Part shown: positions 1-57,675 of the stretch, piece after piece
How positions within the stretch are numbered: position 1 is the stretch's first letter
Layout: each line of letters begins with the position of its first letter
Assembly (NCBI GenBank): GCA_964474895.1
Contig: CAYYUK010000003.1
Location: forward strand, 1 to 57,675
Origin: Candidatus Woesearchaeota archaeon
GTDB taxonomy: Archaea; Nanobdellota; Nanobdellia; SCGC-AAA011-G17; PNOQ01
Length of the DNA: 57,675 nucleotides
Direction of reading: 5' to 3'
Notes under the pieces: model-generated
What the model saw: the letters and a program-made list of their open reading frames with translations, nothing else
Databases searched by the model: none
Told to the model about the DNA's origin: nothing
Program-made: the position numbers and the translations under genes

Positions 1-3000
1 TGAAGAATCTGCTAGATTCTTCTGCATCTAGTGAATTTCCTCCTCCGCCCCCACCTCCGGTGGAGCCACCAGAATCACCAGGATCATCCCCATTGGGAGA
101 AACCGGATCAATTACATTTACATCTTGTGTAGTATTAGCTGTTTGATTTGTATTGCCTGCACTTGGTTGAGAAACTATTATTTGTACACCAGTATCAACA
201 CCGCTTGGAAGATCAACCAAGATACTATGATAATCATAAGCATTAGCAGAAATATTATCAAAAGACCGATTCAAAAGACTGTCAGTTGTCCACTCTGCTG
301 GCAATGTAATCAGATTGCTAACGTTTGTAGCGGTTTCATTTCCAAGATTCATAACTTTAACAGTATAGTTAATATCTGTATCGCCAACCAATGCAGAAGC
401 ACTATAAGTTGTAAACCCTGTCCAAATATAGGGTCCGGCCTGATAAGAAACAATATCACCTGAAGAAGTCCTACTTTCCATGTCAGCAGCGGAGCCATTT
501 CCATGTGTGGAAGTAATAACTAAAGAATACAAACCAACATCAGTAGGAAGACTAGCATTAACTTCTAAAGTAGTTGTATTCTCTGCAGAAACTTCCACAA
601 CAAATGGCTCTAAGGAACCATTAAAATAAATCCAATCAGATTTTGTAGAAGTTAAGGTAAAATTAACAACATAATCTGCAGTATTATTTATGGTTAAATT
701 TAAAATATTAATGTTAGTTCCAATTTTTCCAGAAACGGCCTCAAAGGAAGAAGGTGTCATACCCCATGTCAAGTCATAATCAACTAATATTGTTGTATTT
801 TCAGTAAGATTATTATTACCTGTCGAATCTGAAGCATTTATTCTATATGTATAATTTCCCTGATTAACAGCAGAAAAATTAGCAATGTAACTAACACCTG
901 ACACTAGAGACATATTTAATTCTATCCAATTAGAGGTAGAATTTTTGTATTGCAAAACAACACTACTAATATTTATTTTATCAACGACATCAGCAGTAAC
1001 ATTAACAATTACACCAGGATCTAAGTCATCTGCAGTATCTGGAATGTTTGTAATGTTCTCTACATAGGGTGGAGTAACATCGCTAATATTAAAATGTATT
1101 AAAGGAGTAAAATTTATATTATTACCAATATCTTTAGCGTAAAATTTACAATATGAATTAAATACTTTTAAATCACTATAAGGAATAGTATAATTAACCC
1201 AACTCTCGTTGTTATCCAAGGAAATAGTATGATTTATAGCAGTTCCAGTAGCATTGGTTTCAACATAACCTTCTTTTAACCTAAGATCATCAGACCAGTA
1301 AGAGTAACAAGTAACATTCTGACTATCATTAATTAATTCTGGAGTTTTGTTATACTCTGAATAATATGGATAAGCTGTATCTCCATAGTTTACGTCACCA
1401 ATAGAATAACTCACCTCATTAGAAAGGACACTATAAGTGTCATTCATAGTTCCATAACCATCTTCACCATCCCAAAACAGTCTGGCTATTTTAGTAGTGT
1501 AAGAACTTCCATTGGAAACAGGTGTAGCAAGAGCTGAAATAAGATATCTTGTATATGATTCTCTTGCAGATTGATCATTGAAATAAATTTTTGGTTCTTC
1601 TTCAGTATTAATTGTTCTATTCAAAAAAACATCACCAATAGAAGTTTTGTCATTATCATTATAAACGCCAATCCAAGTCATATTGACATTTAAATTGGTA
1701 AAATCTGGACCATTCCCAACTGTTAAATTATTTTCAGAAACAGTTCCGTTAGCATATCCCCAGGCAACTTTAGTGAATGTGCCATCTTCGTAAATAACAT
1801 AATAGTCTACCAATTCACTTACAGTGTAATCATTCAAAAAGTCTAGGCTTGTTTCATAAACAAAATAATTATTTTTTGAATACGTCCAATAAGTTTGATT
1901 AAATGGTAACTCCGTATTATGAACCCCTCCAGAAGAACTCAAATAACCTGAAATAGTATACTTATTAAAAATGGGCCCTGAGTACTCAAGATTTACATTT
2001 GGTGTCTGATCATTCTCTGCTGCATAAATTGCAGGGGGACTCGTAAACACATAAGGGGAAGCTTGCATAGGATCATCTCCAGCTAAATTTGGTACGCTTC
2101 CTTGTTTAGTCCAAGCAGAATCCATTAACCCGCCATCATCAGAATCAGTTCTGATAACATAATAAGAATTGTTAAAGAACCTATAATTACTAGTAGTAGT
2201 ATAAGTTTCCAAATCAGTACCATAACTTGTATTTTCAGTAGCAACATCGTTATAGTGAACATAATAAGTTCTATTCGCTCCTTTGCTAAAAGAGGCAAGC
2301 CAAACAACATTTATAGAAGTAGTCGTACCATTTGTAGATGTGTAATTGTAAGTTTGAGAAGGAATCTCTGTATGAATAGTTCCATTATAAGATGTAATTC
2401 TTATAGAATCATTATATGTACTTTCACTCAAATTAATATTAACATCCACGGGATAAAAATATCTTTCAGTAACATTTGGTTCAGTTATATTTATTTCTTT
2501 ACTATACACAAAAATATTACTATTATTATCTGTAAAATTATCTTGCCAATTTGCCCCCCCATAAAAAGAATATTCAAAAGTTTCAGAATCAGTACTATTA
2601 GAATAAATAGCAACATCAAAAAATCCAGCAGTACCATCTAGAATATAATCTAAAGAGTAAACCAAACCATTTTCATTATCCATAATAGTCTTATCAAAAA
2701 TATTATTGCCATCAGAGTCATTAACAACTATTCTAGGATATCCCTCATAGGCATTATAGACAAAAGTTTTTAGTTTGCTATCCTCGTTTTCAGCAAAAAA
2801 AGATTTGGAACTGTTGTCCACATCATATGTTTTAAACCAAACAATATTTGGAGCAATAGAAAAGCCAACATCTGTGTCATTAATAAAATTATATCCCGTC
2901 AAATTAAAAGCAGAAGCAGTAATGTTAAATGGTCCACCAACATCAGTACCATTAATTGTATAATTATACTCCCAAAGCTCTGCGTCTCCACCAGTACCAT

Positions 3001-6000
3001 TTATCATACTAAAGATAACTGATGTACCATTAACAAAATTAATCGTAACATTTACAGCACTGATCAAATCAGGACGTTTAGATTCATTAACTCTTATTGT
3101 CAAGATGTCATTAGCACTATAATCCATAGCAGAAGGATAATTAGCCAAGATTGTAATCAATGGCCAGTCTTCCAAAACAATACTTATAATCTTACTAGAA
3201 CTCATATTGGCAACGTTAGATCCCGAAAAGTGTTCTGATTCTGTGGCATCAAATGTATGATTATTATAATAAGTTTTTCCCAAATTATCATTACCACTCC
3301 TAACACCAACATATTCTCTAAGTGGCATCGGAGAAGTTAACCCGTCAGAATCAGTAGTCTCATTTCCAACCAATGTAGATGTGTTATCATAAGCTAAGAC
3401 CGTAGCATTATCAACTTGACCATTAGTATTAGAAACATTTACTATACCATACCAAAGTCTTTCAACAGTAGAGTAATCATCTCTTAGATAAAGTGCATCG
3501 TCGTCATAACTAGAATTCAAAAAGTAAAAGTATGAATTAGCCGCAATAGAACCTAACAAACGATAATCATATATTGAATCAGTATCAACAATTTTATTAT
3601 TTGCAAAATCTGTTTGCCTTATTTTGCTATAAGACATATAAAAACCAGAATACCCGCTCTCAAGAATATTATCTGTAAATGTATTATTATGGCTATACGA
3701 ATAAACTATGGATGAACCGCCAGTGTTATTCACAACATTGCCTGAAAAATTATTATAACTAGAATAACTTAAATATATGCCTGCATCAGTATCCCAATTT
3801 GAAGTAGTGCCTGAAGTAATATTATTCCCAACAAATTGATTATATGTTGCATCATCCAAATAAACACCACGATAATGATAACTACTTAATGAATTATTCA
3901 CAATTCTATTGGCAGTAGACGCCTGATAAATATAAATCCCATAATAATTGCCATTTCCAAGAGCTCCCCAAACATAATTGTTAGTAATATTAACATTTTG
4001 TGTACCACCTAAAACCAAGATTCCTGAAGCAGTACCATTAATTACATTACTATCAACAACACCTCCTTCAATATCATTCAATCCTAGACCGTTATCATTT
4101 GACGTTCCAGAAAGAATGGTATTATTGGCTAAAATTAAATCGGTGGCTATAGATACATACGTACCATAACCATTACCAGCCCTAATCGTATTATTAATTA
4201 TCTTAGTATTTGTATTGGTGCTAACAACATAAAGTCCATTAGTTGCACCTTGTATAACATTATTAATAAAAGTATTATTTACAGAAGTTGAAGTCAGCAA
4301 ATAAGCTCCAATCTCTGCAGTAGAATTCAAGATATTAGAATCAACATAATTATTATGAGAGTCACTTTCAAGCCTTAATGCAGTATATCTTGAAGTTATA
4401 TTATTTTCAGTAATGTTATTTCCACCAGAACCTAAATATGCCCTAATTCCATAATGATTTCCTCCAGAAGTGCTCTTCAATAAATTTCTATAAAATACAT
4501 TATCCCCGCAATGATCATTTAGATAAATTACATAAGAATTAGTAGAAATAGCTGAATTATTTATATAATAATTATTAGAAGAATAAGAAACAACATAAAA
4601 AGAATAACTGTAAGAAGTTATATTATTACCAACCATCCTATTACCCGTTGCATAGTTGTTTATGTACACCCCATAAGCAGTTGAAGAATCAATCATATTG
4701 TTTGTAAGATTGTTATCTGTGGAATAGGTTTGGATGGAAACCCCGTTTCTAGAAGTAATGTTATTTTGATAAACATTATTATTGGAAGAATAATAATTTA
4801 GTCTAAATCCATAAGTAAGTGGTGAAGAAAAAGAGTTGTTTTCTATTATCGAATTATCCAAGTCATAAAATTCCCCGGCAGGATAGTCATTTTGACTACT
4901 TATTGCAGTATTATTGATGAAAGTTATATTATCTGCATACATCAAATAAATTCCCCTATCTCTATCCGTAGATCCCCCGACAAAAGTATTATTTGCAATC
5001 AGAACATTTACCATATATTGCATATTTGCACCATATCCATAGGTTCCAACTGCCTGACCACCATTAAATGAATTATTAACAATAGTAGAGTTATCCATAT
5101 AACCTATTTGAACACCATAATCTGATGATGTTGTACCCCCACTAAAATTTGAATTTATAATTGTCCAATTGTTATTCCTTACCTCACTACTATGCCAAAA
5201 ATATGCACCATATTCATTTTTCCCTGAAAAAGAGGAGTTCTCTATTCTCATATTTTGAACAGAATAAGTTAAAGCACCATCATAATAACCATTAGTTAAA
5301 TTAGAATTTAAAATAACTATATCGTCAGATCCTGAACCAACATAAAGATTCCTAGCAAACTCCTGAATGTTGCAATCTATTAATGTTAAACCGTCGTAAT
5401 TAACATTATTTATTATGACACCATATCCACTAGTATCATCATCCCCATCAACCACATGCCCCTGACAATTTAAAGTTACATTTGTTGCAGAAACAGTAAA
5501 GCAAGTACCATCATCATTTGTAATGTCTGCATCCAATAAATAAACTTGATTTGCAGTACTTAACGTTTGACAAGTAGAAATTGTAGCATCATTACTTGCA
5601 TAAGCAGTCTGACCTCCAAAATTAAACTCTAAATGATGTTTTCCCGGAGTCAAAACACCACTTATTTCAAATCCGGTTTCGCCATCACAAGCATAATTTT
5701 GGACAAAAATTGAATTATTACTAAAATCATACTCTACAAAAGCATCTCCACAACGAATTTCCAAAAATTCAAGATCTTCACCAAAAAAAGTATCGTTTAT
5801 CGCTATTATTCTCAAATCTGCTTGTCCAGTAGTATTAAACATAACAGTCCAATTTCCCCCAACAGTTGGATAAGACTGAACATTTAAAATTATAATCTCT
5901 AATTCATAAGTTTGGTTACTTAAAGAAGGAGTTATCCATTCTATGTAATCAACATTTCCATCTTCATCTTTATCATAAGCTATAAATTCTGCTTTTTCCC

Positions 6001-6757
6001 TTCCTTTTTCAGTAACATGATAAAGACCCAAATTTTCTTCTTTAATATTATTAACTTTGGTATACGTTAAAATATTTTCATAATGTTCTTCGCTTGATAT
6101 GATTATTTGTTTCTTCCAAGGATTAATTTCAATTTCTTTTGAAATTGGACCCGGCATATAATACTCAACTAATGCATTAGTAAGAGGTCCTTTAACCTTT
6201 AGAAGTCCATCAGAAAATTCTTCAAAAAATAAAGGATCACTAGGAGGCATATCTTCATCAACCATATCTATTACAAACTGAAAATTTTTATCTAAATGAT
6301 CGGCACCAAAAACAGAAATATCTGTAGCACTTTTTGGAAGCTCAACAGATAAACTAGATACTTCCTTATTCAACACTATTTTCTTTTCCCATTTTACTGG
6401 CTGATTAATCACAACATCATAATAGAAATTTGATATCTCTTTTGCTAATTTAATTGAATCATTAAAATCTTTTACATTGGGAGCTTCACTTTCTTTAGTT
6501 GGCTTAACTAGCCCAGAATTCCCTATAGAAACAAATTTATCATCAGACATTAACTCTGTAACATCCAAAAGTATATCTTCATTTTCACCCAATAAACCAT
6601 TGGCACCAAAAATTGTAGAATTCTCCAACAAGATTTCAGAATCATTCAAAAATGGACCATTGGGAAATGCATATGCAAAAGCTACAAAAAAGAAAACAAA
6701 AAAAAGCACCGGAAGGATTAGCTCTTTAGCTCTTCCTTTAAGATTAATCCTTATCAC
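1..6757 (-). CDS. Giant secreted/surface protein (>2250 aa, 3' end outside window): signal peptide, right-handed parallel beta-helix repeats, Ig/CARDB-like modules, poly-Gly linker
   Basis: Open frame from GTG 6757 (or ATT 6748, behind GGTGA) to the window edge. It is absent from the ORF track because it has no stop in the window; the frame was checked at several points. N-terminus ..LILPVLFFVFFFVAFAYAFP. N/S/T/G/Y-rich beta-helix repeats at about 3500-5500 (e.g. DNSIIENNSFSSPLTYGFR). CARDB-like YTVKVMNLGNETATNV, then GDSGGSTGGGGGGGNS near position 40. Many N-x-S/T sequons. Confidence 0.9.
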   Translation of the reverse strand, partial: MIRINLKGRAKELILPVLFFVFFFVAFAYAFPNGPFLNDSEILLENSTIFGANGLLGENEDILLDVTELMSDDKFVSIGNSGLVKPTKESEAPNVKDFNDSIKLAKEISNFYYDVVINQPVKWEKKIVLNKEVSSLSVELPKSATDISVFGADHLDKNFQFVIDMVDEDMPPSDPLFFEEFSDGLLKVKGPLTNALVEYYMPGPISKEIEINPWKKQIIISSEEHYENILTYTKVNNIKEENLGLYHVTEKGREKAEFIAYDKDEDGNVDYIEWITPSLSNQTYELEIIILNVQSYPTVGGNWTVMFNTTGQADLRIIAINDTFFGEDLEFLEIRCGDAFVEYDFSNNSIFVQNYACDGETGFEISGVLTPGKHHLEFNFGGQTAYASNDATISTCQTLSTANQVYLLDADITNDDGTCFTVSATNVTLNCQGHVVDGDDDTSGYGVIINNVNYDGLTLIDCNIQEFARNLYVGSGSDDIVILNSNLTNGYYDGALTYSVQNMRIENSSFSGKNEYGAYFWHSSEVRNNNWTIINSNFSGGTTSSDYGVQIGYMDNSTIVNNSFNGGQAVGTYGYGANMQYMVNVLIANNTFVGGSTDRDRGIYLMYADNITFINNTAISSQNDYPAGEFYDLDNSIIENNSFSSPLTYGFRLNYYSSNNNVYQNNITSRNGVSIQTYSTDNNLTNNMIDSSTAYGVYINNYATGNRMVGNNITSYSYSFYVVSYSSNNYYINNSAISTNSYVIYLNDHCGDNVFYRNLLKSTSGGNHYGIRAYLGSGGNNITENNITSRYTALRLESDSHNNYVDSNILNSTAEIGAYLLTSTSVNNTFINNVIQGATNGLYVVSTNTNTKIINNTIRAGNGYGTYVSIATDLILANNTILSGTSNDNGLGLNDIEGGVVDSNVINGTASGILVLGGTQNVNITNNYVWGALGNGNYYGIYIYQASTANRIVNNSLSSYHYRGVYLDDATYNQFVGNNITSGTTSNWDTDAGIYLSYSSYNNFSGNVVNNTGGSSIVYSYSHNNTFTDNILESGYSGFYMSYSKIRQTDFANNKIVDTDSIYDYRLLGSIAANSYFYFLNSSYDDDALYLRDDYSTVERLWYGIVNVSNTNGQVDNATVLAYDNTSTLVGNETTDSDGLTSPMPLREYVGVRSGNDNLGKTYYNNHTFDATESEHFSGSNVANMSSSKIISIVLEDWPLITILANYPSAMDYSANDILTIRVNESKRPDLISAVNVTINFVNGTSVIFSMINGTGGDAELWEYNYTINGTDVGGPFNITASAFNLTGYNFINDTDVGFSIAPNIVWFKTYDVDNSSKSFFAENEDSKLKTFVYNAYEGYPRIVVNDSDGNNIFDKTIMDNENGLVYSLDYILDGTAGFFDVAIYSNSTDSETFEYSFYGGANWQDNFTDNNSNIFVYSKEINITEPNVTERYFYPVDVNINLSESTYNDSIRITSYNGTIHTEIPSQTYNYTSTNGTTTSINVVWLASFSKGANRTYYVHYNDVATENTSYGTDLETYTTTSNYRFFNNSYYVIRTDSDDGGLMDSAWTKQGSVPNLAGDDPMQASPYVFTSPPAIYAAENDQTPNVNLEYSGPIFNKYTISGYLSSSGGVHNTELPFNQTYWTYSKNNYFVYETSLDFLNDYTVSELVDYYVIYEDGTFTKVAWGYANGTVSENNLTVGNGPDFTNLNVNMTWIGVYNDNDKTSIGDVFLNRTINTEEEPKIYFNDQSARESYTRYLISALATPVSNGSSYTTKIARLFWDGEDGYGTMNDTYSVLSNEVSYSIGDVNYGDTAYPYYSEYNKTPELINDSQNVTCYSYWSDDLRLKEGYVETNATGTAINHTISLDNNESWVNYTIPYSDLKVFNSYCKFYAKDIGNNINFTPLIHFNISDVTPPYVENITNIPDTADDLDPGVIVNVTADVVDKINISSVVLQYKNSTSNWIELNMSLVSGVSYIANFSAVNQGNYTYRINASDSTGNNNLTENTTILVDYDLTWGMTPSSFEAVSGKIGTNINILNLTINNTADYVVNFTLTSTKSDWIYFNGSLEPFVVEVSAENTTTLEVNASLPTDVGLYSLVITSTHGNGSAADMESRTSSGDIVSYQAGPYIWTGFTTYSASALVGDTDINYTVKVMNLGNETATNVSNLITLPAEWTTDSLLNRSFDNISANAYDYHSILVDLPSGVDTGVQIIVSQPSAGNTNQTANTTQDVNVIDPVSPNGDDPGDSGGSTGGGGGGGNSLDAEESSRFF

Positions 6758-6890
6758 CCTTTATTTTTTCTAATTCATTGCTAATAAATACTTCAACCCG
6801 CTTAGACAAAATAATCCCTTCTTCCTTACAGTATTTCATATAAGAATCATATATTCTTTTTTCAATTGAAAGAGTCACCTTTTTTTTCAT
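6744..6890 (-). CDS. Ribbon-helix-helix (CopG/Arc/MetJ-like) DNA-binding protein, 48 aa
   Basis: Hand translation MKKKVTLSIEKRIYDSYMKYCKEEGIILSKRVEVFISNELEKIKGDKD: alternating beta-strand KKVTLSI, helix, G turn, then a helix starting LSK. Below the ORF-track length cutoff. The stop overlaps the start of the giant gene. Confidence 0.85.
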   Translation of the reverse strand: MKKKVTLSIEKRIYDSYMKYCKEEGIILSKRVEVFISNELEKIKGDKD

Positions 6891-6901
6891 ATGCAAAAAT
6901 A

Positions 6902-6921
6902 TATACATACATGTATGTATA
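6902..6921. promoter_or_regulatory. Perfect 20-bp palindrome TATACATACATGTATGTATA, candidate operator of the RHH protein
   Basis: Exact self reverse-complement, 11 bp upstream of the RHH ATG and just downstream (minus strand) of a TATA-like TTTAAAAA at about 6930-6937. Confidence 0.7.
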
Positions 6922-6985
6922 AACCCACCTTTTTAAATAAACATAAATATTCACGTAAGTTTACTTTATAAATATTTCGAAAGAA

Positions 6986-8383
6986 TTATGATAGTTTTAT
7001 ATTCTTCAACCTAATAGATGGACCACCCATCCACACAGGAATGCCTTGCATAGGTTCACCCTTACCACAAGTTCCTGCAAAAGTCTTAAAATTATTCGCA
7101 ATCTCATCTACAGAACTCCAAAGCAAAGGAGTAGTTATTTCTAATGCAGGAGATTTAACTGGCTTAGTTATCTCGCCATTTTCAATTAAGTAAGCCTCAT
7201 TACCAACATATTTTTGATGATATCTAACATCATCAATATTCCACTCCATAAAATTTTTAATATAAACGCCTTTCTTGACACCACCAATCATTTCTTCTTC
7301 AGATATCTTTCCAGGCAACAACAAAGTATTTGACATCCTTATTATGGGCTCAACAGAAAATCCATTCGCTCTTGCAGAACCATTACTTTCAAGATCCATC
7401 TTAAAAGCAGTCTCCCTATTATGCATAAACTCTGTAATTAGCCCATCTTTAACCATAAACTTCCTTCTAGCTTTTACCCCCTCATCATCATACCCATAAA
7501 AACCAAAACTACCTTCAATAGTTGGATCATCAACAATGTTAACTTTAGAACTAGCAATTTTATGGCCTATCATGCTCTTCTTGATAAAAGACTCTCCTGC
7601 CTGTGCAGCTTCTCTCCCAAAAATTCTATCTGCCTCATAAGGATGCCCTCCCGATTCATGAACTGCAATACCAACAACTTCGGGTGCCAAGACAACATCG
7701 AGGTTATCTGTAGGAGTTTTAACACCAAACTTAATATTCTCCCTCAAAGCTTTTAGCTCAGCATCAATTTCTTTTTCAAGTTCCCATTTTTTAAACAACT
7801 CATATCCACCAACACCACCATGTTGTAAATTTCTTTGGATTATTTCACCATCCTCTTTCAATGTTAAAAAATAAAAGAAGTTTACTCTTGGTAACTCTGA
7901 ATAAATTTTGGAACCTTCCGTATTCACATAATATTTTTTAACATATTCATCAGATAAACTAAAATACTTGTGATCGCTTTTTAAATTTTTATTCAAATCA
8001 TTAATCAATTTAAACTTATAACTTGGATCAACATCTCTAATATCTATTTTTTGTGCAACTTTGGTATTTCCATTCATCGCTTTTGATTTTGAAAATTTAA
8101 TTTTTTCTGCAAGCTTATGTGATCTAACAGTTAATTTAAGAGATTTATCCAATAACTTTTTAACCTTATTTTTATCAAAATCATTTATCGCAATAAACCC
8201 AACATTATGTTTAATAGAAAATCTAATACCAATTCCTGAAGAATCCCCAAAAGAAGAAACTTCCGGAATCCCATCTCTCAATGTAAAACTAGAAAACTCA
8301 CCACTTTCAGCCCTAGCCTCAGCATAATCTACCCCATTCTTCAGTAAATAAGCAATTGAAAAATCTGCCATCTCTTGAAACAT
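6986..8383 (-). CDS. tldD: TldD/PmbA family metalloprotease (catalytic TldD type)
   Basis: AVHESGGH (HExxGH), DDEGV, HNRETA, RMSNT and C-terminal GTCGK..P...GGP motifs. Start set at ATG 8383, about 25 nt after a TTATATAA box. Confidence 0.92.
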   Translation of the reverse strand: MFQEMADFSIAYLLKNGVDYAEARAESGEFSSFTLRDGIPEVSSFGDSSGIGIRFSIKHNVGFIAINDFDKNKVKKLLDKSLKLTVRSHKLAEKIKFSKSKAMNGNTKVAQKIDIRDVDPSYKFKLINDLNKNLKSDHKYFSLSDEYVKKYYVNTEGSKIYSELPRVNFFYFLTLKEDGEIIQRNLQHGGVGGYELFKKWELEKEIDAELKALRENIKFGVKTPTDNLDVVLAPEVVGIAVHESGGHPYEADRIFGREAAQAGESFIKKSMIGHKIASSKVNIVDDPTIEGSFGFYGYDDEGVKARRKFMVKDGLITEFMHNRETAFKMDLESNGSARANGFSVEPIIRMSNTLLLPGKISEEEMIGGVKKGVYIKNFMEWNIDDVRYHQKYVGNEAYLIENGEITKPVKSPALEITTPLLWSSVDEIANNFKTFAGTCGKGEPMQGIPVWMGGPSIRLKNIKLS

Positions 8384-8450
8384 AGTCAACACAATTCAAA
8401 GCTAGCTTATATAATTTACTAAAGAAAAAAAGAAGAAAAAGAAAAAAGAT

Positions 8451-9404
8451 TTAGTTATCAAACTGAACTTCCACCATGGACTGAACATTAGAATATCTAT
8501 ATCTTCCAATGTCAGAAGTTCCAAGTCCCAAAACTTCAACTTGAATTAAATCTCCTGCACTAAACTCACTAAGTCCTCTTTCCTGAGTACCGTGGTTAAC
8601 TAAATATCCCTCGCTATCAACTTCTTCAGACAAAGTATAGACGGTTTCATCATTAATCTTCACATGAATTTCAAAAGTTCCAGGTAGATGAATGTTGTTT
8701 ATCTGAGCAACAACTGAAGCTCCAACTATACTTCCATCCCTAATCATTGGAACACCCAACTCTTCGCTACATTGTATGTCATTTCCTTCCATATAAAGAT
8801 AAGTTCTGCCTCTTGCTACCCTCTTATGTCCAAACTGAAAATTCTGTCTAGAACCCAAAAGTTCTCCTTCAATTGTTAAATCATCAGCAAATCTTGAAGC
8901 ATGTTTAACATAAAGACTTCCTTCATTAGAAAAAAATCCATCCATTAAAAGGGCTCCTGCAATTCTAACTTCATTTTCATCAGTTCCAACCTTAAATACT
9001 TCTAAACCATCATTATCCTTTCTAACCACAAATGCATCTTCAGAGGTATCATCAACAACCAATCTACCGTTAATAGTTACCAAAGACTCAATTATGTCCA
9101 TCACAGTACCCCCACTAGGCTGAAATGCAAAACCTGATGCCGAAATAAAATTAAGCTTGTCTTCGCTACCTATTAAAGCAATAGCATTCGCAGCACCAGA
9201 AATAGCAATAGGGTGGCTTACAAACTGATGTGCAGTTACTCTCTCTGCATCCAAATTAAAAACACCCAAGTCTACATCATCTACTGCTCCTTCATAAGGA
9301 ACATACTCATCAGGTCTATCTGCATCGGATAATCCAATAACACTAAAAAATAACAAAAATATAAGAACTGATGTACTAAAAATTCTATTAATATTAGCTT
9401 TCAT
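8451..9404 (-). CDS. Secreted protein with fibre/virion-structural-like motifs, 317 aa
   Basis: Signal peptide MKANINRIFSTSVLIFLLFFSVIGLSDA; YVPYEGAVDDVDLG segment; beta-rich C-terminal domain ending SAGDLIQVEV. Confidence 0.6.
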   Translation of the reverse strand: MKANINRIFSTSVLIFLLFFSVIGLSDADRPDEYVPYEGAVDDVDLGVFNLDAERVTAHQFVSHPIAISGAANAIALIGSEDKLNFISASGFAFQPSGGTVMDIIESLVTINGRLVVDDTSEDAFVVRKDNDGLEVFKVGTDENEVRIAGALLMDGFFSNEGSLYVKHASRFADDLTIEGELLGSRQNFQFGHKRVARGRTYLYMEGNDIQCSEELGVPMIRDGSIVGASVVAQINNIHLPGTFEIHVKINDETVYTLSEEVDSEGYLVNHGTQERGLSEFSAGDLIQVEVLGLGTSDIGRYRYSNVQSMVEVQFDN

Positions 9405-9592
9405 TGTATGCCGAAAAACTCCAAAGAGCTTTTAAATCTTTCCATTTTAAAAAAAAGAATAAAGAAATAGTGATAAAGAGGTGTTTGCCTACCCTACACC
9501 TATTTAAGCCATTTAAATACTTAATGAAGGTCCATGTCATCGTGTCAAGCAAAGGAAAAAGCTTAAATAAATTCTAAAAAATAAAGTAAAAT

Positions 9593-10939
9593 ATGTTAAG
9601 AACACATTCTTGTGGAGAACTAAACAAATCCCATGTAGGCAAGAAAGTAGATCTGAGCGGTTGGATAGACACAATAAGAGTTCTAGCAAAATTAGCCTTT
9701 GTAGATTTGAGAGATAAACATGGCATAACTCAAATAATGTTCGAGAAAAAATTCCTAAAAGACTTAAAAAACCTAAAAAGAGAATCAATAATTCATATAG
9801 AAGGAGAAGTAAAAAAGAAGCCAAAGCCAAACAATAAGCTAAAAACTGGCCAAATAGAGGTGCAGGTTACCAAATTAGAGATTCTGAACTACGCAGAAGA
9901 ATTACCACTAGAATTAGACGAATCAATAGAATCAACCGAAGAAACTAGACTAAAGTATAGATATCTGGACCTAAGAAAGCCAAGAATGCAAAAAAACCTA
10001 ATAATTAGGCACAAAGTAATCAAAGCAATTAGAGATTTCCTAGATAAAGAAGATTTCTTAGAAATAGAAACACCAATTTTATCAAAATCTACCCCTGAAG
10101 GAGCAAGAGACTACATAGTACCTAGCAGGAAATTCAAAGGAAGTTTCTATGCATTACCTCAATCACCCCAACTATTCAAACAATTATTAATGATTTCAGG
10201 ATTCGATAAATATTTTCAGATAGCAAAATGTATGAGAGATGAAGATTTAAGAGCAGATAGGCAACCAGAATTCACCCAATTAGACCTAGAAATGAGCTTC
10301 ATAGAAGAAGAAGACATATTTGAATTATTTGAAAAAATGTTAAAATTTGTATGGAAAGAAGTTCTGGGTATAAATCTAAAAATTCCTTTTGAAAGAATAA
10401 CATACAAAGAATCAATTAAAAAATATAAAACGGATAAACCAGACTTGAGAAAAAAAGAAGATCAATTCAAATTCGTATGGGTAACAGATTTTCCACTATT
10501 TGAATGGTCCAAAGAAGAAGGAAGACACGTAGCAGCACACCACCCTTTCACAGGAATCACTAAAAAAGATCTAAACAAAATAGGAAAAACGCAAGACATA
10601 ACTTCAAGATCTTATGATTTAGTCCTAAATGGGTGGGAACTTGGAAGCGGAAGCATAAGAGTAAATGATCAAAAATTACAATCAAAAATCTTCAAAGCAT
10701 TAAAAATCTCAGAAAAAGAAGCTAAACAAAAATTTGGATTTTTCCTAGATGCATTAAAATTTGCTCCGCCACATGGAGGATTTGCAATCGGATTAGATAG
10801 ATTAATTGCAATGGCAGTAGGAGAAGACTCAATAAGAGAAGTAATTGCATTTCCAAAAAATAAAGATGCAAGAGATTTAATGACAGATAGTCCATCAGAA
10901 GTTTACAAAAAACAATTAAAAGAAGTTGGAATAAAATGA
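9593..10939 (+). CDS. aspS: Aspartate--tRNA ligase, bacterial type, lacking the GAD insertion domain
   Basis: MLRTHSCGEL N-terminus, RLKYRYLDLR, STPEGARDY, YALPQSPQLFKQLLM, RDEDLRADRQPEFTQLD, PPHGGFAIGLDRL, REVIAFPK. Confidence 0.97.
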   Translation: MLRTHSCGELNKSHVGKKVDLSGWIDTIRVLAKLAFVDLRDKHGITQIMFEKKFLKDLKNLKRESIIHIEGEVKKKPKPNNKLKTGQIEVQVTKLEILNYAEELPLELDESIESTEETRLKYRYLDLRKPRMQKNLIIRHKVIKAIRDFLDKEDFLEIETPILSKSTPEGARDYIVPSRKFKGSFYALPQSPQLFKQLLMISGFDKYFQIAKCMRDEDLRADRQPEFTQLDLEMSFIEEEDIFELFEKMLKFVWKEVLGINLKIPFERITYKESIKKYKTDKPDLRKKEDQFKFVWVTDFPLFEWSKEEGRHVAAHHPFTGITKKDLNKIGKTQDITSRSYDLVLNGWELGSGSIRVNDQKLQSKIFKALKISEKEAKQKFGFFLDALKFAPPHGGFAIGLDRLIAMAVGEDSIREVIAFPKNKDARDLMTDSPSEVYKKQLKEVGIK

Positions 10940-12210
10940 CATTCATTTCAATAGAAGAAGCAATTAAAAAAAAGAAAGGAAAAATAGCAATCCATGGTTG
11001 GATACATAGAATAAGAAAAATGAAGGATAAAATCTTCATCGTTCTTAGAGATTCTTCAGAAATAATTCAATGCGTAATAAAAGACCCAAACTTAGTAAAA
11101 ACTGCAGATTCATTATTAACAGAAAGTTCTTTAGAAATAGAAGGAAACATATATGCTGATAACAGAGCACCAACAAATTACGAAGTAGAAGTAAAAAAAT
11201 TAAGAGTAGTTGGTATAGCAGAAGACTTCCCAATCGGAAAAGATCAAAACCCAGAATTTCTTCTAGACAACAGACATTTATCAATAAGAAGTAGAAAGTT
11301 GGCGGCTTCATTAAAGATAAGATCAACAATTATGGGTGCACTTCATGAAAAAATAAGAAGTTTAAAATTTATAGAAGCAGAAGCACCAAGTTTTAGTGGA
11401 GAAACAAGCGAAGGAGGATCAGAAACTTTTGAAGTAAACTATTTTGGAAAGAAAGCATTTCTCACACAATCTTGGCAATTATATGCAGAAAATCTAATTT
11501 TCCCATTTGAAAAAGTATATGCTATGGCTCCTTCCTTCAGAGCAGAAAAATCAAAAACAGGAAGACACTTAACAGAATTCTGGCATTTTGAAGTTGAAGC
11601 AGCATGGTCAAACCTAAATGATATAATAAAAATAGCAGAAGAATGTATAATCTATTCAATAAAAAAAGTACTAAAAGATAATAAAAAAGATTTAAAAATT
11701 TTAGGAATAACAGAAGATAGATTAAAAAAAATAAAATCTCCATTCTCAAGAATAACTTATGATCAAGCAATTAAATTTTTACACAAAAAGGGATTTAAAA
11801 CAAAACATGGTGAAGATTTAGGAACAAAAGAAGAAAAAGAGTTAGCAAAACATTATGGTGAATTTGTAGTCGTAACAAATTACCCACTGAAAATATTAAA
11901 ATTCTATCACGGAGAGGATCCCAAAAAACTTGGAACTGGAATGAACTTCAACTTACTAGCTTCAAATGTTGGTGAACTAGTTGACGGATCACAAAGAGAA
12001 CCAGATATTAAGAAAATAAAAGATAGACTAAAAAAAGAAGGTGTAAACCTTGGTAAATCAGATTGGTACCTAGATTCAAGAAGATATGGTTCAGTTCCAC
12101 ACGCAGGATTCGGCTTAGGTACAGAAAGATTTGTTCAATGGTTGTGCAATTTAGATTCAATAAAAGATGCAATACCATTCCCAAGAACTATGAGAAGAAT
12201 TAGTCCTTAA
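10936..12210 (+). CDS. asnS: Asparagine--tRNA ligase, archaeal type
   Basis: FLTQSWQLYAE, SFRAEKSKTGRHLTEFWHFEVE, YGSVPHAGFGLGTER, IPFPR. ATGA overlap with the aspS stop. Confidence 0.93.
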   Translation: MTFISIEEAIKKKKGKIAIHGWIHRIRKMKDKIFIVLRDSSEIIQCVIKDPNLVKTADSLLTESSLEIEGNIYADNRAPTNYEVEVKKLRVVGIAEDFPIGKDQNPEFLLDNRHLSIRSRKLAASLKIRSTIMGALHEKIRSLKFIEAEAPSFSGETSEGGSETFEVNYFGKKAFLTQSWQLYAENLIFPFEKVYAMAPSFRAEKSKTGRHLTEFWHFEVEAAWSNLNDIIKIAEECIIYSIKKVLKDNKKDLKILGITEDRLKKIKSPFSRITYDQAIKFLHKKGFKTKHGEDLGTKEEKELAKHYGEFVVVTNYPLKILKFYHGEDPKKLGTGMNFNLLASNVGELVDGSQREPDIKKIKDRLKKEGVNLGKSDWYLDSRRYGSVPHAGFGLGTERFVQWLCNLDSIKDAIPFPRTMRRISP

Positions 12211-14801
12211 CTCTTTTTTCTATTAACAAGTTTCTTCTCAATCTCTAAAGCTAAAACACCAGCTAAAGCAATCAAAATAATCTTACCCCAATCAATTAAC
12301 CCCAACGAAACCAAACTAAACATTCCAGCAAGAGGAGTATACAACAAAATAAACTGCAGACTAATAGAGCCCAAAACAGCAAAGACCAAAAACTTATTAC
12401 TAAATAATCCCACATCAATAGCACTCTTAACATTTGATCTTGCACTGAATACCAAAAATAATTCAAACATGATCAGAGTCATAAATGCCAAAGTTCTAGC
12501 TTTATCCAAATCCCCACTCAAATAACTAGGGAAAAACATAGCCAAAGTTATGACAGTACCAATTAAACCAGATAAAAACAAGAATCCATAAGAACCATGA
12601 AGAACACCATCTTTCATCTTTCTTGGTTTTCTACTCATTACACCTTTCTCAGCAGGATCAACTCCAAGAGCCAAAGCAGGGATTCCATCAGTAATCAGAT
12701 TAATCCAAAGAATTTGCAAAGGCAACAAAGGCAAGGGAAATCCAGCAAAAATGGCAGTAGCTATAACACCAATCTCAGCCAAGTTAGCAGAAAATAAAAA
12801 TCTAACAAACTTCTTTATATTATCAAATATTGCACGGCCTTCTTTTATAGCCAAAACAATAGAATGAAATCCATCATCAAGCAAGACAATATCAGCAGCC
12901 TCACGACTTACATCAGTTCCAGTTTTGCCCATTGCAACACCAACATTTGCTTTCTTCAAAGCAGGAGCATCATTAATACCATCTCCAGTCATTGAAACAA
13001 TTTCATTATTTGCTTGCAAGGCTTTCAAAACCCTTACTTTATGCTCCGGATTTACTCTCGCAAAAATATCAATTTGCTTTACCAAATGCTTTAGCCTATC
13101 ATCAGATAATTTTTCTAACTCTTCACCAACCATAACTTCAGTACCCAAACCCAACTCCCTAGCAACTGCTTGGGCAGTAGCAGAATTATCACCAGTAATC
13201 ATTACAACTTTTATTCCAGCTTTCTTACAAACATTAATAGCATTTCTCGCTTCTTTCCTTGGGGGATCCCTCATACCCATTAATCCCAAAAAAGTCATAT
13301 CTTTCTTATTTCCATTTTCAGCAAAGGCAAAACCAAGAACTCTCAAAGCATTTTTTGCCATCTTATGATTAGTATCAAGTATCTTTTCCTTCATTTTCGT
13401 AGTCAAATGAACTTTTCTTCCATTAACTAAAATAAAATTACACTTGCCCAAAACAACTTCAGGAGCCCCTTTCAAATGTAGAACTTTCTTATTTCCTTTC
13501 CTATCTAAGGTAATCATATATTTTTTAGAAGAATCAAAAGGAACTTCATCTACTCTTTCATAGCCTTCAAAACTAACGCCTCCTTTCTTAGCAGCAACTT
13601 TCAAAGCCAATTCAGTAGGATCACCAAACAAACCTTTTAATTTAGAATCATTGCACAACCAAGCACACTCCAATAATTTATCAATTCTTTTTGGGTCAAA
13701 ATTTTGGCCAGAAATAGTAAATTTGCCTTCAAGAGAATAACCTTCGCCAGTAACACCAACCATCTTCCCATCAACATAAACATGCGTAACATCCATTACC
13801 CCTGCAGTTAAAGTTCCAGTTTTATCACTGCAAACAACGGTTGTACTGCCTAACGTTTCAATGGCGGACAACTTTCTAACCAATGCCCTACTTTTAACCA
13901 TTCTCTGAGTACCTAACGCCAAGGTAATTGTAACAACGGCGGGTAACCCTTCAGGAATTGCGGCAACAGCCAAACTAACAGCTGTCATGAAATTCTGCAC
14001 TAAATCCAACCCCCTAAAGAGTCCAATAACAAATAACAAAATAACTATGCCCAATACTCCAATACCAACCTTCTTACTAAATGTTGCTAAACTTTTCTGC
14101 AATGGAGTCTCTTCAGCCTTAATCTCAGATAAAGAACTTGCAATTTTTCCAAACTCAGTTTTGCCACCAGTTCCAGTAACAACAGCTAAACCATGCCCAT
14201 AGGTAACAATCGTTCCACCATAAACCATATTTATTCTATCTGCTAATACAGCACCTTCCTTCAAAGCACCAATTTTCTTTTCAACAGGAGAAGATTCACC
14301 TGTCAAAACAGATTCATTAATCTCCATTTTTGAAGAACTCAAAATTCTAGCATCTGCAGCTGCTTTATCGCCAGTTTCCAAAACTAAAATATCTCCGGGA
14401 ACAACTTCATCAGAATTAATTGTCTTGGCAACTCCATTCCTAATAACTTTGGCATGGGGAGCACCCATCTTCTTCAACAATTCCAATGATTTCTCTGCTT
14501 TGTGCTCTTGATAAAATCCAAATAAACTATTCAAAACTACAATAGCAAAAATGACCCACCCATCAACAAACCTCTTTATCAAAAAAGAAACAACAATCGC
14601 AGCTAATAGAATATATACAAGTGGATTTTTGAATTGCCTAATAAATATTGTAAAACTAGAAACCTTTTTCAAATGAACTAAAGAGTTCCTTCCATACTTA
14701 ACCAACCTAGCCTTGGCATCTTTCTCAGATAAACCTTTCTTAGCATCAGTCTCTAAAAACTTAACAACCTGCTCCTCTTTTTTAGAATAAGCATCTTTCA
14801 T
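12207..14801 (-). CDS. Cation-transporting P-type ATPase (type II, Ca2+-like)
   Basis: TGES, IPEGLP, DKTGTLT, KGAPE, MITGDN and GDGINDAPALKKA. Start set at ATG 14801. Confidence 0.95.
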   Translation of the reverse strand: MKDAYSKKEEQVVKFLETDAKKGLSEKDAKARLVKYGRNSLVHLKKVSSFTIFIRQFKNPLVYILLAAIVVSFLIKRFVDGWVIFAIVVLNSLFGFYQEHKAEKSLELLKKMGAPHAKVIRNGVAKTINSDEVVPGDILVLETGDKAAADARILSSSKMEINESVLTGESSPVEKKIGALKEGAVLADRINMVYGGTIVTYGHGLAVVTGTGGKTEFGKIASSLSEIKAEETPLQKSLATFSKKVGIGVLGIVILLFVIGLFRGLDLVQNFMTAVSLAVAAIPEGLPAVVTITLALGTQRMVKSRALVRKLSAIETLGSTTVVCSDKTGTLTAGVMDVTHVYVDGKMVGVTGEGYSLEGKFTISGQNFDPKRIDKLLECAWLCNDSKLKGLFGDPTELALKVAAKKGGVSFEGYERVDEVPFDSSKKYMITLDRKGNKKVLHLKGAPEVVLGKCNFILVNGRKVHLTTKMKEKILDTNHKMAKNALRVLGFAFAENGNKKDMTFLGLMGMRDPPRKEARNAINVCKKAGIKVVMITGDNSATAQAVARELGLGTEVMVGEELEKLSDDRLKHLVKQIDIFARVNPEHKVRVLKALQANNEIVSMTGDGINDAPALKKANVGVAMGKTGTDVSREAADIVLLDDGFHSIVLAIKEGRAIFDNIKKFVRFLFSANLAEIGVIATAIFAGFPLPLLPLQILWINLITDGIPALALGVDPAEKGVMSRKPRKMKDGVLHGSYGFLFLSGLIGTVITLAMFFPSYLSGDLDKARTLAFMTLIMFELFLVFSARSNVKSAIDVGLFSNKFLVFAVLGSISLQFILLYTPLAGMFSLVSLGLIDWGKIILIALAGVLALEIEKKLVNRKKS

Positions 14802-14877
14802 AAAAAAAATCAACAAAACAACTATTTAAAATTACTCATTTAGCAAAATTTAAATACTTAAAAAATAAACAACAATT

Positions 14878-15336
14878 ATGACAAAAGTTATGAATGTAAT
14901 CTTTGGAATTGGTATAGCAATAATTCTTTTCTCATTAACATTGTTAGGTTTTCATGCATTTTACCCCTCACCAGAATATGACGACTTCTGTGAAAGAGGA
15001 CAAGAAATATTAAGACTAGAACAAAACATAACAGAAGAAGAAATAGCAGAACAAGAAGAATGCAGGGATAAATTTGACGATGCAAGAGACAATTGGTCAA
15101 GAAACATATTCATAATAGCAATCATAACTGGAACAGTCGTAGTATCAGCAAGTTTGGCCCTTCTATCTATGATTAGCATAAGCGCAGGAACTGCAATGGC
15201 AGGTATAGGCACAATAATCTACGGATTTATAGTTGGATTTAATGGAACGAGCGATATTCTAAGATTCATAATCGGAGTAATAGTTACAGCAATAATAATA
15301 ACATATGCAGTAATAATACACAAAAAAGCCAAATAA
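14878..15336 (+). CDS. Hypothetical membrane protein, about 4 TM helices, 152 aa
   Basis: N-terminal TM, Cys-flanked soluble loop (FCERG...EECRDK), then three C-terminal hydrophobic segments. Confidence 0.7.
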   Translation: MTKVMNVIFGIGIAIILFSLTLLGFHAFYPSPEYDDFCERGQEILRLEQNITEEEIAEQEECRDKFDDARDNWSRNIFIIAIITGTVVVSASLALLSMISISAGTAMAGIGTIIYGFIVGFNGTSDILRFIIGVIVTAIIITYAVIIHKKAK

Positions 15337-15381
15337 TTCTAAATTGCTAACCTTTTTAAAACTAAAATCTTCACTATCTTT

Positions 15382-15453
15382 GGCCCTATAGTTTAGTGGA
15401 TAGAATATCGGCCTTCGGAGCTGATGACCTGGGTTCGAATCCCGGTAGGGCCA
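15382..15453 (+). tRNA. tRNA-Arg (anticodon TCG)
   Basis: Acceptor GGCCCTA/TAGGGCC; anticodon arm TCGGC-CT TCG GA-GCTGA; T loop TTCGAAT; no intron and no encoded CCA. Confidence 0.95.
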
Positions 15454-15501
15454 TAATTCTGAATCAACAAACTTAAATACAACAAAATTAATTTTCAAAT
15501 T

Positions 15502-16386
15502 ATGAGGGTAAACCATTACTTCTACGCAGGTCTAGATTTCATGTTTGACAAAAAGGGAAATCCTTGGTTCATAGAAGCGAATTTCTGGCCAGGATCAAAT
15601 ACATTCTACAATGTAATGAAAAATCATTCAGTAATAAATACCCTGACAAAACTTATGAAAAAAAACGGTGGAAACATAGCAATAATCAATTCAAAAAAAG
15701 ATAAAAAAGAAGAGACAGATAACGGAACGTGGCACTACCATACCTTCAAAAAGAAAATACCTAATCTAAGATTATGTAATGTTGAAGACAATAAAAATAG
15801 CAGATCACATTTAACAGATGTTAATGGAGAAACATTCAAACCAGACACAATTTTCAGATATAAATATCCCTTACACCCTTCATTTGATAAAAACGCTTTA
15901 GTAATAAATCCAACTAATGTAGAACATGCAGTAACAGACAAAATAAAATGTTTGCACATAGCAAAAAAAGCAGGAATAAAATTTCCATTTACTGTAATAG
16001 TAAAAAATAAAACGGACGTAAAAAGAACTATAAAAAACAATCCAGATGTCTTTAAGTCTGGCTACGTTATAAAACCAATAGCTAAATGGGAAGGAATTGG
16101 TGTTCACGTTCTAAAGAAAGGAGAAAAAATACCAAAAATAACAGAAAAGGAACTTCTAGAACAACGAATAGTGCCAAGGTTACACCATAAATGCTTCTGG
16201 GATGCAAGAATCCTTGTAGTAAATGGAAAGTTTTGTGGAGGATTCATCAGAGAGGACAAAAGGAAAGTAACAAACATATCTCGCGGAGGACACGCTGAAA
16301 TAATACCAAAGAATACTTTAAAAAAATTAAAAGCCCCTTCTCTAAAAATAGTAAAAGCAATAGACAACTATGTGAAAGAAAAATAA
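15502..16386 (+). CDS. Circularly permuted RimK/LysX-family ATP-grasp ligase, 294 aa
   Basis: Internal order NIAII / DTIFR / INP...DKIK...AGIKFPFT / VIKP..WEGIGV / DARILVV / TNISRGG matches RimK. The normally C-terminal GxD...ExN..PG motif (YAGLDFMFDKKGNPWFIEANFWPG) is at the N-terminus. Confidence 0.85.
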   Translation: MRVNHYFYAGLDFMFDKKGNPWFIEANFWPGSNTFYNVMKNHSVINTLTKLMKKNGGNIAIINSKKDKKEETDNGTWHYHTFKKKIPNLRLCNVEDNKNSRSHLTDVNGETFKPDTIFRYKYPLHPSFDKNALVINPTNVEHAVTDKIKCLHIAKKAGIKFPFTVIVKNKTDVKRTIKNNPDVFKSGYVIKPIAKWEGIGVHVLKKGEKIPKITEKELLEQRIVPRLHHKCFWDARILVVNGKFCGGFIREDKRKVTNISRGGHAEIIPKNTLKKLKAPSLKIVKAIDNYVKEK

Positions 16387-16481
16387 AAAATTTAAGTTTC
16401 TTAGAGTGATTACATACTACACTGACTTGAAATGCTTTCTTAGGAAGATTTAAAAACCAAAAATAAGTCAAATTAAAGTAC

Positions 16482-16565
16482 GCGGGAGTGCCGGAGCGGT
16501 CAAACGGGATAGGCTCAAGACCTATTAGCTTAGTGCTTACGCAGGTTCGAACCCTGTCTCCCGCA
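16482..16565 (+). tRNA. tRNA-Leu (anticodon CAA)
   Basis: Acceptor GCGGGAG/CTCCCGC, A73; arm ATAGG-CT CAA GA-CCTAT; long variable arm; own promoter GGAAGATTTAAAAA about 30 nt upstream. Confidence 0.95.
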
Positions 16566-16625
16566 TATAAATTAATAATTCTTTAAGAATAAACCAGAAT
16601 CAAAACACTTAAGAACACTAAATTC

Positions 16626-16673
16626 TAGCCCTAGACTATTAAAGAATGCCGAATTCTTAACAATCTAGGACTA
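16626..16673 (-). other. 48-nt imperfect hairpin (21-bp stem, 5-nt loop)
   Basis: Minus strand TAGTCCTAGATTGTTAAGAAT-TCGGC-ATTCTTTAATAGTCTAGGGCTA pairs fully with three G.U pairs and one bulged U. Confidence 0.55.
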
Positions 16674-16721
16674 ATAAATAAACAATTTACTTGATTTAAA
16701 AAAGTATCGGAGAAATAAAAA

Positions 16722-18509
16722 ATGAAAAAATATGTAACGGATACGTCCGTAATAATAGAAAAAATAGCTTCAACGCTAATAAAAAAGAAAGAACTAAGTG
16801 GAACCATCATAATTCCCAATGCTGTTGTGGCAGAATTAGAAGCTCAGGCAAATAGAAGAAAAGAAATTGGATTCTTGGGACTTGACGAACTAAAAGAGCT
16901 ACAAAAGTTAAAGAAATCAAAAAAAGTAGAGATAACTTTCCAAGGTGAAAGACCAACCGTAGATCAAATAAGATTTGCAAAAGCTGGAGAAATTGACGCT
17001 TTAATAAGAGATATAGCCTACAAAGAAAGGGCAACTTTAATTACCGCAGATAGAGTTCAGGCAGAATCTGCAAAAGCTTATGGTTTAGAAGTTAAATTCA
17101 TAGAACTAAAAACACCCGTAGAAAAAGCACAGATAGAAAAATTCTTTGACGTTAAAACAATGTCAGTTCACCTAAAAGAAGATTCCATTCCAGTTGGTAA
17201 AAAGGGAGAACCTGGAAATTGGGACTTGGTAAAACTAGGAAAGAAAAAGATTTCAAGAAAAAGAATGGAAGAATTGGCAAAAGATATTGTAGAAAAAGCA
17301 AAAATGGATCCAAAATCTTTCATAGAAATTTCTAGACCTGGTTCCAGTGTAATACAATATAAAAATTACAGAATTGTTATTGTAAGAACTCCAGTAGCAG
17401 ACGGATTAGAAATCACTGCAATAAGACCAATAAAGAAACTTTCATTAGAAGATTATAAAGTACCAAAAGAAATCTTAGAAAGAATAAAAACAAAAGCAAG
17501 AGGGATTTTAATAGCCGGTGAAACGGGCTCAGGTAAATCCACTTTTGCACAAGGAATTGCAGAATTCTATAACAAGGAAGGAAAGATAACAAAAACAGTA
17601 GAATCCCCTAGAGATTTGCAGTTAAAAGAAGATATAACACAATACTCTAAAAGTTTCACATCTTCAGAAGAAATCCATGACATACTTTTCCTATCAAGAC
17701 CAGATAATATAATTTTTGATGAAGTTAGAGACACTCCAGATTTTAAATTATTCACAGACTTGAGACTGGGCGGATCAAATTGTTTAGGAGTAATTCATTC
17801 TGCATCTGCAATTGATTCTGTACAAAGATTTATTGGAAGATTAGATACCGGTATGATTCCATCAGTAATTGATACGATTATATTTATGGACTCTGGGAAG
17901 ATTGCATCAGTACTAACATTACAAATAACAGTAAAAGTTCCATCTGGAATGACTGAATCAGACTTGGCAAGACCAGTTATAGAAGTATATGATTTCATTG
18001 AAAACAAACCATCATATGAAATTTACTCTTATGGGGAACAAACTGTTGTTATTCCAGTATCTACTGAAAAATCTCCAACAATAGAACTTGCAGAAAAACA
18101 GCTAATGAGAGAAATAAGAAAATATTCAAACAAAGCACGAATAGAATTAATCTCTCAAACAAGAGCAAATCTTTATGTACCCAAAAGAGACATACCTGCA
18201 ATAATTGGAACCGCTGGAAAAAGAATTGATCAAATAGAAAAAAGTCTTGGAATAAAACTTTCAGTAAAAGAACTTGAAGAAAAAAAAGAGACAACAAAAT
18301 ACAATACTTCTGAAACAAAGAAGTATCTTATATTTGAGTTCTCAAAACATCAAGCAAACCAAAATGCAGAATTTGAATTAGAAGACAGTTTCCTATTCGC
18401 TGCAATAATTTCAAACAAAGGACAGATCAAAGTTCACAAACATTCAGAGATTGGAAGAAAACTTTTGGATGCTCTAGACACAAACAAGAAATTAGAAATC
18501 AAGACATAG
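16722..18509 (+). CDS. PIN-domain P-loop ATPase with KH domain (PINA / MJ1533 family)
   Basis: N-terminal PIN (YVTDTSVII, EAQAN, GEIDALIR), Walker A GETGSGKST, TVESPRDLQ, PDNIIFDEVR, GVIHSAS, and KH-like IIGTAGKRI. Confidence 0.93.
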   Translation: MKKYVTDTSVIIEKIASTLIKKKELSGTIIIPNAVVAELEAQANRRKEIGFLGLDELKELQKLKKSKKVEITFQGERPTVDQIRFAKAGEIDALIRDIAYKERATLITADRVQAESAKAYGLEVKFIELKTPVEKAQIEKFFDVKTMSVHLKEDSIPVGKKGEPGNWDLVKLGKKKISRKRMEELAKDIVEKAKMDPKSFIEISRPGSSVIQYKNYRIVIVRTPVADGLEITAIRPIKKLSLEDYKVPKEILERIKTKARGILIAGETGSGKSTFAQGIAEFYNKEGKITKTVESPRDLQLKEDITQYSKSFTSSEEIHDILFLSRPDNIIFDEVRDTPDFKLFTDLRLGGSNCLGVIHSASAIDSVQRFIGRLDTGMIPSVIDTIIFMDSGKIASVLTLQITVKVPSGMTESDLARPVIEVYDFIENKPSYEIYSYGEQTVVIPVSTEKSPTIELAEKQLMREIRKYSNKARIELISQTRANLYVPKRDIPAIIGTAGKRIDQIEKSLGIKLSVKELEEKKETTKYNTSETKKYLIFEFSKHQANQNAEFELEDSFLFAAIISNKGQIKVHKHSEIGRKLLDALDTNKKLEIKT

Positions 18510-18894
18510 CTTCAACAATAGCTTCAACATCTTCACCAAGAGATCTAGAATAAGAAACGACAAACAAGTCAGATTCATGTCCCTTTAAGCTATATCCATC
18601 AGAAATTTCAACACCAAGAGAAGATTTGGTTATAATTTGATAATTCACATCATACCCCTCTTTATTCTCGACTAACAAAACATAACAATAATTATTCACA
18701 GTTTCTTCACAATCATTATACGTCTCTTCACTCCACTTCACATTGAAATCCAACACCTTCGGACTAAAATCAATACTATCCATACTACCTTTAGTTAAAG
18801 TACTACTCCAAGAAAAAAAAGTAATAAATAACATAAAAGAAAAACCTATCAAGATCACACTAATTATCAGTGGAGATACTCCTCTTTTTTCCAT
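18499..18894 (-). CDS. Archaeal type IV pilin-like protein
   Basis: Class III signal peptide MEKRG/VSPLIISVILIGFSFMLF. Confidence 0.85.
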   Translation of the reverse strand: MEKRGVSPLIISVILIGFSFMLFITFFSWSSTLTKGSMDSIDFSPKVLDFNVKWSEETYNDCEETVNNYCYVLLVENKEGYDVNYQIITKSSLGVEISDGYSLKGHESDLFVVSYSRSLGEDVEAIVEAMS

Positions 18895-18935
18895 AAGAAC
18901 AAAATAAATTAAAGATTTAAAAAGTTATCTACAAG

Positions 18936-19496
18936 TCACAAAAGAGTGAAACCATAACAGGTACATCCTTGACATTTGGATCCGGACTCGCTAGCCCAAA
19001 TACCCCTTCCAGTATCATACCAAACCGTATTTTGATTTGGCACAGATTGATCACATTCTACATCACCATGGTGGAATCCCAACTCTTTACAATAATTATC
19101 ACACTGATTATATTTTATACCTTGTCCAGAAAAACCAAAACTATTAACTTCTGGATAAAAAATTCTCACACCATTTGGATAAATATCACAATCCAAGGCA
19201 CTCCCACGCGTAAGAATCCCAATTTCATTTAAGCTCTCTAAAAACACAGGTACATTCATTGGAGGACATGTATGTGGTGAATTAGGAACTGGATCCCCAC
19301 CACCCTCACCAACATCATCATAACAAACATCAGAAGGATCTGCAACCCTCGCTTCAGTACAAATAGTCTCCCAATTTTCAATCTCACTTAAGGAATGTCC
19401 TGGATTGGGCACAGTAGCCAAAACAACTAGACTTCCAACTAAAACTAGGAACAAACAAAAATATCCCAAATGCTTCTTTTCAATATTTATCTGCAA
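18936..19496 (-). CDS. Cys-rich exported protein, 186 aa
   Basis: TTG start 4 nt after GGTGA; hydrophobic N-terminus; PNPGHSLSEI motif; C-terminal CDNYCKELG...CQGCTC. Confidence 0.7.
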   Translation of the reverse strand: MQINIEKKHLGYFCLFLVLVGSLVVLATVPNPGHSLSEIENWETICTEARVADPSDVCYDDVGEGGGDPVPNSPHTCPPMNVPVFLESLNEIGILTRGSALDCDIYPNGVRIFYPEVNSFGFSGQGIKYNQCDNYCKELGFHHGDVECDQSVPNQNTVWYDTGRGIWASESGSKCQGCTCYGFTLL

Positions 19497-19611
19497 TCTA
19501 TCACCAGTTATCCCACAATATCAAACCACAGATATTTAAAGATTTCTAAAAAAATAGCAAACTATAAATAATAGACAATTTAGTATATAAACAGAAAAAT
19601 ACGGGGGGAAA

Positions 19612-20058
19612 ATGAAAAAAATATTGATTGGAATTATTGCTTTACTAATGTTTGGTGGATTAACAGTAGCCCAAGATCCAAGTGGAATAAGTTACTTAGA
19701 CTTCGAAGAAGAAGAAGATACTTCAAAGTGTGTGCCTGGTACAGATCCAACAAAATGTTTGGAAGAGCCACAACCACAAGAAGTAACAATAGAAAGACCT
19801 AAAAATTGTGATTTCGATGCAGAAAATTCAAGATGTAGATTATCTCTTTGGAAAGGAAAAAATAAGATAACAGTAAATGACGAAGAATATAATATTATTT
19901 ACAAATACAGATGGAACAAGGATATATTCTATTTGGGTAACTCTATGCATTCTTTAGAAAAGAATGGAGCATACCACAGTGGAGAGTTTCAAATAGATAA
20001 GAGAACATTTGAATTCAGGCAAGCAAGAGGTTGGGCTGTAATCAAAGAACTAAAATAA
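19612..20058 (+). CDS. Secreted protein, paralog 1 (148 aa)
   Basis: Signal peptide MKKILIGIIALLMFGGLTVA; C-terminal part from PQEVTIERP onward identical to 20264..20677. Confidence 0.8.
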   Translation: MKKILIGIIALLMFGGLTVAQDPSGISYLDFEEEEDTSKCVPGTDPTKCLEEPQPQEVTIERPKNCDFDAENSRCRLSLWKGKNKITVNDEEYNIIYKYRWNKDIFYLGNSMHSLEKNGAYHSGEFQIDKRTFEFRQARGWAVIKELK

Positions 20059-20106
20059 AAAACTTTTTCTCTTTTTTTAATTATTTAATCTTAAACAAAT
20101 AGATTA

Positions 20107-20119
20107 CGCTCCGGAAGGG
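20107..20119 (-). repeat. 13-bp copy of the 3' end of tRNA-Arg(CCT), att-like
   Basis: cgctccggaaggg at 20107-20119 equals 20726-20738 of the intact tRNA. Confidence 0.8.
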
Positions 20120-20263
20120 CATAACAAGTTTTGTTTAAAATCACATCAATTATTCATCACTAACGCAAAATATCAAACTACAGATATTTAAAGATTTCTA
20201 AAAAAATAGCAAACTATAAATAATAGACAATTTAGTATATAAACAGAAAAATACGGGGGGAAA

Positions 20264-20677
20264 ATGAAAAAAATATTGATTGGAATTATTGCTTTACTAA
20301 TGTTTGGTGGACTAGTCACAGCTTCTAATTCATATTGTCTATCGCAGTTTCCATGTGAACTGCCAGAGAAGCCAATAAATGAATTACCAGAACCACAAGA
20401 AGTAACAATAGAAAGACCTAAAAATTGTGATTTCGATGCAGAAAATTCAAGATGTAGATTATCTCTTTGGAAAGGAAAAAATAAGATAACAGTAAATGAC
20501 GAAGAATATAATATTATTTACAAATACAGATGGAACAAGGATATATTCTATTTGGGTAACTCTATGCATTCTTTAGAAAAGAATGGAGCATACCACAGTG
20601 GAGAGTTTCAAATAGATAAGAGAACATTTGAATTCAGGCAAGCAAGAGGTTGGGCTGTAATCAAAGAACTAAAATAA
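20264..20677 (+). CDS. Secreted protein, paralog 2 (137 aa)
   Basis: Same signal-peptide start and constant C-terminal domain as 19612..20058, with a different Cys-pair segment after the signal. Confidence 0.8.
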   Translation: MKKILIGIIALLMFGGLVTASNSYCLSQFPCELPEKPINELPEPQEVTIERPKNCDFDAENSRCRLSLWKGKNKITVNDEEYNIIYKYRWNKDIFYLGNSMHSLEKNGAYHSGEFQIDKRTFEFRQARGWAVIKELK

Positions 20678-20725
20678 AAAACTTTTTCTCTTTTTTTAAT
20701 TATTTAATCTTAAACAAATAGATTA

Positions 20726-20800
20726 CGCTCCGGAAGGGATTTGAACCCTCGACCCCTTCCTTAGGAGGGAAGTGCTCTATCCAAGCTGAGCTACCGGAGC
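20726..20800 (-). tRNA. tRNA-Arg (anticodon CCT)
   Basis: Acceptor GCTCCGG/CCGGAGC, G73; arm CTTCC-CT CCT AA-GGAAG; T loop TTCAAAT. Confidence 0.95.
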
Positions 20801-20809
20801 AAAAAGAAA

Positions 20810-20881
20810 TGCGAGGGCCGGGACTTGAACCCGGGTCAGCTGGGTGGAAACCAGCTATACTAACCACTATACTACCCACGC
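20810..20881 (-). tRNA. tRNA-Gly (anticodon TCC)
   Basis: Acceptor GCGTGGG/CCCTCGC (U4.U69 mismatch), A73; arm GCTGG-TT TCC AC-CCAGC; T loop TTCAAGT; in tandem with tRNA-Arg. Confidence 0.92.
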
Positions 20882-20906
20882 ATACTTTCAAAGAAAAAAT
20901 CTTGTC

Positions 20907-21983
20907 TTATAAACCTTTTCGTTTCCTATCATAAACATAATAAGAAGTTATCAAAATCAAAGCAAAAACTATAGAAAAATAATCAAAAAAGGGAACATCT
21001 TCGTCAACATTTAAAAAGCAATATCCATAACTGGTATCAGTCCATATACAATTACTTACATCATCTAAACACAACAAAAGTCCATGCCCCTCACAATCAT
21101 TAATACTTAACTCATAATGATAAATTGTCTGTTCAAAATATCCATCAGAAAATCCACATTCAACACCATCTCCATTTCCTTCACAAACCAAACAATCCCC
21201 ACCAAGAGTATAAGTGCCCTCACAAAAACCCGGTTCGTCTGGTTCCTCTTGAGGATCATCACATTTACAAGTAGATAAATCACAAATTTCCACACCTACA
21301 CAAGCAGAATCATCAGACGCATCACATTCATCTTCAAACTCTTCTACAGAACAATAATCTACAGGATCTGGTACAAAACAAAAGTGACAAACCTGTGCAT
21401 TGCCACAATCAGTAGCATCCTCATAAATTGTCTCACTCTGTCCTGAAGAACAACCAGGATCATCACAAAAGGCATTTTCGTTTATATCAGTACAAAATAA
21501 ATCTTCTTCTTCCACAGATCCTTCTTCAAAACAAGCTAAGATAACGGGATAAAATCCACTCTGGGCAGTACAACTTTCAACATGAGAGTTCTCAACAGTA
21601 TTCAATCTAAGTACACAAAAAACATCAGCAGGAGACACCCCACTAAAAAAAGAACATTCATAATCACTTGAAAAGGTAAACGCACTGTCAGTTCCTTTAG
21701 AATAATATGCTACATGAGAATTATCATCAGAATAAACTTTTAGAGGACTAAACCCCTGACCAGATAAACTACTGTCACAACATAATTTGTAGTCACCATT
21801 ATCTTCAAATCCAACTTTGGAAACATGCGCATTTGTTTCATTAGAAAGCCAAAGAAATACACTGTAACCTGCTGGACAACTAGCATCATTGGTAACAACA
21901 CAATCATTAACACCACCAGTATCTCCACTAACAAACCCAGAAAATAATACTAAAATCACCCCAACCAAAAATAACTTTTTCAT
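20907..21983 (-). CDS. Cys-rich acidic surface protein with C-terminal VPFF-TM-basic tail, 358 aa
   Basis: Signal peptide; repeated SNETNAHV / SDDNSHV / TVENSHV units with Cys; C-terminus DEDVPFFDYFSIVFALILITSYYVYDRKRKGL. Confidence 0.75.
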   Translation of the reverse strand: MKKLFLVGVILVLFSGFVSGDTGGVNDCVVTNDASCPAGYSVFLWLSNETNAHVSKVGFEDNGDYKLCCDSSLSGQGFSPLKVYSDDNSHVAYYSKGTDSAFTFSSDYECSFFSGVSPADVFCVLRLNTVENSHVESCTAQSGFYPVILACFEEGSVEEEDLFCTDINENAFCDDPGCSSGQSETIYEDATDCGNAQVCHFCFVPDPVDYCSVEEFEDECDASDDSACVGVEICDLSTCKCDDPQEEPDEPGFCEGTYTLGGDCLVCEGNGDGVECGFSDGYFEQTIYHYELSINDCEGHGLLLCLDDVSNCIWTDTSYGYCFLNVDEDVPFFDYFSIVFALILITSYYVYDRKRKGL

Positions 21984-22011
21984 TCAAAATAAATAACCAA
22001 ATTACAGATAT

Positions 22012-24651
22012 TTAAAGATTTCTAAATATCTCATCTATCTGAGAACCATTCCATCCTTTCTTAATCAAAGCAGTTCTAATTTCAATTCTAGTAAATCCCC
22101 TTCTAAATGCATGATTAATATAATTAGTCAAAACAACTTTATCCCTATCAGTCACAAACAATTTCTTTCTAAATAATTTAAAAGTAAGTTTGTTAGACAA
22201 AGACTGTAAATTTCCGGGACCTTTATACAACCAGAAATACAATAACCCAAATAATAAAATAGCTCCCAAAACAGTAAGCCATAGCACAGGAATCTTGCCA
22301 CCACAATCTTCAGCACAATAGTAAGAACTACTTTTATCACTCTCGTCTATACTTAACTTTGATATTTTAGTACATTTACCATCCCCACAGACACAATCAC
22401 TGGAAGATATACCATCTGTATGTTCAACATCAGAAAATACAACACTTTTTATTACTTCAAGTTCACTTGACTCAACTAGATAATTAATATCAACCGAACC
22501 ATAAACTGACCAATACAAATTACCATAACTAGTATCCTCACTAGCACCATTATAAAACATTTTTTCCAAATCATAATCTGATAAATATTCAACCAACACA
22601 TCATTACTGCCACCTGAAACAGTTACATCTTTATTCACTAAAATATAATCACCCCAACCATCAATAAAATCTATATTAAACAATTCAAATTTGGCATCAA
22701 CATTAACATTATCTCTATTGAATTCATAAATTTCACTCCGCTGTTCATTAGTTAAACTAGAAACCCCTGAATAGGGATCAACATCACTTGGCAAAGCAAG
22801 ATTATAATTTCCAACAGAAGTAGTATTTCTCAAATTAATATCTGCAGGAGTGTTCATTGCTATATCTCCCAATTCCGTAGCTATAACACCATAAACAGAA
22901 TTTCGATATGCTTCAGTCAAATCAGCATTATCTCTTATAGATGTAAAATTAGCTTCCAACCCATCGACAAGAGACGGAAGAATAACAAAGTCTACATCAA
23001 ACAAATCTAAAACAATTTGCTCGCTATCACTAACTGAATAAAAATTAACATCAGCTTCACTAAGACCATTTCTAATTTCAATTATTCTATTCTCAATATG
23101 TTCTTCAAAATCAACAATATAAATTGTTATAGAATCAGTCGCAGTAACATTGCCGGAATCCTTAATAGTCAACGTAATATTATATTCACCCTCAAAAGGA
23201 TAAAATTTGGTTGGGCTAACAGAACTAGAATTAGTACCATCCCCGAAATCCCAAAAATAACTATCTATGGTGCTATTGCCAGAAGCATTAGATTCGCTAC
23301 CATCAAAAAGAATATTTTGATTTTGTAAAAAATAAATAGAATCAATATTAATTATTGCATTTGGAGCTTCCCTAATTTCAAAAACTTCCAAGTCAGATTG
23401 CTCTCCAAACTCAATTTCAAAAGAACATTCATCAATAACAATATTTGGAACATCTAATCCAAAAACATCTAAGGGAATATTCAAACCATCTAAAACAACC
23501 ACATTACTACTTTCCACAACATCATAAAAGCTATGCCTAATGTTCCCACCATAATCACTCAAATTTAAATTGTCCATAATAAAATTCCCAAAAGAACTAA
23601 ATTCAGGATCCTCTCCTTCGGCATCCTCATCACCACCTACAACATTTCCAATGATTGGCCTAAAAGGAACCAAACAATTATCACTGTTCTCACACTCATA
23701 ATCATTAATAGCAGATACAAGAGAATCGCTCTTTATAGACACAGTTTGAGAAGGCAAATCTGTAGAAAAAATTTGCCCATTCAGAGTAATATAAAAATAT
23801 TCATCATCTTCGCCAGAAAAAACAGGAACTAAAAAATCATCATTTCCAGATGGATGTGATCTCAAACAAACTTCCACAGACACCAGATTACCATGATTGG
23901 AATTAAGCTCTTTAGTAACTTCACAGGATAAAAGAACCCAATCAGTGGATACATCCTCCCACCCATTGCCACTCAAAATGCAATCATCTCCGCCATCCAC
24001 GCCAGCACCAAGCCAACCTTCAACAGTTTCTCTCTTGGCATAAGCATTAACTTTAATATCAAAACTATCCAAAAATTCATTCACCTCAAAATCAAACCAA
24101 TTGCAGACCCCCCAATTTCCTAAGCGACGTTCATCAGGATTATTAGGCAAATTAATATTTTCAAATCCACCAGGATAAACCAAATTACCAAACCCATCTG
24201 ATGCACTAATATATTGCCAATCGGCAACACCATCATTACCAACATCAATAAAAAATGGACCTCCTTCCCCAGATAAATCAAACTCCAATTCATCAACAGA
24301 AGAAGAAAATCTAAACCCATAAAGCCCTTCTTCATCCAAAACTGAACGCTGATTTCCTTGAGAGTACATATACTCTAAACCACTAAAAAGGCCTGCATCA
24401 TTCAAAAGATCATATAACACATAATTCCAAGAACCATCTCCATCACCACAATCAACAAATGCCGCACCTATTTGCTCATGAACTGAAACTTCATCTCCCT
24501 CATCAGTATTTATAACTAAATTACCACCAATATCTTGACCTGCGCCATAAACAGTTCTATCTAAAGTTAAATCAATACCATTAACAGATGCACCAACTAT
24601 TCCAACAAACAAAAGAACTAAAATCCAAACTAAATAACCACCTCTCATCAA
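22012..24651 (-). CDS. PKD-domain surface protein with C-terminal TM and cytoplasmic tail, 879 aa
   Basis: PKD motif ILFDGSES...IDSYFWDFGDGTNSSSVSPTKFY...GEYNITLTIKDS; signal peptide; TM IPVLWLTVLGAILLFGLLYFWLY; tail NYINHAFRRGFTRIEIRTALIKKGW. Confidence 0.85.
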   Translation of the reverse strand: MMRGGYLVWILVLLFVGIVGASVNGIDLTLDRTVYGAGQDIGGNLVINTDEGDEVSVHEQIGAAFVDCGDGDGSWNYVLYDLLNDAGLFSGLEYMYSQGNQRSVLDEEGLYGFRFSSSVDELEFDLSGEGGPFFIDVGNDGVADWQYISASDGFGNLVYPGGFENINLPNNPDERRLGNWGVCNWFDFEVNEFLDSFDIKVNAYAKRETVEGWLGAGVDGGDDCILSGNGWEDVSTDWVLLSCEVTKELNSNHGNLVSVEVCLRSHPSGNDDFLVPVFSGEDDEYFYITLNGQIFSTDLPSQTVSIKSDSLVSAINDYECENSDNCLVPFRPIIGNVVGGDEDAEGEDPEFSSFGNFIMDNLNLSDYGGNIRHSFYDVVESSNVVVLDGLNIPLDVFGLDVPNIVIDECSFEIEFGEQSDLEVFEIREAPNAIINIDSIYFLQNQNILFDGSESNASGNSTIDSYFWDFGDGTNSSSVSPTKFYPFEGEYNITLTIKDSGNVTATDSITIYIVDFEEHIENRIIEIRNGLSEADVNFYSVSDSEQIVLDLFDVDFVILPSLVDGLEANFTSIRDNADLTEAYRNSVYGVIATELGDIAMNTPADINLRNTTSVGNYNLALPSDVDPYSGVSSLTNEQRSEIYEFNRDNVNVDAKFELFNIDFIDGWGDYILVNKDVTVSGGSNDVLVEYLSDYDLEKMFYNGASEDTSYGNLYWSVYGSVDINYLVESSELEVIKSVVFSDVEHTDGISSSDCVCGDGKCTKISKLSIDESDKSSSYYCAEDCGGKIPVLWLTVLGAILLFGLLYFWLYKGPGNLQSLSNKLTFKLFRKKLFVTDRDKVVLTNYINHAFRRGFTRIEIRTALIKKGWNGSQIDEIFRNL

Positions 24652-24684
24652 AAGATATCTTAAAAATTTGTTATTTAAAACTTT

Positions 24685-25209
24685 CTAAAAAAGCTCGTCA
24701 TAAACACCCAAGTAACCTTTCAAAGCAAGAGTCCCCATATCAGAGATAATTTCAATTTCAATTTCTCCAGCATCAATACTATCTTTCATATCATCCCCAA
24801 GATTGTCACTCTCAATCAGATTTGCAATAACTATTTGCTCTCCAGAAATTCTAAGATCATATTCATCAGGGATTTCATCAACAACCTCTGAATCTGCATA
24901 ATTTTGGATTAAAGCAACTTCAGTATCAATATCAACCATATAAAACACAATAACTGCATCCCCACCACTGCTTTCGTGAATTTTGTAAGAACCAAATTCA
25001 TTAGAAAGATATACTATGTGTTCCTCAAAAATAATCTGTGTTCCAGGATTAGCCAACAAATAAGCAATATCAACTTCAGGTTTTGGAATATCTGGTTTAC
25101 TAATAAAAGCATTATTTATTTGAGTAAAATAAAAAATCATACCTCCAAAAATAATTAGTAAAACAAAAGCACTAACAGAGATTAATGTCCACTTCAAACC
25201 CTTTTTCAT
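24685..25209 (-). CDS. Membrane-anchored acidic protein, possibly SCP2-like, 174 aa
   Basis: N-terminal TM anchor; C-terminal DLRISGEQIVIANLIESDNL..SIDAGEIEIE resembles SCP2-fold ends (weak). Confidence 0.5.
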   Translation of the reverse strand: MKKGLKWTLISVSAFVLLIIFGGMIFYFTQINNAFISKPDIPKPEVDIAYLLANPGTQIIFEEHIVYLSNEFGSYKIHESSGGDAVIVFYMVDIDTEVALIQNYADSEVVDEIPDEYDLRISGEQIVIANLIESDNLGDDMKDSIDAGEIEIEIISDMGTLALKGYLGVYDELF

Positions 25210-25244
25210 AAACCAAAAACAAAAGTAATCATATTTTAATCTTT

Positions 25245-25745
25245 CTACACAACTTTCTTTCCTTTTTTCTGTGGAACAATTTTCATCTTCCCTTTAAAAT
25301 CTTTACATAAAATTTCATTTCCAAAAATATCATACAAAACAATTCCAAGAGCAGCAACTTCTGAGTGTGGCTGCAAACCAACAGAAACATTATAATCGGC
25401 CAACTCATAAATTTCAGGAGGAACTTTTTCTCCACCAACAATAATTAATAAATCCCCACTAAGTTTAACGTCTCCCAAAACTTCACCATAAACAGTCAAA
25501 TGAACTACTTTGAACCCATCTTTTTTCTTCTTCTTAATAAAAGAACTAACACCAATAACATGTTCAATTTCAAAGTTCCCACCAAAATCATTAACAACTT
25601 TTTTCACAGAATTTTCCAAAGAACTATCTTTTTGCCCAGAATAATACAACTTAGAAGCACCAAAAGCCCTTGCAACCAATCCAACATGTGTGCTTATCCT
25701 TTTATCCCTAGCAATTCTATGTCCTAATCTCAAAACTTCTATCAT
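25245..25745 (-). CDS. trm56: tRNA (cytidine(56)-2'-O)-methyltransferase aTrm56
   Basis: VLRLGHRIARDKRISTHVGLVARAFGA, VHLTVYG, IVGGEKVPPEIYELADYNVSVGLQPHSEVAAL. Confidence 0.96.
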   Translation of the reverse strand: MIEVLRLGHRIARDKRISTHVGLVARAFGASKLYYSGQKDSSLENSVKKVVNDFGGNFEIEHVIGVSSFIKKKKKDGFKVVHLTVYGEVLGDVKLSGDLLIIVGGEKVPPEIYELADYNVSVGLQPHSEVAALGIVLYDIFGNEILCKDFKGKMKIVPQKKGKKVV

Positions 25746-25798
25746 AAAAATAGAACAAAAACAAAACTATTTAAATACTATCGAAAATCAAGAAAACC

Positions 25799-26677
25799 AT
25801 GTCTTTAGAAACTCTCTACATAAAAAAATACAAAATATTATTGATAATACCACTTATAATTCTACTGGCAAGTCTATTCATTCTTGGATCACAAAATGCA
25901 AAATATGGGCATTTCATAGACAAAGACATTTCGTTAAAAGGAGGGGTAACATCAACAGTCTATTCAGAAAACATAGATATAGAAAGTTTAGAATCACAAT
26001 TCCAAGAACAATTTCCAGATTCAGATATATCAATTAGAGAACTAACAAGTATGACAAATTCGGAAAGAATTGGTGTTTTAATAGAGGCCTCCGATTTAAC
26101 AGCAGATCAGATAAGGCCATTTCTAAGAGATAATTTTGAAATAAATGAATTTTCATTAGAAGAAGTTGGACCAAATTTGGGACAAACATTCTTCAGAGAA
26201 CTTATGTTTGCTTTAGGATTTGCTTTGATCTTAATGGGTATTGTAGTTCTAATAACTTTCAGAAAACTAATACCTTCATTAGCAGTAATATTTTCAGCAA
26301 TTTTAGATTTAGTTGGAACACTGGCCATAATTAGTCTTATGGGAATAAAAATTTCATCAGCAGGGATAGCAGCATTTCTAATGGTTATAGGTTACTCAAT
26401 AGACACTGACATCTTGCTAACAACAAAAGTTCTAAGAAGCAAAATGGGAACACTTTTCGAAAGGATAAAATCTGCCTTCAAAACAGGAATAACTATGACC
26501 ATAACAACATTCATAGCCCTCTTGGTGGCATTCATGTTCACAAATTCAGCAACACTAAAGCAAATGTTCGGAATAATACTCATAGCACTAATAATCGATT
26601 TCATTTCAACATGGGTAATGAATACAAGTTTGCTTGTTTGGTACGTAAAGAAAAATGAAAATAAAGAGTCTACTTAA
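25799..26677 (+). CDS. secF: Protein translocase subunit SecF (archaeal)
   Basis: DISLKGG after TM1, VGPNLG, IGYSIDTDILLTT, six-TM pattern. Confidence 0.92.
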   Translation: MSLETLYIKKYKILLIIPLIILLASLFILGSQNAKYGHFIDKDISLKGGVTSTVYSENIDIESLESQFQEQFPDSDISIRELTSMTNSERIGVLIEASDLTADQIRPFLRDNFEINEFSLEEVGPNLGQTFFRELMFALGFALILMGIVVLITFRKLIPSLAVIFSAILDLVGTLAIISLMGIKISSAGIAAFLMVIGYSIDTDILLTTKVLRSKMGTLFERIKSAFKTGITMTITTFIALLVAFMFTNSATLKQMFGIILIALIIDFISTWVMNTSLLVWYVKKNENKEST

Positions 26678-28217
26678 GAAACCAAGAATAATAATTTTAA
26701 TACTTTTCATACTGGGAAGTCTATTAGTAATAAATCCCCAATTGGATGCAAAAGGAGTTACAATAAAAAATGTAGTCGAAGAATCTGCCGCAGAAATTGC
26801 AGGGATTGAAGGACCTTCAGAAAGCACAAGTCAAACAAATTACGAAAAGATTTTAGAAATAAATGGAGAAGAAATCCGAAGCCTACAAGATTATCAAGAA
26901 AAAATATCTGAATTCGGCGAAGGTTCCTCAATAAGAATTAAAACAAATAAAGATGAGTATATTATAATTAAAACACTAGAAGACATAGGACTAATAGTAC
27001 AAGAAGCGTCTAGTACAAATTTGAAACTTGGATTGGAACTACAAGGTGGAACAAGAGTAATTCTCAGACCTGAAACACAGATAACAGAACAGCAAAGAGA
27101 TGAATTAATTCAGATTATGGAATATAGATTGAATACATATGGTCTATCTGACATTGAAATAAGAAAAGCAGATGGGCAATCCACCTTACTTGGTGGTCAA
27201 GAAGAAAAATATGTTATCGTAGAAATCGCAGGAGCTACACAAGAAGAAGTTTCTGAATTAATTGCATCACAAGGATTATTTGAAGCAAAAATACAAAACC
27301 AAACAGTATTTTCTGGTGGGGAAGATATAACTTTTGTATGTAGAAATGATGGAACATGTTCAGGAGTAAGCCAATGTTCGGAAACACAAGAAGGATATGC
27401 CTGCAGATTTGAATTTTTAGTTCATCTAAGCGATGCAGCAGCTCAGAGACATGCAGATGTAACAAGAGATTTGGAAGTTGTTGACAATTATCTATCAGAA
27501 CAGATTGAATTTTACTTAGACGGAGAATTAGTTGATAGTCTTAATATTGGTTCAGATTTAAGGGGAATAAAAGCAACACAGATCCAAATATCTGGCCCTG
27601 GTGTAGGAGAAACTGAACAGGAAGCAGTTCTAGATGCCATAAATGGAATGAACAAACTACAAACAATTCTTCTTACAGGATCACTGCCTGTTGATTTAGA
27701 AATAGTAAAATTTGACACAATATCTCCAGTTTTAGGAGAAGAATTTGTAAGAAACGCCATTATAATGGGACTACTAGCAATACTGGCTGTCTCTGTAGTA
27801 ATATTTGCAAGGTATAGAAATCTAAAGATTTCAATTCCAGTTTTTATAGCATTATTATCCGAAGTAGTTATAATCCTTGGAATATCTGCATTAACAAAAT
27901 ATAATTTAGATTTGGCAGCAATAGCAGGTATAATAGCAGCAGTTGGTACTGGTGTAGACGATAACATAGTAATTATAGACGAAGTAACGACTAAAGAATC
28001 TGGCTATTCATACAAATGGAAAGAAAAATTAAAAAAAGCATTTTTCATAATTTTTGCAGCATACGTAACAACATTAGCAGCAATGTTTCCATTACTCAGA
28101 GCAGGAGCAGGACTTCTAAGAGGATTTGCACTAATAACAATAATCGGTGTAACTGTCGGAGTTTTCATAACTAGACCAGCGTTCGCTGTAATGATAAAAA
28201 AACTAACAGAAGAATAA
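26655..28217 (+). CDS. secD: Protein translocase subunit SecD (archaeal) with PDZ-like insert
   Basis: LKLGLELQGGTRV, RLNTYGLSD, LLTGSLPVDL, ISPVLG, GTGVDDNIVI, LLRGFA, FITRPAFA. Confidence 0.93.
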   Translation: MKIKSLLKKPRIIILILFILGSLLVINPQLDAKGVTIKNVVEESAAEIAGIEGPSESTSQTNYEKILEINGEEIRSLQDYQEKISEFGEGSSIRIKTNKDEYIIIKTLEDIGLIVQEASSTNLKLGLELQGGTRVILRPETQITEQQRDELIQIMEYRLNTYGLSDIEIRKADGQSTLLGGQEEKYVIVEIAGATQEEVSELIASQGLFEAKIQNQTVFSGGEDITFVCRNDGTCSGVSQCSETQEGYACRFEFLVHLSDAAAQRHADVTRDLEVVDNYLSEQIEFYLDGELVDSLNIGSDLRGIKATQIQISGPGVGETEQEAVLDAINGMNKLQTILLTGSLPVDLEIVKFDTISPVLGEEFVRNAIIMGLLAILAVSVVIFARYRNLKISIPVFIALLSEVVIILGISALTKYNLDLAAIAGIIAAVGTGVDDNIVIIDEVTTKESGYSYKWKEKLKKAFFIIFAAYVTTLAAMFPLLRAGAGLLRGFALITIIGVTVGVFITRPAFAVMIKKLTEE

Positions 28218-28325
28218 TTATTTCTTCCAAATTTTATAAAGAATAAACAAAACTACCAACGCAACTATAGCAATCAAGAAAGTTGTAGTGCTCTTAGCTG
28301 GTGCGTATAAGGGTGCTGGATCCAT
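28218..28325 (-). CDS. Small single-TM protein, 35 aa
   Basis: MDPAPLYAPAKSTTTFLIAIVALVVLFILYKIWKK; SD GGAGGT 7 nt upstream; own BRE/TATA GAGAAAGGTTTTTTAAT at about 28361-28377; not in the ORF track. Confidence 0.75.
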   Translation of the reverse strand: MDPAPLYAPAKSTTTFLIAIVALVVLFILYKIWKK

Positions 28326-28423
28326 TTAAATTACCTCCAAAGAAATAAAACAAACTACTCATTAAAAAACCTTTCTCTTTGATTAATCTTTTACATTTTG
28401 ATTAAACTTTTAAAAAGTTTATA

Positions 28424-28505
28424 CGCCAGCGCCAGGACTTGAACCTGGATGCCCGAAGACACGGGTTTTCGAGACCCGCGCGTCTACCAATTCCGCCACG
28501 CTGGC
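28424..28505 (-). tRNA. tRNA-Ser (anticodon CGA)
   Basis: Acceptor GCCAGCG/CGCTGGC, G73; arm CGGGT-CT CGA AA-ACCCG; variable arm TGTC-TTCG-GGCA. Confidence 0.92.
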
Positions 28506-28560
28506 ATATTGAAAATTAATTACAACAACATTTATAACCTTAACCAAAGTCTAGAAAAAG

Positions 28561-31116
28561 ATGGAAGACGAGTTAAAAATTGATTTCAATTTAGAAAACA
28601 TAAAGAAAAGCTTAGAGAAACCTAAAAAATTCATAATCAAACACAAAATAGTTCTATTAATATTGATTCCAATAATCTTGGCAGTTTTCTTTAGGGCATA
28701 TACATACGATCTACCATTTGCAAACAACATGGCAGAAGACTCACTAGAAAATAATATTATATCACAAATTCAAAATCAAATAATAGCTGAAAATCCGAAT
28801 ATCGATGAAAATACACTTAATATTTTAACACAACAAAGATATAATGAATATGTAGCCTCGAATAGAGAACTAATAGAACAACAAGTAGAACAGATTACAA
28901 ATCAAATTAAAAGTTACTATCAAGACGAATCAGGACAAACATACCTTCTAGCAATAGATCCTTATCACTACTATAGGCAAGCACAAAATGTTTTAGACAA
29001 TGGACACGTGGGGGATGAATTAGTAGATGGAAAACCATTTGACAATCATATGTTGGCTCCAAATGGAAAAGAAACATCAAACGACTTCCACTCAGTCATT
29101 GGAGCATATGCACATAAAATAAGTTCATTATTTGGAAATGATTCATTAATGAAAACTATGTTCATTCTACCACTAATCTTTGCAGCATTATCAACAATTC
29201 CTCTTTTCTTTATTACAAGAAAGATAGGTGGAAACCTTGGTGGGACAATAGCTGCATCAATTCTTGCAATACATTCTGCATTTCTTTCAAGAACCCCTGC
29301 AGGGTTTTCAGATACTGACGCATACAGCATATTTTTTCCATTAGTAATAATCTGGCTGTTCTTAGAATCATTCACAACAACAAACAAAAAAAATAAAATG
29401 ATCTCAGGAGTTTTAGCTGGACTATTTTCAGGCATCTTTGCATTTGCATGGGGTGGTTGGTGGTACGTCTTAGACTTTATTCTAGCAAGCATGGGAATTT
29501 ACTTCATATATTTGCTAATAAAACATAAAAAAGAAGTATTCAAAAAAATAAAAACAAAAAATCTTGTAAAAACAATGGTGTATTTCATAGGTTCATCTGC
29601 CCTCTTTGTAACTTTATTCACAAGTTTTGGTACTTTCTTAGGTGCATTTAAATCTCCAATAGATATTGTATTTCTTAAAGAAGCTGCAAAATCAACACTT
29701 TGGCCAAACGTATACACAACAGTAGCAGAACTAAACGCAATATCAATACCTGGAGTGATATCAAATCTTGGGGGAAAATTATTTTTTGCAATAGCAACAA
29801 TAGGAATACTACTAATTTTACTAAAAAAGAATAAAAAACAATTAGATATAAAATATGGTATACTAATGGTAGTATGGTTCATAGGGACACTTTACACAAC
29901 AACAAAAGGAATACGATTCATAATGTTCATGGTACCTGTATTTGCAGCAGGTATTGGTATTTTTTCAGCAAAAGCTTACAATTTCATAACAAACTGGTCA
30001 GAAAAGGAATTAAAAATAAAAAAGAAGTTGGTTTCAGCATTACTCATAATCATAATTATTTTGAGCTTTATACCATTAATAAAATCTGCAAACATTTCTT
30101 CAAAACAACAAGCACCATCAATGAACGACGCATGGTATGGTGCACTCACAAAAATAAAAGAAGAAACTCCAGAAAACACAATTATAACTTCATGGTGGGA
30201 TTTCGGTCACTGGTTCAAAGCAATTGCAGATAGGGCAGTAACCTTTGATGGAGCATCACAAAATAGACCCCCTGCACATTGGGTAGGAAAGATTCTTCTA
30301 ACAAATGACGAAAATGAAGCAATTGGATTATTGAGAATGTTAGATTGTGGCGGAAATGACGCATACAATCTACTCCTGGAAGAAATAGAAGATCCATTAA
30401 CAACCAAAAGCACAATAGATGAAATAGTATTACTAGATGAAAACTCAGCAAGAACTATCTTAAATCAGCATTTAGAAGATCCAGAGAAAATATTAGAAAA
30501 AACACATTGTTCGGCACCGCCTGCAGTATTTATTACTTCAGAAGACATGGTTGCCAAATCTGGAGTTTGGGCACATTTTGGCTCTTGGGATTTTGAAAGA
30601 TCATTTATGTACAATACGATAAGAAACAACAATAAAGAAAACTCAATAAACATTATATCGGATAGATTAGGATACTCTGAGGAAGAATCATCTTTATTCT
30701 TTAATGAATTAAATGGTTTACCTGACACTGAAGCAAACAATTGGATTGCGCCATACCCAAGCTATTCGCACGAAGGATCTTGTCAAATAAGAAATAACAC
30801 AGCAACATGCAGTAATGGAGCAATAATAGATTTAACCAATAACGTAGCTGCAATACAAACCGAAAACGGGTTAATGCAAGTTCAAAAATACAGAGATGAT
30901 AAGAGAGTCTATACTTCAACAGAAGGAACAAACAACATAGCAATAGCATACTTCCCAGAAGAATCAAAATCAAGACTTATGAGTGAAGAATTAATAGAAA
31001 GCACTTTCACAGAACTATATTTCTATAAGGGGGAAAATTTAGATCATTTTGAATTATTTGATCACCAAATTGGTGTTGATGGATTTGATATATACACATG
31101 GACTATAAAATGGTAG
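28561..31116 (+). CDS. aglB: Oligosaccharyltransferase AglB (STT3 family)
   Basis: AIDPYHYYRQ, RTPAGFSDTD, YTTVAEL, WWDFGH, DGASQ, EDMVAK (DxxK); many TMs followed by a soluble C-terminal domain. Confidence 0.96.
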   Translation: MEDELKIDFNLENIKKSLEKPKKFIIKHKIVLLILIPIILAVFFRAYTYDLPFANNMAEDSLENNIISQIQNQIIAENPNIDENTLNILTQQRYNEYVASNRELIEQQVEQITNQIKSYYQDESGQTYLLAIDPYHYYRQAQNVLDNGHVGDELVDGKPFDNHMLAPNGKETSNDFHSVIGAYAHKISSLFGNDSLMKTMFILPLIFAALSTIPLFFITRKIGGNLGGTIAASILAIHSAFLSRTPAGFSDTDAYSIFFPLVIIWLFLESFTTTNKKNKMISGVLAGLFSGIFAFAWGGWWYVLDFILASMGIYFIYLLIKHKKEVFKKIKTKNLVKTMVYFIGSSALFVTLFTSFGTFLGAFKSPIDIVFLKEAAKSTLWPNVYTTVAELNAISIPGVISNLGGKLFFAIATIGILLILLKKNKKQLDIKYGILMVVWFIGTLYTTTKGIRFIMFMVPVFAAGIGIFSAKAYNFITNWSEKELKIKKKLVSALLIIIIILSFIPLIKSANISSKQQAPSMNDAWYGALTKIKEETPENTIITSWWDFGHWFKAIADRAVTFDGASQNRPPAHWVGKILLTNDENEAIGLLRMLDCGGNDAYNLLLEEIEDPLTTKSTIDEIVLLDENSARTILNQHLEDPEKILEKTHCSAPPAVFITSEDMVAKSGVWAHFGSWDFERSFMYNTIRNNNKENSINIISDRLGYSEEESSLFFNELNGLPDTEANNWIAPYPSYSHEGSCQIRNNTATCSNGAIIDLTNNVAAIQTENGLMQVQKYRDDKRVYTSTEGTNNIAIAYFPEESKSRLMSEELIESTFTELYFYKGENLDHFELFDHQIGVDGFDIYTWTIKW

Positions 31117-32033
31117 ACCTTTCAATAGTATTACCAATTTACAATGAAGAAAGAAATATAGAAATACTTTACAAAGAAATAAAGAAAGTTCTAAATCACT
31201 TACCCAAAACTCATGAAATAATTTTTGTAAACGATGGTTCAACAGATAGAAGTTCGGTTATAATAAGCTCAATAAAAGAAATAGACAACAAAGTAAAAAC
31301 AATAACATTTAGAAAAAACTTTGGACAAACAGCAGCACTAGATGCAGGAATAAAGGCTTCATCTGGAAAAGTTATAATCACAATGGACAGTGATTTACAA
31401 AATGATCCAAGAGATATACCAAGACTATTAAAAAAACTAGAAGAAGGATATGATATTGTTGCTGGCCAAAGAATTAACAGAAAAGACACAGTTTCAAAAA
31501 AGTTCATATCTTTAGGTGCAAGAGCACTAAGAAGAATAATATTAAAAGATAGGCTTCACGATTCAGGATGCACATTAAGAGCATACAAAAAAGAATCAGT
31601 AAATGGATTAAATCTTTATGGTGAAATGCATAGGTTCATACATATTATACTAAAATCAAAAGGATTCAAAATAGGTGAAATAAAAGTAAGGCACAGAAAG
31701 AGAATTCATGGAAAGACAAAATATACATTTTCGAGAACGCTAAAAAGTCTATTTGACATGGCATTATTAAAATTTTGGATGCAATACTCAAGAAGGCCAA
31801 TGCATATTTTTGGTAGTGTTGGTTTTTTCACAAGCACAATTGGATTTATTTTTGGTTTATACTTAACATATCTAAAATTATTCTTAGGAGAACCAATAGC
31901 AAATAGACCTCTTCTCCTACTTTCTATACTGCTAATACTTCTAGGAACATTTTTCTTTATGTTTGGTATCTTAGCAGACATTTTAATAAAAATATATTAC
32001 AAGGATGAAGAAAGTTATTCAATAAAAAAATGA
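31098..32033 (+). CDS. GT2 polyprenol-phosphate glycosyltransferase (GtrB/ArnC-like, 2 C-terminal TMs)
   Basis: SIVLPIYNEE, VNDGSTD, RKNFGQTAALDAG, TMDSDLQNDP, YGEMHRFI. Confidence 0.92.
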   Translation: MDYKMVDLSIVLPIYNEERNIEILYKEIKKVLNHLPKTHEIIFVNDGSTDRSSVIISSIKEIDNKVKTITFRKNFGQTAALDAGIKASSGKVIITMDSDLQNDPRDIPRLLKKLEEGYDIVAGQRINRKDTVSKKFISLGARALRRIILKDRLHDSGCTLRAYKKESVNGLNLYGEMHRFIHIILKSKGFKIGEIKVRHRKRIHGKTKYTFSRTLKSLFDMALLKFWMQYSRRPMHIFGSVGFFTSTIGFIFGLYLTYLKLFLGEPIANRPLLLLSILLILLGTFFFMFGILADILIKIYYKDEESYSIKK

Positions 32034-33151
32034 GAATACTAATGTTAAATTTCGAATTTCCGCCTTTAGGTGGTGGTGCTGCCCCTTTATGTTTTGATAC
32101 TGCAAGAAGGATAATCCAAGAAGGACACAAAATAGATTTAGTAACAATGGGTTACAAGGGACTAAAAGCATACGAAAATATAGAAGGCATAAATGTTTAT
32201 AGAGTTCCTTGTATAAGAAAAAATAAAGAATATAGTACAACTTTTGAATTATTCACTTATCTACCAACTGCATTTATGAAAGCATTAAAATTAACAAAAA
32301 AAAATAAATATGACATTAACCATACACACTTTATTATTCCAACAGGATTTATCTCCTATCTATTAAAAAAAATAAGAAATCTAGATTATGTTATTACCTC
32401 ACATGGATCAGACGTCCCAAACTATAATCCAGATAGATTCAAACTAGGACATAAATTACTACCCCCTATATGGAAATTGATAATAAAAAATGCAAAAAGG
32501 ATTATAACTCCTTCAGAACATTTAAAAAATCTAATTTTAAAAACATATACCACAGATAAAATAGATGTAATCTTCAATGGAATAGATATAGAAGAAAAAG
32601 TAGAAAAAGAAAAAGAAGACACAATCTTATTTGCAGGAAGGTTACTAGAAAGAAAAGGAGTTCAATATATAATAGAAGCAATAAAAGATCTAAATTTAGA
32701 GGGATATAAGGTAATCATTGTTGGGGATGGCCCATATAGGGAAGAATTAGAGAAAAAAGCAGAAGAAATAAAAGATAAAATTCAATTTATAGGCTGGATT
32801 GATCAAAAAAAATTAAAGGAATTATACGCTATTTCGAAGATTTTCATACTACCTTCCACTCAAGAAAGTTTTGGTATGGTAATTGCAGAAGCAATGGAAA
32901 AAAATATGGCTGTAATTTGTGGAGAAGGAAGTGCTTGTTCTGAAGTCCTAGGTAAAACGGGGATAACACTTAACCCAAGAAGCAGTAAGCAAATAAAAAG
33001 AGCAATAGAATATTTCATAAAAAATCCAAGTAAGATAGAAGAAGCAGGAAAATTAGGAAGAAAACGGGCAAAAAGATTATTTGATGTCAAAAATATATCA
33101 CAAAACTACATAGAACTATACAACGATGTGATTAAAACAAAAACTATTTAA
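32030..33151 (+). CDS. GT4 family glycosyltransferase
   Basis: EFPPLGGG, ILFAGRLLERKG, LPSTQESFGMVIAEAM. Confidence 0.92.
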   Translation: MRILMLNFEFPPLGGGAAPLCFDTARRIIQEGHKIDLVTMGYKGLKAYENIEGINVYRVPCIRKNKEYSTTFELFTYLPTAFMKALKLTKKNKYDINHTHFIIPTGFISYLLKKIRNLDYVITSHGSDVPNYNPDRFKLGHKLLPPIWKLIIKNAKRIITPSEHLKNLILKTYTTDKIDVIFNGIDIEEKVEKEKEDTILFAGRLLERKGVQYIIEAIKDLNLEGYKVIIVGDGPYREELEKKAEEIKDKIQFIGWIDQKKLKELYAISKIFILPSTQESFGMVIAEAMEKNMAVICGEGSACSEVLGKTGITLNPRSSKQIKRAIEYFIKNPSKIEEAGKLGRKRAKRLFDVKNISQNYIELYNDVIKTKTI

Positions 33152-34082
33152 TAAAATAACTAGCAATCCCCCAAAATAAGAAATATATTACAACCAAGCC
33201 ATGAACTATAAATCCAGAGGATATGGCCATAATTTTATCAACACCAATTGCAAGAAATACCACTGTCCAAAAAGTTTCTTGAGTTCCAAAATTTAAGATG
33301 CCATGAATCGGCAAACTACTAAAAATCAAAATAAGAGACATTGCAAAAATAAAATAAGAATAAGAAATTTCAAGACCAAGTCCATTCAATATGTAATAAG
33401 TAAATACAAAAGAAGAAATCCAAACCAAAAGAGATAGCAGAAAAACAAAAAATAAATTCCTTTTCTGAGAAGAAAAAGAATCAGAAACTTTCTCTAAATA
33501 AGACAAACCCTTACAAAAGAATTTGTATTTGTTAAGCTTAAAAAATAAAATCAAATTGATAATTCCTCCAAAAAATTTGGCTGGTTTAAACAAGAAAACA
33601 ACAAACAAAGAAAAGATAAAAAATGAAAGCAGGAACAACCAAAAGAAATTACCTACCAATAAAAAATAAGCACTTTTCGCAAAGAGCAAAGAAAATATCA
33701 ATAGAAAAAAGATAGACAAAAAATCGAAAATTCTTAAAAAAATAAGAGAAGAAATAGATTTGGAACTATCAACCCCCTTTTTCTTTAACAAATAAACCAA
33801 AGAAAGCTCACCAGATCTAAATGGAAGAACTTGACTAAAGAGATTATGCAAACTTATAACTCTAAATAGCTCCTTAAATTTAAATTTCTTTTCAAGGACA
33901 TATCCAAGTCTAAACGACCGAAAAACATAAATCAAAGTATAAAGCAAAAAACCAATAAAAACAACATAATAAGATAAATTAGAAAAAACACTTTTAAATT
34001 CTGAAAAATCAATATTACTTAACAAAACAGTAACTAACAAAACAGTTAATATCCCTGAAATCAAAAGTTTTCCTTTCTTCAT
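33144..34082 (-). CDS. LPG-synthase TM / AglD2 (UPF0104) flippase-like membrane protein
   Basis: FRSFRL, LPFRSGELS, RIFD, LPIHGILNFGTQE; about 8 TMs. Confidence 0.8.
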   Translation of the reverse strand: MKKGKLLISGILTVLLVTVLLSNIDFSEFKSVFSNLSYYVVFIGFLLYTLIYVFRSFRLGYVLEKKFKFKELFRVISLHNLFSQVLPFRSGELSLVYLLKKKGVDSSKSISSLIFLRIFDFLSIFFLLIFSLLFAKSAYFLLVGNFFWLFLLSFFIFSLFVVFLFKPAKFFGGIINLILFFKLNKYKFFCKGLSYLEKVSDSFSSQKRNLFFVFLLSLLVWISSFVFTYYILNGLGLEISYSYFIFAMSLILIFSSLPIHGILNFGTQETFWTVVFLAIGVDKIMAISSGFIVHGLVVIYFLFWGIASYFIK

Positions 34083-35740
34083 TCTAAATTAACATAATAC
34101 AATTCATGCATACGTCCATCGCTAAACTCATACTCTTTAATTTCAAATTCACCAGCATCTAATCTGGCGGAAACAAGCAAATTAATAGAAGAAAAATCAA
34201 AGGTCCCACCTTTTCTAAACAATAGATAAACAGGACTAAACTGATCACCTTGCATATTAAACCCAATTTGGGCTAATTTATAATTCTGAGAGATGTATTC
34301 CACTCTATCATCTTGAAAGATACCAAAATCCCATGCATAGACAAAAATCCAACTAGCATTAAGATTATCTTCTGCAAATTGAATATCCTCCACAGTTGAA
34401 GGAATCCCTCTTGTTCCCTTTATATCACCATGCCATAACAAACCATAAGCTTGGTGGCTACTATGCATCACTCTCTCTCCCTCTAATTTATGTTCCTTTA
34501 TGTACTCTCCAGCAACATCCAAACCTTCAAACTGAGTATCAAACATTCTATCTTTAGCTGCAAAAGAAGGTAAGATAAGCAAAGAAAAAATTATAAAGAC
34601 AAAAATCCACTTTAACTTTTTAAATTTGATAACTTTAGCCAAGGTCATAGAAGCAGACAAGATAAAAAACGAAACAAAAAACACAAATAAAGGTAACAAA
34701 GGATATTGATGATAATTATGACCTTGCATTTTTTGAGCCATAAATACAAACCAGATTACAGAACCAATAAGATAAGAATTAATAAATTTACATTCAAAAG
34801 ATTTCATATTAACCTTAACAATAAAAAACCAAAAGAGAATTCCAAAAACAAAAAAGGTTAACCCCAATAAAGTATAATTATCTCTTGCAAAAGAAAGCAT
34901 TATCCTCCAAAAATCAGAGTTAAACAACACACCAAACTCAACAACCTCAAATTGAGATCCAATACTTTTAGAAATTGAAGAGCTATACTTAAACCATAAA
35001 AAAGAGAGCAATCCAATAAAAACAAAAAATAAATGTTTACTCAAATACTTTTTATCTCTCAATATTTTATAGGGATAAGTAAGTATTACTGGAACTGCAA
35101 ATAGTATAAAACTATACTTAGTCATTATACCAAGCATCAAAAAAATACTAAACAATACAGTATTCTTCCAACTTCTCTCCTTAAACCATTTTATATAATA
35201 ATAAATACCGGCAAGTGAAAAAAACAGGGCAGGACCTAAAAGCTGAACTTGCCTACCAAAGAAAATAGCAAGCGGATTTAAAGCAAATACCAATGCGGAA
35301 ATAAAAGCAAGATCTTCCCTCTTGAATAGAAGTTTAACAATCAAATAAAACAAAATAATAGACCCTATAGAAAACAATATGCTAACTAGCCGCGCCCCTG
35401 ACAAACTAACCCCTAAGAGATTAAACAAAAACCCTACAATTATTGATGTGGTCGGAAAACTATCCGTATGTGCCCCGCTAGGATTCTCATTTATTGAAGG
35501 ATAATCCCACTCTGGAACAAAAAAACCATGTTCAAAAAAACCATTATCAGCAAAATTTCTGGCCTCTGTCAAATAATGAGTTTCCTTCCAATTGTGATAT
35601 CCTGTAACTGGATAATCAATATGATAAGCCCTAAAATAAAAAGCAAAAATCAAAACAATCAAAAACAATATCACCTTCCAATGTTTAGAAACAAACGAAA
35701 GAAATTCCCTACTACCAAAATCTCCTGATTTTTCAGACAT
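34079..35740 (-). CDS. GT-C glycosyltransferase (ArnT/PMT-like, GT39/GT83)
   Basis: TM1 then HNWKETHY, FPTTSII, ARLVSILFS, GIMTKYS, HNYHQYPLLP; about 11 TMs and a C-terminal soluble domain. Confidence 0.82.
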   Translation of the reverse strand: MSEKSGDFGSREFLSFVSKHWKVILFLIVLIFAFYFRAYHIDYPVTGYHNWKETHYLTEARNFADNGFFEHGFFVPEWDYPSINENPSGAHTDSFPTTSIIVGFLFNLLGVSLSGARLVSILFSIGSIILFYLIVKLLFKREDLAFISALVFALNPLAIFFGRQVQLLGPALFFSLAGIYYYIKWFKERSWKNTVLFSIFLMLGIMTKYSFILFAVPVILTYPYKILRDKKYLSKHLFFVFIGLLSFLWFKYSSSISKSIGSQFEVVEFGVLFNSDFWRIMLSFARDNYTLLGLTFFVFGILFWFFIVKVNMKSFECKFINSYLIGSVIWFVFMAQKMQGHNYHQYPLLPLFVFFVSFFILSASMTLAKVIKFKKLKWIFVFIIFSLLILPSFAAKDRMFDTQFEGLDVAGEYIKEHKLEGERVMHSSHQAYGLLWHGDIKGTRGIPSTVEDIQFAEDNLNASWIFVYAWDFGIFQDDRVEYISQNYKLAQIGFNMQGDQFSPVYLLFRKGGTFDFSSINLLVSARLDAGEFEIKEYEFSDGRMHELYYVNLE

Positions 35741-35823
35741 AAAAAGAACAAAGAAATAGATTATATAAGTGTTATCAAAAATCCTTCATAAACTATTTAA
35801 AACGAATTTCTTTCCCAGAAATA

Positions 35824-36504
35824 ATGAATATCTCCATAATTGTTCCTGCTTTCAATGAAGAAAAAAACATAGGCAAAGCAATAGACAATCTAAGAAAAGA
35901 AGGATACAACAACATAATTGTAGTGGATGACGGCTCTAAAGACAAAACTTTTGAAATAGCAAAGGAAATGCAAGTACATGCCCTAAGACACATAATAAAT
36001 AGGGGACAGGGGGCTGCACTTCAAACAGGAATGAGCTATGCACTCCTAAACGGAGCAGAAATATTAGTTCATTTCGATTCAGACTGCCAGCATAAGGCAG
36101 AAGAAATACAAAAAATGATTCTTCCAATAATACGCAACGAAGCAGAAGCAACACTAGGTTCAAGATTCTTAAATAAACAAAGAATACCATTTAAAAGAAA
36201 AATTATGCTCAAGGGTGCAATTCTAATAATTAGAATGTTCTATGGAATAAAACTCTCTGATGCCCATAACGGTTTCAGAGCATTTTCAAGAGATGCAGCA
36301 GAGAAAATAAGAATAACAATGGATAAAATGGAACATGCTTCAGAAATAGTTGAAGAAATAAAAAGAAAAAAAATTAAGTATAAAGAAATCCCTGTAACAA
36401 TAGTTTATACAGCAGAATCGCTAAAGCAAGGAAGAAAGGGACAGGGTAAATTAGATTCATTAAAAATTGTATCAAAAATGTTCATGAAAAAATTGGGAGT
36501 TTAA
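35824..36504 (+). CDS. GT2 DPM1-like polyprenol-phosphate sugar synthase
   Basis: IIVPAFNEE, VVDDGSKD, INRGQGAALQTG, HFDSDCQH, DAHNGFRAF. Confidence 0.92.
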   Translation: MNISIIVPAFNEEKNIGKAIDNLRKEGYNNIIVVDDGSKDKTFEIAKEMQVHALRHIINRGQGAALQTGMSYALLNGAEILVHFDSDCQHKAEEIQKMILPIIRNEAEATLGSRFLNKQRIPFKRKIMLKGAILIIRMFYGIKLSDAHNGFRAFSRDAAEKIRITMDKMEHASEIVEEIKRKKIKYKEIPVTIVYTAESLKQGRKGQGKLDSLKIVSKMFMKKLGV

Positions 36505-36505
36505 A

Positions 36506-36829
36506 ATGTTAACAATAATACAAATAATATTCGTAATCTTTAGTTTATTTGCATTCAGCAGAGTGTTCATAAACATAAGAGACAAAAATTTAAGGGAAAA
36601 AGAAGCATTCTTCTGGTTAATTTTCTGGGGAATTGCAATAATAGTTTTACTATATCCAGGAGTTTCAACAACCATTTCAGAATTTCTTGGCATAGAGCGT
36701 GGTGTAGACTTAATAACTTATTCAGGACTAATACTCTTAGCATATATGATATTTAGATTATATGCAAAGCAAACAAGGATTGAAAGAAACATAACAAAGA
36801 TAGTTAGGACAATAGCAATCAAAAAATGA
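36506..36829 (+). CDS. DUF2304 family protein (GacJ/Rv3632-like GT2 activator)
   Basis: 107 aa, 3 TMs, FFWLIFW..YP, LGIERGVDL, C-terminal ITKIVRTIAI; immediately after a GT2 gene. Confidence 0.88.
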   Translation: MLTIIQIIFVIFSLFAFSRVFINIRDKNLREKEAFFWLIFWGIAIIVLLYPGVSTTISEFLGIERGVDLITYSGLILLAYMIFRLYAKQTRIERNITKIVRTIAIKK

Positions 36830-37956
36830 GAATAGTATACATTACTGAATATTTCCCTTATCATGGAGAAGGGGACATAACTGGGGGGGCCGAATCCAGA
36901 TGCTTTAACATAGCAAAAGAACTGTCAAAAAAACATGAAATGATAGTAATTACCTCTTGGAAAAATGGACAAGAAAGAAAACATAATATTGGAAACATAA
37001 AGATTTACAGAGCAGGGCAAAGTCATGAGTATTCAAACGAAGGAGATATTCTTTCAAGATTAAAATTCTCAATAGCAGCATACAAAATCGCAAAAAAGAT
37101 TAAGGCAGATGTAATAGAAGGTTACAATTTCATAAGCTACTTACCAGCATTCTATGCTTCAAAAAAAACAAAATCCAAAAGTATCGCAACATATCACGAA
37201 ACATGGCTAGGTGAATGGATTAAAAATAAAGGGTTAATAACTGGAATACTTGGAGAAATATGGGAAAGGTGGACACTCTCAAGAAGATGGAATAAAATAA
37301 TTTCAGTAAGTAATTTCACAGCAAAGAGAATAAAAAAAAGGACAATAATAGTTCCAAATGGAATAAATATAGAATCATACACAAAAAAGGAAACAAAATT
37401 CAAAGAACCAACAGTCTGCTCCATCTCAAGATTAACACCAAAAAAGAGAGTTCAAGATTTAATTAAAGCAATAGCAATAGTAAAAAAAGAAATTCCAACT
37501 ATAAAACTAATAGTAATCGGAAAGGGTGACGAAATAACCAATCTAAAAAGTTTAGCAAATAGATTAAATTTACAAAAAAACATAGAATTCAAAGGTTTTG
37601 TAAAAGAACATAAAGATGTTATAAAATATCTAAAAAAATCACATATTTTTTGCTTACCAAGTATTCTAGAAGGATTTGGAATAGTTCTCCTAGAAGCAAT
37701 GGCATCAAGGACCCCTTACGTCTGCTCTGATATTGAAGTCCTAAAAGAAGTAACAATTGAAGGAAAGGGTGGGTTTATCTTCAAAAACAAAGATCCCAAA
37801 GATTTGGCAAATAGACTATTATTTCTTCTAAAAAACAATAAAATTTACAAACAAAAAATAGAAGAAGGAAACAATTTGGTAAAAAAATATGACTGGAAAT
37901 TAATTGCTAAAAGAATAGAAGGAGTATACAAAAATGAAAGTGCTATTCATATCTGA
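36826..37956 (+). CDS. GT4 family glycosyltransferase
   Basis: EYFP..GGAE, ISRLTPKKR, LPSILEGFGIVLLEAMA. Confidence 0.92.
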   Translation: MRIVYITEYFPYHGEGDITGGAESRCFNIAKELSKKHEMIVITSWKNGQERKHNIGNIKIYRAGQSHEYSNEGDILSRLKFSIAAYKIAKKIKADVIEGYNFISYLPAFYASKKTKSKSIATYHETWLGEWIKNKGLITGILGEIWERWTLSRRWNKIISVSNFTAKRIKKRTIIVPNGINIESYTKKETKFKEPTVCSISRLTPKKRVQDLIKAIAIVKKEIPTIKLIVIGKGDEITNLKSLANRLNLQKNIEFKGFVKEHKDVIKYLKKSHIFCLPSILEGFGIVLLEAMASRTPYVCSDIEVLKEVTIEGKGGFIFKNKDPKDLANRLLFLLKNNKIYKQKIEEGNNLVKKYDWKLIAKRIEGVYKNESAIHI

Positions 37957-39178
37957 ATATTTCCCACCAAATGTTAAGGGGGGTGGTGAAATAAGTTGTT
38001 TCTTGCTAGCAAAGCACTTGATAAAAAGAGGGGTAGAAATACATGTACTAACTTCAAATTCAAAAGGATCGAAAGAAATTGAAGGAATAAACATTCATAG
38101 AAACTTAAAAACTGGAAAGAATCCTTCATCAATATTCTCAAATATAAAACGAACATTGGCATTTCCAAACTCAGTAAAAAAAGAAACTAAAAAACTAATA
38201 AGAAAATATAATTTTGACATCATCCATTATTTCAATACAACATCTGCATACGGGGTAATAAAAACTAAAATACCAAAAATAATGCACTCAAATTCCCCAG
38301 TCTTCTTCTGTCCAAAAGGTGATTTAATCTACAAAAATAAATCATTATATGATAAAAAAATAAATTATAGAGATTTCAAAAAAGAGTTCATAAACTCAAA
38401 ATATATTGCAAAAACAAAGAACTATTTCTTCATAAAACACAATCCAATATTTAGAAGATATCTATTCAGAGCATACAAAAAAAGAATCAAACTTCTAAAA
38501 AAATTCGACCATTTCCTGCCAATAAGTAATTTCTTAGCAGGAAGACTAAAATTGCTGGGTGTAAAAGAAAACAAAATAACAGTAATGCCAAACATAATTG
38601 AAATAGAAAAATTCAAGAAAACAACAGCGAAGAACGACAAACTAAGAATAACGTACTTGGGAAGCTACACAAAATTTAAAGGAATTTATACCCTACTTAA
38701 AGCATTAAAAAAATTAAAAAGAGACTACGTTTGCAACCTATACGGAGCAGGAAACATCGAACAAGAAATAAAAAAAAGAATTGAAAAGGACAACCTAAAA
38801 GTAAATTTAAATACAAAAAGAAACTATCAAAAAATACCTGAAGTTTTATCAAAAAGCAACGTGCTAGTTTTCCCTTCAGAAATACCCGAAGCATTTGGTA
38901 GGGTATTGGTTGAAGCAATGGCTGCAGGATGCATACCTGTCTCATCAAAGATAGGTGGAACCATAGACATAATAAAAGATAAAAAAAATGGATATTTTTT
39001 TGAACCTGGAAACATAGAACAGTTAACAGAAATACTAAATAAAATAGATTTAAGAAAAATAAAAAAAGAGGTGTTGATAAAGGAAGCTAAAAAATATAAT
39101 GGAGAAGATATTGCAAAGAAAGTTTTAACTGCATATAAAAAGATAACAAATGAAAATCTTAATGTTAGGCGTATATGA
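37934..39178 (+). CDS. GT4 family glycosyltransferase
   Basis: EYFPPNVKGGGE, GSYTKFKG, FPSEIPEAFGRVLVEAMA. Confidence 0.92.
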   Translation: MKVLFISEYFPPNVKGGGEISCFLLAKHLIKRGVEIHVLTSNSKGSKEIEGINIHRNLKTGKNPSSIFSNIKRTLAFPNSVKKETKKLIRKYNFDIIHYFNTTSAYGVIKTKIPKIMHSNSPVFFCPKGDLIYKNKSLYDKKINYRDFKKEFINSKYIAKTKNYFFIKHNPIFRRYLFRAYKKRIKLLKKFDHFLPISNFLAGRLKLLGVKENKITVMPNIIEIEKFKKTTAKNDKLRITYLGSYTKFKGIYTLLKALKKLKRDYVCNLYGAGNIEQEIKKRIEKDNLKVNLNTKRNYQKIPEVLSKSNVLVFPSEIPEAFGRVLVEAMAAGCIPVSSKIGGTIDIIKDKKNGYFFEPGNIEQLTEILNKIDLRKIKKEVLIKEAKKYNGEDIAKKVLTAYKKITNENLNVRRI

Positions 39179-40181
39179 TATCAACTTCTATTCAAGAGGA
39201 AGGATATTCTACAAGGGATTAAAATCAAACAGTATAAACACTTCAATATATTTGCCAAAAGGAAAATTAAAATACCTAAAATTAATAAAAAGAATTCTAA
39301 AAAGAGACTTCGACAAAATCATAGTCACTGGAAAATTTGTACTAATCACAAGCTGGTTAACAAAACCAATTCATAGGAAAAAAATAATCTTCGACGTATT
39401 CATTTCAGATTATGAAAATCTTGTACTAGACAGAAAAAAGGTAAAGAAAAACACCATAAAAGCAAAATTGCTAAAAATGGGAGATAAAGTATCATGTCTA
39501 CTATCAAACCACAACATATTAGATACAAATGAACACATAGCATACTTCTGTAAAGAATTTAAATTAAAGAAATCAAAGTTTAGCAAAGTATACGTTGGCG
39601 CAGACGACGAAATATTTAAACCATCTAAAATACCTAGCAACAAAGAAATAGAATTTCATGGAACATTTATACCCCTTCAAGGAATTGAGCACATAATAAG
39701 GGCTGCAAAAGAATTAGAAAAAGAAAAAATTAAATTCAAAATAATTGGAGAAGGAGACGAAAGCAAAAAAATACAAAAAGAAGCAGAAAAACTTAACATA
39801 AAAAACATAGAATTCATAAATAAAAATGTAAGTCTAACAGAACTTGCAAAAGAGATTCAAAAAAGCGAAATCTGTCTAGGGGTATTTGGAGATTCACAAA
39901 AAGCAAAAAACGTCATCCCAAACAAAGCATATGAAATAATAGCATCAAAAAAACCGTTAATAACAAGTGACACTCCTGGAATAAGAGAAGTATTCGAAGA
40001 TAAAAAAAATTGCCTCCTATGTAAACCTTATGATCATATAGATTTGGCTAAAAAGATAACTAAACTAAAAAACAATAAAAAACTAAAAGATAAAATATCG
40101 AACAATGGATATAAATTATTCAAAGAAAGATTTTCGATACAAAAAACTGGAGAAGCCCTACTAAAAGTTATAAATTCATAA
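39150..40181 (+). CDS. GT4-like glycosyltransferase
   Basis: IFDVFISDYE, FHGTFIPLQG, CLGVFG..KAKNVIPNKAYE. Confidence 0.85.
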   Translation: MKILMLGVYDINFYSRGRIFYKGLKSNSINTSIYLPKGKLKYLKLIKRILKRDFDKIIVTGKFVLITSWLTKPIHRKKIIFDVFISDYENLVLDRKKVKKNTIKAKLLKMGDKVSCLLSNHNILDTNEHIAYFCKEFKLKKSKFSKVYVGADDEIFKPSKIPSNKEIEFHGTFIPLQGIEHIIRAAKELEKEKIKFKIIGEGDESKKIQKEAEKLNIKNIEFINKNVSLTELAKEIQKSEICLGVFGDSQKAKNVIPNKAYEIIASKKPLITSDTPGIREVFEDKKNCLLCKPYDHIDLAKKITKLKNNKKLKDKISNNGYKLFKERFSIQKTGEALLKVINS

Positions 40182-41127
40182 TTTTCAACATAGTCTTAAT
40201 TCTATCAACAACTTTGTGTTCTTCTAAAACTCTCTGATATCCAGCTTCAGAGATTCTATCTCTCTTTTCAGGTTGTTCCAAATAAAATCTTAATTTCTCT
40301 TTTAAATCATCAAGATCAGAATAACAAACAATTTCTTTATTTATTTTAAACAAATTGGGCAACTCAGATTTATAATCCACAAGTTGAAAGCTTTTAGTAG
40401 CTGGAAGCTCAAACGTCCTAAGATTAAGGCTTTCTTTCCCATGTAAAGCTTGCAGATTTAAATTGATTTTACTAGAATTAAAAAGCTTTGCAGCACTAAC
40501 GCCTGACAAATATTCTCTTTTCAGATTTTTAACAAGACCTCTTTTATTCTTCCAATTATGACCAAAAACTTGAACATTAAAATCTCCTAATTTTTCCATC
40601 AAATCTTCCCTTTCTGGCTCATAAGAACCCAAAAAAGAAATTTCATAAGGATATTTTCTTTCATTAAAAGGAATAATTGGTTTATGGGCGTCCTCGGGGT
40701 CTGCAGCTGCAGGTAAATAAAAAGAATTTGCACTTATTTCTCTTAACTTTTTCAAATAATAGGGATCAAAAACAAAAAAGAAATCATATTCTGAAATATT
40801 TTTTATCCTATTATAACTATAAAAATCACCAAAGGGACTATCTAATGTCCAATCTGCAGTTTTCACACCTGCAGAAGAAATTTCTTTTATAATTCCTTTT
40901 GGAATAATCTCTCCCTTTATGACTAAAAGTAAATCTGGATTAAACTTCAAAACTTCCTTTTTCAAAGAATTGCTCACCAGAGTTCTAGCAACGGGAAGTC
41001 TTCCAAATTTAGAAGCTCTGTAATTAAAAAATCCAACCTCATGACCAAGAGCTTCAAATGCTTTCTTACACTGATAATAAAAACTAGGGTATTCTGCGTC
41101 TCCCGGACCAGTCAAAAAAACTCTCAT
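40168..41127 (-). CDS. CgeB-like glycosyltransferase (Glyco_trans_1_2)
   Basis: WTLDSP, SFYLPAAADP, ISFLGS, SKINLN, NLRTFELPA, CYSDLDDLKEKL. Confidence 0.82.
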   Translation of the reverse strand: MRVFLTGPGDAEYPSFYYQCKKAFEALGHEVGFFNYRASKFGRLPVARTLVSNSLKKEVLKFNPDLLLVIKGEIIPKGIIKEISSAGVKTADWTLDSPFGDFYSYNRIKNISEYDFFFVFDPYYLKKLREISANSFYLPAAADPEDAHKPIIPFNERKYPYEISFLGSYEPEREDLMEKLGDFNVQVFGHNWKNKRGLVKNLKREYLSGVSAAKLFNSSKINLNLQALHGKESLNLRTFELPATKSFQLVDYKSELPNLFKINKEIVCYSDLDDLKEKLRFYLEQPEKRDRISEAGYQRVLEEHKVVDRIKTMLKIMNL

Positions 41128-41177
41128 ATAGGGAAAAAATTAAAAATCTTTTTAAGTATTATGAAACACCAAAAAAC

Positions 41178-42107
41178 ATGCTAACTTTCGAAAAACTAGA
41201 TAAGAACAACAAAGAAGAATGGAATAATTTTGTAGACAAAACACCTAACGGAAGATTTGAGCATAAAACCGACTTTATAGATTTTTTAGAAAAAAACAAA
41301 GGAAATTTAGAAAGTTTTCTAATAAAAGAAAATAATAAACTAATAGCAACTATCTCATTATTCAAAGAAAATATTTTTCTATTCAAAAGATACTCTTCAC
41401 AAGGAATTGTAACCAAAGAAAATATAAATGTAAGAAAAATTATAAAAGAGCTAATAAAGAAAACAGGTAAAGCAACATATATAAGAATAAATAAATTAAA
41501 TGCAAAAGTGAAGAAAACAGTTCCAGAAACTTTCATACTAAACATAAAAGACAAAACAATAAAAGAAATATTTAACAAAGAATTAGAATCAAGAGCAAGA
41601 AGAGCAATAAAAAAAGCAGAAAGAAACAATTTAAAACTAAAAATATCAAACTCAAAAGAAGAGTTAAAAAAATTCTATCCAATTTATCAAAATAAAATGA
41701 AAGAATTCAAAAGTAAGGAAAGTTCTTTAGATTCGTTAAAAAAACTAATGAAAAACAAAAACTACAGTTTGTTTAACGTTTATTCAAAAGACAAGGTAAT
41801 TGCAGGTGGGACAATGATGATTTACAAAAACATGATAACAAACCATTTAGCAGCATCTGACAAAAACTATTTAGAATTTGCACCAAACAACTTTCTTTAT
41901 TACAACATGATTAAATTCGCAAAAGAAAAAAATTTAGAAATTGTAAATTACGGTCCATCATTAAAAACAGATAGGGTCGCAAAGTTTAAAGAATCTATGG
42001 GTGGAAAACCAATCGGATTTGAAGAACACATAATCCTAAACAAACTACCATATTCACTATTCAAGTTATTATCTTACATCTTACTAAAAATAAAAAAAAT
42101 TATTTAA
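41178..42107 (+). CDS. FemAB/FemX-like GNAT protein
   Basis: WNNFV...FEH, RRAIKKAE..L, FAPNNFLYYNMIKFA..G-like, FKESMGG. Confidence 0.82.
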   Translation: MLTFEKLDKNNKEEWNNFVDKTPNGRFEHKTDFIDFLEKNKGNLESFLIKENNKLIATISLFKENIFLFKRYSSQGIVTKENINVRKIIKELIKKTGKATYIRINKLNAKVKKTVPETFILNIKDKTIKEIFNKELESRARRAIKKAERNNLKLKISNSKEELKKFYPIYQNKMKEFKSKESSLDSLKKLMKNKNYSLFNVYSKDKVIAGGTMMIYKNMITNHLAASDKNYLEFAPNNFLYYNMIKFAKEKNLEIVNYGPSLKTDRVAKFKESMGGKPIGFEEHIILNKLPYSLFKLLSYILLKIKKII

Positions 42108-42798
42108 CTTTTCTAAGCTTCAAAATTAAAACCCTCGCCAAGAAAGGTTTCAAAACCCTACCGATTGTTTTCTCAAATAAAAATTTAGATTTATTAGACT
42201 TCAAAAAAGGAGGATACGTATAAAAAGATTTGATTTCTTCTATCTTAAGACCGGCTTCCTTTTCTAAATAATTTCTCAACCCAAATATTCCAAAGTAATA
42301 CTGATCTGTATCTTTCTTACTCAGATATCTAAACAATCTTTTAAATAAATTGCCAGAAAAAAGATAATACATGTTGTAAAATCGCAAATAATCTAAAATT
42401 AAAATACCTCCTGGTTTAACGACTCTCTTAACTTCCCCTATTGCCCCTGGAAGTGTTGCAGCAGAGGTATAACCTGTACTAAGAACAATATCATAAGATT
42501 CATCCCCATAACTCATATTCAAAACATCTTGCTTTTCAACAACAACATCTGTACCAGAAAGTTTCTCCTTAGTCTTAGAAATTGCTTCATCTTCCATATC
42601 AATAGCTGTGATCTTAAGATTAGTCTTATCACTCAATATTTTTGTAAAACCACCATATCCACAACCAATATCAAGTAACTTAGACGCACTTTCAGAATTA
42701 ATCCAATCCAAAACTATCCTGCCTGTAAGAAAATATACTAAATTCTTATCTTCATTGTACCAAGTCTTGCTAAACCAATCTGCTTTTCCGTTTTTCAT
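42100..42798 (-). CDS. Class I SAM-dependent methyltransferase
   Basis: LLDIGCGYG, AIDM, YDIVLS, VVKPGG. Start set at ATG 42798 behind AGGAGGT. Confidence 0.88.
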   Translation of the reverse strand: MKNGKADWFSKTWYNEDKNLVYFLTGRIVLDWINSESASKLLDIGCGYGGFTKILSDKTNLKITAIDMEDEAISKTKEKLSGTDVVVEKQDVLNMSYGDESYDIVLSTGYTSAATLPGAIGEVKRVVKPGGILILDYLRFYNMYYLFSGNLFKRLFRYLSKKDTDQYYFGIFGLRNYLEKEAGLKIEEIKSFYTYPPFLKSNKSKFLFEKTIGRVLKPFLARVLILKLRKVK

Positions 42799-43858
42799 TA
42801 AGCAAAACCTCCTTAACAGGAATTCTAAACAATCTACAGTATAATACAAAAAGAAAATTTAATCCATTTAAAATCTTCTTTAGAAAACTTCCACTTATTA
42901 TTCCAGAATCCTGAAACTTCCCGCTCATATGATTAAGAATATACTTATCATCCTCTTTTCTCCCTTTTTGCAAAATTCTCCTCCTCTCTCTAATTTTATC
43001 AAAATTTTTAATCAGCCAAGAATAAGATTTAATTTTTGACCCCATTTGTTTAGGAAAATAAAAAAAGTAGAAAACCTGAGAAACAAAGATTAATGGAAGA
43101 AGTTTAAACAAAGTTTTCTTCTCAAAAAACAAAAACAAACTCATGAGTCTATTTTTGGTTGCATGAAATGCAGATAAAGAAGTTTTAGTTCTTTGGAAAG
43201 TATTCTGACTCAAATGTGTATATGGAGCATCCAGCACTTTCATACACTTCCCACCCCTTAGATAAACAAGCAAACCAAGATAAATTTCTTCTCCGCCAAA
43301 AAAGTAATCTGCAAAAAATGGTTCAGACATAATAAAATCCTTATCATACATACAACCGGATCCGGTTAGAGCAACAGACTCTCTAAGCGCTTTACCTATG
43401 AGTGACTTATCAAAATAAGGAGCATCAAAAGCAACAGTGGTCAAAGTAGTGTTTCTTCCAGGATAACCCTCTAAAAAATCAGAAAAAGATCCATTAACAC
43501 CATAAACATTTTCATTGGTTTCCATAACCTCAATCAGCCGACCAATATACTCTTTAGGGATAACTGTATCATTATCAAAAAAAGCTACGTACTTAGATTC
43601 CTCTGAAGAATTCCTAAATCCAATATTACGACCTTCGGCAGAACCAACATTTTCTTCATTAAAAATCAATTTAATTTTCTCGTTCTTAGTATAGTTTCTT
43701 TTCAAAGAGCTAATAGCCTCTGGCTCAGAACCTTGATCAACAAGCACAATTTCAAAATTAGGATAATCAGTTATTAAAACGCTATTTATACAATTCAACG
43801 TCATGTCTAAGTTATTCCAACTTAAAACAACAACCGAAACTTTTGGAAACTCACTCAT
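42770..43858 (-). CDS. GT2 family glycosyltransferase
   Basis: VSVVVLSWN, LVDQGS, ENVGSAEGRN, FFDND, FFGGEEIYL. Confidence 0.9.
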   Translation of the reverse strand: MSEFPKVSVVVLSWNNLDMTLNCINSVLITDYPNFEIVLVDQGSEPEAISSLKRNYTKNEKIKLIFNEENVGSAEGRNIGFRNSSEESKYVAFFDNDTVIPKEYIGRLIEVMETNENVYGVNGSFSDFLEGYPGRNTTLTTVAFDAPYFDKSLIGKALRESVALTGSGCMYDKDFIMSEPFFADYFFGGEEIYLGLLVYLRGGKCMKVLDAPYTHLSQNTFQRTKTSLSAFHATKNRLMSLFLFFEKKTLFKLLPLIFVSQVFYFFYFPKQMGSKIKSYSWLIKNFDKIRERRRILQKGRKEDDKYILNHMSGKFQDSGIISGSFLKKILNGLNFLFVLYCRLFRIPVKEVLLNEKRKSRLV

Positions 43859-44693
43859 TTTTTACAAGTCCTTGATAATCTTTAAGTGATAAAAACTGTA
43901 CTTTAAAACTTTCTTCTAATTTATTAAAATATTGAGTAACAAGTTTAATATCATTTCTAGATTCAAAATCCCAATTATGACACATAAAATTAAGCAATGG
44001 AACTTTATTTTCGGGCCAGCTTTGAGCTATTTTCTTTGACAAATTAAAAAACCTATCAACCCCCCTAGATTTAAGATTACTAAACATCAAAGAATCATAC
44101 TTAAGATAAGGAACCACTCTTTTGAACTTTAAATTTGGCTTAAAATATCTGGAAACTGGAATCTCGAGTATCTTTTTTTCTTCATTTGGCAAAAAATTGG
44201 GATTATGTGGGTTTTCAGAAGAATCCACTTTATATCCTTGCTCAAACAAAACAGACTTCAGCCCACTTCCAATAGAAAATTTGGGGCATCTAAATGAAAT
44301 TGGTCTAACATTCAAAATATCCTTAATCAATTCGGTAGATTTCTTAACATTCTCAAATCTACTTCCTGCTTTTTCTTTATTAGATATCCACCAATCATCC
44401 CCCAATGCTAAATGGCCAAATCCATGTGATCCAACTTCATGTTTATCCAAACCAAATGATTTATTCTTCAAAAGAGAAGTCTCAACAAAAAAAGTGCCCT
44501 TGCCATAATCTTTCAAAAAATCCAAAATAGAATTCAACTGTTTAACTTCAAAATTTCCTTTTGTATCTCTTTCGAGATCAAGAGTAAATGAAAATAGTAT
44601 TTTATCAACATCTCTAAGAGTTCTATTTTTAAACAAATCAAAAAAATAAACAGGATTTCTCCTATCTTTTAATAACTTAATCGCTTCTATCAA
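43851..44693 (-). CDS. Polysaccharide deacetylase (NodB/CE4-like)
   Basis: FTLDLE, HEVGSHGFGH, ISFRCP, VDSS, LEIPVS, FMCHNWDF. Confidence 0.85.
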   Translation of the reverse strand: MIEAIKLLKDRRNPVYFFDLFKNRTLRDVDKILFSFTLDLERDTKGNFEVKQLNSILDFLKDYGKGTFFVETSLLKNKSFGLDKHEVGSHGFGHLALGDDWWISNKEKAGSRFENVKKSTELIKDILNVRPISFRCPKFSIGSGLKSVLFEQGYKVDSSENPHNPNFLPNEEKKILEIPVSRYFKPNLKFKRVVPYLKYDSLMFSNLKSRGVDRFFNLSKKIAQSWPENKVPLLNFMCHNWDFESRNDIKLVTQYFNKLEESFKVQFLSLKDYQGLVKNE

Positions 44694-45753
44694 TTTCTTC
44701 TCTCACTACATCTTTAAACTTACTAATAAATACTTCTTTGGAAAATAATTTTGCCCTTCTTTCACAAGGGTCCTTCATAGAAATGGCCTTATCCTTATCC
44801 AATGTATTAACTGCTCCAATAATCTCAGATTTTGTTGGGTTAATCAGCAACCCCGTTTTACCACCAATAATTGATTCTGCAAAGCCTTTATCTCCTGAAG
44901 CAATCATCGGTTTTCCAGAAGCCATGCTCTCTATTGCAATCATTCCAAAATCTTCAAAATACGATGCTGCAACCGAAGCTATGCAAGTTCCATAAAGGCT
45001 AATCAACTTCTCATCTGAGACCCAACCAAGAACACTAATATTATTTGAGCCTTCTGCCAATTCCTTAATTTTATCTAAATCTGAACCACCACTAGCAACA
45101 ACCAGCTTTTTATCTGGCATACTTTTAAATGCCTCAACAATGGCATCAACTCTTTTGTCAGGAGTAAGTCTGGCTGGAGAAAAATAAAAATCATCTGAAG
45201 AAACATAATTAAACTTATCCAAATCAACAAAAGGATGTATCACTGTGGCATCTCTACCATAAATACTTCTAACTCTTCCAGCAACATTTCTAGAATTTGT
45301 AACAATTTTAGAAACAAATCCAACGTTCTTTCTATCATTCATTTTTAGAAAAGGAATGGCGAGTCTAACAAGCACTCTCTTGAAAAAGTTTATGTGTGCT
45401 AAGTCTTCTTTAGTAGTACTATATAACCAAATTGTAGGAGAATGACAGTACCACAAGCTCTTTTTGTTACGTCTAGCGGCAGAAAGAGAAGCACCCCCAT
45501 GCATTATAATTAGATCATAATTAAGCTTTAATTTGCCAAACTTATAACGATTAATAAGAGACCATACTCTTCGTGGAAGATTTTGATTGTTTATAACCTT
45601 AATATCGAAATCTGAAAACTCTTCAAAAGTAGTTTCTGGAGAGTATTTACCAGTGTAAATATCTGCACCATACATCTCTGCTTGAAGAAGAACAACTCTT
45701 TCAATTCCACCTTTGTTTTCCAAAGCATCAACCAAAATTGCAACCTTTGCCAT
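44677..45753 (-). CDS. GT4 family glycosyltransferase (WbaZ-like)
   Basis: KGGIERV, LWYCHSP, ARLTPDKRVD, EDFGMIAIESMASGKP. Confidence 0.9.
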   Translation of the reverse strand: MAKVAILVDALENKGGIERVVLLQAEMYGADIYTGKYSPETTFEEFSDFDIKVINNQNLPRRVWSLINRYKFGKLKLNYDLIIMHGGASLSAARRNKKSLWYCHSPTIWLYSTTKEDLAHINFFKRVLVRLAIPFLKMNDRKNVGFVSKIVTNSRNVAGRVRSIYGRDATVIHPFVDLDKFNYVSSDDFYFSPARLTPDKRVDAIVEAFKSMPDKKLVVASGGSDLDKIKELAEGSNNISVLGWVSDEKLISLYGTCIASVAASYFEDFGMIAIESMASGKPMIASGDKGFAESIIGGKTGLLINPTKSEIIGAVNTLDKDKAISMKDPCERRAKLFSKEVFISKFKDVVREEIDRSD

Positions 45754-45805
45754 TAAAAAAATCAGCTACACAACCTATTTAAATTTAGCTTAATTGAGAT
45801 TCATA

Positions 45806-47038
45806 ATGAAAATACTCTATATCTCACGAAATTTCTACCCTGAAGGGTTCGGAGGGGGAGAAATAAGTGCTTTACACATAGCAAAAGCAGTAACAGAAAG
45901 AGAAAATGAAGTAGTAGTTTGCTGTTTATCTAAAAAAATAGACAATCCAAAATTAGAGAAAATTGAAAACATAAAAGTATACAGATTCCCCTGGAGAAAA
46001 CTAAAGTTTTCAAAAAAATTATCTAACCTCGAGTATGCATATTGGCAAATATACAAAGCGGCAAAAGAAGTAATAAAAAAAGAAAAACCAGATATTATTC
46101 ATTTTCTCAACTTCCAAGCAATATTCCCTCTTGCATTATTTTTCAAAAAATATCCAAAGTTTGCAACAATAAATGGCCCACTTTTTTGTGAATTTGGTGG
46201 GTCTCATCCAGATGGAAACTCTTGTTATAACTGCAAGCCTAAAGAAAGGTTAACAATTTCCTTAAAAAAATGGGGATTAAAAGGTATTTTATACTGGACA
46301 TATAACAGATACTCTCAACCACTTCTAAAACTAAGCTTAAAAAAATGTACAAAGTTATTTCCAGTAAGTAACGCAATCCAAACAATGTTAATTTCTGGTG
46401 GAATAAAAAAAGAAAAAACAACAGTAATCTATAATCCAATAAAACCAAATAACAAGATAAAAACTAACTTAAAAGAAAAATTAAACATATCTGAAAAAAC
46501 AAATGTTATTTTATACGCGGGCAGATTATCAAAAGATAAAGGGATACACAACACAATAAAAGCAATAAGAGATATTGATAATATTAGATTAATAATAGTT
46601 GGAGAAAAAAGAAATTATTACGAAAACTTAAAAAAACTAGTAGAAGATTTAAATTTAAAAGAAAAAGTAACCTTTATTGGATTCATAGAAAACAGCAAAA
46701 TAAACGAATATTTCTCAATTGCAGACTTGGTTGTGCACCCTTGCTTCTTCTATGAACCATTATCTAGGATGTTATTGGAAGCTGCCAGTTATGGATTACC
46801 ATTAATAGCATCAAACGCAGGAGGAAATCCAGAAATAATTGAAAATAGAAAGAACGGATTCATAATAAACAACCAAACTGAATTAAAAGAAAAAATAGTA
46901 GAACTAATAGAAAACAAGAGTTTAAAAGAAAAAATGGGACAAAACTCAAAAAGAATAATAGAAGAAAAGTTTGAAAATAAAAAGATAGGAAATCTATTAA
47001 CAGAAGAATACAAAAGATATTTAAACAAAAGATCTTAA
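45806..47038 (+). CDS. GT4 family glycosyltransferase
   Basis: FYPEGFGGGE, YAGRLSKDKG, EPLSRMLLEAASYG. ATG 45806 preferred over TTG 45794. Confidence 0.9.
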   Translation: MKILYISRNFYPEGFGGGEISALHIAKAVTERENEVVVCCLSKKIDNPKLEKIENIKVYRFPWRKLKFSKKLSNLEYAYWQIYKAAKEVIKKEKPDIIHFLNFQAIFPLALFFKKYPKFATINGPLFCEFGGSHPDGNSCYNCKPKERLTISLKKWGLKGILYWTYNRYSQPLLKLSLKKCTKLFPVSNAIQTMLISGGIKKEKTTVIYNPIKPNNKIKTNLKEKLNISEKTNVILYAGRLSKDKGIHNTIKAIRDIDNIRLIIVGEKRNYYENLKKLVEDLNLKEKVTFIGFIENSKINEYFSIADLVVHPCFFYEPLSRMLLEAASYGLPLIASNAGGNPEIIENRKNGFIINNQTELKEKIVELIENKSLKEKMGQNSKRIIEEKFENKKIGNLLTEEYKRYLNKRS

Positions 47039-47047
47039 GCGATTTCC

Positions 47048-48235
47048 ATGAAACATATAGTATTCTTAACAAGATATCACCCAACACCAGGGGGGAGAAC
47101 TGGATTCACAAAAGATATAATAAAAAATCTTGGTGATGACTATAATTTTAGTGTAATTTGCTTTAGAAGAAAAGATTTAATCTCAGAAAAAATCTCTTTT
47201 GATCCATCAAAAGAAGCTTCAATTAAAACATTAGAAATAAAAAAGAAATTCAAAAGTGATACTTTGAATCTAATCAGTTACCACATAAAATCCTACAAGA
47301 TTCTAAAAAAATTAAAAGATAAAAAAGAACTGGATATTATTATTGGAACGGGACTATCTGGACTTGGAGGGATAATCTTTGGGAAACTAAACAAAATACC
47401 AGCTATATTCAATACTTCTGGAATAAGAGGAAGAAACATAAATGAACACATAGACTATGAAATAAAAAATAAAGAAGAAAAAGAAATAGGAAAGCCAAAA
47501 CTAAAAAATTATCCAAGATTCCTATACAATTATCTAACAGATAGATTAAGTATCTTATTATCAACAAAAACAACAATTCCAACAGGTCATTTAGAAGAAC
47601 AACTAGAAAAGAACAAACCAAAATTATACAAAAAAACAAAAAGTAAGTTTAAAGTAATAATAGAAGGTCTAAACACAAATAGGGTAGACAATCTAAAGAA
47701 AGAAGACATATTAAAGGAATACAACATCCCAGAGGGCAAAATAATATTATTCTCTAGAATAGAAAACGAAGAATTCTTCCAAGAACTATTTAAAGAAATT
47801 AAAAAAGAAATCCCCGATTCTACAGTAATAAGCATAGATGCACAAAGAATGACTATGCGGCTAGAAAAAGAAGGAAAATTAGAACTTACGGATATGGGCC
47901 CAATAAAAGCAATGATAGCTAGCGATCTAATGCTTTGCATCCCTGGTACTGAACCACATAGTACCCTAGTTTTAGAATCCCTTTACACGAATTGCCCAAC
48001 ATTTGTATCTAATGTAGGATGGTTAAAATATGAATTTAAAGATTACCCTGAGTTTATAGTTAAAAATCTTACAAAACAAGAAACAATTTTCAAAATCAAA
48101 GATTTCTATAAAAACAGAGAATCATATTCTGAAAAATTTTCAAAAATAAAGCAAGAAATATTGGACAGAAATAGCTTCGAAAGAACAAAAAAAGACTACA
48201 AAGACTTATTCGACAACATATCTTCCATAAGATAG
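47048..48235 (+). CDS. Divergent GT-B (GT4-like) protein immediately upstream of pepM
   Basis: N-terminal YHPTPGG; C-terminal SDLMLCIPGTEPHSTLVLESL resembles the E-x7-E motif, but the rest is degenerate. Confidence 0.65.
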   Translation: MKHIVFLTRYHPTPGGRTGFTKDIIKNLGDDYNFSVICFRRKDLISEKISFDPSKEASIKTLEIKKKFKSDTLNLISYHIKSYKILKKLKDKKELDIIIGTGLSGLGGIIFGKLNKIPAIFNTSGIRGRNINEHIDYEIKNKEEKEIGKPKLKNYPRFLYNYLTDRLSILLSTKTTIPTGHLEEQLEKNKPKLYKKTKSKFKVIIEGLNTNRVDNLKKEDILKEYNIPEGKIILFSRIENEEFFQELFKEIKKEIPDSTVISIDAQRMTMRLEKEGKLELTDMGPIKAMIASDLMLCIPGTEPHSTLVLESLYTNCPTFVSNVGWLKYEFKDYPEFIVKNLTKQETIFKIKDFYKNRESYSEKFSKIKQEILDRNSFERTKKDYKDLFDNISSIR

Positions 48236-48292
48236 CTTCGCAAAATATTTAAACCATCACAGTAGACATAATTTACTAAAAAGGTGACAAGG

Positions 48293-49657
48293 ATGGAAAC
48301 TGAAACTAATTCTAATAAAAAAGTTGTATATGTCGCAATGGCATCAGACTTGTTACATCATGGCCATATGAAAATAATTGAAGAAGCAAGAAAACTTGGA
48401 GATATAACTCTTGGGTTATTAACTGATAAAGCAATCGCAGGATATAAGAGAGTTCCATTGTTAAATTTTGAACAAAGAAAAAAAATAGTGGAAAATTTAA
48501 AAGGAGTATCTCAAGTTATACCTCAAGAAACCCTTGATTATATTCCGAATCTATTAAAATTAAAACCAGATTTCGTTGTACATGGAACTGATTGGAAAAC
48601 TGGAGTACAAAAACAAACTAGAGAAAAAGTTATAGAAGCACTAAAACAATGGGGGGGAACTCTAATTGAACCAGAAGTTATTCCTGTTTCTAATAGTACA
48701 CTTATAGAAACTGGTGGAGATGGAAAAATGTCTTCAACTCATTTAATAGATTCTGTTTTAGAAGCAGGCGCCGCTCCAGAAGTAAGAAGAAAAAAACTAA
48801 AAAGAGCTATAGAACTAAGACCAATTGTTAGAATATTAGAAGCACATAATGGGCTAACCGGAAGGATAGTTGAAAAAACAAAAATAGCGAAAGATGGAGC
48901 AATAAAAGAATTCGATGGTATTTGGATTAGTAGTCTAACAGATTCTACAGCAAAAGGCAAACCAGATACTGCTGCAGTAGATGTAACTTCTAGAGTAAAT
49001 ACAATTGAACAAATATTAGAAGTAACATCAAAATCAATAATAGTAGACGGAGATAACGGGGGAATAGTAGAACATTTTAGGTTTACAGTAAAAACTTTGG
49101 AAAGATTGGGTGTTTCTGCAATAATAATTGAAGACAAAATAGGACCAAAGAGAAATTCATTATTTGGAACTGAAGTAGAACAAAAACAAGATAGTATAGA
49201 AGAATTTAGTCATAAAATTTCTGAAGGAAAAAAAGCACAATTAACAGATGATTTCATGATAATCGCTAGGATAGAAAGCCTGATTGCCGGGGCTGGATTA
49301 GATGACGCCCTAAAAAGAGCAAGTGCATACATTGAATCTGGAGCAGACGCTATAATGATCCATAGTAAGTCCAAAACACCAGATGAAATATTAGAATTTT
49401 GTAAAGAATACAACAAATTTGAAAACAGAATTCCACTAGTAGTGGTCCCTTCATCATATAGCCATATAACTGAAGACGAATTAATAAATAATGGAGTAAA
49501 TATCGTAATATATGCAAATCACTTACTAAGAAGCGCACATCCATCAATGGTAAAAACAGCAGAATCAATTCTAAAACATAGCAGGTGTCACGAAGCAAGT
49601 TTAGAACATTGCATGCCGATTAAAGATATCTTAAACCTGATCCCCGGAAGTAAATAA
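48293..49657 (+). CDS. pepM: Cytidylyltransferase - phosphoenolpyruvate mutase fusion
   Basis: N-domain DLLHHGH (HxGH), VVHGTDW, SST. PepM domain EAHNGL, WISSL, KPD, DGDNG, the signature [10 protein letters not shown] (EDKxxxxxNS), ARIES, IYANH. ATG 48293 lies behind GGTGA. Confidence 0.96.
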
Positions 49658-49715
49658 ATAATAATTTCTAAAAATTCATAAGTCTTATAAAATAATCAAG
49701 CCTCTCGAAAAGATA

Positions 49716-50849
49716 ATGTTATCCTGTAAAAGTTTCGAACAAATTCTGAGTAAAGAGGGAATATCTTTCTTCACAGGAGTTCCAGATTCACTATTAAAAG
49801 ATTTCTGTGCATATGCTACTGACAATATTCCCCCTGAAAGAAATATCACAGTACATAATGAGGGTGGAGCAATTGCATTAGCAGCAGGACATTACCTAGC
49901 AACACAAAAGCCAGGGTTAGTATATATGCAAAACTCTGGACAAGGAAACGCAATAAATCCATTAGCCTCTTTGGTAGATCCTGATGTTTATAGCATACCA
50001 TTACTCCTTCTGATTGGATGGAGGGGGGAACCTGGAAAAAGGGACGAACCACAACATGTAAAGCAAGGAAAAATAACCCTTGGTTTACTAGAAACTCTGG
50101 GGATTCCTCACAAAATTCTGCCAGATTCAATAGAAGAAGCAGAAAAAATAGTAAAAATAGCTGCTGAATCAATGAGAGACCGGAATGCGCCTTATGCACT
50201 TGTAGTAAAAAAAGGAACTTTTGAATCTTATGAGCTACAAAATAAAGCAAAAACTAATTTTGAATTAAATAGGGAACAAGCCTTAGAGCTGATAGTAGAT
50301 AATTTAGATTCACAAGACATTGTAATTTCAACTACAGGAAAAACATCTAGAGAATTATTTGAGTATAGAGAAAAGTTAAATCAATCACATGAAAAAGATT
50401 TTCTTACAGTTGGATCAATGGGTCATTCATCCCAAATAGCCTTGGGAATTGCATTATCAAAACCAAAAAGAAACGTTTATTGTTTTGATGGAGATGGAGC
50501 TACAATCATGCACATGGGATCCTTAGCAATAATTGGGCAACAAGCTCCAAAAAACTTCAAACACATTATATTTAATAACGGTGCACACGATTCAGTAGGG
50601 GGTCAACCAACAGCAGGATTTAACATCGACATTCCAATCATAGCAAAAGCAAATGGATACGAAAAAACCTTTAGAGCAGAAACTAAAGAAGAAATAATAG
50701 AAAGTATGCAACAACTAAAATCGGCAGAAGGCCCAGCACTCCTAGAAATAAGAGTTAACAAAGGAGCAAGAAAAGAATTAGGAAGACCAACAACAACGCC
50801 GATAGGAAATAAAGAAATGTTCATGGAATTCTTAACCGAAAAACAATGA
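49716..50849 (+). CDS. aepY: Phosphonopyruvate decarboxylase
   Basis: GVPDSLLK, NEGGAIALAAG, YMQNSGQGN, GWRGEPG..DEPQH, VGSMGH, DGDGA, NNGAHDSVGGQ. Confidence 0.95.
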   Translation: MLSCKSFEQILSKEGISFFTGVPDSLLKDFCAYATDNIPPERNITVHNEGGAIALAAGHYLATQKPGLVYMQNSGQGNAINPLASLVDPDVYSIPLLLLIGWRGEPGKRDEPQHVKQGKITLGLLETLGIPHKILPDSIEEAEKIVKIAAESMRDRNAPYALVVKKGTFESYELQNKAKTNFELNREQALELIVDNLDSQDIVISTTGKTSRELFEYREKLNQSHEKDFLTVGSMGHSSQIALGIALSKPKRNVYCFDGDGATIMHMGSLAIIGQQAPKNFKHIIFNNGAHDSVGGQPTAGFNIDIPIIAKANGYEKTFRAETKEEIIESMQQLKSAEGPALLEIRVNKGARKELGRPTTTPIGNKEMFMEFLTEKQ

Positions 50850-51985
50850 GTCAAAAAGAATATTTTGGATCTGGAGCAATAGAAAACCTAAAAGAACAAT
50901 TATCATCTCTTAAACCAAACAAAGTACTTCTAATAACGGGGAATAATTCTTATCAATCTTCTGGAGCAAGAGAAGCAATAGAACCTTTATTATCGGGAAC
51001 ACATTATGAAAGATTCTACGAATTCAAAACAAATCCAAATGTAGAAGATATCAAAAAAGGAATAAAAATTTTCAAAGCTAATCAATGTGATCTAACAATT
51101 GCTATTGGTGGTGGTAGTTGTATAGACATGGCTAAAGCAATAAATGCACTAGCAAATCAAGAAGGCAACTTAGAAGATTACATAACAGGAAAAAGAAGTT
51201 TAGAAACTTCACCAGGAACATTAATAGCAATACCTACAACTGCAGGAACTGGATCAGAATCAACTCATTTCGCAGTTGTTTATATTGGAAAAACAAAATA
51301 TTCTTTAGCACATCAAAAGATGTTACCAACAGTTGCAATCTTAGACCCAAACCTAACAATAAACTTACCACAAAGCATAACTGCAGCAACAGGAATGGAT
51401 GCATTAGGACAAGCAATAGAAGCACACTGGTCAACAAACTCAACTGAAGAATCTAGAAAATATTCTATGGAATCCATAAAGCTAGGAATCCAAAATCTAG
51501 AACAATGCGTAAATAATCCAAATGAACAACTAAGAGAAAATATGCTAAGAGCTTCAAACTTAGCAGGAAGAGCAATAAATATAGCGAAGACGACCGCAGC
51601 ACATGCAGTGTCATATCCGATAACTTCGCACTTTGGGGCCCCCCATGGACACGCAGTAGGGTTAACATTGCCAAGTTTCATATTATACAACTCACAATTA
51701 GAAGAAGGAACAAAACTAAACGACACAAGAGGAAGAAACTTTGTAAAAGAAAGAACAGAAGAAATAGTTCAGGCATTGGGCTGTGAAACTCCTGAACAAG
51801 CAAAAGAGCTTTTAACAAAATTAATGGGAAAAATAGGTCTAGAAACAAGATTAAGTAAATTAGGAGTAACTGAAGAAGGAATCCAATTAATAATAAAGAA
51901 TGGATTCAATCCTCAGAGAGTAAAAAACAATCCAAAAGATTTAAGCGAAGAAGATTTAAGACTAATTCTAACAGACATATTCTAA
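50846..51985 (+). CDS. Fe-containing alcohol dehydrogenase, phosphonoacetaldehyde reductase (PhpC/FomC-like)
   Basis: GGGSCIDMAK, PTTAGTGSE, GMDALGQAIE, TTAAHAVSY, PHGHAV; ATGA-coupled to aepY. Confidence 0.88.
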   Translation: MSQKEYFGSGAIENLKEQLSSLKPNKVLLITGNNSYQSSGAREAIEPLLSGTHYERFYEFKTNPNVEDIKKGIKIFKANQCDLTIAIGGGSCIDMAKAINALANQEGNLEDYITGKRSLETSPGTLIAIPTTAGTGSESTHFAVVYIGKTKYSLAHQKMLPTVAILDPNLTINLPQSITAATGMDALGQAIEAHWSTNSTEESRKYSMESIKLGIQNLEQCVNNPNEQLRENMLRASNLAGRAINIAKTTAAHAVSYPITSHFGAPHGHAVGLTLPSFILYNSQLEEGTKLNDTRGRNFVKERTEEIVQALGCETPEQAKELLTKLMGKIGLETRLSKLGVTEEGIQLIIKNGFNPQRVKNNPKDLSEEDLRLILTDIF

Positions 51986-51987
51986 CC

Positions 51988-52003
51988 AGAAAGATTTAAA
52001 AAA
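51988..52003 (+). promoter_or_regulatory. Representative archaeal BRE-TATA promoter (AGAAAGATTTAAAAA) of a probably leaderless gene
   Basis: AAAG(A/T)TTTAAA-type elements recur about 25-35 nt before starts, e.g. before 52026, 52776, tRNA-Leu 16482 and 9404 (minus strand). Confidence 0.6.
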
Positions 52004-52025
52004 TACACATAACTTCAATACCTGT

Positions 52026-52631
52026 ATGAAAATAGACAAAGGAGACCTCCAGTTCAGAAATATTGTACATTCTCTTATTAAAAAAGAAAAAATGGGCAAA
52101 CTATTAGACATCGGACCTGGAAGAGGCCAAATAACAAAGATGTATTATGAGTTAGGTTTTCAAACATCTTGTGTAGATATAGATCCTTCTGTTTTAGAAT
52201 TTGATAAAATTACTTGCAAAAAAGTAGACATGAACTTCGAAAAGCTCCCATTCAAAAATGAAAGTTTTGATTATGTAATGTGTACAGAAATTTTAGAACA
52301 TTTAGAAAATCCACATAACTTAATAAGAGAATCAAGCAGGGTGCTAAAAAAAGGAGGAAAGCTAATAACTTCCACACCCTACACAGGATCTTTAGTTCAA
52401 AGAATTTACTATCTTTTAACAGGATTCTTCCTAAGATTCAACAAAGAACCAAAAGAAGACGGACACATAACCCCAATAAACTTGCATCTTCTAAAACATT
52501 TGTTTAAAAAGAACAATCTCAAAATAGAGAAAATTACATACAACAGGGGGTGGCTTCCATTGCTAAGAATCGAATTACCAAGAAATAAATTATGGGGAGA
52601 CGTAATAATAATTAAAACACAAAAATATTAA
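52026..52631 (+). CDS. Class I SAM-dependent methyltransferase
   Basis: LLDIGPGRG, LPFKNESFDYV..EILEHLENP, LKKGGKLI. Confidence 0.9.
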   Translation: MKIDKGDLQFRNIVHSLIKKEKMGKLLDIGPGRGQITKMYYELGFQTSCVDIDPSVLEFDKITCKKVDMNFEKLPFKNESFDYVMCTEILEHLENPHNLIRESSRVLKKGGKLITSTPYTGSLVQRIYYLLTGFFLRFNKEPKEDGHITPINLHLLKHLFKKNNLKIEKITYNRGWLPLLRIELPRNKLWGDVIIIKTQKY

Positions 52632-52775
52632 AACTAACAAAAATAGTTTCAACAAAAAAAATCAAATAAAAGTTTATTAAAACAAATAAATCGAGAACTA
52701 CAAAATTTCTTTAATTCTAAAAAACCTACAGGTCAAATAAGAAAGATTTAAAAGAAGAATTAGTTTTCCACTTTT

Positions 52776-53498
52776 ATGAAAAACAAAGAAATTCTACAAG
52801 AGGAAGAATACTTAATTCCATATCATCACACAGTAAAGGAAGGAGAATACGCTGGAATATCTTATTTTAGTGTAATAAGCATAATAAAAAAAATAATAAA
52901 AAAAATATCCCCAAAAACAATTCTAGACTTCGGCTGTGGGGATGGAAAACTAATCTATGAACTAAAAAATCAAGATACTGAACTAACTGGAATTGATTTA
53001 TCAAAAAAAGCAATATCCTTTGCAAAAATATTCTCCCCAAAAGAGAAATTTATAGCAGAAGACATAAACAATTACAAACCTAAAGAGAAATTTAACATGA
53101 TCATATCAATAGAAACATTAGAACACATTCCTCCAGATCAGCTAAAAAACATAATAAAAAACCTAAACAGATTAGTAAAAGAAAACGGCTACCTAATCAT
53201 AACAGTTCCATCAAAGAATGTTAGACTATTTAAAAAACATTATCAACATTTCGATACAAAAACAATGCAAAACTATCTAGAAGGACAATTTAAAATAGTA
53301 AAAACATTAGGGCATTACAAAATATCAAAAAGGTATGAACTACTATACGCACTTGCAACAAACAATTATCTATCAATTTCATCCAAAAAATATCAAAAGT
53401 TTCTAAATAAATACTTCAAAAAAAATATAGAAAGAGCATCAACAAATAACTGTAGAAGACTAATCTTCATATGCAAAAAACTAAGCAACTCTTTTTAA
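52776..53498 (+). CDS. Class I SAM-dependent methyltransferase
   Basis: ILDFGCGDG, GIDLS, IETLEHIP, GYLIITVP. Confidence 0.9.
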   Translation: MKNKEILQEEEYLIPYHHTVKEGEYAGISYFSVISIIKKIIKKISPKTILDFGCGDGKLIYELKNQDTELTGIDLSKKAISFAKIFSPKEKFIAEDINNYKPKEKFNMIISIETLEHIPPDQLKNIIKNLNRLVKENGYLIITVPSKNVRLFKKHYQHFDTKTMQNYLEGQFKIVKTLGHYKISKRYELLYALATNNYLSISSKKYQKFLNKYFKKNIERASTNNCRRLIFICKKLSNSF

Positions 53499-54962
53499 TA
53501 AATCTCTAACTTCTTCAAAACTAATAAGCCTAAACAAAAACAAACCAACAAAATAAAAAATAAGTCCAATTAATCCAATAACAACAAACTCAATCCAAGG
53601 ATTAATTATTGGCATCTTTCTAAGGGCACCGCATAAAATCAAAAATAAAAATCCCAAAACAAAAAGTTTGACAAATAAAATAGCAGGAAAATTATACTTG
53701 ATAATTTTCTTAAGATAATAAAAAGAAACAAAAAACATAAGCAACGAGGCAAAAAACAAAGACAATCCAGCCCCAAGTATTCCATAAAAAGGAATTAAAA
53801 TTAAATTTAAAATTAAAGCAAAAATAGAGCCCCCTGCCATGATCTTTGCATTTATCTTAGATTTACCAATGCCTAAAAGTATATTCGCATTTACATAAGC
53901 AACACAATAAAAAACAGCGGAAAATGAAAGAATCCTCAAAGTAGAAGTAGCCCCAATATAATTTTCACCAAAAAACAACAAAATAATCAATGGAGCAAAG
54001 AAAACCATGCCCAATGAAAGAGGAAAAACAACAATCAATAAATATTTCTGAACACGTTTTATCCCATCAATCAATACCTCTTTTTTCTGAAGATAAATTT
54101 CTGAAGACAAAGGAATTAAAACAAGAGAAACAGATTTAGCAAATTGCCTTAACATCATTGCAATTGGTAGTGCAACGTTATACAAAGCAACTTCTTTCAA
54201 CCCAATAAAAAAAGTAATCAACAATGTATCGATGTATCCTACACTTGAAGCCACAACTGCACTAATTGTTAAAGGAAACCCAAAAAGAGTAAGCTTCTTA
54301 AAAAGTTTAAAATCAACAGAAGATTTAGCCTTGACTGTCTTAGGAGAAAGCTTAGAAAACAAAAGAAAGTAAACAATTCCAGAGAGTATAGAAGCAAAAA
54401 GATATGCATAGGCTGGAGAAAGATAACCAAATCCAAGATAAAAAAGGATGATAGTTATCAAAACAACTAAAGACATTTGGAAAAAATGCGTAAACGCATA
54501 GTAATTCATCTTTTTATAACCTAAAAACAATACATGAAAAAGAGATTCAAAAATAGCAAAGAGAAAAGCTAACCCTAAAACAACCAAAAGCTGAACAGCT
54601 TTAATATCTTTAAAATAATAAAGAGCAAACCTTTCAGCAAGAAGAAATATACCAACTAAGAGAAGTCCATAAGTAATAAGTTGAACAAAAAAGTAATAAA
54701 TAATACCCTTCTTTATAGAAGAAAAATCTTTCTTTATCTTAAACTCTGGAATATACTTCATCAAAGCTTGTCCAATACCAAATCCCCTAAAAGAAGCAAG
54801 CAATCCAACAAGTGCAAATACTGCATAAAACAAACCATAATCTTCAATAGAAAGGTTTCTAGCCAAAACTACTCTTAATACATATCCTAGAAGAGCGGCT
54901 AAAATTGAAGCAAATAACAGCCACCCAGTACCCCTTACAAGAATCTTAGTATAATTAGGCAT
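53481..54962 (-). CDS. MOP/Wzx-type oligosaccharide flippase (AglR-like)
   Basis: About 14 TMs, LARNL..EDYG, DTLLI....G..EVALY..A, LIPFYGILGA. Start set at ATG 54962. Confidence 0.9.
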   Translation of the reverse strand: MPNYTKILVRGTGWLLFASILAALLGYVLRVVLARNLSIEDYGLFYAVFALVGLLASFRGFGIGQALMKYIPEFKIKKDFSSIKKGIIYYFFVQLITYGLLLVGIFLLAERFALYYFKDIKAVQLLVVLGLAFLFAIFESLFHVLFLGYKKMNYYAFTHFFQMSLVVLITIILFYLGFGYLSPAYAYLFASILSGIVYFLLFSKLSPKTVKAKSSVDFKLFKKLTLFGFPLTISAVVASSVGYIDTLLITFFIGLKEVALYNVALPIAMMLRQFAKSVSLVLIPLSSEIYLQKKEVLIDGIKRVQKYLLIVVFPLSLGMVFFAPLIILLFFGENYIGATSTLRILSFSAVFYCVAYVNANILLGIGKSKINAKIMAGGSIFALILNLILIPFYGILGAGLSLFFASLLMFFVSFYYLKKIIKYNFPAILFVKLFVLGFLFLILCGALRKMPIINPWIEFVVIGLIGLIFYFVGLFLFRLISFEEVRDLLKRVA

Positions 54963-55009
54963 AAGGATCACATAACACCACAAATATTTTAAGTCTTACG
55001 AAAGAGAAA

Positions 55010-55861
55010 TCAGAAGAATAATGGAGTAATATAAACCTCTAAAAGAGCAGCCAATACAAGTATACCAATAGCTATCAAAGTTAAATTAACTGCATCCAAC
55101 ATTATATTCTTAAACTTATTTGTCTCCAAATCTTTGTTTATAACTGCAACAGATATTATGCCTCCGGCTAGTCCTGCAACAAAGTAAGCAGCAATTTCTG
55201 GGATCCCATGTATGAAATATCTGAACAATCCCAAAGAAAACACATGAAAATAATTAAACATTCCAACAGATCCAGCAGCGGCTGCGTAGGCAGCTATCCT
55301 CTCTTTAACAAAAATTCCAATCGCTGCAGAAATTACAGAAGCATTCCAAGTCAAAATGAAAATTGCACCAGCACCATAAAAGAATGCAAAAAATATGGCA
55401 AATAACATAACTTTAAAATTATTCAAAAAAATCTGTAAAAAAACAGAACCAGGACTAACAACATCACCAACAATCTTAGCATTTATAGCTCCAATGGTCT
55501 CAATTTGAGTACCAAACAAACTCTGAACAATACCAGCTGGGAGAAACACAAACCAAATAGAATATGAAACAACAAACCCAATAAACAAATAAATAAGATA
55601 TTTAACAACTTTCGCATGTTCCTTCAAAATCTTTCCCTCCTCTTTTAAAGTAACATCAACTTCCTCCTCCCGCTTCATAGTTTTATACATAAAAGGCATA
55701 GCTGCAAAAACAGTCAAAAAAACCATAATCAAACTAGAATATGCTTTAAATATCCAAACACCTAAAAAAATTGCAACCGTAGAATACAAAAAACCAACAA
55801 AGAACATTTCCCAAGGTCTTTCAATTGCCTTTGACGGATTAATTATTGACTCAATTGCCAT
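55010..55861 (-). CDS. SpoIIM-family membrane protein
   Basis: IFLNNFKV, ILTWNASVI, IHGIPEIAAYF..G, AALLEVYITP. Confidence 0.85.
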   Translation of the reverse strand: MAIESIINPSKAIERPWEMFFVGFLYSTVAIFLGVWIFKAYSSLIMVFLTVFAAMPFMYKTMKREEEVDVTLKEEGKILKEHAKVVKYLIYLFIGFVVSYSIWFVFLPAGIVQSLFGTQIETIGAINAKIVGDVVSPGSVFLQIFLNNFKVMLFAIFFAFFYGAGAIFILTWNASVISAAIGIFVKERIAAYAAAAGSVGMFNYFHVFSLGLFRYFIHGIPEIAAYFVAGLAGGIISVAVINKDLETNKFKNIMLDAVNLTLIAIGILVLAALLEVYITPLFF

Positions 55862-56177
55862 TATATCAAATCTCCAAATAAACTAAACATAACTCAACAG
55901 GCTAATATATATACCTTTCTCTAATCTAGCAAATGTACCCTACAATAACACAACTTAACGTTCTTTATTCCTCACAAATCTCAGTTATAACATTAGTAAT
56001 AAAACAAACAAACATTTAAATAATATAGTTTAGATAACAAAAAATAACCAATTAAGGAGAACAAAAAATAATGAAAAAAACAATACTATTCAATTAGTTT
56101 CGCCAAGATCAAAAATAAAAAGTCATATATAATAGAAAGAGAACACACAATGTATGTTTACTTGGAGGTGAAGTAAA

Positions 56178-56606
56178 ATAAAAAATAAATTAACTCACAT
56201 CGGACTGCTTTTGGTTGGATTGTTAATAATTTCTAGTTGTACTGGAGTTCAGGAGAGTCCAAAACCAGCAGATTTGAAAGAATTTGAAGATGTAGAAGAA
56301 TTAGCTACAGATATACCAGAAGATTGTTATTGGAACTATGAAAAAATAAACGCCCCTACTTATGCTAACGGAGTAGCAACTGTAAGAAGATACTGTAACG
56401 TTGGCGAAAGAGCTATGACTGGAAGTTGTAGTACTCAAGATATCAGTGGTTCTGATTTTGAATGGGTATCATGTGGGTATATTCAGGAATCTAGTGATAA
56501 CAATAATACTATAGATGGGTGGACTTCAGAAATAAAGTGGAACAATTTTACGAATAGCCACTCTTTCGATGAAACTGTTTATATCTCTTTGTTGTGTTGC
56601 TCTTAA
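56178..56606 (+). CDS. Lipoprotein with Cys-rich C-terminal domain, probable ATA start
   Basis: GGAGGTGA at 56164-56171 and an in-frame stop at 56169. ATA 56178 gives (M)KNKLTHIGLLLVGLLIISSC, a lipobox signal. The protein ends ISLLCCS. Confidence 0.7.
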   Translation: MKNKLTHIGLLLVGLLIISSCTGVQESPKPADLKEFEDVEELATDIPEDCYWNYEKINAPTYANGVATVRRYCNVGERAMTGSCSTQDISGSDFEWVSCGYIQESSDNNNTIDGWTSEIKWNNFTNSHSFDETVYISLLCCS

Positions 56607-56699
56607 TTTTTTTCTTTTTTTTAAACATAAAAATTTAAATTGTGTACAAGCTATTATTTCTACGCATGCAGTCTCAATACACCAAAAGAAAAGAACTAA

Positions 56700-57095
56700 T
56701 TATTTGCTGGCAGGTTCCTCATCATCACAAGGAACACATTTACAATCAGAACCATCACACATTGCCTTAGAACCTTCACTACACGTAGCTCCACAACCAT
56801 CACCATAACATCCACCACCATCACAATCCCCAATAACAACAAGATTTTCCCCTAGACCATTTTCACAATTGTGACAAAAACAATAAACAGGATCATCCTT
56901 GCATTGTGGCATTTCACCTTTGCTACATTCAACACTACAAGAATTTCCTGCACCATCATCAGCAGAACAAGATCCGCCATTGCAACTACCCCAATAACCT
57001 GCAAACTGCGGATCACTATTACCAAAAAATACCAATGCTACAACAGTAACTACAACTATAACTCCAATTCCAATAAAAGAATATTTATTATCCAT
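56700..57095 (-). CDS. Membrane-anchored Cys-rich protein with two internal repeats
   Basis: N-terminal TM; repeats CNGGSC..CSVECSKGEMPQC..CFC and CDGGGC..CGATCSEGSKAMC..CKC. Confidence 0.7.
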   Translation of the reverse strand: MDNKYSFIGIGVIVVVTVVALVFFGNSDPQFAGYWGSCNGGSCSADDGAGNSCSVECSKGEMPQCKDDPVYCFCHNCENGLGENLVVIGDCDGGGCYGDGCGATCSEGSKAMCDGSDCKCVPCDDEEPASK

Positions 57096-57148
57096 AGATA
57101 TCATCACCCATCATAACAACTAATCTTTTTACTTTTTAAAGTTTACCT

Positions 57149-57675
57149 TTATCTCTTCCTACCCCTTGCTTTCTTAACATCAAGCAAAGCTAATTGCTCT
57201 TCAACATCAGACAGCCTGGTTGAATAGGATTTGAGCATATTCTCATATATTCTGGTTTCGAACTTTCCTTTTGTGATATATGCTTCCTGAGTTTTGGCCA
57301 TAACCTTAGTTAGGTTATCTCTTTCTTCATGTAGCCTCTTACTCTTCGCTTTGAACTTCAGGAGGTTGTTCTTCTTACTTTCAAATGTTATTTTATCTGC
57401 AATAATCTTACCAAATCTTTCTTCGTACTGAATCATAGATTCGCCATATTCTTTCATGCTCATCTTTGCTCTTTCAAAGACTTCTATTTGAACTGCTCTC
57501 ATTAATTCAGTTAAAAGATTCTCCTCTTCTGAAAGCTTCTTTAATTTCCTCTTTAGATATCTCCATCTGCCAAATAGAGATAATCCTACAACAGAAACAC
57601 CAAAGGCTCCAAATCCGGCTGTTGTTTCTCCAGGATTTTCTTTCATTGCGTATCTCATTTCCTTAAAGAATTTTC
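57149..57675 (-). CDS. C-terminal part of a membrane-anchored protein (5' end outside window) with duplicated helical cytoplasmic tail
   Basis: The frame stays open upstream of ATG 57658 to the edge (KFFKEMRY..); TM GFGAFGVSVVGLSLFG; two E..L...Q..(F/Y)...(K/G)...Y repeats. Confidence 0.7.
   Translation of the reverse strand, partial: KFFKEMRYAMKENPGETTAGFGAFGVSVVGLSLFGRWRYLKRKLKKLSEEENLLTELMRAVQIEVFERAKMSMKEYGESMIQYEERFGKIIADKITFESKKNNLLKFKAKSKRLHEERDNLTKVMAKTQEAYITKGKFETRIYENMLKSYSTRLSDVEEQLALLDVKKARGRKR

What the first reader, a model, noticed from the sequence alone, without database searches (positions are those of the whole stretch)
6744..6921. Unannotated RHH repressor, perfect palindrome and giant adhesin gene: a candidate autoregulated attachment operon
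Seen: a 48-aa RHH-pattern ORF whose stop overlaps the start of a >2250-aa surface protein, with the perfect 20-bp palindrome TATACATACATGTATGTATA 11 bp upstream, at the expected transcription start behind a TATA-like box. Known: RHH dimers (Arc, CopG, MetJ) bind short repeated or inverted boxes over their own promoters. Inference: a minimal switch controlling an expensive surface/host-contact protein in a DPANN symbiont. Neither gene is in the ORF track.
Basis: partly seen in the sequence, partly recalled or inferred. Interest (0 to 1): 0.7.

Follow-up and report, generated by a model that had tools for sequence, protein, structure and literature searches.

The report
Small repressor gene heading giant surface-protein operon
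A 48-residue DNA-binding (ribbon-helix-helix) protein gene sits directly in front of, and is translationally coupled to, a giant glycosylated surface-protein gene in a tiny DPANN-type archaeon, with its likely binding site on its own promoter; about 70 related archaeal loci share this pairing, and in some of them the small protein is fused to the giant protein's export signal.

Summary
On the minus strand lie a 48-aa ORF (6890-6744), a perfect 20-bp palindrome (6902-6921) 11 nt upstream, and an ORF of at least 2252 aa overlapping the small ORF's stop.

The small protein fits a ribbon-helix-helix (RHH) protomer. The evidence is a family-profile match to CopG (hhalign 80%, E 1.4e-5), an AlphaFold model with extended strand, helix and helix, and an invariant KVTLS strand and Ser29. 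Pfam scores fall just below threshold and Foldseek found nothing.

Synteny is conserved across about 70 DPANN loci. The RHH gene is overlapped by, or fused in frame (12 loci) to, a gene for a signal-peptide protein, often over 1000 aa.

The conserved cis element is not the palindrome. It is 10-bp-phased TAYRTA boxes, 19-fold enriched upstream of RHH genes. They are direct repeats in the nearest relatives and inverted here, and they overlap the core promoter.

Best reading (about 0.65): a CopG-like autorepressor of a leaderless bicistronic operon. DNA binding, the transcription start and an "adhesin" function are untested.

I found no paper describing this module. I rate it a new variant of a known kind.

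The parts
6744..6890 (-). 48-aa ribbon-helix-helix (RHH) family gene, first cistron; ATG 6890-6888, TAA 6746-6744
   Evidence: Translation. The homologues all start MKKKVTLS. hhalign to CopG gives probability 80%, E 1.4e-5. AF2 gives residues 1-10 extended, helix 11-24, helix 30-45. Pfam DUF6364 scores 24.8 bits and RepB-RCR_reg 20.1 bits, both just under cut-off. It is the only family copy in the window.
6902..6921 (.). Perfect 20-bp palindrome, the predicted operator: two TAYRTA boxes (TACATA 6904-6909, TATGTA 6914-6919) 10 bp apart; equally read as TACATAC / GTATGTA heptads in inverted orientation
   Evidence: The same boxes occur at the same promoter position in relatives L001, L008, L017, L061 and L023. 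Family-wide enrichment is 19-fold with 10-bp phasing.
6899..6921 (.). 23-nt perfectly alternating purine/pyrimidine tract that contains the palindrome
   Evidence: It is the longest in the window (next 13) and exceeds all 200 Markov simulations, maximum 18. Tracts of 20-21 nt occur before the RHH ATG in L001, L008, L017, L061 and L023.
6916..6923 (-). TATA-like box TTTATACA at -33..-26 from the ATG, overlapping the operator; candidate core promoter of a (near-)leaderless mRNA
   Evidence: Read from the sequence. In the family the TATA box starts at -29/-28 in 21 of the 40 loci where one was found, and 31 of 38 RHH genes lack a Shine-Dalgarno motif. Inference.
6930..6940 (-).
   Evidence: Read from the sequence. 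The choice between the two boxes cannot be made without transcription-start mapping.
6754..6758 (-). Shine-Dalgarno-like GGTGA for the giant gene, embedded in the 3' end of the RHH gene
   Evidence: 26 of 38 related split loci have an SD-like motif at this position.
6746..6748 (-). ATT, likely non-AUG start of the giant gene, sharing its last base with the RHH stop (ATTAA); the alternative start GTG 6757-6755 lies inside the SD
   Evidence: Relatives L010 and L006 have the same ATTAA junction. L010, L015/L027 and L023 have no canonical start codon ahead of the conserved signal peptide, only ATT/ATA/ATC 3-7 nt after GGTGA or GGAGGAG. Inference.
1..6757 (-). Giant surface-protein gene, second cistron (at least 2252 aa; runs off the window). 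It has a signal peptide (…VAFAYA|FP), parallel beta-helix repeats, sequon-rich modules, and a poly-Gly linker at residue 2233
   Evidence: Its C-terminal 960 aa is 33% identical to the complete 1720-aa RHH-linked protein of L061, which continues about 430 aa past its poly-Gly linker into a TM anchor and a Lys-rich coiled-coil tail.

Best explanation
The 48-aa protein is a minimal ribbon-helix-helix DNA-binding protein. It is the first cistron of a bicistronic operon whose second cistron is a giant (probably about 2,650-aa) N-glycosylated beta-helix surface protein.

**Inferred mechanism**
1. RHH dimers bind the two 10-bp-phased TAYRTA boxes of the 20-bp palindrome, most likely as a dimer of dimers on one face of the DNA.
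2. The site overlaps the core promoter, either the TATA-like box at -33..-26 or the transcription start. Occupancy therefore excludes TBP/TFB/RNA polymerase and represses the operon, giving negative autoregulation.
3. The mRNA is leaderless or nearly so for the RHH cistron.
4. The giant cistron starts from an SD-led, probably non-AUG (AUU) codon that overlaps the RHH stop. Its translation is therefore weak and coupled to RHH translation, and repressor output tracks output of the costly protein.

**Shown:** the sequence anatomy, RHH-type homology, conserved gene linkage, and conserved, phased cis boxes.

**Inferred:** dimerisation, DNA binding, the sign of regulation, co-transcription, and the start codon.
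For: **RHH identity**
- The best PDB sequence hit is CopG, aligned 1-38. The family profile against CopG gives hhalign probability 80%, E 1.4e-5, in register.
- 60 of 96 relatives hit Pfam DUF6364; 18 hit RepB-RCR_reg, 4 CcdA, 2 ParG and 2 RHH_5.
- The profile against PDB picks the archaeal-virus RHH SvtR (2kel, E 0.07) and ParG.
- AF2 with 51 sequences gives residues 1-10 extended, H11-24 and H30-45, pLDDT 78.6.
- V5, T6, L7, S8 and S29 are invariant in the 51 locus-derived sequences; across the 96 representatives only S29 is invariant and L7, C21 and E33 are above 90%.

**Linkage**
- All four close homologues are followed by an overlapping giant ORF.
- Most of the 68 related loci analysed (8 from DPANN MAGs, 55 from metagenome contigs, the rest from assemblies of the four close homologues) have a downstream ORF that overlaps the RHH stop by 1-20 nt. 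That ORF has a strongly hydrophobic N-terminus and reaches up to 2314 aa. In 12 loci the RHH is fused in frame to it.
- 26 of 38 downstream genes carry an SD inside the RHH 3' end, while only 7 of 38 RHH genes have an SD. The TATA box starts at -29/-28 in 21 of 40 loci. This is the classic archaeal pattern of a leaderless first cistron and an SD-led second one.

**Operator**
- TACATA/TATGTA occurs at 9.0 per kb in the 120 nt upstream of RHH genes (50 loci) against 0.46 per kb in 24 kb of other intergenic DNA from the same loci.
- TACATAC/GTATGTA occurs 20 times against 0, and TAYRTA-N4-TAYRTA 16 times against 0.
- Box spacings peak at 10, 20, 30 and 40 bp. Ten-bp tandem arrays occur in L050 and L016.
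- In the window's own clade (SH-aLRT 96), six members carry a 20-23-nt element between the TATA box and the ATG, against a maximum of 10 nt in 43 other loci.
- The boxes are direct repeats in L001, L008, L017 and L061 and inverted in the window and L023. No significant RNA structure is predicted (z -0.32). Both points favour recognition as DNA by a protein over an RNA hairpin.
- The site is unique in the window, consistent with a dedicated local regulator.
Against: - No experiment or transcript data exist for this locus; no metatranscriptome holds the region.
- The window protein scores below Pfam gathering thresholds (24.8 < 27.3; 20.1 < 21).
- Foldseek found no significant match for either model in PDB or BFVD.
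- The first AF2 model (5 sequences) made the N-terminus helical. Dimerisation could not be modelled.
- A 20-bp palindrome somewhere in 57.7 kb is only about p = 0.1 under a Markov-1 model.
- The exact palindrome is not conserved.
- In most distant family members the boxes lie upstream of the TATA box (-60..-110), a position also compatible with activation.
- The enrichment statistics treat related loci as independent.
- The in-frame fusions show a physical tie to the giant protein's signal peptide. The module could therefore have a role in biogenesis instead of, or in addition to, transcription.
Confidence: 0.65

Rival explanations
1. The RHH module is mainly a cytoplasmic partner or part of the giant protein's export signal, for example a targeting, holding or dimerising element or an extended signal-peptide n-region. 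The promoter boxes would then be bound by something else or be promoter architecture.
For: 12 loci and at least 8 database clusters have the RHH fused in frame, with only 3-8 residues of linker, to a hydrophobic segment ending in a signal-peptidase-like A-x-A site. Independent assemblies reproduce the fusions (L021/L022; L055/L056/L058; L024/L029). Linkage is to secreted or membrane proteins of many different folds, which suggests a link to export rather than to one function.
Against: A free 48-aa protein, as in the window, cannot act as a signal-peptide extension. The surface a DNA-reading RHH would use (K4, T6, S8 on the strand; the S29 helix cap) is the most conserved part. A specific, phased DNA motif co-occurs with the gene family, including at fused loci such as L028 and L055.
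Confidence: 0.12
2. The protein binds the boxes but acts as an activator or a dual regulator (as described for AvtR). It would recruit TBP/TFB at low occupancy, so the module switches the giant gene on rather than capping it.
For: In the larger clade the 10-bp arrays lie upstream of the TATA box, at -110..-33. AvtR, a tandem-RHH protein of an archaeal virus, both activates and represses depending on concentration (PMC5569661).
Against: In the window and its clade the boxes lie between or over the TATA box and the start codon (-31..-12 here; -22..-4 in L001). That is the position typical of archaeal repressors. SvtR also represses from a distal site by spreading (PMC5569661).
Confidence: 0.1
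3. The palindrome is a chance or compositional feature of an AT-rich promoter, or a hairpin terminator for the upstream tldD gene. The small ORF would then regulate something else or be non-functional.
For: Markov-1 simulations reach a palindrome of 20 bp or more in 11% of windows. A T5 run follows the palindrome on the transcribed strand.
Against: The motif is conserved at the same place in relatives as direct repeats that cannot form a hairpin. RNA folding gives z -0.32. The 23-nt R/Y tract lies outside all simulations. Enrichment is 19-fold against other intergenic DNA. The ORF is conserved at 52-72% identity with an invariant N-terminus.
Confidence: 0.05
4. The RHH is the antitoxin of a degenerate type II toxin-antitoxin pair or a mobile-element or plasmid copy-control remnant.
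For: Weak Pfam or NCBIfam similarity to RepB-RCR_reg/RepA regulators, and to CcdA in a few relatives.
Against: There is no toxin-sized gene: the downstream gene encodes a secreted protein of at least 2252 aa and the upstream gene is tldD. The protein has no C-terminal toxin-binding extension. The partner is always a signal-peptide protein across about 70 loci. The neighbourhood is housekeeping (tRNAs, aaRS).
Confidence: 0.02

Closest known systems
CopG (RepA) of plasmid pMV158, 45 aa, PDB 1b01/2cpg
   Same: It is an RHH-only protein of almost the same length, aligned end to end. It is the first gene of a bicistronic operon (copG-repB) that it represses by binding a pseudo-symmetric element overlapping the promoter as cooperating dimers (my knowledge of the CopG literature).
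   Different: The host system is bacterial with a sigma-70 promoter, whereas this is an archaeal TATA promoter with a probably leaderless mRNA. The co-regulated gene is a replication initiator, not a giant surface protein. The operator sequence is unrelated. Sequence similarity is marginal (24% identity).
SvtR (gp08) of Sulfolobus virus SIRV1, PDB 2kel
   Same: It is a small archaeal-system RHH that represses its own promoter and, most strongly, the promoter of a large structural (tail-fibre) protein gene, gp30 (PMC5569661). It is the best non-artefactual profile hit in PDB (E 0.07).
   Different: It is viral and its target gene is at a separate locus. Its binding site is about 80 nt upstream of the TATA box with proposed spreading. 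The consensus site differs (ATnnTTCAAnAnnnnnAAAATG).
Omega repressor of pSM19035 and other repeat-reading RHH proteins (Arc, Mnt, MetJ, ParG)
   Same: These RHH dimers bind short repeated boxes that can be arranged as direct or inverted repeats and are read cooperatively (my knowledge). This parallels TACATAC boxes that are direct in L001, L008, L017 and L061 and inverted in the window and L023.
   Different: Omega uses 7-bp contiguous heptads. Here the boxes are phased at 10 bp. No homology beyond the fold class was demonstrated.
CdrS of Halobacterium/Haloferax (cdrS-ftsZ2)
   Same: It is a tiny archaeal RHH gene co-transcribed with the structural gene immediately downstream (PMC7439475).
   Different: The downstream gene is the tubulin homologue ftsZ2. 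That family is conserved in Euryarchaeota. I did not test for sequence relationship.
Transmembrane transcription regulators (ToxR, CadC, TcpP type)
   Same: This applies only to the fused relatives (L020, L021, L028, L035, L043, L055 and others). They have a cytoplasmic DNA-binding domain, one membrane-spanning segment and a large extracytoplasmic part in one polypeptide.
   Different: The window's RHH is a separate soluble protein. The DNA-binding domain is RHH, not winged helix. The hydrophobic segment looks like a cleavable signal peptide (A-x-A), so the tether to the ectodomain may be cut. No such RHH architecture turned up in my literature searches.

Membership tests
Ribbon-helix-helix (MetJ/Arc/CopG) superfamily | About 45-residue unit ordered as N-terminal beta-strand, helix A, tight turn, helix B | tested here: met
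   AF2 with 51 sequences gives residues 1-10 extended, H11-24, turn 25-29 and H30-45, pLDDT 78.6. The strand itself cannot form in a monomer model.
Ribbon-helix-helix (MetJ/Arc/CopG) superfamily | Strand with alternating core-facing hydrophobic and DNA-facing polar or basic residues; conserved helix-B N-cap (Ser/Thr/Asn) after a Gly-containing turn | tested here: met
   The strand reads K4-V5-T6-L7-S8-I9, with V5, T6, L7 and S8 invariant in the 51 locus-derived sequences. S29 is the only invariant residue across 96 representatives, and G25 precedes it in the window's clade.
Ribbon-helix-helix (MetJ/Arc/CopG) superfamily | Significant sequence or profile match to an established RHH protein or family | tested here: inconclusive
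   The family profile against CopG gives hhalign probability 80%, E 1.4e-5. phmmer to CopG gives E 0.55, and the profile against PDB gives SvtR E 0.07 and ParG E 1. Pfam hits are only below the curated cut-offs. Foldseek gave no significant hit.
Ribbon-helix-helix (MetJ/Arc/CopG) superfamily | Obligate dimer forming a two-stranded antiparallel ribbon | not testable with these tools
   Only single-chain prediction was available. Natural tandem double-RHH chains (P0008-P0010) and tandem RHH gene pairs (L009, L026) in the family are indirect support.
Ribbon-helix-helix (MetJ/Arc/CopG) superfamily | Sequence-specific binding to repeated operator subsites | not testable with these tools
   The evidence is indirect only: 19-fold enrichment and 10-bp phasing of TACATA-type boxes upstream of family genes.
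Pfam DUF6364 (PF19891) | Score at or above the gathering threshold of 27.3 bits | tested here: not met
   The window protein scores 24.8 bits, E 3e-5, aligned 1-38 of a 70-position model. 60 of 96 relatives hit at E <= 0.01, best 1.4e-7. It is a related family but not a formal member.
Pfam RepB-RCR_reg (PF10723) | Score at or above the gathering threshold of 21 bits | tested here: not met
   20.1 bits, matching only the C-terminal 41 positions of the model.
RHH-type antitoxins of type II toxin-antitoxin systems (CcdA, ParD, RelB class) | Adjacent small toxin gene, and a C-terminal toxin-binding extension on the antitoxin | tested here: not met
   The downstream gene encodes a secreted protein of at least 2252 aa and the upstream gene is tldD. 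The protein is 48 aa with no extension.
Transmembrane transcription regulators (ToxR/CadC-like architecture) | DNA-binding domain and membrane-spanning segment in one polypeptide | tested here: not met
   In the window the RHH ORF ends at TAA 6746-6744 and the giant ORF is in the +1 frame. No slippery site is present in the 17-nt overlap. The feature is met in 12 related loci.
Parallel beta-helix repeat surface proteins (the giant gene) | Pfam Beta_helix/NosD repeats above threshold plus an N-terminal signal peptide | tested here: met
   Beta_helix scores 129.5 bits in 7 stretches and NosD 83.5 bits. The hydrophobic N-terminus ends in AYA|FP.

The most novel reading that the evidence does not exclude
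The RHH module may be half of an export-coupled feedback device for giant surface proteins.

In fused relatives it forms the cytoplasmic n-region of a cleavable signal peptide. Each successfully exported giant protein would then leave behind, or release by signal-peptide proteolysis, one RHH unit that can return to the TACATA boxes of its own promoter. The cell would in effect count exported molecules.

The split form in this window would be the same logic implemented by translational coupling. Its features are an AUU start overlapping the RHH stop, a leaderless RHH cistron, and an operator on the core promoter. Repeated fusion and fission by single-base frame changes at the overlap would interconvert the two forms.
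Probability: 0.2. Interest if true: 0.85.

Novelty: new variant of a known kind. Interest (0 to 1): 0.62.

Why it matters
DPANN archaea have tiny genomes and very few recognisable regulators. They nevertheless spend a large share of their coding capacity on giant surface proteins thought to mediate contact with hosts, and how these genes are controlled is unknown.

This locus gives a compact, testable regulatory unit:
- a 48-residue protein that could be made synthetically;
- a 20-bp site;
- one target operon.

It appears to be the general control module for such genes across Woesearchaeota-, Pacearchaeota- and Nanoarchaeota-type lineages (about 70 loci here; 401 database clusters at E <= 1e-3).

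The in-frame fusions of the same module to the signal peptide of the regulated protein are an unusual architecture for an RHH domain. They suggest a link between export and transcription. I found no paper describing either the linkage or the fusion. Other agents of this scan have independently noted the fused form in other genomes.

Tried and rejected
**Searches that were inconclusive or gave nothing**
- Foldseek of both AF2 models against PDB and BFVD gave no match better than E = 1.8. This is uninformative for a 48-residue monomer. It is neither support nor refutation.
- The first AF2 run, with a 5-sequence alignment, folded the N-terminus into helix A. It was superseded by the 51-sequence run.
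- Single-sequence and profile searches of PDB sequences gave only weak RHH hits. The top profile hit, a GlgA fusion partner, is a short helical coincidence.
- No metatranscriptome holds the region; three same-study RNA runs share 0.00 of the words. The window occurs in many marine DNA metagenomes.
- The 96-sequence alignment was too diverse for the search for related loci, so a 14-sequence alignment was used instead.

**Hypotheses considered and rejected**
- RNA hairpin or terminator: the fold is no better than shuffles (z -0.32), and the relatives have direct repeats.
- A regulon within the window: there is no second TAYRTA-N4-TAYRTA site. TACATAC heptads elsewhere (8 in total) are at or below the composition expectation and lie inside ORFs.
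- A second family copy in the window: none found.
- Toxin-antitoxin reading: rejected on gene context.
- Programmed frameshift joining the RHH to the giant ORF (the giant frame is +1). The +1 frame opens only after TAA 6763-6761, and none of the five overlapping codons allows tRNA re-pairing. It is not supported, and SD-led initiation at ATT or GTG is the simpler reading.
- The 54-aa reading of the small ORF from ATG 6908: rejected because the homologues start at the downstream Met.


Full report
**1. Observation**

All features lie on the minus strand.

- The small ORF is ATG 6890-6888 to TAA 6746-6744 and encodes 48 aa: MKKKVTLSIEKRIYDSYMKYCKEEGIILSKRVEVFISNELEKIKGDKD. A 54-aa extension from ATG 6908 exists but is not used by any homologue.
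- The palindrome TATACATACATGTATGTATA occupies 6902-6921. Eleven bases (6901-6891) separate it from the ATG.
- The giant frame opens after an in-frame TAA (6763-6761) and runs off the window start, giving at least 2252 aa. Its only canonical start is GTG 6757, a 14-nt overlap with the RHH gene. ATT 6748 shares a base with the RHH stop (ATTAA).
- The upstream gene is tldD (6986-8392), leaving a 95-nt intergenic promoter region.

Statistics on the palindrome:

| Measure | Window | Control |
|---|---|---|
| Longest perfect palindrome | 20 bp (next longest 14 bp) | 22 of 200 Markov-1 simulations reach 20 bp or more |
| Longest alternating purine/pyrimidine tract | 23 nt (6899-6921) | maximum 18 in 200 simulations |
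| TAYRTA-N4-TAYRTA sites | 1 | 0.13 expected |

So palindrome length alone is not decisive, but the alternating tract is clearly unusual.

**2. The small protein**

- Pfam gives DUF6364 (24.8 bits, cut-off 27.3) and RepB-RCR_reg (20.1 bits, cut-off 21).
- The best PDB sequence match is CopG, aligned residue 1 to 38 (E 0.55).
- A profile search of 1.84 billion representatives found 401 relatives at E <= 1e-3.
- Of 96 aligned relatives, 60 hit DUF6364 (best 1.4e-7), 18 RepB-RCR_reg, 4 CcdA, 2 ParG and 2 RHH_5. To my knowledge the last four families belong to the RHH clan.
- The 96-sequence profile aligns with CopG in register at hhalign probability 80%, E 1.4e-5. Against PDB it picks the archaeal-virus RHH SvtR (E 0.07) and ParG.
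- AlphaFold2 with 51 locus-derived sequences gives residues 1-10 extended, helix 11-24, a turn, and helix 30-45, pLDDT 78.6. This is the RHH protomer topology. A 5-sequence run had wrongly extended helix A to the N-terminus.
- Foldseek found nothing significant for either model. I treat that as uninformative for a 48-residue monomer.
- Across the 96 representatives only S29, the predicted helix-B cap, is invariant, with L7, C21 and E33 above 90%. Among the 51 locus-derived sequences V5, T6, L7, S8, Y14, C21 and S29 are all invariant.

I conclude that this is an RHH-type protein. It is related to, but formally outside, Pfam DUF6364.

**3. The giant protein**

- Pfam Beta_helix scores 129.5 bits in 7 stretches, NosD scores 83.5 bits, and there is a sub-threshold NPCBM_assoc/CARDB-like unit.
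- The N-terminus looks like a signal peptide (…VAFAYA|FP).
- It has 107 N-x-S/T sequons against 52 expected from composition.
- A poly-Gly linker lies at residue 2233, just before the window edge.
- Its last 960 residues are 33% identical to the complete 1720-aa RHH-linked protein of L061. That protein continues about 430 aa beyond its own poly-Gly linker into a helical module, a TM anchor and a Lys-rich coiled-coil tail.

The window protein is therefore probably about 2,650 aa and membrane-anchored at its C-terminus. 'Surface glycoprotein' is well supported. 'Adhesin' is inference.

**4. Relatives and synteny**

- The four closest homologues (52-72% identity, 46 aa) are all followed by an overlapping ORF that runs to the contig end, at least 1597, 1192, 539 and 127 aa.
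- A scan of GTDB species genomes found 8 loci. Six are titled Nanoarchaeota, Woesearchaeota or Pacearchaeota, one Nanobdellati, and one only 'archaeon'. This supports the DPANN assignment.
- A metagenome scan found 56 more loci.

My scripts gave the following:

- In 12 loci the RHH is fused in frame to a hydrophobic segment and a large ectodomain. Complete examples are 950-1649 aa.
- In most split loci the downstream ORF overlaps the RHH stop by 1-20 nt and has a strongly hydrophobic N-terminus. Sizes reach 2314, 1978+, 1733, 1720, 1364 and 1173 aa.
- About ten loci have a non-secreted neighbour instead.
- The partner ectodomains are mosaic; ten share detectable homology with the window's protein.
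- 26 of 38 downstream genes have an SD-like motif inside the RHH 3' end, while only 7 of 38 RHH genes have one.
- The TATA box starts at -29/-28 from the RHH ATG in 21 of 40 loci.

This is the usual archaeal operon layout, with a leaderless first cistron and an SD-led second cistron.

**5. The cis element**

The exact palindrome is not conserved, but its boxes are. The close relatives show:

| Locus | Sequence immediately before the ATG | Arrangement |
|---|---|---|
| L001 | TTTAAATATACATACGTATACATACAAG-ATG | two direct TATACATAC copies, 10-bp period |
| L008 | CATACATACGCGTACATACACT-ATG | direct |
| L017, L061 | same design as L001 | direct |
| L023 | TACATA-TACG-TATGTA | inverted, like the window's TACATA-CATG-TATGTA |
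| L015, L027 | TGTACGTACA at -12..-3 | 10-bp perfect palindrome |

- In the RHH tree the window sits in a 12-member, split-only clade (SH-aLRT 96). Six members of this clade carry a 20-23-nt perfectly alternating R/Y element within 45 nt of the ATG. Forty-three loci of the other clade reach at most 10 nt.
- I compared the 120 nt upstream of RHH genes (50 non-redundant loci) with 24 kb of other intergenic DNA from the same loci:

| Motif | Upstream of RHH genes | Other intergenic DNA |
|---|---|---|
| TACATA/TATGTA | 9.0 per kb | 0.46 per kb (19-fold lower) |
| TACATAC/GTATGTA | 20 occurrences | 0 |
| TAYRTA-N4-TAYRTA | 16 occurrences | 0 |
| Generic TATA-type words | 3-5-fold enriched | baseline |

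- Box-to-box spacings peak at 10, 20, 30 and 40 bp.
- Tandem Repeats Finder reports 4.9 copies of a 10-bp unit in L050 and 6.3 copies in L016.
- In the larger clade the arrays lie upstream of the TATA box. In the window's clade they lie between or over the TATA box and the start codon.
- The orientation can flip and the RNA has no significant fold (z -0.32). Both point to recognition as double-stranded DNA on one helical face.
- Ten-bp phasing and the strongly conserved KVTLS strand fit cooperative RHH dimers. RHH proteins binding multiple operator sites and spreading toward BRE/TATA are described for SvtR and AvtR (PMC5569661).

Caveat: related loci are not independent samples, so the Poisson p-values are not to be taken literally.

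**6. Promoter geometry in the window**

Two readings are possible.

- *Reading (i).* The distal TTATTTAAAAA (6940-6930, -50..-40) places the transcription start near 6910, inside the palindrome, with a roughly 20-nt leader lacking an SD.
- *Reading (ii).* TTTATACA (6923-6916, -33..-26) overlaps the left arm of the palindrome and gives a leader of about 4 nt, essentially leaderless. This matches the family pattern.

Either way, a protein bound at 6902-6921 would occlude core promoter elements, which favours repression.

**7. The junction**

- The SD GGTGA (6758-6754) is followed after 5 nt by ATT 6748. GTG 6757 lies inside the SD.
- L010 and L006 have the same ATTAA stop/start junction.
- L010, L015/L027 and L023 have no canonical start ahead of their conserved signal peptides. 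They have only ATT, ATA or ATC 3-7 nt after GGTGA or GGAGGAG.
- I considered a programmed +1 frameshift that would recreate the fused protein. I found no re-pairing site in the 17-nt open overlap.

**8. The fusions**

- In the fused proteins, RHH helix B is followed within 3-8 residues by Lys/Arg, a hydrophobic stretch, and an A-x-A-type site (VSA|A, ASA|A, VSA|T and others). The RHH thus occupies the n-region of what looks like a cleavable signal peptide.
- Independent assemblies reproduce the fused frames: L021/L022, L055/L056/L058 and L024/L029.
- Three different ectodomain types are involved. One of them (…STQGDFNNGTY…) also occurs in split loci of the window's clade (L001, L061).
- Fusion or fission at the overlap has therefore happened within homologous partner lineages. 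The RHH tree cannot resolve how many times; between 1 and 4 changes are compatible.
- This Rosetta-stone link shows that the RHH and the surface protein function together. It also motivates the more novel reading of an export-coupled or membrane-tethered autoregulator.
- Tandem RHH gene pairs (L009, L026) and single-chain double RHH proteins (P0008-P0010) parallel AvtR-type tandem RHH proteins.

**9. Comparison with known systems and novelty**

In operation this is closest to CopG: same size, first gene of the operon it represses, and an operator over the promoter. It also resembles SvtR, an archaeal-system RHH that represses itself and a large structural-protein gene.

It differs in four ways:
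- the archaeal leaderless promoter;
- the 10-bp-phased TAYRTA boxes;
- the dedicated link to giant secreted proteins;
- the existence of signal-peptide fusions.

Full-text searches for RHH with DPANN, for DUF6364, for membrane-anchored RHH, and for DPANN giant surface proteins with regulators found no description of this module. Notes of other agents in this scan report the fused form in other genomes. I found the fusions independently before reading those notes, and they are not independent evidence.

I rate it a new variant of a known kind.

**10. Limits**

- No binding, structural or transcript data exist for this locus.
- The window cuts off the giant gene.

My confidence in the autorepressor-operon model is about 0.65.

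Noticed in passing
window 6744-6760; L010 1420-1470; L006 1170-1200; L015 6120-6150; L023 2860-2900: The giant gene and its homologues in the window's clade lack a canonical start codon ahead of the signal peptide. An ATT, ATA or ATC codon sits 3-7 nt after a strong SD (GGTGA or GGAGGAG). In the window, L010 and L006 the RHH stop and the ATT share a base (ATTAA). This suggests conserved weak non-AUG initiation coupled to RHH termination.
   Followed up: partly
L020, L021/L022, L024/L029, L028, L035, L043, L055/L056/L058, L072 (RHH at the N-terminus of each match); proteins P0040, P0043, P0050, P0104, P0106, P0107, P0131, P0136: The RHH domain is fused in frame to a hydrophobic, A-x-A-terminated signal-peptide-like segment of surface proteins of 950-1649 aa. 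The fusion is reproduced in independent assemblies and with three different ectodomain types.
   Followed up: partly
L009 5870-6138; L026 1290-1558; proteins P0008, P0009, P0010: Tandem pairs of RHH-family genes occur (ATGA overlap in L009), as do single chains carrying two RHH units. The latter are reminiscent of the tandem-RHH regulator AvtR of an archaeal virus.
   Followed up: no
L050 6454-6502; L016 1423-1488; also L052, L070: Arrays of 5-6 tandem 10-bp units (TATATGGAAG; TGTAAGTATA) lie immediately upstream of the TATA box of RHH genes in the larger clade. These are probably multi-dimer operators. They sit upstream of the TATA box, unlike in the window.
   Followed up: partly
window 1-60 (C-terminal end of the giant ORF at the window edge); L061 7122-12284: RHH-linked giant proteins share a C-terminal design: a poly-Gly linker, a conserved beta module, a helical region, a TM anchor and a Lys-rich coiled-coil cytoplasmic tail. 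The window cuts its protein just after the poly-Gly linker. No HerA/FtsK ATPase is seen in the complete homologue L061, so this is not a SPEARE-type protein.
   Followed up: partly
L011, L013, L030, L033/L034, L049, L052/L054, L053, L060: About ten family loci have a downstream gene without a hydrophobic N-terminus (for example an ATPase-like and a methyltransferase-like protein). The RHH family is therefore not exclusively tied to secreted proteins.
   Followed up: no
window 16411-16417: A single TACATAC heptad lies in the intergenic region about 65 nt upstream of tRNA-Leu (16482-16565). A lone box is probably chance.
   Followed up: no
window 43354-43367 and 6168-6181: These are the next-longest perfect palindromes in the window, both 14 bp: AACCGGATCCGGTT and ACTAATGCATTAGT. 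The second lies inside the giant gene. Neither was examined further.
   Followed up: no
window 6500-7100: The region is found at full word share in many independent marine and seawater DNA metagenome runs from several studies. The organism is therefore widespread in seawater. No RNA run held it.
   Followed up: partly

Follow-up and report, generated by a model that had tools for sequence, protein, structure and literature searches.

Circular permutation is rare among enzymes. Within the ATP-grasp superfamily it has, to our knowledge, been described only in large, ancient families, namely the GspS-like enzymes, eukaryotic GS and the CP_ATPgrasp families, the latter two reportedly being circularly permuted ATP-grasp enzymes. 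The closest structural matches to the protein described here are GspS, YgiC and YjfC (PDB 2io7, 7uk8 and 7uk6), in which the Mg hairpin also comes before the pre-ATP-grasp domain and the chain likewise ends near the J-loop, so that this kind of permutation is already known. Classical RimK, LysX/ArgX, CofF and MptN resemble our protein in size (~280–300 aa) and catalytic residues but run in the canonical order of N-domain, lid and C-domain, whereas our protein has its C-terminal module at residues 1–55. It is encoded in a 57,675-nucleotide stretch of a Candidatus Woesearchaeota archaeon assembly (GCA_964474895.1, contig CAYYUK010000003.1), hereafter the window, and had been read in an initial annotation as an independent, precise circular permutation of a RimK/LysX-type ligase. 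Literature searches returned no relevant description of a permuted RimK or of a DPANN ATP-grasp enzyme of this type. Judged by its sequence, the gene shows circular permutation cleanly in a natural protein, in an undescribed family of DPANN archaea, which are small symbionts. It probably encodes a competent ATP-grasp ligase in which a C-domain module was moved to the N terminus by a separate, duplication-born permutation, and its substrate class can be suggested from gene context.

The open reading frame and both flanking tRNA genes lie on the same strand (Table 1), and its position between tRNA-Arg and tRNA-Leu is as first annotated. As a functional signal the tRNA setting did not hold up, given that it recurs only in a close syntenic relative (L003). 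A functional or mobile-element role of the flanks was rejected on the same grounds and by their absence from two other loci (L001 and L006); they are local synteny only, with no functional link indicated. The promoter was assessed by positional comparison of TATA-like boxes only, the sigma-70 scan being set aside for an archaeal organism. Similar boxes occur ~24–35 nt upstream in most orthologous loci inspected, and the AT-rich box of this locus would fit a leaderless archaeal mRNA and is a plausible candidate promoter. The true start is the ATG at 15502 and not Met14 of automatic gene calls: the N-terminal consensus M.V..Y..AGLDF is kept in homologues, and a start at Met14 would lose the catalytic Asp (D12). 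The automatic annotation names the protein merely 'RimK-like ATP-grasp'.

Table 1. Features of the locus, parts of the encoded protein and related proteins used for comparison
Feature	Coordinates	Strand	Remarks
TATA-like box cTTAAATA	15472..15479	+	~26 nt upstream of ATG; candidate archaeal promoter
tRNA-Arg(TCG)	15381..15454	+	Upstream flank; landmark only
Permuted ATP-grasp ligase CDS	15502..16386	+	294 aa plus stop; ATG start
Residues 1–55, relocated C-terminal module	15502..15666	+	Ends of YheCD, TTL and Ddl profiles; C-termini of classical relatives
Residues 56–135, pre-ATP-grasp (N) domain	15667..15906	+	MptN model match; AF2 strand/helix pattern
Residues 136–225, central/lid domain	15907..16176	+	RimK profile match
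Residues 226–269, first half of C-domain	16177..16308	+	Profile matches, AF2 secondary structure, conservation
Residues 270–294 plus stop, C-terminal helix	16309..16386	+	AF2 secondary structure; comparison with classical and permuted enzymes
tRNA-Leu(CAA)	16482..16565	+	Downstream flank; landmark only
Classical ~310-aa family, examples	L014:4041-4985; L020:1369-2367		Also P0078, P0083, P0100
Tandem fusions			P0072, P0114, P0155: RimK-RimK; P0089: tandem of the ~310-aa family

The rotated order can be read from profile coordinates. The Pfam RimK profile (2–125 of 188) aligns to residues 145–268 and the MptN model (13–227) to residues 44–270, while residues 8–52 match the end of YheCD (205–249 of 255), residues 9–40 that of TTL (238–271 of 292) and residues 11–33 that of Ddl chains (~261–283 of 312). 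When residues 56–294 and 1–55 were re-joined in this order, the RimK match became a single stretch (2–174 of 188). The rotated sequence thus aligns better to RimK profiles, as the initial annotation had anticipated, with a small gain in RimK bits (49.4 to 50.5); re-joining also raised the scores of YheCD (36.1 to 42.7 bits) and MptN (46.6 to 49.1 bits). In a rotation scan scored with an HMM for the nearest classical family, the native sequence matched as two domains, the best single one reaching 72.8 bits, and rotations at residues 57–105 gave one domain of 106–108 bits (HMM 89–309). This single-domain gain of ~35 bits and the profile coordinates bear out the proposed circular permutation. The permuted-family profile in turn splits into two non-collinear stretches on classical relatives; on P0078 its positions 116–295 align to 76–251 and positions 9–58 to 256–304 (iE 2.8e-9), which leaves only ~4 residues between the C- and N-termini of the permuted protein when it is read in classical order.

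Homologues with the same breakpoint form ~70 clusters at 50% identity, full-length collinear and with E-values down to 1e-26. Start and end are constant in 57 aligned members: the catalytic Asp is preceded by a median of 11 residues, and a median of 33 follow the J-loop Gly. D12, E25, N27, K147, K191, D234, R236, R250, N258 and G262 are each conserved in at least 91% of these members; for K147, K191, D12, E25 and N27 conservation is 96–100%, K147 being kept in 57/57 and K191 in 56/57. All nine loci from named genomes belong to DPANN or unclassified archaeal MAGs (Woesearchaeota, Aenigmatarchaeota, or labelled just 'archaeon' or 'uncultured archaeon'), and the family is conserved and has to date turned up in DPANN archaea. 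The rotated order could instead reflect a faulty assembly, a tandem duplicate of which only a pseudogene is left, or a wrong start, with an incomplete hairpin after initiation at Met14. The automatic call of P0001 indeed starts at Met14 and yields a 281-aa product, and tRNA genes such as those on either side often serve as sites of recombination. However, the identical 885-nt open reading frame is present in four independent assemblies, the termini are shared by a syntenic orthologue that is 57% identical, and residues 1–13, D12 included, are conserved in a large family. The constant termini, the four assemblies and the ~70 clusters together leave room for neither chance nor the misassembly that the initial annotation had allowed for; an artefact is hardly credible and effectively refuted.

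The AlphaFold (AF2) model (pLDDT 82.2, pTM 0.79) has the ATP-grasp fold, and the best 50 of its 95 Foldseek matches in the PDB at E ≤ 1e-3 are all ATP-grasp enzymes, with a probability of 1.00. Model and matches show the three-part architecture of pre-ATP-grasp domain, lid and C-domain with antiparallel sheet, and the two ATP-binding lysines and the Asp/Glu/Asn Mg2+ ligands of the superfamily are present and conserved. In the AF2 secondary structure, the relocated module is a beta-hairpin (strands 7–15 and 21–27), carrying the predicted Mg2+ ligands D12, E25 and N27, followed by helices 32–39 and 43–53. After a short linker (KKNGGN), the N domain opens with the strand NIAII (59–63); the lid holds the predicted ATP-binding K147 and K191 and the hinge EQRI (220–223), and the first half of the C-domain consists of antiparallel strands 231–252 (WDxR, R250) and the J-loop TNISRGG (257–263). 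By prediction, the folded protein does not differ from an ordinary ATP-grasp enzyme, and its fold matches suggest that the N-terminal hairpin sits in the active site. The moved unit would comprise two strands with three Mg2+ ligands and two terminal helices, and ATP would bind between lid and C-domain, where a carboxylate would be activated as an acyl-phosphate and coupled to an amine. The gene apparently encodes an active ATP-dependent amide-bond ligase.

The best curated profile matches are the RimK domain (E 5.6e-13), MptN (2.3e-12), CofF (5.9e-12) and rimK_fam (8e-12). The initial label 'RimK/LysX-type' stands as a resemblance, the RimK domain PF08443 passing its cut-off (49.4 against 21 bits), but not as an assignment, since the scores fall far short of every NCBIfam equivalog and subfamily cut-off: the RimK family TIGR00768 scores 45.1 against 143.4, and LysX/ArgX, CofF and MptN score 27.0 of 275.6, 45.2 of 300 and 46.6 of 350 bits. 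Rimk_N (PF18030) gives no match, none of the loci inspected has neighbours from the LysW, F420 or H4MPT pathways, and the context gives no sign of the substrates of this class (S6, LysW, F420, H4MPT). The nearest sequence relatives are an unnamed classical ATP-grasp family of ~310 aa, which the permuted-family HMM matches with 100+27 bits, compared with 38.6 for E. coli RimK, 21.8 for GssC and 19.9 for YgiC. Its members have the canonical order and match the permuted profile as two crossed stretches, with N-domains that are barely alignable, and in two loci (L014 and L020) such a gene adjoins the permuted one.

A possible route is offered by natural tandem ATP-grasp fusions (Table 1), proteins of 574–648 aa with two complete modules, in which the whole permuted profile is collinear over the junction of modules 1 and 2. 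In P0072, HMM positions 10–293 align to residues 238–525 with 93 bits, and P0114 and P0155 align across the junction in the same way. A duplication intermediate would be expected to look like these fusions; their ancestry to the permuted family and their DPANN source are hypothetical. Most likely, a classical RimK/YheCD-like gene would have undergone tandem duplication and fusion, after which loss of the first N-terminal part and of the last C-terminal part would have left the permuted gene.

The neighbourhoods of other family members suggest ligation of peptides or oligo-amino acids. The permuted ligase is fused to Gamma_PGA_hydro in P0055; FGase adjoins the gene in L021 and L025, the latter also with GCS2; Peptidase_M29 lies near it in L020 and L028; and L012 has RimK, YheCD and a CofE-like ligase clustered in one island. 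Further contexts include other ATP-grasps and MscS. A pair of paralogues in L012 (296 and 307 aa), suspected to be PGA-hydrolase-like, had no Pfam match. Elsewhere in the window there is no ATP-grasp, FGase or PGA-hydrolase relative and no partner ligase or hydrolase, and no operon partner is common to all loci inspected. Given that the window holds no partner and the neighbours are not conserved, the substrate assignment draws on a minority of loci (~6 of ~13 independent contexts). An amino acid, with glutamate as the leading guess, may be added to a peptide, a protein C-terminus or a small carboxylate, and the product may be turned over by amidohydrolases of the FGase or gamma-PGA-hydrolase type and by M29 aminopeptidases.

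The adjacent classical paralogues in L014 and L020, with overlapping genes or short intergenic spacing, and the genomes that hold several ATP-grasp genes in one island would also suit a protein that serves as subunit or regulator of a heteromeric ligase together with the paralogue, or that has lost ligase activity. We regard this as distinctly unlikely, as every ATP- and Mg-binding residue is conserved and most loci, the one in this window included, have no adjacent paralogue. Beyond the competent ligase that we favour, an extended scenario, itself unlikely, is a recent independent permutation whose classical, fused and permuted stages all survive, within a two-ligase system making a DPANN-specific acidic peptide. 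If so, the permuted ligase, its classical paralogue, FGase or gamma-PGA-hydrolase, M29 peptidases and often MscS would be a dedicated system that builds and recycles this small peptide, which might be an osmolyte or form a tail on a protein, and the three evolutionary states (classical gene, tandem fusion, permuted gene) would sometimes be adjacent.

The permuted ligase is compact, its 294 aa equalling the size of RimK. Since it can be compared with classical relatives and with tandem fusions that occur in nature, it could be a tractable model for permutation by duplication, and also for whether chain order matters in ATP-grasp catalysis. It adds an uncharacterised, apparently selected predicted ligase to the very small enzyme repertoire of DPANN archaea, and the hints of peptide or oligo-glutamate metabolism from gene context are directly testable.

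How the family relates to the known permuted enzymes bears on whether the permutation is independent, as initially claimed. The protein could be a minimal, divergent member of the clade of GspS, YgiC, YjfC and CP_ATPgrasp that inherited its permutation and later had its termini shifted by one helix. It has the same order of hairpin, pre-ATP-grasp domain, lid and terminal J-loop as that clade, and shares a local likeness with YgiC (IREDxxxxT compared with IREDRALIT). In Foldseek the best matches are GspS (E 2.9e-9, TMq 0.61), YjfC, YgiC, 3k1t (E 2.3e-8, by fold only) and eukaryotic GS (3kal and 8fbz, E ~1e-6, TMq 0.44–0.47, with no Pfam match), each ranking above RimK, LysX and Ddl (TMq ~0.5); we take 3k1t to be a member of a CP_ATPgrasp family. 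This ranking is expected under either origin, however, because sequential aligners favour proteins permuted in the same order. By hhalign, the family matches E. coli RimK as a single sequence (2.4e-8) and a three-sequence GspS-like alignment including YgiC (4.7e-8) with E-values too similar to discriminate, and the origin was therefore judged by HMM bit scores against more relatives, which give the classical neighbours 4–5 times the bits of GssC or YgiC. GSP_synth (PF03738) matches the lid region only, with 15.6 bits against a cut-off of 29.3. Its weak matches in several permuted members were rejected as a link to the GspS clade because classical RimK modules match the same region more strongly (47 bits in P0072). 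The Pfam models CP_ATPgrasp_1, CP_ATPgrasp_2 and eukaryotic GS have no match at E ≤ 10, so by profiles the protein does fall outside the described CP family, as had been proposed.

Descent from the known clade is quite unlikely in our view, given also the differing breakpoints and the absence of the ~95-residue N-terminal extension of YgiC. A permutation separate from that of GspS, YgiC and YjfC is favoured by the breakpoint, the missing CP_ATPgrasp matches and the nearest sequence relatives being the classical ~310-aa family; it is the better-supported reading, not proven, and what stands of the claimed independence is qualified by the kind of permutation being the same as in GspS. Compared by profile and size, eukaryotic GS and CP_ATPgrasp_1/2 (~420–470 aa or more) stand apart from our protein. 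GspS, YgiC and YjfC are bacterial or kinetoplastid proteins of 386–619 aa with ~95 extra N-terminal residues, whereas the present family is DPANN archaeal and our protein has 294 aa without the extension; their amine is spermidine, of which there is no sign as a substrate here. YgiC is collinear with our protein in the hairpin (7–28 to 97–118) and in the lid and C-domain (186–257 to 297–373), and residues 226–269 align to its C-terminal end. YgiC, YjfC and Gss end ~13–15 residues after the position aligned to our residue 257 and have the next strand and helix in front of the hairpin, whereas our protein keeps the helix (270–293) at its C terminus. In classical enzymes the counterpart of this helix is immediately followed by the Mg hairpin; in YgiC and GspS it stands on the N-terminal side of that hairpin. 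GspS, YgiC and YjfC are thus broken between the J-loop and the next strand and helix, and our protein after that helix, a breakpoint shifted by one strand and one helix only.

Profile coordinates along the 294-aa ATP-grasp protein bear out the proposal of the initial annotation that all parts of the enzyme are present once and in rotated order. On the native sequence, Pfam RimK aligns residues 145-268 with profile positions 2-125 of 188, and the C-terminal ends of other models match the start of the chain: YheCD 205-249 of 255 at residues 8-52, TTL 238-271 of 292 at residues 9-40 and Ddl chains ~261-283 of 312 at residues 11-33. The NCBIfam MptN model (13-227) aligns to residues 44-270, and the pre-ATP-grasp domain is therefore present too, immediately behind the relocated piece. 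Re-joining residues 56-294 + 1-55, as proposed there, turns the RimK match into a single stretch (profile 2-174 of 188), with small gains in the curated models (RimK 49.4 to 50.5, YheCD 36.1 to 42.7 and MptN 46.6 to 49.1 bits). A rotation scan with an HMM from the closest classical relatives, the rotation point being set at each third residue, gave a best single-domain score of 72.8 bits in native order (two domains) and 106-108 bits for cuts at residues 57-105, as a single domain over HMM 89-309; the score drops again past residue 105. In the reverse test, the family HMM hits classical proteins as two crossed stretches. For one of these, P0078, HMM 116-295 aligns to residues 76-251 and HMM 9-58 to residues 256-304 (iE 2.8e-9); in the classical chain, the counterparts of the permuted protein's N- and C-terminus therefore lie only ~4 residues apart.

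Misassembly, which the initial annotation had raised as a possible explanation, is excluded: four assemblies made independently (ENA, JGI and two Logan runs) contain an identical 885-nt ORF, and a syntenic orthologue, 57% identical, shares both its termini and its flanking tRNAs with the window's gene. The gene is automatically called from Met14 (P0001, 281 aa), with the identical short call in all public copies. This start loses 13 conserved residues (window 15502-15540), catalytic Asp12 among them, and the ATG at 15502 is the supported start because the family N-terminus is conserved. Boxes comparable to the TATA-like box upstream lie ~24-35 nt 5′ of the gene in most orthologous loci inspected; in a 32% G+C genome, this motif hints only faintly at a candidate archaeal promoter of a leaderless mRNA.

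Around the permuted gene, the window (31.7% G+C) carries archaeal housekeeping genes: two class-II aminoacyl-tRNA synthetases, a P-type ATPase, a PIN/T2SSE ATPase, SecDF and an STT3/AglB oligosaccharyltransferase. The two synthetase genes overlap in tandem and are probably an AspRS/AsnRS-type pair; L003, the locus of a close relative, has a single class-II gene in their place. Synteny with L003 is kept for the PIN/ATPase gene, and the tRNA-Arg(CCT)/tRNA-Gly(TCC) pair is found there as well. Two L003 ORFs near tRNA-Leu (6916-7898; a 70-aa membrane protein and a 198-aa AAA_28 protein) are both missing from window 16387-16721.

Features of the window, the predicted structure and the related loci
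Feature	Location	Strand	Details
Permuted ATP-grasp CDS	window 15502..16386	+	294 aa
tRNA-Arg(TCG)	window 15381-15454	+	upstream flank of permuted gene, same strand
tRNA-Leu(CAA)	window 16482-16565	+	downstream flank of permuted gene, same strand
TATA-like box TTAAATA	window 15473-15479	+	~26 nt 5′ of the permuted gene's ATG
Tandem class-II synthetases	window 9593-10939, 10936-12210	+	both tRNA-synt_2 + OB anticodon domain; 408 and 221 bits
PIN/ATPase protein	window 16722-18509	+	595 aa; N-terminal PIN domain + T2SSE/PilT-like ATPase
tRNA-Arg(CCT), tRNA-Gly(TCC)	window 20725-20882	-	7 nt between
Hairpin	residues 7-15, 21-27		AlphaFold2; followed by two helices
N-domain	residues 59-135		AlphaFold2; rich in beta-alpha-beta, followed by lid
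Antiparallel C-domain strands	residues 231-252		AlphaFold2; followed by J-loop
C-terminal strand and long helix	residues 264-267, 270-293		AlphaFold2
Permuted/classical gene pair	L014 2934-4985		353-aa permuted gene with ~25-aa N-domain insertion; 45 nt; 314-aa classical-order paralogue
Fusion protein P0055	L020 2364-3863		permuted ATP-grasp with C-terminal poly-gamma-glutamate hydrolase
Gene order	L020		Peptidase_M29, classical ATP-grasp, P0055 fusion, PTH2
Gene group	L021		RimB-like protein, two RimK genes, MscS, permuted gene, FGase
Gene order	L025/L026		permuted gene, FGase, GCS2; genes overlapping
Gene group	L028		MscS + Peptidase_M29 near permuted gene
ATP-grasp island, Aenigmatarchaeota MAG	L012 3135-11582		five ATP-grasp genes: RimK-like, two YheCD-like, two permuted
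Protein directly 3′ of ATP-grasp orthologue	L001 6927-7547		206 aa; hydrophobic N-terminus
Permuted gene and ribosomal protein L1	L024 6001-7772		211-kb contig; 33 nt between, then nucleotide-metabolism block

Nine homologues of ~295 aa, with identity down to 37%, came from a word-indexed search, and all of them start M.V..Y..AGLDF..D..GNPWFIEAN. Profile search of 1.84 billion representatives gave 905 proteins at E<=1e-3, including ~70 clusters (50% identity) that are full-length collinear (E down to 1e-26) and 390-420-aa variants sharing the N-terminal hairpin and C-terminal helix. In an alignment of 57 members, the median distance from the N-terminus to the catalytic Asp is 11 residues, and that from the J-loop glycine to the end of the chain is 33. 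The nine loci in species-representative genomes all belong to MAGs of DPANN or unclassified archaea, whose records name Woesearchaeota or Aenigmatarchaeota or read just 'archaeon' or 'uncultured archaeon', and some genomes carry two permuted copies (L012; L010 with L013). The Mg2+ ligands D12, E25 and N27, the ATP-binding lysines K147 and K191, and D234, R236, R250, N258 and G262 are each kept in 91-100% of family members, which argues for selection on catalysis.

An AlphaFold2 model built on the nine-sequence alignment (pLDDT 82.2, pTM 0.79) has strong Foldseek matches in the PDB that are all ATP-grasp enzymes, in line with the initial annotation. The best is the permuted GspS 2io7 (E 2.9e-9, TMq 0.61), followed at the top by the permuted YjfC, YgiC, 3k1t and eukaryotic GS; classical RimK, LysX and Ddl rank below (TMq ~0.5), in a sequential alignment that is biased toward any protein with the same permuted order. 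For the predicted fold, this ranking does show a permutation of a kind described before.

The nearest sequence relatives, an unnamed classical family of ~310 aa, adjoin the permuted gene in two unrelated loci, with the permuted gene first in L014 and the classical gene first in L020. The C-terminus of the L014 classical paralogue (YSVDVIF…IIELEAIPG) corresponds to the N-terminus of the permuted family. Natural tandem fusions also exist, both RimK-RimK (P0072, P0114 and P0155) and of the ~310-aa family (P0089), and the whole permuted profile is collinear across their inter-module junction (for P0072, family HMM 10-293 aligns to 238-525 at 93 bits). Such fusions are the intermediate predicted by the duplication-and-truncation model of circular permutation.

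ATP-grasp enzymes carry out ATP-dependent carboxylate-amine ligation via an acyl-phosphate. The conserved active site and the predicted fold imply that the permuted protein would do the same, working like RimK-type and YheCD-type ligases. Within the 57 kb of the window the gene stands alone, with no second ATP-grasp, FGase or PGA-hydrolase relative; across loci no family-wide conserved neighbour was found, and the tRNA flanks recur in L003 only. Because the neighbours are other amide-bond enzymes in ~6 of the ~13 independent contexts seen, we propose that the ligase would couple an amino acid, of which glutamate is the most plausible, to a small carboxylate, a peptide or the C-terminus of a protein. 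Its product may then be shortened by amidohydrolases of the FGase or PGA-hydrolase type and by M29 aminopeptidases. The L012 island also encodes MscS, a CofE-like F420_ligase homologue and a pair of paralogues of 296 and 307 aa that hit no Pfam model; the recurrent MscS neighbour allows speculation on an osmolyte-related role. In a single case, the 206-aa L001 protein, the C-terminal tail (…GEEDDDDDEEDDE) is strongly acidic and resembles RimK-type acceptor tails. The adjacency to ribosomal protein L1 in L024 is probably coincidence.

The RimK/LysX-type label holds as far as the RimK profile match goes, but the protein misses the curated RimK, LysX, CofF and MptN equivalog cut-offs by a wide margin. 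Nor, on profile scores, is it a member of the described permuted families, as the initial annotation had allowed it might be: CP_ATPgrasp_1/2 and eukaryotic GS models give no match even at E<=10, and GSP_synth reaches 15.6 bits (cut-off 29.3) in the lid region alone, where a classical RimK module scores 47 bits. No description of the permuted family was found in the searchable literature. The family is a compact, DPANN-specific ATP-grasp one that was probably permuted independently; it is a neat case of protein evolution that adds no new principle and, in reduced archaea, an uncharacterised enzyme open to study.

Whether the permutation is shared with the GspS-like enzymes was judged from the E. 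coli K-12 YgiC, YjfC and Gss sequences. As in the permuted family, their Mg hairpin (YgiC 97-118) lies ahead of the pre-ATP-grasp domain, and their chain stops right past the J-loop, in a stretch that aligns with residues 186-257. In YgiC, however, the post-J-loop strand and helix of classical enzymes sit N-terminal to the hairpin, after ~35 further residues, whereas in the permuted protein this helix (270-293) stays C-terminal; the breakpoints are therefore one strand and one helix apart. The family HMM scores the classical ~310-aa family at 100+27 bits, E. coli RimK at 38.6, GssC at 21.8 and YgiC at 19.9. Breakpoint and scores thus favour the independent permutation put forward initially, with a classical RimK/YheCD-like gene as its source. 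This reading is better supported than a shared origin but falls short of proof, and hhalign, run on thin profiles, could not tell the two origins apart. GspS, YgiC and YjfC share the same kind of permutation with the family and differ from it in termini, size and sequence affinity.

Follow-up and report, generated by a model that had tools for sequence, protein, structure and literature searches.

Gene content of the glycan island

The window, that is, the whole 57,675-nucleotide stretch of DNA analysed here, contains a gap-free glycan island of about 26 kb (28561–54983) in which intergenic spacing does not exceed 145 bp. The original prediction had described an uninterrupted 26-kb block from aglB to a flippase gene, and every gene class that it listed was found where it had been placed. 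The island encodes AglB, 11 GT-A/GT-B glycosyltransferases, a PMT_2-type GT-C, two flippase-like proteins (one of them Wzx), a deacetylase, a FemAB-like protein, three methyltransferases, a CTase-PepM, Ppd and an Fe-alcohol dehydrogenase (Fe-ADH). The prediction gave "about 12 glycosyltransferases" and a GT-C; the 11 of this census comprise ten Pfam-recognised GT2/GT4/GT1 genes and the divergent GT-B gene at 47048–48235. GC content is about 31%. All named AglB homologues come from Woesearchaeota or Nanoarchaeota and the flank carries archaeal aTrm56, which supports the proposed assignment to DPANN; the archaeon would be Woesearchaeota-like, tiny and of the symbiotic type. The left-hand part of the locus, together with a neighbouring surface protein gene, reads as follows:

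2–6760, −, giant surface protein of at least 2253 aa, running off the window; N-terminal hydrophobic anchor; candidate AglB substrate
28423–28506, −, tRNA-Ser(CGA), the island's left border (ARAGORN and Rfam)
28561–31116, +, AglB/STT3 oligosaccharyltransferase, 851 aa (PF02516, 175 bits)
31098–32033, +, GT2 with one C-terminal TM segment (aa 266–300), overlapping the aglB stop (PF00535, 114 bits)
32030–33151, +, GT4 glycosyltransferase (PF00534 and PF13439)
33144–34082, −, LPG_synthase_TM flippase-like membrane protein, multiple TM segments (PF03706, 116 bits; TIGR00374 flippase-like domain)
34079–35740, −, PMT_2/ArnT-like GT-C glycosyltransferase, 553 aa, about 10 TM segments (PF13231 and PF02366)
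35824–36504, +, short soluble GT2, 226 aa (PF00535, 101 bits)
36506–36829, +, DUF2304 small membrane protein, 3 TM segments (PF10066, 93.5 bits)
36826–37956, +, GT4 glycosyltransferase (PF00534, 153 bits)
37934–39178, +, GT4 glycosyltransferase (PF00534, 111 bits)

Alignment indicates that the catalytic motifs are kept in AglB: WWDFG lies at aa 545–549, D133 aligns with AfAglB D47, D251/D253 align with AfAglB D161/H163 and the PglB DTD, and a TVAE element ending at E389 aligns with the PglB TIxE element; the protein has about ten hydrophobic segments. The giant surface protein carries 107 N-X-S/T sequons, roughly twice the 51.2 ± 6.3 expected from 300 shuffles, and eight non-surface proteins (aaRSs, ATPases, TldD, SecD, PepM and Ppd) have 0–2 each.

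The GT2 overlapping aglB, which also stands immediately 3′ of aglB in loci L084, L087 and L088 and in JGI contig 22358, is a candidate initiating or dolichyl-phosphate glycosyltransferase with an AglJ-like role, and the GT4 that follows it (32030–33151) has an 83% identical orthologue in L084. The position of the GT-C is kept in L084, L087 and both JGI contigs (22358 and 53878). Its candidate supplier is the short GT2, a putative polyprenyl-phosphate-sugar synthase that is invariably paired with DUF2304 and divergently oriented relative to the GT-C gene. The short GT2 with DUF2304 and the LPG_synthase_TM protein with the GT-C may form a second sub-system that adds sugar on the outside from a polyprenyl-phosphate donor, much as AglD/AglR/AglS do in Haloferax. 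The LPG_synthase_TM and DUF2304 genes did not feature in the earlier gene list. The right-hand part contains:

39150–40181, +, GT-B glycosyltransferase, only the C-terminal domain recognised (PF00534, 87.6 bits)
40168–41127, −, Glyco_trans_1_2/DUF3880 (CgeB-like) GT-B protein (PF13524, 114.5 bits, and PF12996)
41178–42107, +, FemAB/GNAT-fold acyl- or aminoacyl-transferase (PF02388, 39.9 bits, and PF13480)
42100–42849, −, class-I SAM methyltransferase MT1 (Methyltransf_31/25/11; gene callers take a 232-aa form)
42770–43858, −, GT2 with one TM segment at aa 250–268 (PF00535, 85 bits)
43851–44693, −, polysaccharide-deacetylase-like protein (PF01522, 22.9 bits, just below the 23.1 cut-off)
44677–45753, −, GT4 glycosyltransferase (PF00534, 86.5 bits)
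45794–47038, +, GT4 glycosyltransferase (PF00534, 144 bits)
47048–48235, +, divergent GT4-like GT-B protein, 395 aa, directly upstream of CTase-PepM (no Pfam match)
48284–49657, +, bifunctional HEP cytidylyltransferase (aa ~11–141) and PEP mutase (aa ~170–457) (PF01467 and PF13714; 454 aa from the gene-caller start)
49716–50849, +, phosphonopyruvate decarboxylase Ppd/AepY/Fom2 (TIGR03297 equivalog, 502 bits, cut-off 312.5)
50846–51985, +, group-III Fe-alcohol dehydrogenase (PF00465 and PF25137)
52026–52631, +, class-I methyltransferase MT2 (Methyltransf_11, 76 bits)
52776–53498, +, class-I methyltransferase MT3, directly 3′ of the Fe-ADH gene (Methyltransf_23/31/25)
53481–54983, −, Wzx/MOP-family flippase (PF01943, 119 bits, and PF13440; MOP flippase family NF007773; the gene-caller start, 54962, is the end coordinate of the original prediction)
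55010–55861, −, SpoIIM-family membrane protein, a conserved wzx neighbour (PF01944)

The phosphonate module and its predicted product

The fused protein matches the TIGR02320 equivalog at 395 bits (cut-off 319.6). Its PepM domain bears the ten-residue EDKxxxxxNS motif at aa 283 and matches the PepM structures 5unc and 1m1b; the N-terminal domain has HHGH (the HxGH motif) at aa 25 and is 58% identical (E=8e-49) to the CyTase domain of Fom1 (PDB 5x3d), which identifies it, by sequence, as a Fom1-type HEP cytidylyltransferase. The fusion is common to many phyla at 60–70% identity, which counts against the N-glycan reading. The three-enzyme route to 2-hydroxyethylphosphonate (HEP) that had been proposed is upheld: PepM and Ppd both score above their equivalog cut-offs, Ppd is detected in 71 of 81 PepM loci, and an Fe-ADH accompanies Ppd and PepM in 64 of the 81. 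The Fe-ADH itself scores under all NCBIfam equivalog cut-offs and is the likely phosphonoacetaldehyde reductase, in the role of PhpC/FomC. PEP would be converted into phosphonopyruvate by the PepM domain, into phosphonoacetaldehyde by Ppd and into HEP by Fe-ADH, before the fused cytidylyltransferase domain activates HEP as CMP-HEP. No AEP transaminase or other aminotransferase, cupin-type MpnS/HEPD/HppE or radical-SAM gene occurs in the gap-free block, so CMP-HEP, an activated donor, is the predicted output.

Cytidylylation is only a transient handle in the fosfomycin pathway, and a Fom1-type fusion alone is therefore no proof of transfer to a polymer. The module could in principle make a diffusible small molecule, free HEP or a fosfomycin-like compound, with the glycan genes as unrelated neighbours. 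Fom1 is the biochemical exemplar of PF01467–PepM fusions, fosfomycin biosynthesis begins with reactions of Fom1/Fom2/FomC-type enzymes (PMC6697681), and B12-radical-SAM (Fom3-like) genes adjoin the fusion in L001, L003, L008, L020 and L052. However, radical-SAM, HppE-like, FomD-like, resistance and exporter genes were not found in the window, and the place of the module between glycosyltransferases and wzx is fixed in six lineages, which makes a diffusible product very improbable.

The GT-B protein beside pepM belongs to a very small family (10 homologues found) and is the direct neighbour of pepM in all contexts examined (L001, L082/L083, L086, L124, L125 and JGI contig 22358). Its AlphaFold2 model (pLDDT 81.9) gave Foldseek matches to MshA, BshA, PglA and WaaG, and E302 and E310, invariant among the homologues, form an EX7E motif. 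It may be either a glycosyltransferase or a CMP-HEP transferase.

Gene order in relatives

Three diverged relatives (JGI contigs 53878 and 22358 and ENA contig k141_496019), whose AglB proteins are 57–63% identical to that of the window, keep the same order with aglB and pepM 19–22 kb apart, which indicates that the juxtaposition is not due to chance. The right-hand module, about 16 genes from GT1d through Wzx–SpoIIM, is present in four further lineages, one of them marine; it extends to Tara marine contigs, whose GT-B protein has an identity of only 45%. Its first gene (39150–40181) is syntenic in L086, L124, L125 and the JGI contigs, the CgeB-like gene is kept in all relatives, and SpoIIM adjoins wzx or stands one gene off in JGI contig 53878, L001, L086 and L124. 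MT3 has orthologues (236–242 aa, 68–77% identity) at the equivalent position in four relatives; MT2 is missing from that position in JGI contig 53878, L001, L086 and L124. A 799-aa fusion replaces the GT4 at 45794–47038 and the next gene in JGI contig 53878.

The proposed linkage of pepM to aglB holds in these relatives but finds little support as a general DPANN feature: only one of 14 archaeal species-representative pepM loci (L037) has aglB within 10 kb, and that locus points to a lipid, since a CDP-alcohol phosphatidyltransferase gene directly follows pepM. Elsewhere in DPANN, pepM is accompanied by genes for CDP-alcohol phosphatidyltransferases, sulfatases or a TagF-like protein, or by radical-SAM genes of the Fom3-like type. 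Could CMP-HEP here provide the head group of a phosphonolipid in the archaeal membrane? Phosphonolipids or phosphonoglycans are the presumed products of about half of the microbial pepM clusters (PMC8942020), and of the 140 ORFs around pepM in these 14 archaeal loci, 6 encode CDP-alcohol phosphatidyltransferases. This is nevertheless unlikely for the present island, as neither Pfam nor six-frame tblastn found a homologue of such an enzyme in any part of the window, and roughly nine genes for glycan building or tailoring, together with wzx, surround the module in a conserved order.

Fate of the phosphonate

Whether the phosphonate ends up on AglB-transferred N-glycans of surface proteins, built within the island, is in our estimate evenly balanced. 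In the proposed pathway, membrane-anchored GT2s and soluble GT4/GT-B enzymes would assemble an oligosaccharide on polyprenyl (dolichyl) phosphate at the cytoplasmic face, and tailoring enzymes would then deacetylate it, acylate it in the FemAB manner and methylate it. A putative transferase would then esterify it with the HEP-phosphonyl group of CMP-HEP; candidates are the pepM-linked GT-B (47048–48235) and the two atypical GT-B proteins (39150–41127). The deacetylase, whose orthologues in relatives do match PF01522, has no TM segment and is probably cytoplasmic. As TM segments are absent from all phosphonate and tailoring enzymes, modification should precede flipping. Wzx, the predicted lipid-linked oligosaccharide flippase with an AglR-like role, would turn the finished glycan outward, and AglB would then attach it to surface proteins at their N-X-S/T sequons, for example on the giant protein at 2–6760. 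In favour of this reading are the catalytic motifs kept in AglB, the sequon excess of that protein and the presence of Wzx next to pepM in 10 of 14 archaeal loci. Sequence comparison establishes what AglB, PepM, Ppd, the Fom1-type CTase and Wzx are, and likewise the conserved synteny; the substrate of Fe-ADH, HEP transfer to the glycan and AglB as final transferase are the parts we infer. The original reading, a C–P-capped N-glycan, accordingly stands as regards the HEP module and the aglB linkage in close relatives but not as regards N-glycan attachment: no CMP-phosphonate transferase of the LicD, TagF-like or CDP-alcohol phosphatidyltransferase type was recognisable in the window. Comparison of MT3 with the PDB gave no specific relative, and no phosphonate O-methyltransferase was among the matches.

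In archaea, genes for glycans of whatever kind tend to be gathered into one island, which makes the adjacency of aglB weak evidence of a common product. The phosphonate may instead go to a different Wzx-dependent glycoconjugate in which AglB plays no part, be it an exopolysaccharide, a capsule-like layer or a glycolipid; aglB would then be nearby because envelope-glycan genes are pooled in the variable island of a small genome. We regard this as possible though doubtful. The conserved unit is the module from GT1d through Wzx: it is present in L001, where the 10 kb of visible upstream sequence has no aglB, and in L124/L125, on contigs that end short of any visible aglB. Archaeal loci usually have pepM with Wzx and no aglB inside 10 kb (Wzx homologue within 10 kb in 10 of 14 loci). 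The deacetylase and the FemAB-like protein weakly match XrtA/PEP-CTERM exopolysaccharide-locus models (for the latter TIGR03019), below cut-off. The only products isolated from PhpC-type (HEP-route) clusters, also in favour of this alternative, are a Nitrosopumilus methylphosphonate adduct and an HEP conjugate purified from the exopolysaccharide of Stackebrandtia (PMC8942020). Against it, aglB lies in the same island wherever contig reach suffices, N-glycosylation (AglR) is the main process from which flippases of the Wzx type are known in archaea, and neither a Wzy polymerase, chain-length regulator, ligase or export component nor any other Wzy/ligase-type acceptor enzyme was found in the window; the rest of the genome, of which 57 kb were seen, could encode a second acceptor system.

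Within the literature searched, it holds true that no example has been characterised in this lineage. The phosphono-glycoprotein idea itself already has close precedents: Prochlorococcus SB yielded phosphonate in its protein fraction and has a pepM cluster with PglC/Wzx/PglL, in which PglL and Wzx adjoin pepM (Acker 2022, PMC8931226), and a 2025 Borg paper places a PepM–CTase fusion within an N-glycan region. The Nitrosopumilus methylphosphonate adduct is a further precedent. The locus is best explained as an AglB-anchored surface-glycan island, mosaic and fast-evolving, in a Woesearchaeota-like DPANN archaeon whose surface sugars probably carry phosphonate.

Island content and the phosphonate module

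The ORF listing, together with Pfam and NCBIfam scans, gave a continuous island at 28561-54983, its intergenic gaps never longer than 145 bp. This confirms the uninterrupted aglB-to-flippase block of the original prediction and the gene classes listed for it. The "about 12" glycosyltransferases (GTs) of that prediction come close to the count obtained here (11 GT-A/GT-B proteins, one GT-C and AglB). The deacetylase-like protein falls marginally below its family threshold in the window (22.9 bits vs a cut-off of 23.1), and orthologues back the family assignment.

Gene content of the island, in order
First gene: AglB/STT3 oligosaccharyltransferase, 851 aa
After aglB: GT2 overlapping the aglB stop, then GT4
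Minus strand: LPG_synthase_TM flippase-like protein and PMT_2-type GT-C
After GT-C: short GT2, then DUF2304 protein
Next: three GT4/GT1 genes, a Glyco_trans_1_2/DUF3880 protein, then a FemAB/GNAT protein
After FemAB/GNAT: methyltransferase, GT2, deacetylase-like protein, two GT4 genes
47048-48235, directly before the fusion: 395-aa protein without a Pfam match
48284-49657: CTP_transf_like+PEP_mutase (CTase-PepM) fusion
49716-50849: TPP decarboxylase (Ppd)
50846-51985: Fe-ADH, followed by two methyltransferases
End of the island: Wzx flippase, with a SpoIIM-family membrane protein next

[quoted passage not shown] The adjacent Ppd scores 502 bits against TIGR03297 (equivalog cut-off 312.5). The CTase domain, fused at the N-terminus of PepM, belongs to PF01467 (47.7 bits), carries the HxGH motif as HHGH at residue 25, and is 58% identical over 131 aa to the cytidylyltransferase structure of Fom1 (PDB 5x3d; E=8.3e-49), the characterised enzyme producing CMP-2-hydroxyethylphosphonate (CMP-HEP). 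Homologues of the fusion are labelled 'PEP phosphomutase / 2-hydroxyethylphosphonate cytidylyltransferase' by JGI, and in a RefSeq inventory 23.6% of Ppm enzymes are PF01467-bearing fusions (PMC6697681). The gene as called is the 454-aa ATG form; a 457-aa version with a GTG start has no exact-sequence database match.

The fold of the Fe-ADH is clear (PF00465, 160 bits), but it lies below all equivalog cut-offs, with 195.7 bits against TIGR03405 'Phn_Fe-ADH' (cut-off 423.7) and equal scores for generic ADH models. It was assigned as a putative phosphonoacetaldehyde reductase because an ADH was detected in 64 of 81 loci that contain the CTase-PepM fusion; Ppd was detected in 71. Pfam scans of the window ORFs found no AEP transaminase, and no island ORF matches Radical_SAM, B12-binding or cupin families, which leaves the island without Fom3 or Fom4/HppE. 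An MpnS/HEPD oxygenase is likewise absent, as every ORF of at least 100 aa between 28.5 and 55.9 kb belongs elsewhere by family or fold. The module is thus predicted, with high confidence, to make CMP-HEP. A preference of the CTase for HEP over AEP or phosphocholine is also predicted, in keeping with the presence of an ADH and the lack of an AEP transaminase in the window.

In four relatives the gene after the ADH encodes a class-I methyltransferase (MT3; 52776-53498 in the window), which may methylate the phosphonate or its sugar. As a candidate DhpI-like phosphonate O-methyltransferase it was rejected, the PDB search returning generic class-I methyltransferases only.

The island is flanked by archaeal aTrm56, SecD/F, a PIN-KH-ATPase, class II aminoacyl-tRNA synthetases and five tRNAs; the GC content of the window is about 31%, and a form-III RuBisCO adjoins the island in relatives. 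All AglB homologues that carry names are from Candidatus Woesearchaeota or Nanoarchaeota, as are the named matches among the closest PepM homologues. The DPANN assignment is sound by homology, because of these named relatives and aTrm56, and the DPANN-type host originally proposed is upheld. Other genes observed in the window are the following.

Other window genes
9593-12210 (+): two overlapping class II (D/K/N-type) aminoacyl-tRNA synthetases of 448 and 424 aa with OB anticodon-binding domains; a cluster mate of the first is named aspartyl-tRNA synthetase by JGI
15502-16386 (+): ATP-grasp protein between two tRNA genes, with weak RimK and 'sugar-transfer associated ATP-grasp' matches
56700-57107 (-): 135-aa ORF, hydrophobic segment near the N-terminus, C-terminal part rich in Gly/Cys, no Pfam match

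Linkage, turnover and other archaeal pepM loci

Three further lineages keep the gene order in which aglB is clustered with tailoring enzymes, GTs and a MOP/Wzx flippase. These relatives carry aglB and pepM on the same contig, 19-22 kb apart: JGI 3300072015 contig 53878 (AglB 63% and PepM 88% identical to the window), JGI contig 22358 (AglB 57%) and the 239-kb ENA contig k141_496019 (AglB 62%, PepM 64%). The right-hand module runs GT1d (39150-40181), GT1_2, FemAB, methyltransferase, GT2, deacetylase, GT4, GT4, GT-B protein (47048-48235), CTase-PepM, Ppd, ADH, methyltransferase, Wzx and SpoIIM. Tara Oceans contigs have the same order even though identity of the GT-B protein is down to 45%, and a variant of the module is found in the homologous locus L001. 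Among 80 species-representative genome loci, AglB lies within 10 kb on either side of pepM in one, L037, where pepM is followed by a CDP-alcohol phosphatidyltransferase; this frame is too narrow for an aglB spacing of 17-22 kb, and the figure of one in 14 archaeal loci is a lower bound. Unlinked pepM and agl genes in relatives would have counted against the N-glycan proposal. The outcome varied with evolutionary distance and the linkage is not general: it held in the three close relatives, whereas among the distant loci AglB appeared in L037 only.

Across Woesearchaeota, Ignavibacteria, Bacteroidota, Saccharibacteria and Neomarinimicrobiota, identity of the CTase-PepM fusion is 60-70%; with the fusions of SAR11 and Prochlorococcus it is 50-56%. 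This pattern fits a widely exchanged module. A metagenome-contig search with the mid-island GT4 (37934-39178) returned only unrelated GT4s at 23-31% identity.

Comparison of window positions 16722-36829 with ENA contig ERZ27250158 k141_927186 (L087), the nearest relative as judged from housekeeping genes, revealed an uneven divergence. Housekeeping neighbours are 85-95% identical (PIN-ATPase 95%, SecF 89%, SecD 85%, Trm56 85%), whereas genes in or beside the island are far less so (AglB 65%, PKD surface protein 60%, orf358 54%, GT-C 44%). Gene content differs after the first GT2, and identity returns to 79-97% at GT2b, DUF2304 and GT4b. These identities describe a mosaic island that evolves fast, as O-antigen loci do, with glycan genes and surface proteins outpacing the flanks, which fits a cell-surface role under diversifying selection.

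A census covered 140 ORFs from 14 archaeal loci, each ORF no more than 7.5 kb from pepM, and gave the following classes.

Gene classes near archaeal pepM (ORFs of 140)
Sugar-nucleotide epimerases/dehydratases: 11
Wzx flippases: 10
Radical SAM: 10, of which 8 have a B12 domain and are Fom3-like
GT1: 9
GT2: 7
Sulfatases: 6
CDP-alcohol phosphatidyltransferases: 6
Methyltransferases: 6

From this census, DPANN archaea appear to put the module to several uses: glycans, C-methylated derivatives and, probably, lipids. Different lineages probably send the phosphonate to different acceptors. The clade of the window is of the glycan/Wzx type. The complete AR20 genome (L036) encodes a TagF-like protein of the glycerophosphotransferase family. 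Fom3-like genes in other DPANN loci suggest C-methylated phosphonates there, for example 2-hydroxypropylphosphonate; the window has none of these genes. Three Woesearchaeota loci also have a second, stand-alone cytidylyltransferase (181-186 aa), whose identity to the fused CTase domain is 36-43%.

Genes observed near pepM in other homologous loci
L037 11305-11979, L008 7202-7942, L036 3300-5078, L026 6834-8228 (Woesearchaeota/Nanoarchaeota): CDP-alcohol phosphatidyltransferases, TagF-like protein or sulfatase
L001 4631-6121 and 8651-9958, L003 4429-5868 and 6789-8189: Fom3-like B12-binding radical SAM genes beside the fusion
L008 8586-9992, L020 7475-8911, L052 8542-9984: further Fom3-like B12-binding radical SAM genes
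L002 9887-10432, L026 9875-10435: stand-alone cytidylyltransferase directly upstream of the fusion
L008 8044-8589: stand-alone cytidylyltransferase just upstream of the fusion

AglB, a proposed route to the surface and candidate CMP-HEP transferases

AglB matches PF02516 over residues 108-507 with 175.4 bits (cut-off 24.5). Its WWDFG sequence (residues 545-549) aligns with WWDYG of C. lari PglB and A. fulgidus AglB-L, D133 ('IDPYHYYR') with AfAglB D47, 'SDTDAY' (D251/D253) with AfAglB 'NDHHIW' (D161/H163) and PglB 'YDTDML', and 'TVAE' with the TIxE-type EL5 motif 'TIME' of PglB. We take AfAglB D47 and D161/H163 and the PglB DxD to be the acidic metal-binding and catalytic residues. A regular-expression search for the DK/MI motif that adjoins the sequon-binding pocket gave no clean DxxK or MxxI downstream of WWDFG. 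Judged from these alignments, AglB retains catalytic features.

Hydrophobic segments are lacking in the phosphonate, tailoring and GT-B proteins, and two GT2s have a single C-terminal TM. Since CMP-HEP is cytoplasmic, phosphonylation would take place on a lipid-linked precursor, ahead of Wzx flipping. In the proposed pathway, HEP would be added to the lipid-linked glycan inside the cell, Wzx would flip the product, and AglB would transfer the glycan to protein. The short GT2, DUF2304/LPG_synthase_TM and GT-C proteins would form a separate system for sugar addition on the outside face; AglD/AglR/AglS provide an analogue for this group.

A plausible substrate is encoded at the window start (2-6760, minus strand): a giant surface protein (2253 aa or more) that runs off the window and has an N-terminal hydrophobic anchor. 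It contains 107 N-X-S/T sequons, compared with 51.2 ± 6.3 in shuffles (z about 9), and eight non-surface proteins tested have 0-2 each. The protein is probably a heavily N-glycosylated surface/adhesion protein, and the sequon excess leads us to expect heavy N-glycosylation in this organism. No Wzy, ligase or free-polymer export gene was found in the 57 kb. From pre-flip phosphonylation, the retained AglB motifs, the sequon-rich protein and this absence, we infer that AglB is the most economical destination for the phosphonate-bearing glycan. Placement of the phosphonate on a Wzx-flipped glycoconjugate, including the CMP-HEP step, is likely; for the full pathway, in which AglB would transfer the phosphonate glycan to protein, we consider the case evenly balanced. 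The C-P-capped N-glycan of the original prediction is therefore sustained in part: a module predicted to make CMP-HEP and a glycan/Wzx setting stand, and AglB would be the final transferase.

LicD, CDP-alcohol phosphatidyltransferase and TagF-like families have no Pfam match anywhere in the window, and blastp and tblastn searches with CDP-OH_P_transf and TagF-like queries from L008, L037, L036 and L018 found nothing there. The GT-B protein at 47048-48235 was considered as a TagF-like CMP-HEP transferase and rejected in that form, as structure prediction (AlphaFold pLDDT 81.9) and Foldseek gave a GT-B fold of the ordinary GT4-like kind, carrying an invariant EX7E motif (E302-x7-E310), and MshA, BshA, PglA and WaaG as top matches. 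Through its strict linkage to pepM, it stays a candidate CMP-HEP transferase. JGI 3300072015 contig 53878 has a single 799-aa protein where the window has GT4 and the divergent GT-B protein (45794-48235); this fusion implies that the two act together. A tentative and rather doubtful extension is that DPANN archaea attach HEP, possibly methylated, to AglB N-glycans on giant surface proteins through a new GT-B-fold CMP-phosphonate:glycan transferase; candidates would be the small pepM-linked family of 47048-48235 or its atypical GT-B neighbours (39150-40181, 40168-41127). The absence of every known transferase type provides a concrete target for enzyme discovery, with the CMP-HEP transferase as the most valuable gap.

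Relation to known systems

The window shares with Fom1/Fom2/FomC of the Streptomyces wedmorensis fosfomycin pathway the PF01467-PepM fusion, a TPP-dependent decarboxylase, a group-III Fe-ADH and the predicted product, CMP-HEP. In contrast to the fosfomycin cluster, it lacks Fom3 (B12 radical SAM), the HppE epoxidase and FomD, and the module sits among glycosyltransferase and flippase genes in an archaeal host. Fusion of PepM to a nucleotidyltransferase is established, as is CMP activation for surface tailoring (PMC6697681), and the window has both in common with the phosphonyl-tailoring (Pnt) pathways that serve cell-surface phosphonoglycans and phosphonolipids (Rice et al. 2019, PMC6697681; Li & Horsman 2022, PMC8942020). 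However, characterised PntC belongs to PF12804 and prefers AEP, whereas the window has PF01467 and the HEP route (PMC6697681; PMC8942020), and the usual Pnt downstream transferases (LicD, CDP-alcohol phosphatidyltransferase) are not in the window.

A bacterial parallel comes from the phosphonoglycoproteins proposed for Prochlorococcus SB and SAR11: Acker et al. (2022) recovered phosphonate of Prochlorococcus SB in the protein fraction and proposed O-linked phosphonoglycoproteins from pepM clusters that hold PglC, Wzx and PglL (PMC8931226). CTase-PepM fusions homologous to that of the window are found in a Prochlorococcus locus (L057, about 56% identity) and in SAR11 loci (50-52%), and in both systems pepM is clustered with glycan-assembly genes, Wzx and an oligosaccharyltransferase. 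The bacterial enzyme is the O-linking PglL, with initiation by PglC, whereas that of the window is the archaeal N-linking AglB; no PglC/WecA-type initiating enzyme was found in the window.

The Haloferax volcanii Agl cluster comprises AglB, the GT2s AglJ/AglD, the flippase AglR, the GT-C AglS and the methyltransferase AglP. The window resembles it, by gene class only, in placing aglB among GT2/GT4 proteins, SAM methyltransferases and a MOP-family flippase, and in having a putative Dol-P-sugar synthase and GT-C pair for extracytoplasmic sugar addition; we know of no phosphonate genes in the Haloferax cluster.

Archaeal pepM-ppd-ADH modules adjoining glycan genes also occur in Nitrosopumilus maritimus and in the Cobalt Borg, a Methanoperedens extrachromosomal element. 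N. maritimus additionally has MpnS and makes methylphosphonate, whose adduct is reported to sit on an exopolysaccharide-like polymer (PMC8942020), and the Borg has a PepM-CTase fusion within an N-glycan region (in silico annotation, 2025; PMC12660748). Neither is DPANN, and neither has an experimental link to AglB. HEP-bearing exopolysaccharide conjugates are known in actinobacteria (PMC8942020), and AEP on N-glycans is known in invertebrates (for example PMC6994554). Searches of the literature on AglB with phosphonate, or on DPANN/Woesearchaeota with pepM, found no description of the aglB-pepM arrangement.

Even if another glycoconjugate were the destination, the conserved module, with its roughly 16 genes, offers a well-defined unit for heterologous reconstruction. 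If the proposal is true, DPANN archaea would join the producers of HEP-type phosphonates, and theirs would be the first N-glycan outside eukaryotes to carry a phosphonate. With phosphonate on N-glycans, the idea of phosphonoglycoproteins, so far one of marine bacteria, would come to include archaeal N-glycosylation, and a phosphatase-resistant, negatively charged cap would sit on the surface proteins by which an episymbiotic archaeon makes contact with its host and its viruses.

Follow-up and report, generated by a model that had tools for sequence, protein, structure and literature searches.

The window analysed here is a stretch of 57,675 nucleotides from Candidatus Woesearchaeota archaeon, an ultra-small DPANN organism described as a tiny marine archaeon. 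It carries a glycan locus headed by an AglB/STT3 oligosaccharyltransferase (28561..31116, + strand; STT3, 175 bits), and the interval from AglB to a flippase holds about a dozen glycosyltransferases. A canonical GT4 glycosyltransferase in this interval (45794..47038, + strand; Glycos_transf_1, 144 bits; Glyco_transf_4, 60 bits) ends 10 bases upstream of the gene for P0001 (47048..48235, + strand). P0001 is a protein of 395 amino acids that, based on a weak Pfam GT1 match, an AF2 model and its gene contexts, we regard as a candidate CMP-HEP:glycan phosphonotransferase of GT4-derived GT-B type. An Rfam scan of the window returned five tRNAs and nothing else.

Downstream of P0001 lie three phosphonate genes, at the positions and in the order given by an earlier, first-pass annotation of this DNA. 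The first (48284..49657, + strand) encodes a fusion of a Fom1-type cytidylyltransferase with PEP mutase (PepM), in which Pfam places CTP_transf_like at residues 22-114 and PEP_mutase at residues 181-430. The cytidylyltransferase motif HHGH (HxGH type) and the PEP mutase signature EDKxxxxxNS ([10 protein letters not shown]) are both visible in the translation, and the protein scores 395 bits against the TIGR02320 PEP mutase model (cut-off, 319.6). Its N-terminal domain matches the structure of the Fom1 cytidylyltransferase (5x3d; E 3.6e-50, residues 11-141) with approximately 65% identity. The fusion gives phosphonopyruvate and, we infer, the CMP-activated form of 2-hydroxyethylphosphonate (CMP-HEP). 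It is followed by a phosphonopyruvate decarboxylase (Ppd; 49716..50849, + strand), with TPP_enzyme_N and TPP_enzyme_C domains and a TIGR03297 score of 502 bits (cut-off, 312.5), and by an Fe-dependent alcohol dehydrogenase (Fe-ADH; 50846..51985, + strand; Fe-ADH, 160 bits; ADH_Fe_C, 131 bits). The dehydrogenase falls under every NCBIfam equivalog cut-off, and its top five partial matches include Phn_Fe-ADH (196 vs 424 bits); from its gene position, it is presumably the phosphonoacetaldehyde reductase that gives 2-HEP. This is the gene set of the HEP branch, with Ppd and Fe-ADH adjoining PepM and with neither PhnW/AepZ nor MpnS/HepD. Given the Fom1-type cytidylyltransferase and a genome that lacks a transaminase and MpnS/HepD, 2-HEP, as first proposed, is the most probable head group, rather than AEP or methylphosphonate.

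The absence of an AEP transaminase, HepD/MpnS, LicD and a CDP-alcohol phosphotransferase, noted at first for the window, extends to the whole genome surveyed (572 kb in 15 contigs, 96.6% complete, with approximately 3.4% estimated to be missing). There was no match in the 572 kb to LicD (PF04991), CDP-OH_P_transf (PF01066), TagF-type Glyphos_transf (PF04464), the sulfatase fold (PF00884), the Phosphodiest/NPP fold (PF01663), Cupin_2 or an MpnS-like query. AepZ and any other AEP transaminase were likewise not found in the genome, where the sole Aminotran_5 gene encodes a SufS-type cysteine desulfurase (347 bits for SufS-type vs 37 bits for PhnW-AepZ), and no canonical transferase lies elsewhere in these contigs. 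CMP-HEP would thus be made without any known attaching enzyme, so some user of it is to be expected. Two GT-B proteins of the locus had been put forward for this role. One of them, a CgeB-like protein (40168..41127, - strand; Glyco_trans_1_2, 114.5 bits), was rejected as the phosphonate transferase because its gene occurs only in closely syntenic copies of the locus (L001, L002/L003 and the P0004 contig); none was listed or found in L004, L013, L014 or L015.

The other is P0001. Its score of 18.1 bits against Pfam Glycos_transf_1 is below the cut-off of 26.4, which makes its earlier description as a degenerate GT-B protein a fair one, and it has no match to Glyco_transf_4. The AF2 model (pLDDT 88) has a GT-B fold with two Rossmann domains. 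Its nearest folds are the GT4 enzymes MshA, sucrose-phosphate synthase (SPS), GlgM and BshA (Z 27-29), with Z 29.4 and an rmsd of 3.2 A over 351 residues for MshA (3c4q) and Z 27.8 for BshA (5d00/3mbo). GT4 structures overall give Z 25-29 and an rmsd of about 3.2 A over 330-350 residues, with 12-15% identity to MshA, BshA and WaaG. Neighbors in the ESM Atlas are generic GT4 clusters only. The first-pass annotation had also likened P0001 to TagF-type phosphotransferases, which are GT-B proteins as well. That comparison did not survive as a family assignment: the best 50 rows of Foldseek or VIA-align with the model are all sugar transferases and contain no TagF chain, and the family profile reaches an hhalign probability of 28% with a TagF-like protein, compared to 98% with the neighboring GT4. 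On this fold and hhalign evidence, we keep TagF as a mechanistic analogy only.

With the GT4 enzymes MshA, BshA, WaaG, PimA and PglA, P0001 shares the fold, the N-terminal GG loop and both glutamates of the EX7E motif; it differs from them in falling under the Pfam cut-off, in having His-Ser in place of Phe-Gly and in the lack of conservation of a motif Lys within its family. In an alignment of 19 family sequences, with identity down to 27%, the EX7E motif reads E302-P-H-S-T-x-x-L-E310, with E302 and E310 invariant (19/19). It aligns to E-S-F-G-L-V-L-L-E of BshA, so that His304-Ser305, invariant throughout the family, replace the Phe-Gly found in BshA and other GT4 enzymes. The Arg and Lys of the GT4 motif GRxxxxKG bind the donor diphosphate. 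This pair is not conserved in the P0001 family: in the register taken from the hhalign alignment to the neighboring GT4, Arg237 is kept in 15/19 sequences, and position 242 is Lys in five, Glu in four and another residue in 10. The invariant positions are G16, G102, S104, G107, S124, P178, E206, G207, E302, H304, S305, L309, E310 and W325, among which S104, S124 (in an NxSGxR motif), E206 and W325, together with R17 (conserved in 18/19), are specific to the family relative to GT4.

The weakened canonical GT4 signatures would also fit a P0001 that is a non-catalytic GT-B partner of the upstream GT4, aiding substrate recognition as GtfB does with GtfA. Only 10 bases separate the two genes, and homologs of the GT4 (41-63% identity) lie beside P0001-family genes in L004, L009, L011, L013 and G246. 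Such a partnership nevertheless seems very improbable to us, since some 14 polar or glycine positions, including E302, H304, S305 and E310, are invariant over the 19 sequences, a degree of invariance that is unusual for an inactive enzyme, and since the family members in L014 and L015 have no adjoining ortholog of that GT4.

A more serious alternative is that P0001, although divergent, works as an ordinary GT4 with an NDP-sugar donor and adds one sugar of the same glycan, such as the one bearing the phosphonate or the one after it. Its association with the cassette would then reflect a shared glycan, and HEP would be attached by another, unrecognised protein. The fold, with a best Z of 29 at 12-15% identity, is squarely that of an NDP-sugar GT4; this, the retained GG loop, the two EX7E glutamates and the 98% hhalign probability favor a sugar donor and count against a phosphonate transferase, so P0001 could still be a divergent sugar transferase. 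Moreover, because family members nearly always occur with one GT4, the link to PepM could reflect a common glycan structure rather than chemistry. The comparison with ordinary NDP-sugar GT4 enzymes, for which the first-pass annotation had suggested Foldseek, gave a divided result: P0001 retains the GT4 scaffold and the EX7E frame, whereas the donor-contacting residues are altered throughout the family.

The P0001 family is rare: a set of 5.8 billion proteins contains 10 clusters of it, and one of 1.8 billion proteins contains 25 representatives. No relative turned up when the species genomes of GTDB were scanned for the pattern of the nine closest P0001 sequences, and a metagenome scan found five loci only. 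Across 401 genomes of the phylum, the family profile mainly cross-matches C-terminal domains of ordinary GT4 enzymes (at most 76 bits), and full-length members are present only in G000, G246 and G003. Phosphonate genes adjoin the family in 6/9 lineages with usable context, namely five PepM gene orders and one PhnCDE/cytidylyltransferase locus; the P0021, P0025 and P0017 contigs are too short for context. The co-occurrence of P0001 homologs with phosphonate genes, proposed earlier as a check, is thus seen in six independent arrangements.

Beside PepM, Ppd and Fe-ADH, the family is found in the gene order of the window (shared by L001, L002, L008-L011 and the P0004 contig), in a convergent order (L004), in a third order (L013), downstream of Fe-ADH (L014) and between Fe-ADH and Ppd (L015). 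The PepM proteins of these loci have identities to that of the window down to 34-35%. The L015 PepM carries a LicC-type fusion instead of a Fom1-type one, and a gene for an MpnS-like enzyme (6b9s, E 6e-81) is part of the same locus. L013 has a TagF-like gene, the sole recognised transferase-type gene among the five orders and a point against P0001 as the transferase. In genome G246, in which no PepM was seen, two P0001 paralogs lie beside a PhnD/PhnC/PhnE-type phosphonate importer and a free-standing cytidylyltransferase that is 45% identical to the domain in the window. That the association reaches a PhnCDE/cytidylyltransferase locus without PepM, as well as an MpnS-type cluster, argues against a plain sugar transferase. 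In favor of one, no phosphonate gene was found near the family member on the 20-kb glycan contig of P0019, on the 9.8-kb contig of P0013 or near the "SDTN" subfamily of G003/P0021, which passes Pfam GT thresholds. The L015 locus also bears on a further idea, in which P0001 would add a sugar to the HEP hydroxyl and which was prompted by the matches to MshA, SPS, GlgM and BshA, enzymes that use small anionic acceptors. Methylphosphonate has no hydroxyl, so if the MpnS-like gene of L015 makes methylphosphonate the product there, no such acceptor would be available, and we down-weighted this idea.

Related genomes offer a complementary pattern. In 18 of 22 genomes from this phylum that carry PepM and lack the P0001 family, a gene of a recognised transferase type lies no more than 10 kb from PepM: a PF01066 gene in 12, same genus included, a sulfatase-fold gene in five more and a TagF-like gene in one more, all counts being over related and hence non-independent genomes. 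In the relative from the same genus, a CDP-alcohol phosphotransferase gene is 228 bp from PepM, and TagF-like genes near PepM were seen in G102, G183, G284 and L013. Besides the pathway enzymes, the recurring genes of the module containing P0001 are limited to those for a canonical GT4, a flippase and class I methyltransferases, and none of these makes another conserved candidate. Since recognised transferases take the place of P0001 in 18/22 relatives and the donor-contacting residues have changed family-wide, we consider it unlikely that P0001 is an ordinary sugar transferase. The rarity of the family, its phosphonate neighbors and its distribution complementary to recognised transferases bear out the initial choice of P0001 as the best candidate.

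It is also conceivable that CMP-HEP never goes to a glycan and that cytidylylation is transient, serving a tailoring reaction such as a methyltransferase step on the way to a small molecule or to a lipid that uses host-derived parts. Fom1-type cytidylylation is transient in fosfomycin biosynthesis, according to the statement in PMC6697681 that cites Cho et al. 2017, and this precedent is joined by two class I SAM methyltransferase genes downstream of Fe-ADH (52026..52631, + strand, Methyltransf_11 by Pfam; and 52776..53498, + strand, TehB/CMAS-like, recurring with the cassette) and by Fom3-like B12 radical SAM genes in some related loci. We find this scenario improbable: the cassette lies inside the AglB-to-flippase locus with its dozen or so glycosyltransferases, the cluster in this genome has no B12 radical SAM gene, the genome has no PF01066 gene for a lipid route, and export or resistance genes of the antibiotic-cluster type were not seen.

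We give about an even chance to P0001 being a GT4-derived CMP-phosphonate:glycan transferase that takes a CMP-phosphonate in place of an NDP-sugar; gene context points to this donor rather than a sugar nucleotide. PEP mutase, Ppd and Fe-ADH would produce HEP, which the Fom1-type domain fused to PEP mutase would convert with CTP to CMP-HEP. At the cytoplasmic face of the membrane, P0001 would hold the CMP moiety with its C-terminal Rossmann domain and pass the phosphonyl group on to a hydroxyl on one of the sugars in a lipid-linked oligosaccharide, with release of CMP. The GT4 whose gene lies 10 bases upstream probably puts this acceptor sugar in place. A Wzx-type flippase would then export the decorated glycan, and AglB would attach it to surface proteins. 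In this scheme, the pathway enzymes, the P0001 fold and motifs, the gene neighborhoods and the lack of all recognised transferase classes in the genome are observed, whereas we infer which donor and acceptor are used, what His304, Ser305, Arg17 and Arg127 do, and where the glycan ends up. More tentatively, at somewhat less than an even chance, the family as a whole could be an unrecognised class of GT4-derived CMP-phosphonate:glycan phosphonotransferases that serves both de novo and salvage routes. Starting from PepM, the de novo routes would yield HEP and methylphosphonate, and perhaps hydroxypropylphosphonate as well. For salvage, environmental phosphonates would reach the surface glycans of archaea by way of a PhnCDE importer and a free-standing Fom1-like cytidylyltransferase, a route resembling that of choline in the Lic system.

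The chemistry proposed for P0001 is that of TagF/TarL (PF04464), which have a two-Rossmann GT-B-like scaffold and transfer a phosphoryl group from a cytidine-nucleotide-activated alcohol phosphate to a hydroxyl, releasing CMP. For P0001, it is gene context that suggests this chemistry, and unlike TagF/TarL the protein has no PF04464 match, is of GT4 descent and retains the EX7E frame. Yu et al. reportedly found in 2014 that 2-HEP is esterified to the sugars of an O-methylated exopolysaccharide in Glycomyces sp. NRRL B-16210 and Stackebrandtia nassauensis, with clusters that contain pepM. The locus studied here similarly combines pepM with methyltransferases, whereas those clusters make bacterial exopolysaccharides. 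The Pnt pathway, which comprises Ppm, Ppd, a PntC/Fom1-type cytidylyltransferase and a LicD-like or other transferase (Rice et al. 2019, PMC6697681), likewise has a PepM–nucleotidyltransferase fusion in a cell-surface glycan locus and a CMP-phosphonate as the presumed donor; the present system differs in using HEP rather than AEP, in lacking LicD and in belonging to an AglB-based N-glycosylation locus of an ultra-small archaeon. With the Burkholderiales_CDP-OH phosphonolipid clusters (Li and Horsman 2022, PMC8942020), it shares the logic of a CMP-phosphonate and a transferase adjoining PepM, but this genome has no PF01066 gene, and P0001 and its GT4 partner occupy the PepM-adjacent place.

HEP and methylphosphonate esters on polysaccharide are described as the most abundant phosphonates in marine high-molecular-weight dissolved organic phosphorus, and marine dissolved phosphonates fuel aerobic methane production (PMC8931226, PMC8942020). 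The papers cited here with a PMC number name LicD-like phosphotransferases or glycosyltransferases in such neighborhoods and report no demonstrated attaching enzyme. P0001 is a small, soluble, easily expressed candidate with His304, Glu302, Glu310 and Arg17 as targets for point mutation, making the attachment step directly testable. If the proposal is correct, phosphonyl transfer has evolved here on the scaffold of a sugar transferase, and ultra-small DPANN archaea devote part of a 572-kb genome to phosphonate-decorated N-glycans. The impact would be limited by the rarity of the family, as other transferases serve the majority of phosphonate producers and also of the relatives.

For the methyltransferase at 52026-52631, tblastn against the other loci covered gave no homolog, and neither L001 nor L002 carries a gene in its place. 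Homologs of the one at 52776-53498 are present in L001, L002, L004 (37% identity) and L045 (35%); a DhpI-like phosphonate O-methyltransferase was considered for it, and its PDB matches are to generic class I methyltransferases only. The Wzx/Polysacc_synt-type flippase (53481..54983, - strand; Polysacc_synt, 119 bits), which presumably exports the lipid-linked glycan, is conserved beside the module in L001, L002, L004, G246 and G003.

The 572,001-base genome that contains the window (15 contigs, ~32% G+C, estimated 96.6% complete) carries a glycan locus bounded by an AglB/STT3 gene (28561-31116) and a Wzx-type flippase gene (53481-54983), with about 12 glycosyltransferases, a GT-C enzyme, a deacetylase, a FemAB-like protein and methyltransferases encoded in this stretch. 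The genome's very small size, its AglB/STT3 gene and its want of any CDP-alcohol phosphotransferase agree with a Woesearchaeota-type DPANN archaeon. The phosphonate cassette is the final operon-like run of the locus. On the plus strand, it consists of a canonical GT4 glycosyltransferase gene (45794-47038), the gene for the 395-aa protein P0001 (47048-48235), a fused cytidylyltransferase-PEP mutase (CTase-PepM) gene (48284-49657), genes for phosphonopyruvate decarboxylase (Ppd, 49716-50849) and an iron-alcohol dehydrogenase (Fe-ADH, 50846-51985), and two class I methyltransferase genes (52026-52631 and 52776-53498).

Domain, motif, equivalog and structure matches bear out the pathway genes named in the first-pass annotation. 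The fusion protein contains CTP_transf_like and PEP_mutase domains with the motifs HHGH and [10 protein letters not shown], it scores above the PEP mutase equivalog cut-off, and at its N terminus it matches 5x3d, the structure of the Fom1 cytidylyltransferase domain (E 3.6e-50). The product of Fom1 cytidylyltransferase is CMP-2-hydroxyethylphosphonate (CMP-HEP), according to Cho et al. 2017 as cited in PMC6697681. Ppd is also above its equivalog cut-off. The Fe-ADH is a clear member of its family, and its gene position points to a phosphonate substrate. The absences reported for the window hold there and extend to the entire genome: across all 572 kb we found no gene of the LicD, PF01066 (CDP-alcohol phosphotransferase), TagF-type, sulfatase-fold or NPP-fold kinds and no cupin, and a query with the MpnS-like protein of locus L015 was unmatched. 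PhnW/AepZ was not found either, the sole Aminotran_5 gene in the genome being a SufS-type desulfurase. A genome-wide search for LicD, AepZ and MpnS, suggested as a check on the annotation, thus recovered none of the three. Because the cytidylyltransferase is of the Fom1 type and neither PhnW/AepZ nor an MpnS match is present genome-wide, 2-HEP, the head group originally proposed, is most likely correct. The genome encodes a CMP-HEP-producing domain and none of the enzymes recognised as users of CMP-HEP.

Rice et al. 2019 (PMC6697681) showed that the majority of PepM genes lie next to, or are fused with, nucleotidyltransferase genes; they drew attention to LicD-like phosphotransferases or glycosyltransferases in these neighbourhoods and left the transfer step unassigned. 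HEP was assigned to 8.5% of neighbourhoods by Li and Horsman 2022 (PMC8942020), who described a CDP-OH phosphonolipid group and noted HEP in marine polysaccharide. A case for phosphonate-bearing glycoproteins in marine bacteria was made by Acker et al. 2022 (PMC8931226), who discussed PglC, Wzx and PglL and did not discuss a phosphonate transferase.

P0001 falls below the Pfam cut-off for Glycos_transf_1 (18.1 versus 26.4 bits), with no other notable Pfam match, and far below the NCBIfam cut-off for TuaC (25.8 versus 550 bits). A confident AlphaFold2 model built from 19 family sequences (pLDDT 88, pTM 0.86) has as its nearest solved structures only GT4-type sugar transferases, at 8-18% identity: MshA (Z 29.4), sucrose-phosphate synthase (28.6), GlgM (28.2) and BshA (27.8), followed by WaaG, PglA and PimA. 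The 50 best structural matches include no TagF chain, and the family profile matches the neighbouring GT4 with 98% probability versus 28% for a TagF-like protein. On these grounds P0001 is predicted to be GT4-derived and not TagF-like, contrary to the likeness first suggested. The family retains the EX7E frame (E302...E310). Its invariant residues are G16, G102, S104, G107, S124, P178, E206, G207, E302, H304, S305, L309, E310 and W325, and R9, P12, R17, N122, R127 and F330 are nearly invariant. At the donor-loop pair, two and three positions after the first Glu, all members have His-Ser, where BshA and the majority of GT4 enzymes have Phe-Gly; the corresponding letters in the two canonical GT4 genes next to P0001 are EPLS and EDFG. 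In the PimA and MshA structures, this loop contacts the donor sugar. The family does not conserve the Lys of the GRxxxxKG motif of GT4 enzymes (K in 5 of 19 sequences).

The fold and the retained EX7E frame count in favour of a divergent sugar GT4 that travels with the cassette, a possible reading but distinctly less probable than a CMP-phosphonate:glycan transferase; the altered donor loop argues against it. P0001 might instead be a non-catalytic partner of the adjacent GT4. This is very improbable given the numerous invariant polar residues and the family members that have no such GT4 adjoining them.

The family is rare, with 10 clusters (90% identity) in 5.8 billion proteins and 25 representatives (E 0.001 or better) in 1.8 billion proteins. 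Its members adjoin PepM, Ppd and Fe-ADH genes in five distinct gene orders. The order GT4, P0001, CTase-PepM, Ppd, Fe-ADH, methyltransferase is found in the window, L001, L002/L003, L008, L009, L010/L011 and the P0004 contig. In L004/L005, GT4 and P0011 face a convergent run of Fe-ADH, Ppd, CTase-PepM, a second cytidylyltransferase, a methyltransferase and a flippase. L013 has GT4, a methyltransferase and P0014, with Ppd, CTase-PepM and Fe-ADH convergent, and L014 has CTase-PepM, Ppd, Fe-ADH and P0015. L015 has a nucleotidyltransferase, an MpnS-like protein, Fe-ADH and P0018, convergent with Ppd and with a fusion of PepM and a nucleotidyltransferase of the LicC type. The PepM proteins of L013 and L015 are merely 34-35% identical to that of the window, and therefore these are not one cluster inherited intact. 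Of nine lineages whose available context spans 8 kb or more, six have phosphonate genes beside the family, five of them via PepM; co-occurrence with pepM had been proposed as a check. Three lineages unlinked to phosphonate genes favour the sugar GT4 explanation. No phosphonate gene accompanies P0019 on its 20-kb glycan contig, and the 9.8-kb contig of P0013 has heptose genes alone; in the G003/P0021/P0025 subfamily, which passes Pfam GT thresholds and has a deacetylase nearby, SDTN replaces SGxR.

The MpnS-like protein of L015 (7498-8859, 453 aa) has no strong Pfam match and is an MpnS/HepD homolog (6b9s, E 6e-81; HepD 6b9r, E 2e-65); its gene lies between those for the nucleotidyltransferase and Fe-ADH in a cluster that also contains heptose genes. 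Genes for B12-binding radical SAM proteins with a Fom3-like domain content are found repeatedly beside the cassette (L009:5898-7223, L015:1201-2835, L004:3592-4928 and L041:5271-6743); the one in L009 lies precisely between CTase-PepM and the P0001 homolog. This points to 2-hydroxypropylphosphonate, instead of HEP, as the phosphonate that some relatives make and transfer.

The sixth phosphonate context, in genome G246, lacks PepM. Two family paralogs at this locus (L039, G246:C51:22000-41999), divergently transcribed and with the motif retained (EYHS, DYHS), have as neighbours a flippase, a methyltransferase and a GT4 homologous to the partner GT4. A few kb away are genes for a phosphonate-binding protein of the PhnD type (250 bits), its ABC ATPase and permease, two nucleotidyltransferases and a Fom1-like cytidylyltransferase that is not part of a fusion (173 aa, 45% identical to the domain in the window). 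The order over ~1000-14200 is FkbM methyltransferase, free-standing cytidylyltransferase, nucleotidyltransferase, PhnD, PhnC, PhnE, second nucleotidyltransferase, epimerase, UDP-sugar dehydrogenase, methyltransferase, the two paralogs, flippase and GT4. This looks like a candidate system for salvage of external phosphonate, with a logic resembling Lic choline salvage, here for phosphonates on an archaeal glycan. The family's presence at a PhnCDE locus also argues against a sugar GT4.

In a sample of 401 genomes from the phylum, a full-length family member is found only in the window's genome, G246 and G003, and PepM in 23. The family is absent from all 22 other PepM genomes, ~15 of which have a full-length CTase-PepM fusion (60-67% identity). 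In 18 of these 22, a gene of a recognised phospho(no)transferase type lies no more than 10 kb from PepM. Twelve have PF01066 (228 bases away in G102, of the same genus, and 113 in G183, with three copies in G058), and five others have a sulfatase-fold gene (G221, G197, G001, G380 and G010). G325 has a TagF-like gene, as do G102, G183 and G284 in addition to theirs, and G120 has LicD. By comparison, only one of the five family-bearing PepM gene orders has a recognised transferase (L013, TagF-like). A rough Fisher test gives p ~0.02, which is indicative only because the genomes are related and not independent. The G102 cassette (L038, G102:C3:43000-62999, 7710-12013) lies in the same glycan locus, adjoined by orthologs of 34079-35740, 35824-36504 and 36826-37956 (53-61% identity). 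There, a divergent gene for a 220-aa CDP-alcohol phosphotransferase adjoins PepM and occupies the place of the GT4-P0001 pair, which is absent; a TagF-like gene is 7 kb away. Judging from gene content, the transferase has apparently been swapped within one genus. G380 also encodes three tandem CTase-PepM-like paralogs (C11:31548-37120, 36-40% identity to the window's) beside a sulfatase-fold gene, and a fourth, 65% identical copy on a separate contig.

This complementary distribution relative to recognised transferases, and the lack of any other conserved transferase candidate, further disfavour a sugar GT4. Comparative genomics has strengthened the original proposal of a HEP head group, a missing canonical transferase and P0001 as best candidate, although that proposal is unproven; the CgeB-like protein, put forward alongside it, was not supported. 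Cytidylylation might alternatively serve tailoring alone, with HEP not passed to a glycan, but this is unlikely for a cassette inside an AglB-to-flippase locus.

If P0001 is a CMP-phosphonate:glycan transferase, CMP-HEP would be synthesized in the cytoplasm. From the donor onward, we infer that P0001, a soluble or peripheral GT-B protein, would bind the cytidine nucleotide in its C-terminal domain, with Glu310 in the ribose-binding role of the second Glu of EX7E, and move the 2-hydroxyethylphosphonyl group onto a hydroxyl of a lipid-linked glycan, releasing CMP. Candidates for phosphonate binding or acid-base catalysis are Arg17, Arg127 and the His304-Ser305 pair, where the helix pointing at the donor begins. 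The flippase and AglB would then bring the decorated glycan to surface proteins. Such phosphonyl transfer on a GT4 scaffold, if true, would share its chemistry, though not its scaffold, with the TagF and LicD enzymes. The candidate role is readily testable.

Elsewhere in the glycan locus, the FemAB/GNAT-like protein (41178-42107), which the syntenic loci and G003 share, raises the possibility that the glycan bears an aminoacyl or peptide branch. The gene for an LPG_synthase_TM-family membrane protein (33144-34082, 116 bits) is flanked by those for a GT4 and a GT-C enzyme (PMT_2). The window also contains two adjacent genes for class II aminoacyl-tRNA synthetases (Asp/Asn/Lys type, 9593-12210; tRNA-synt_2, 408 and 221 bits).
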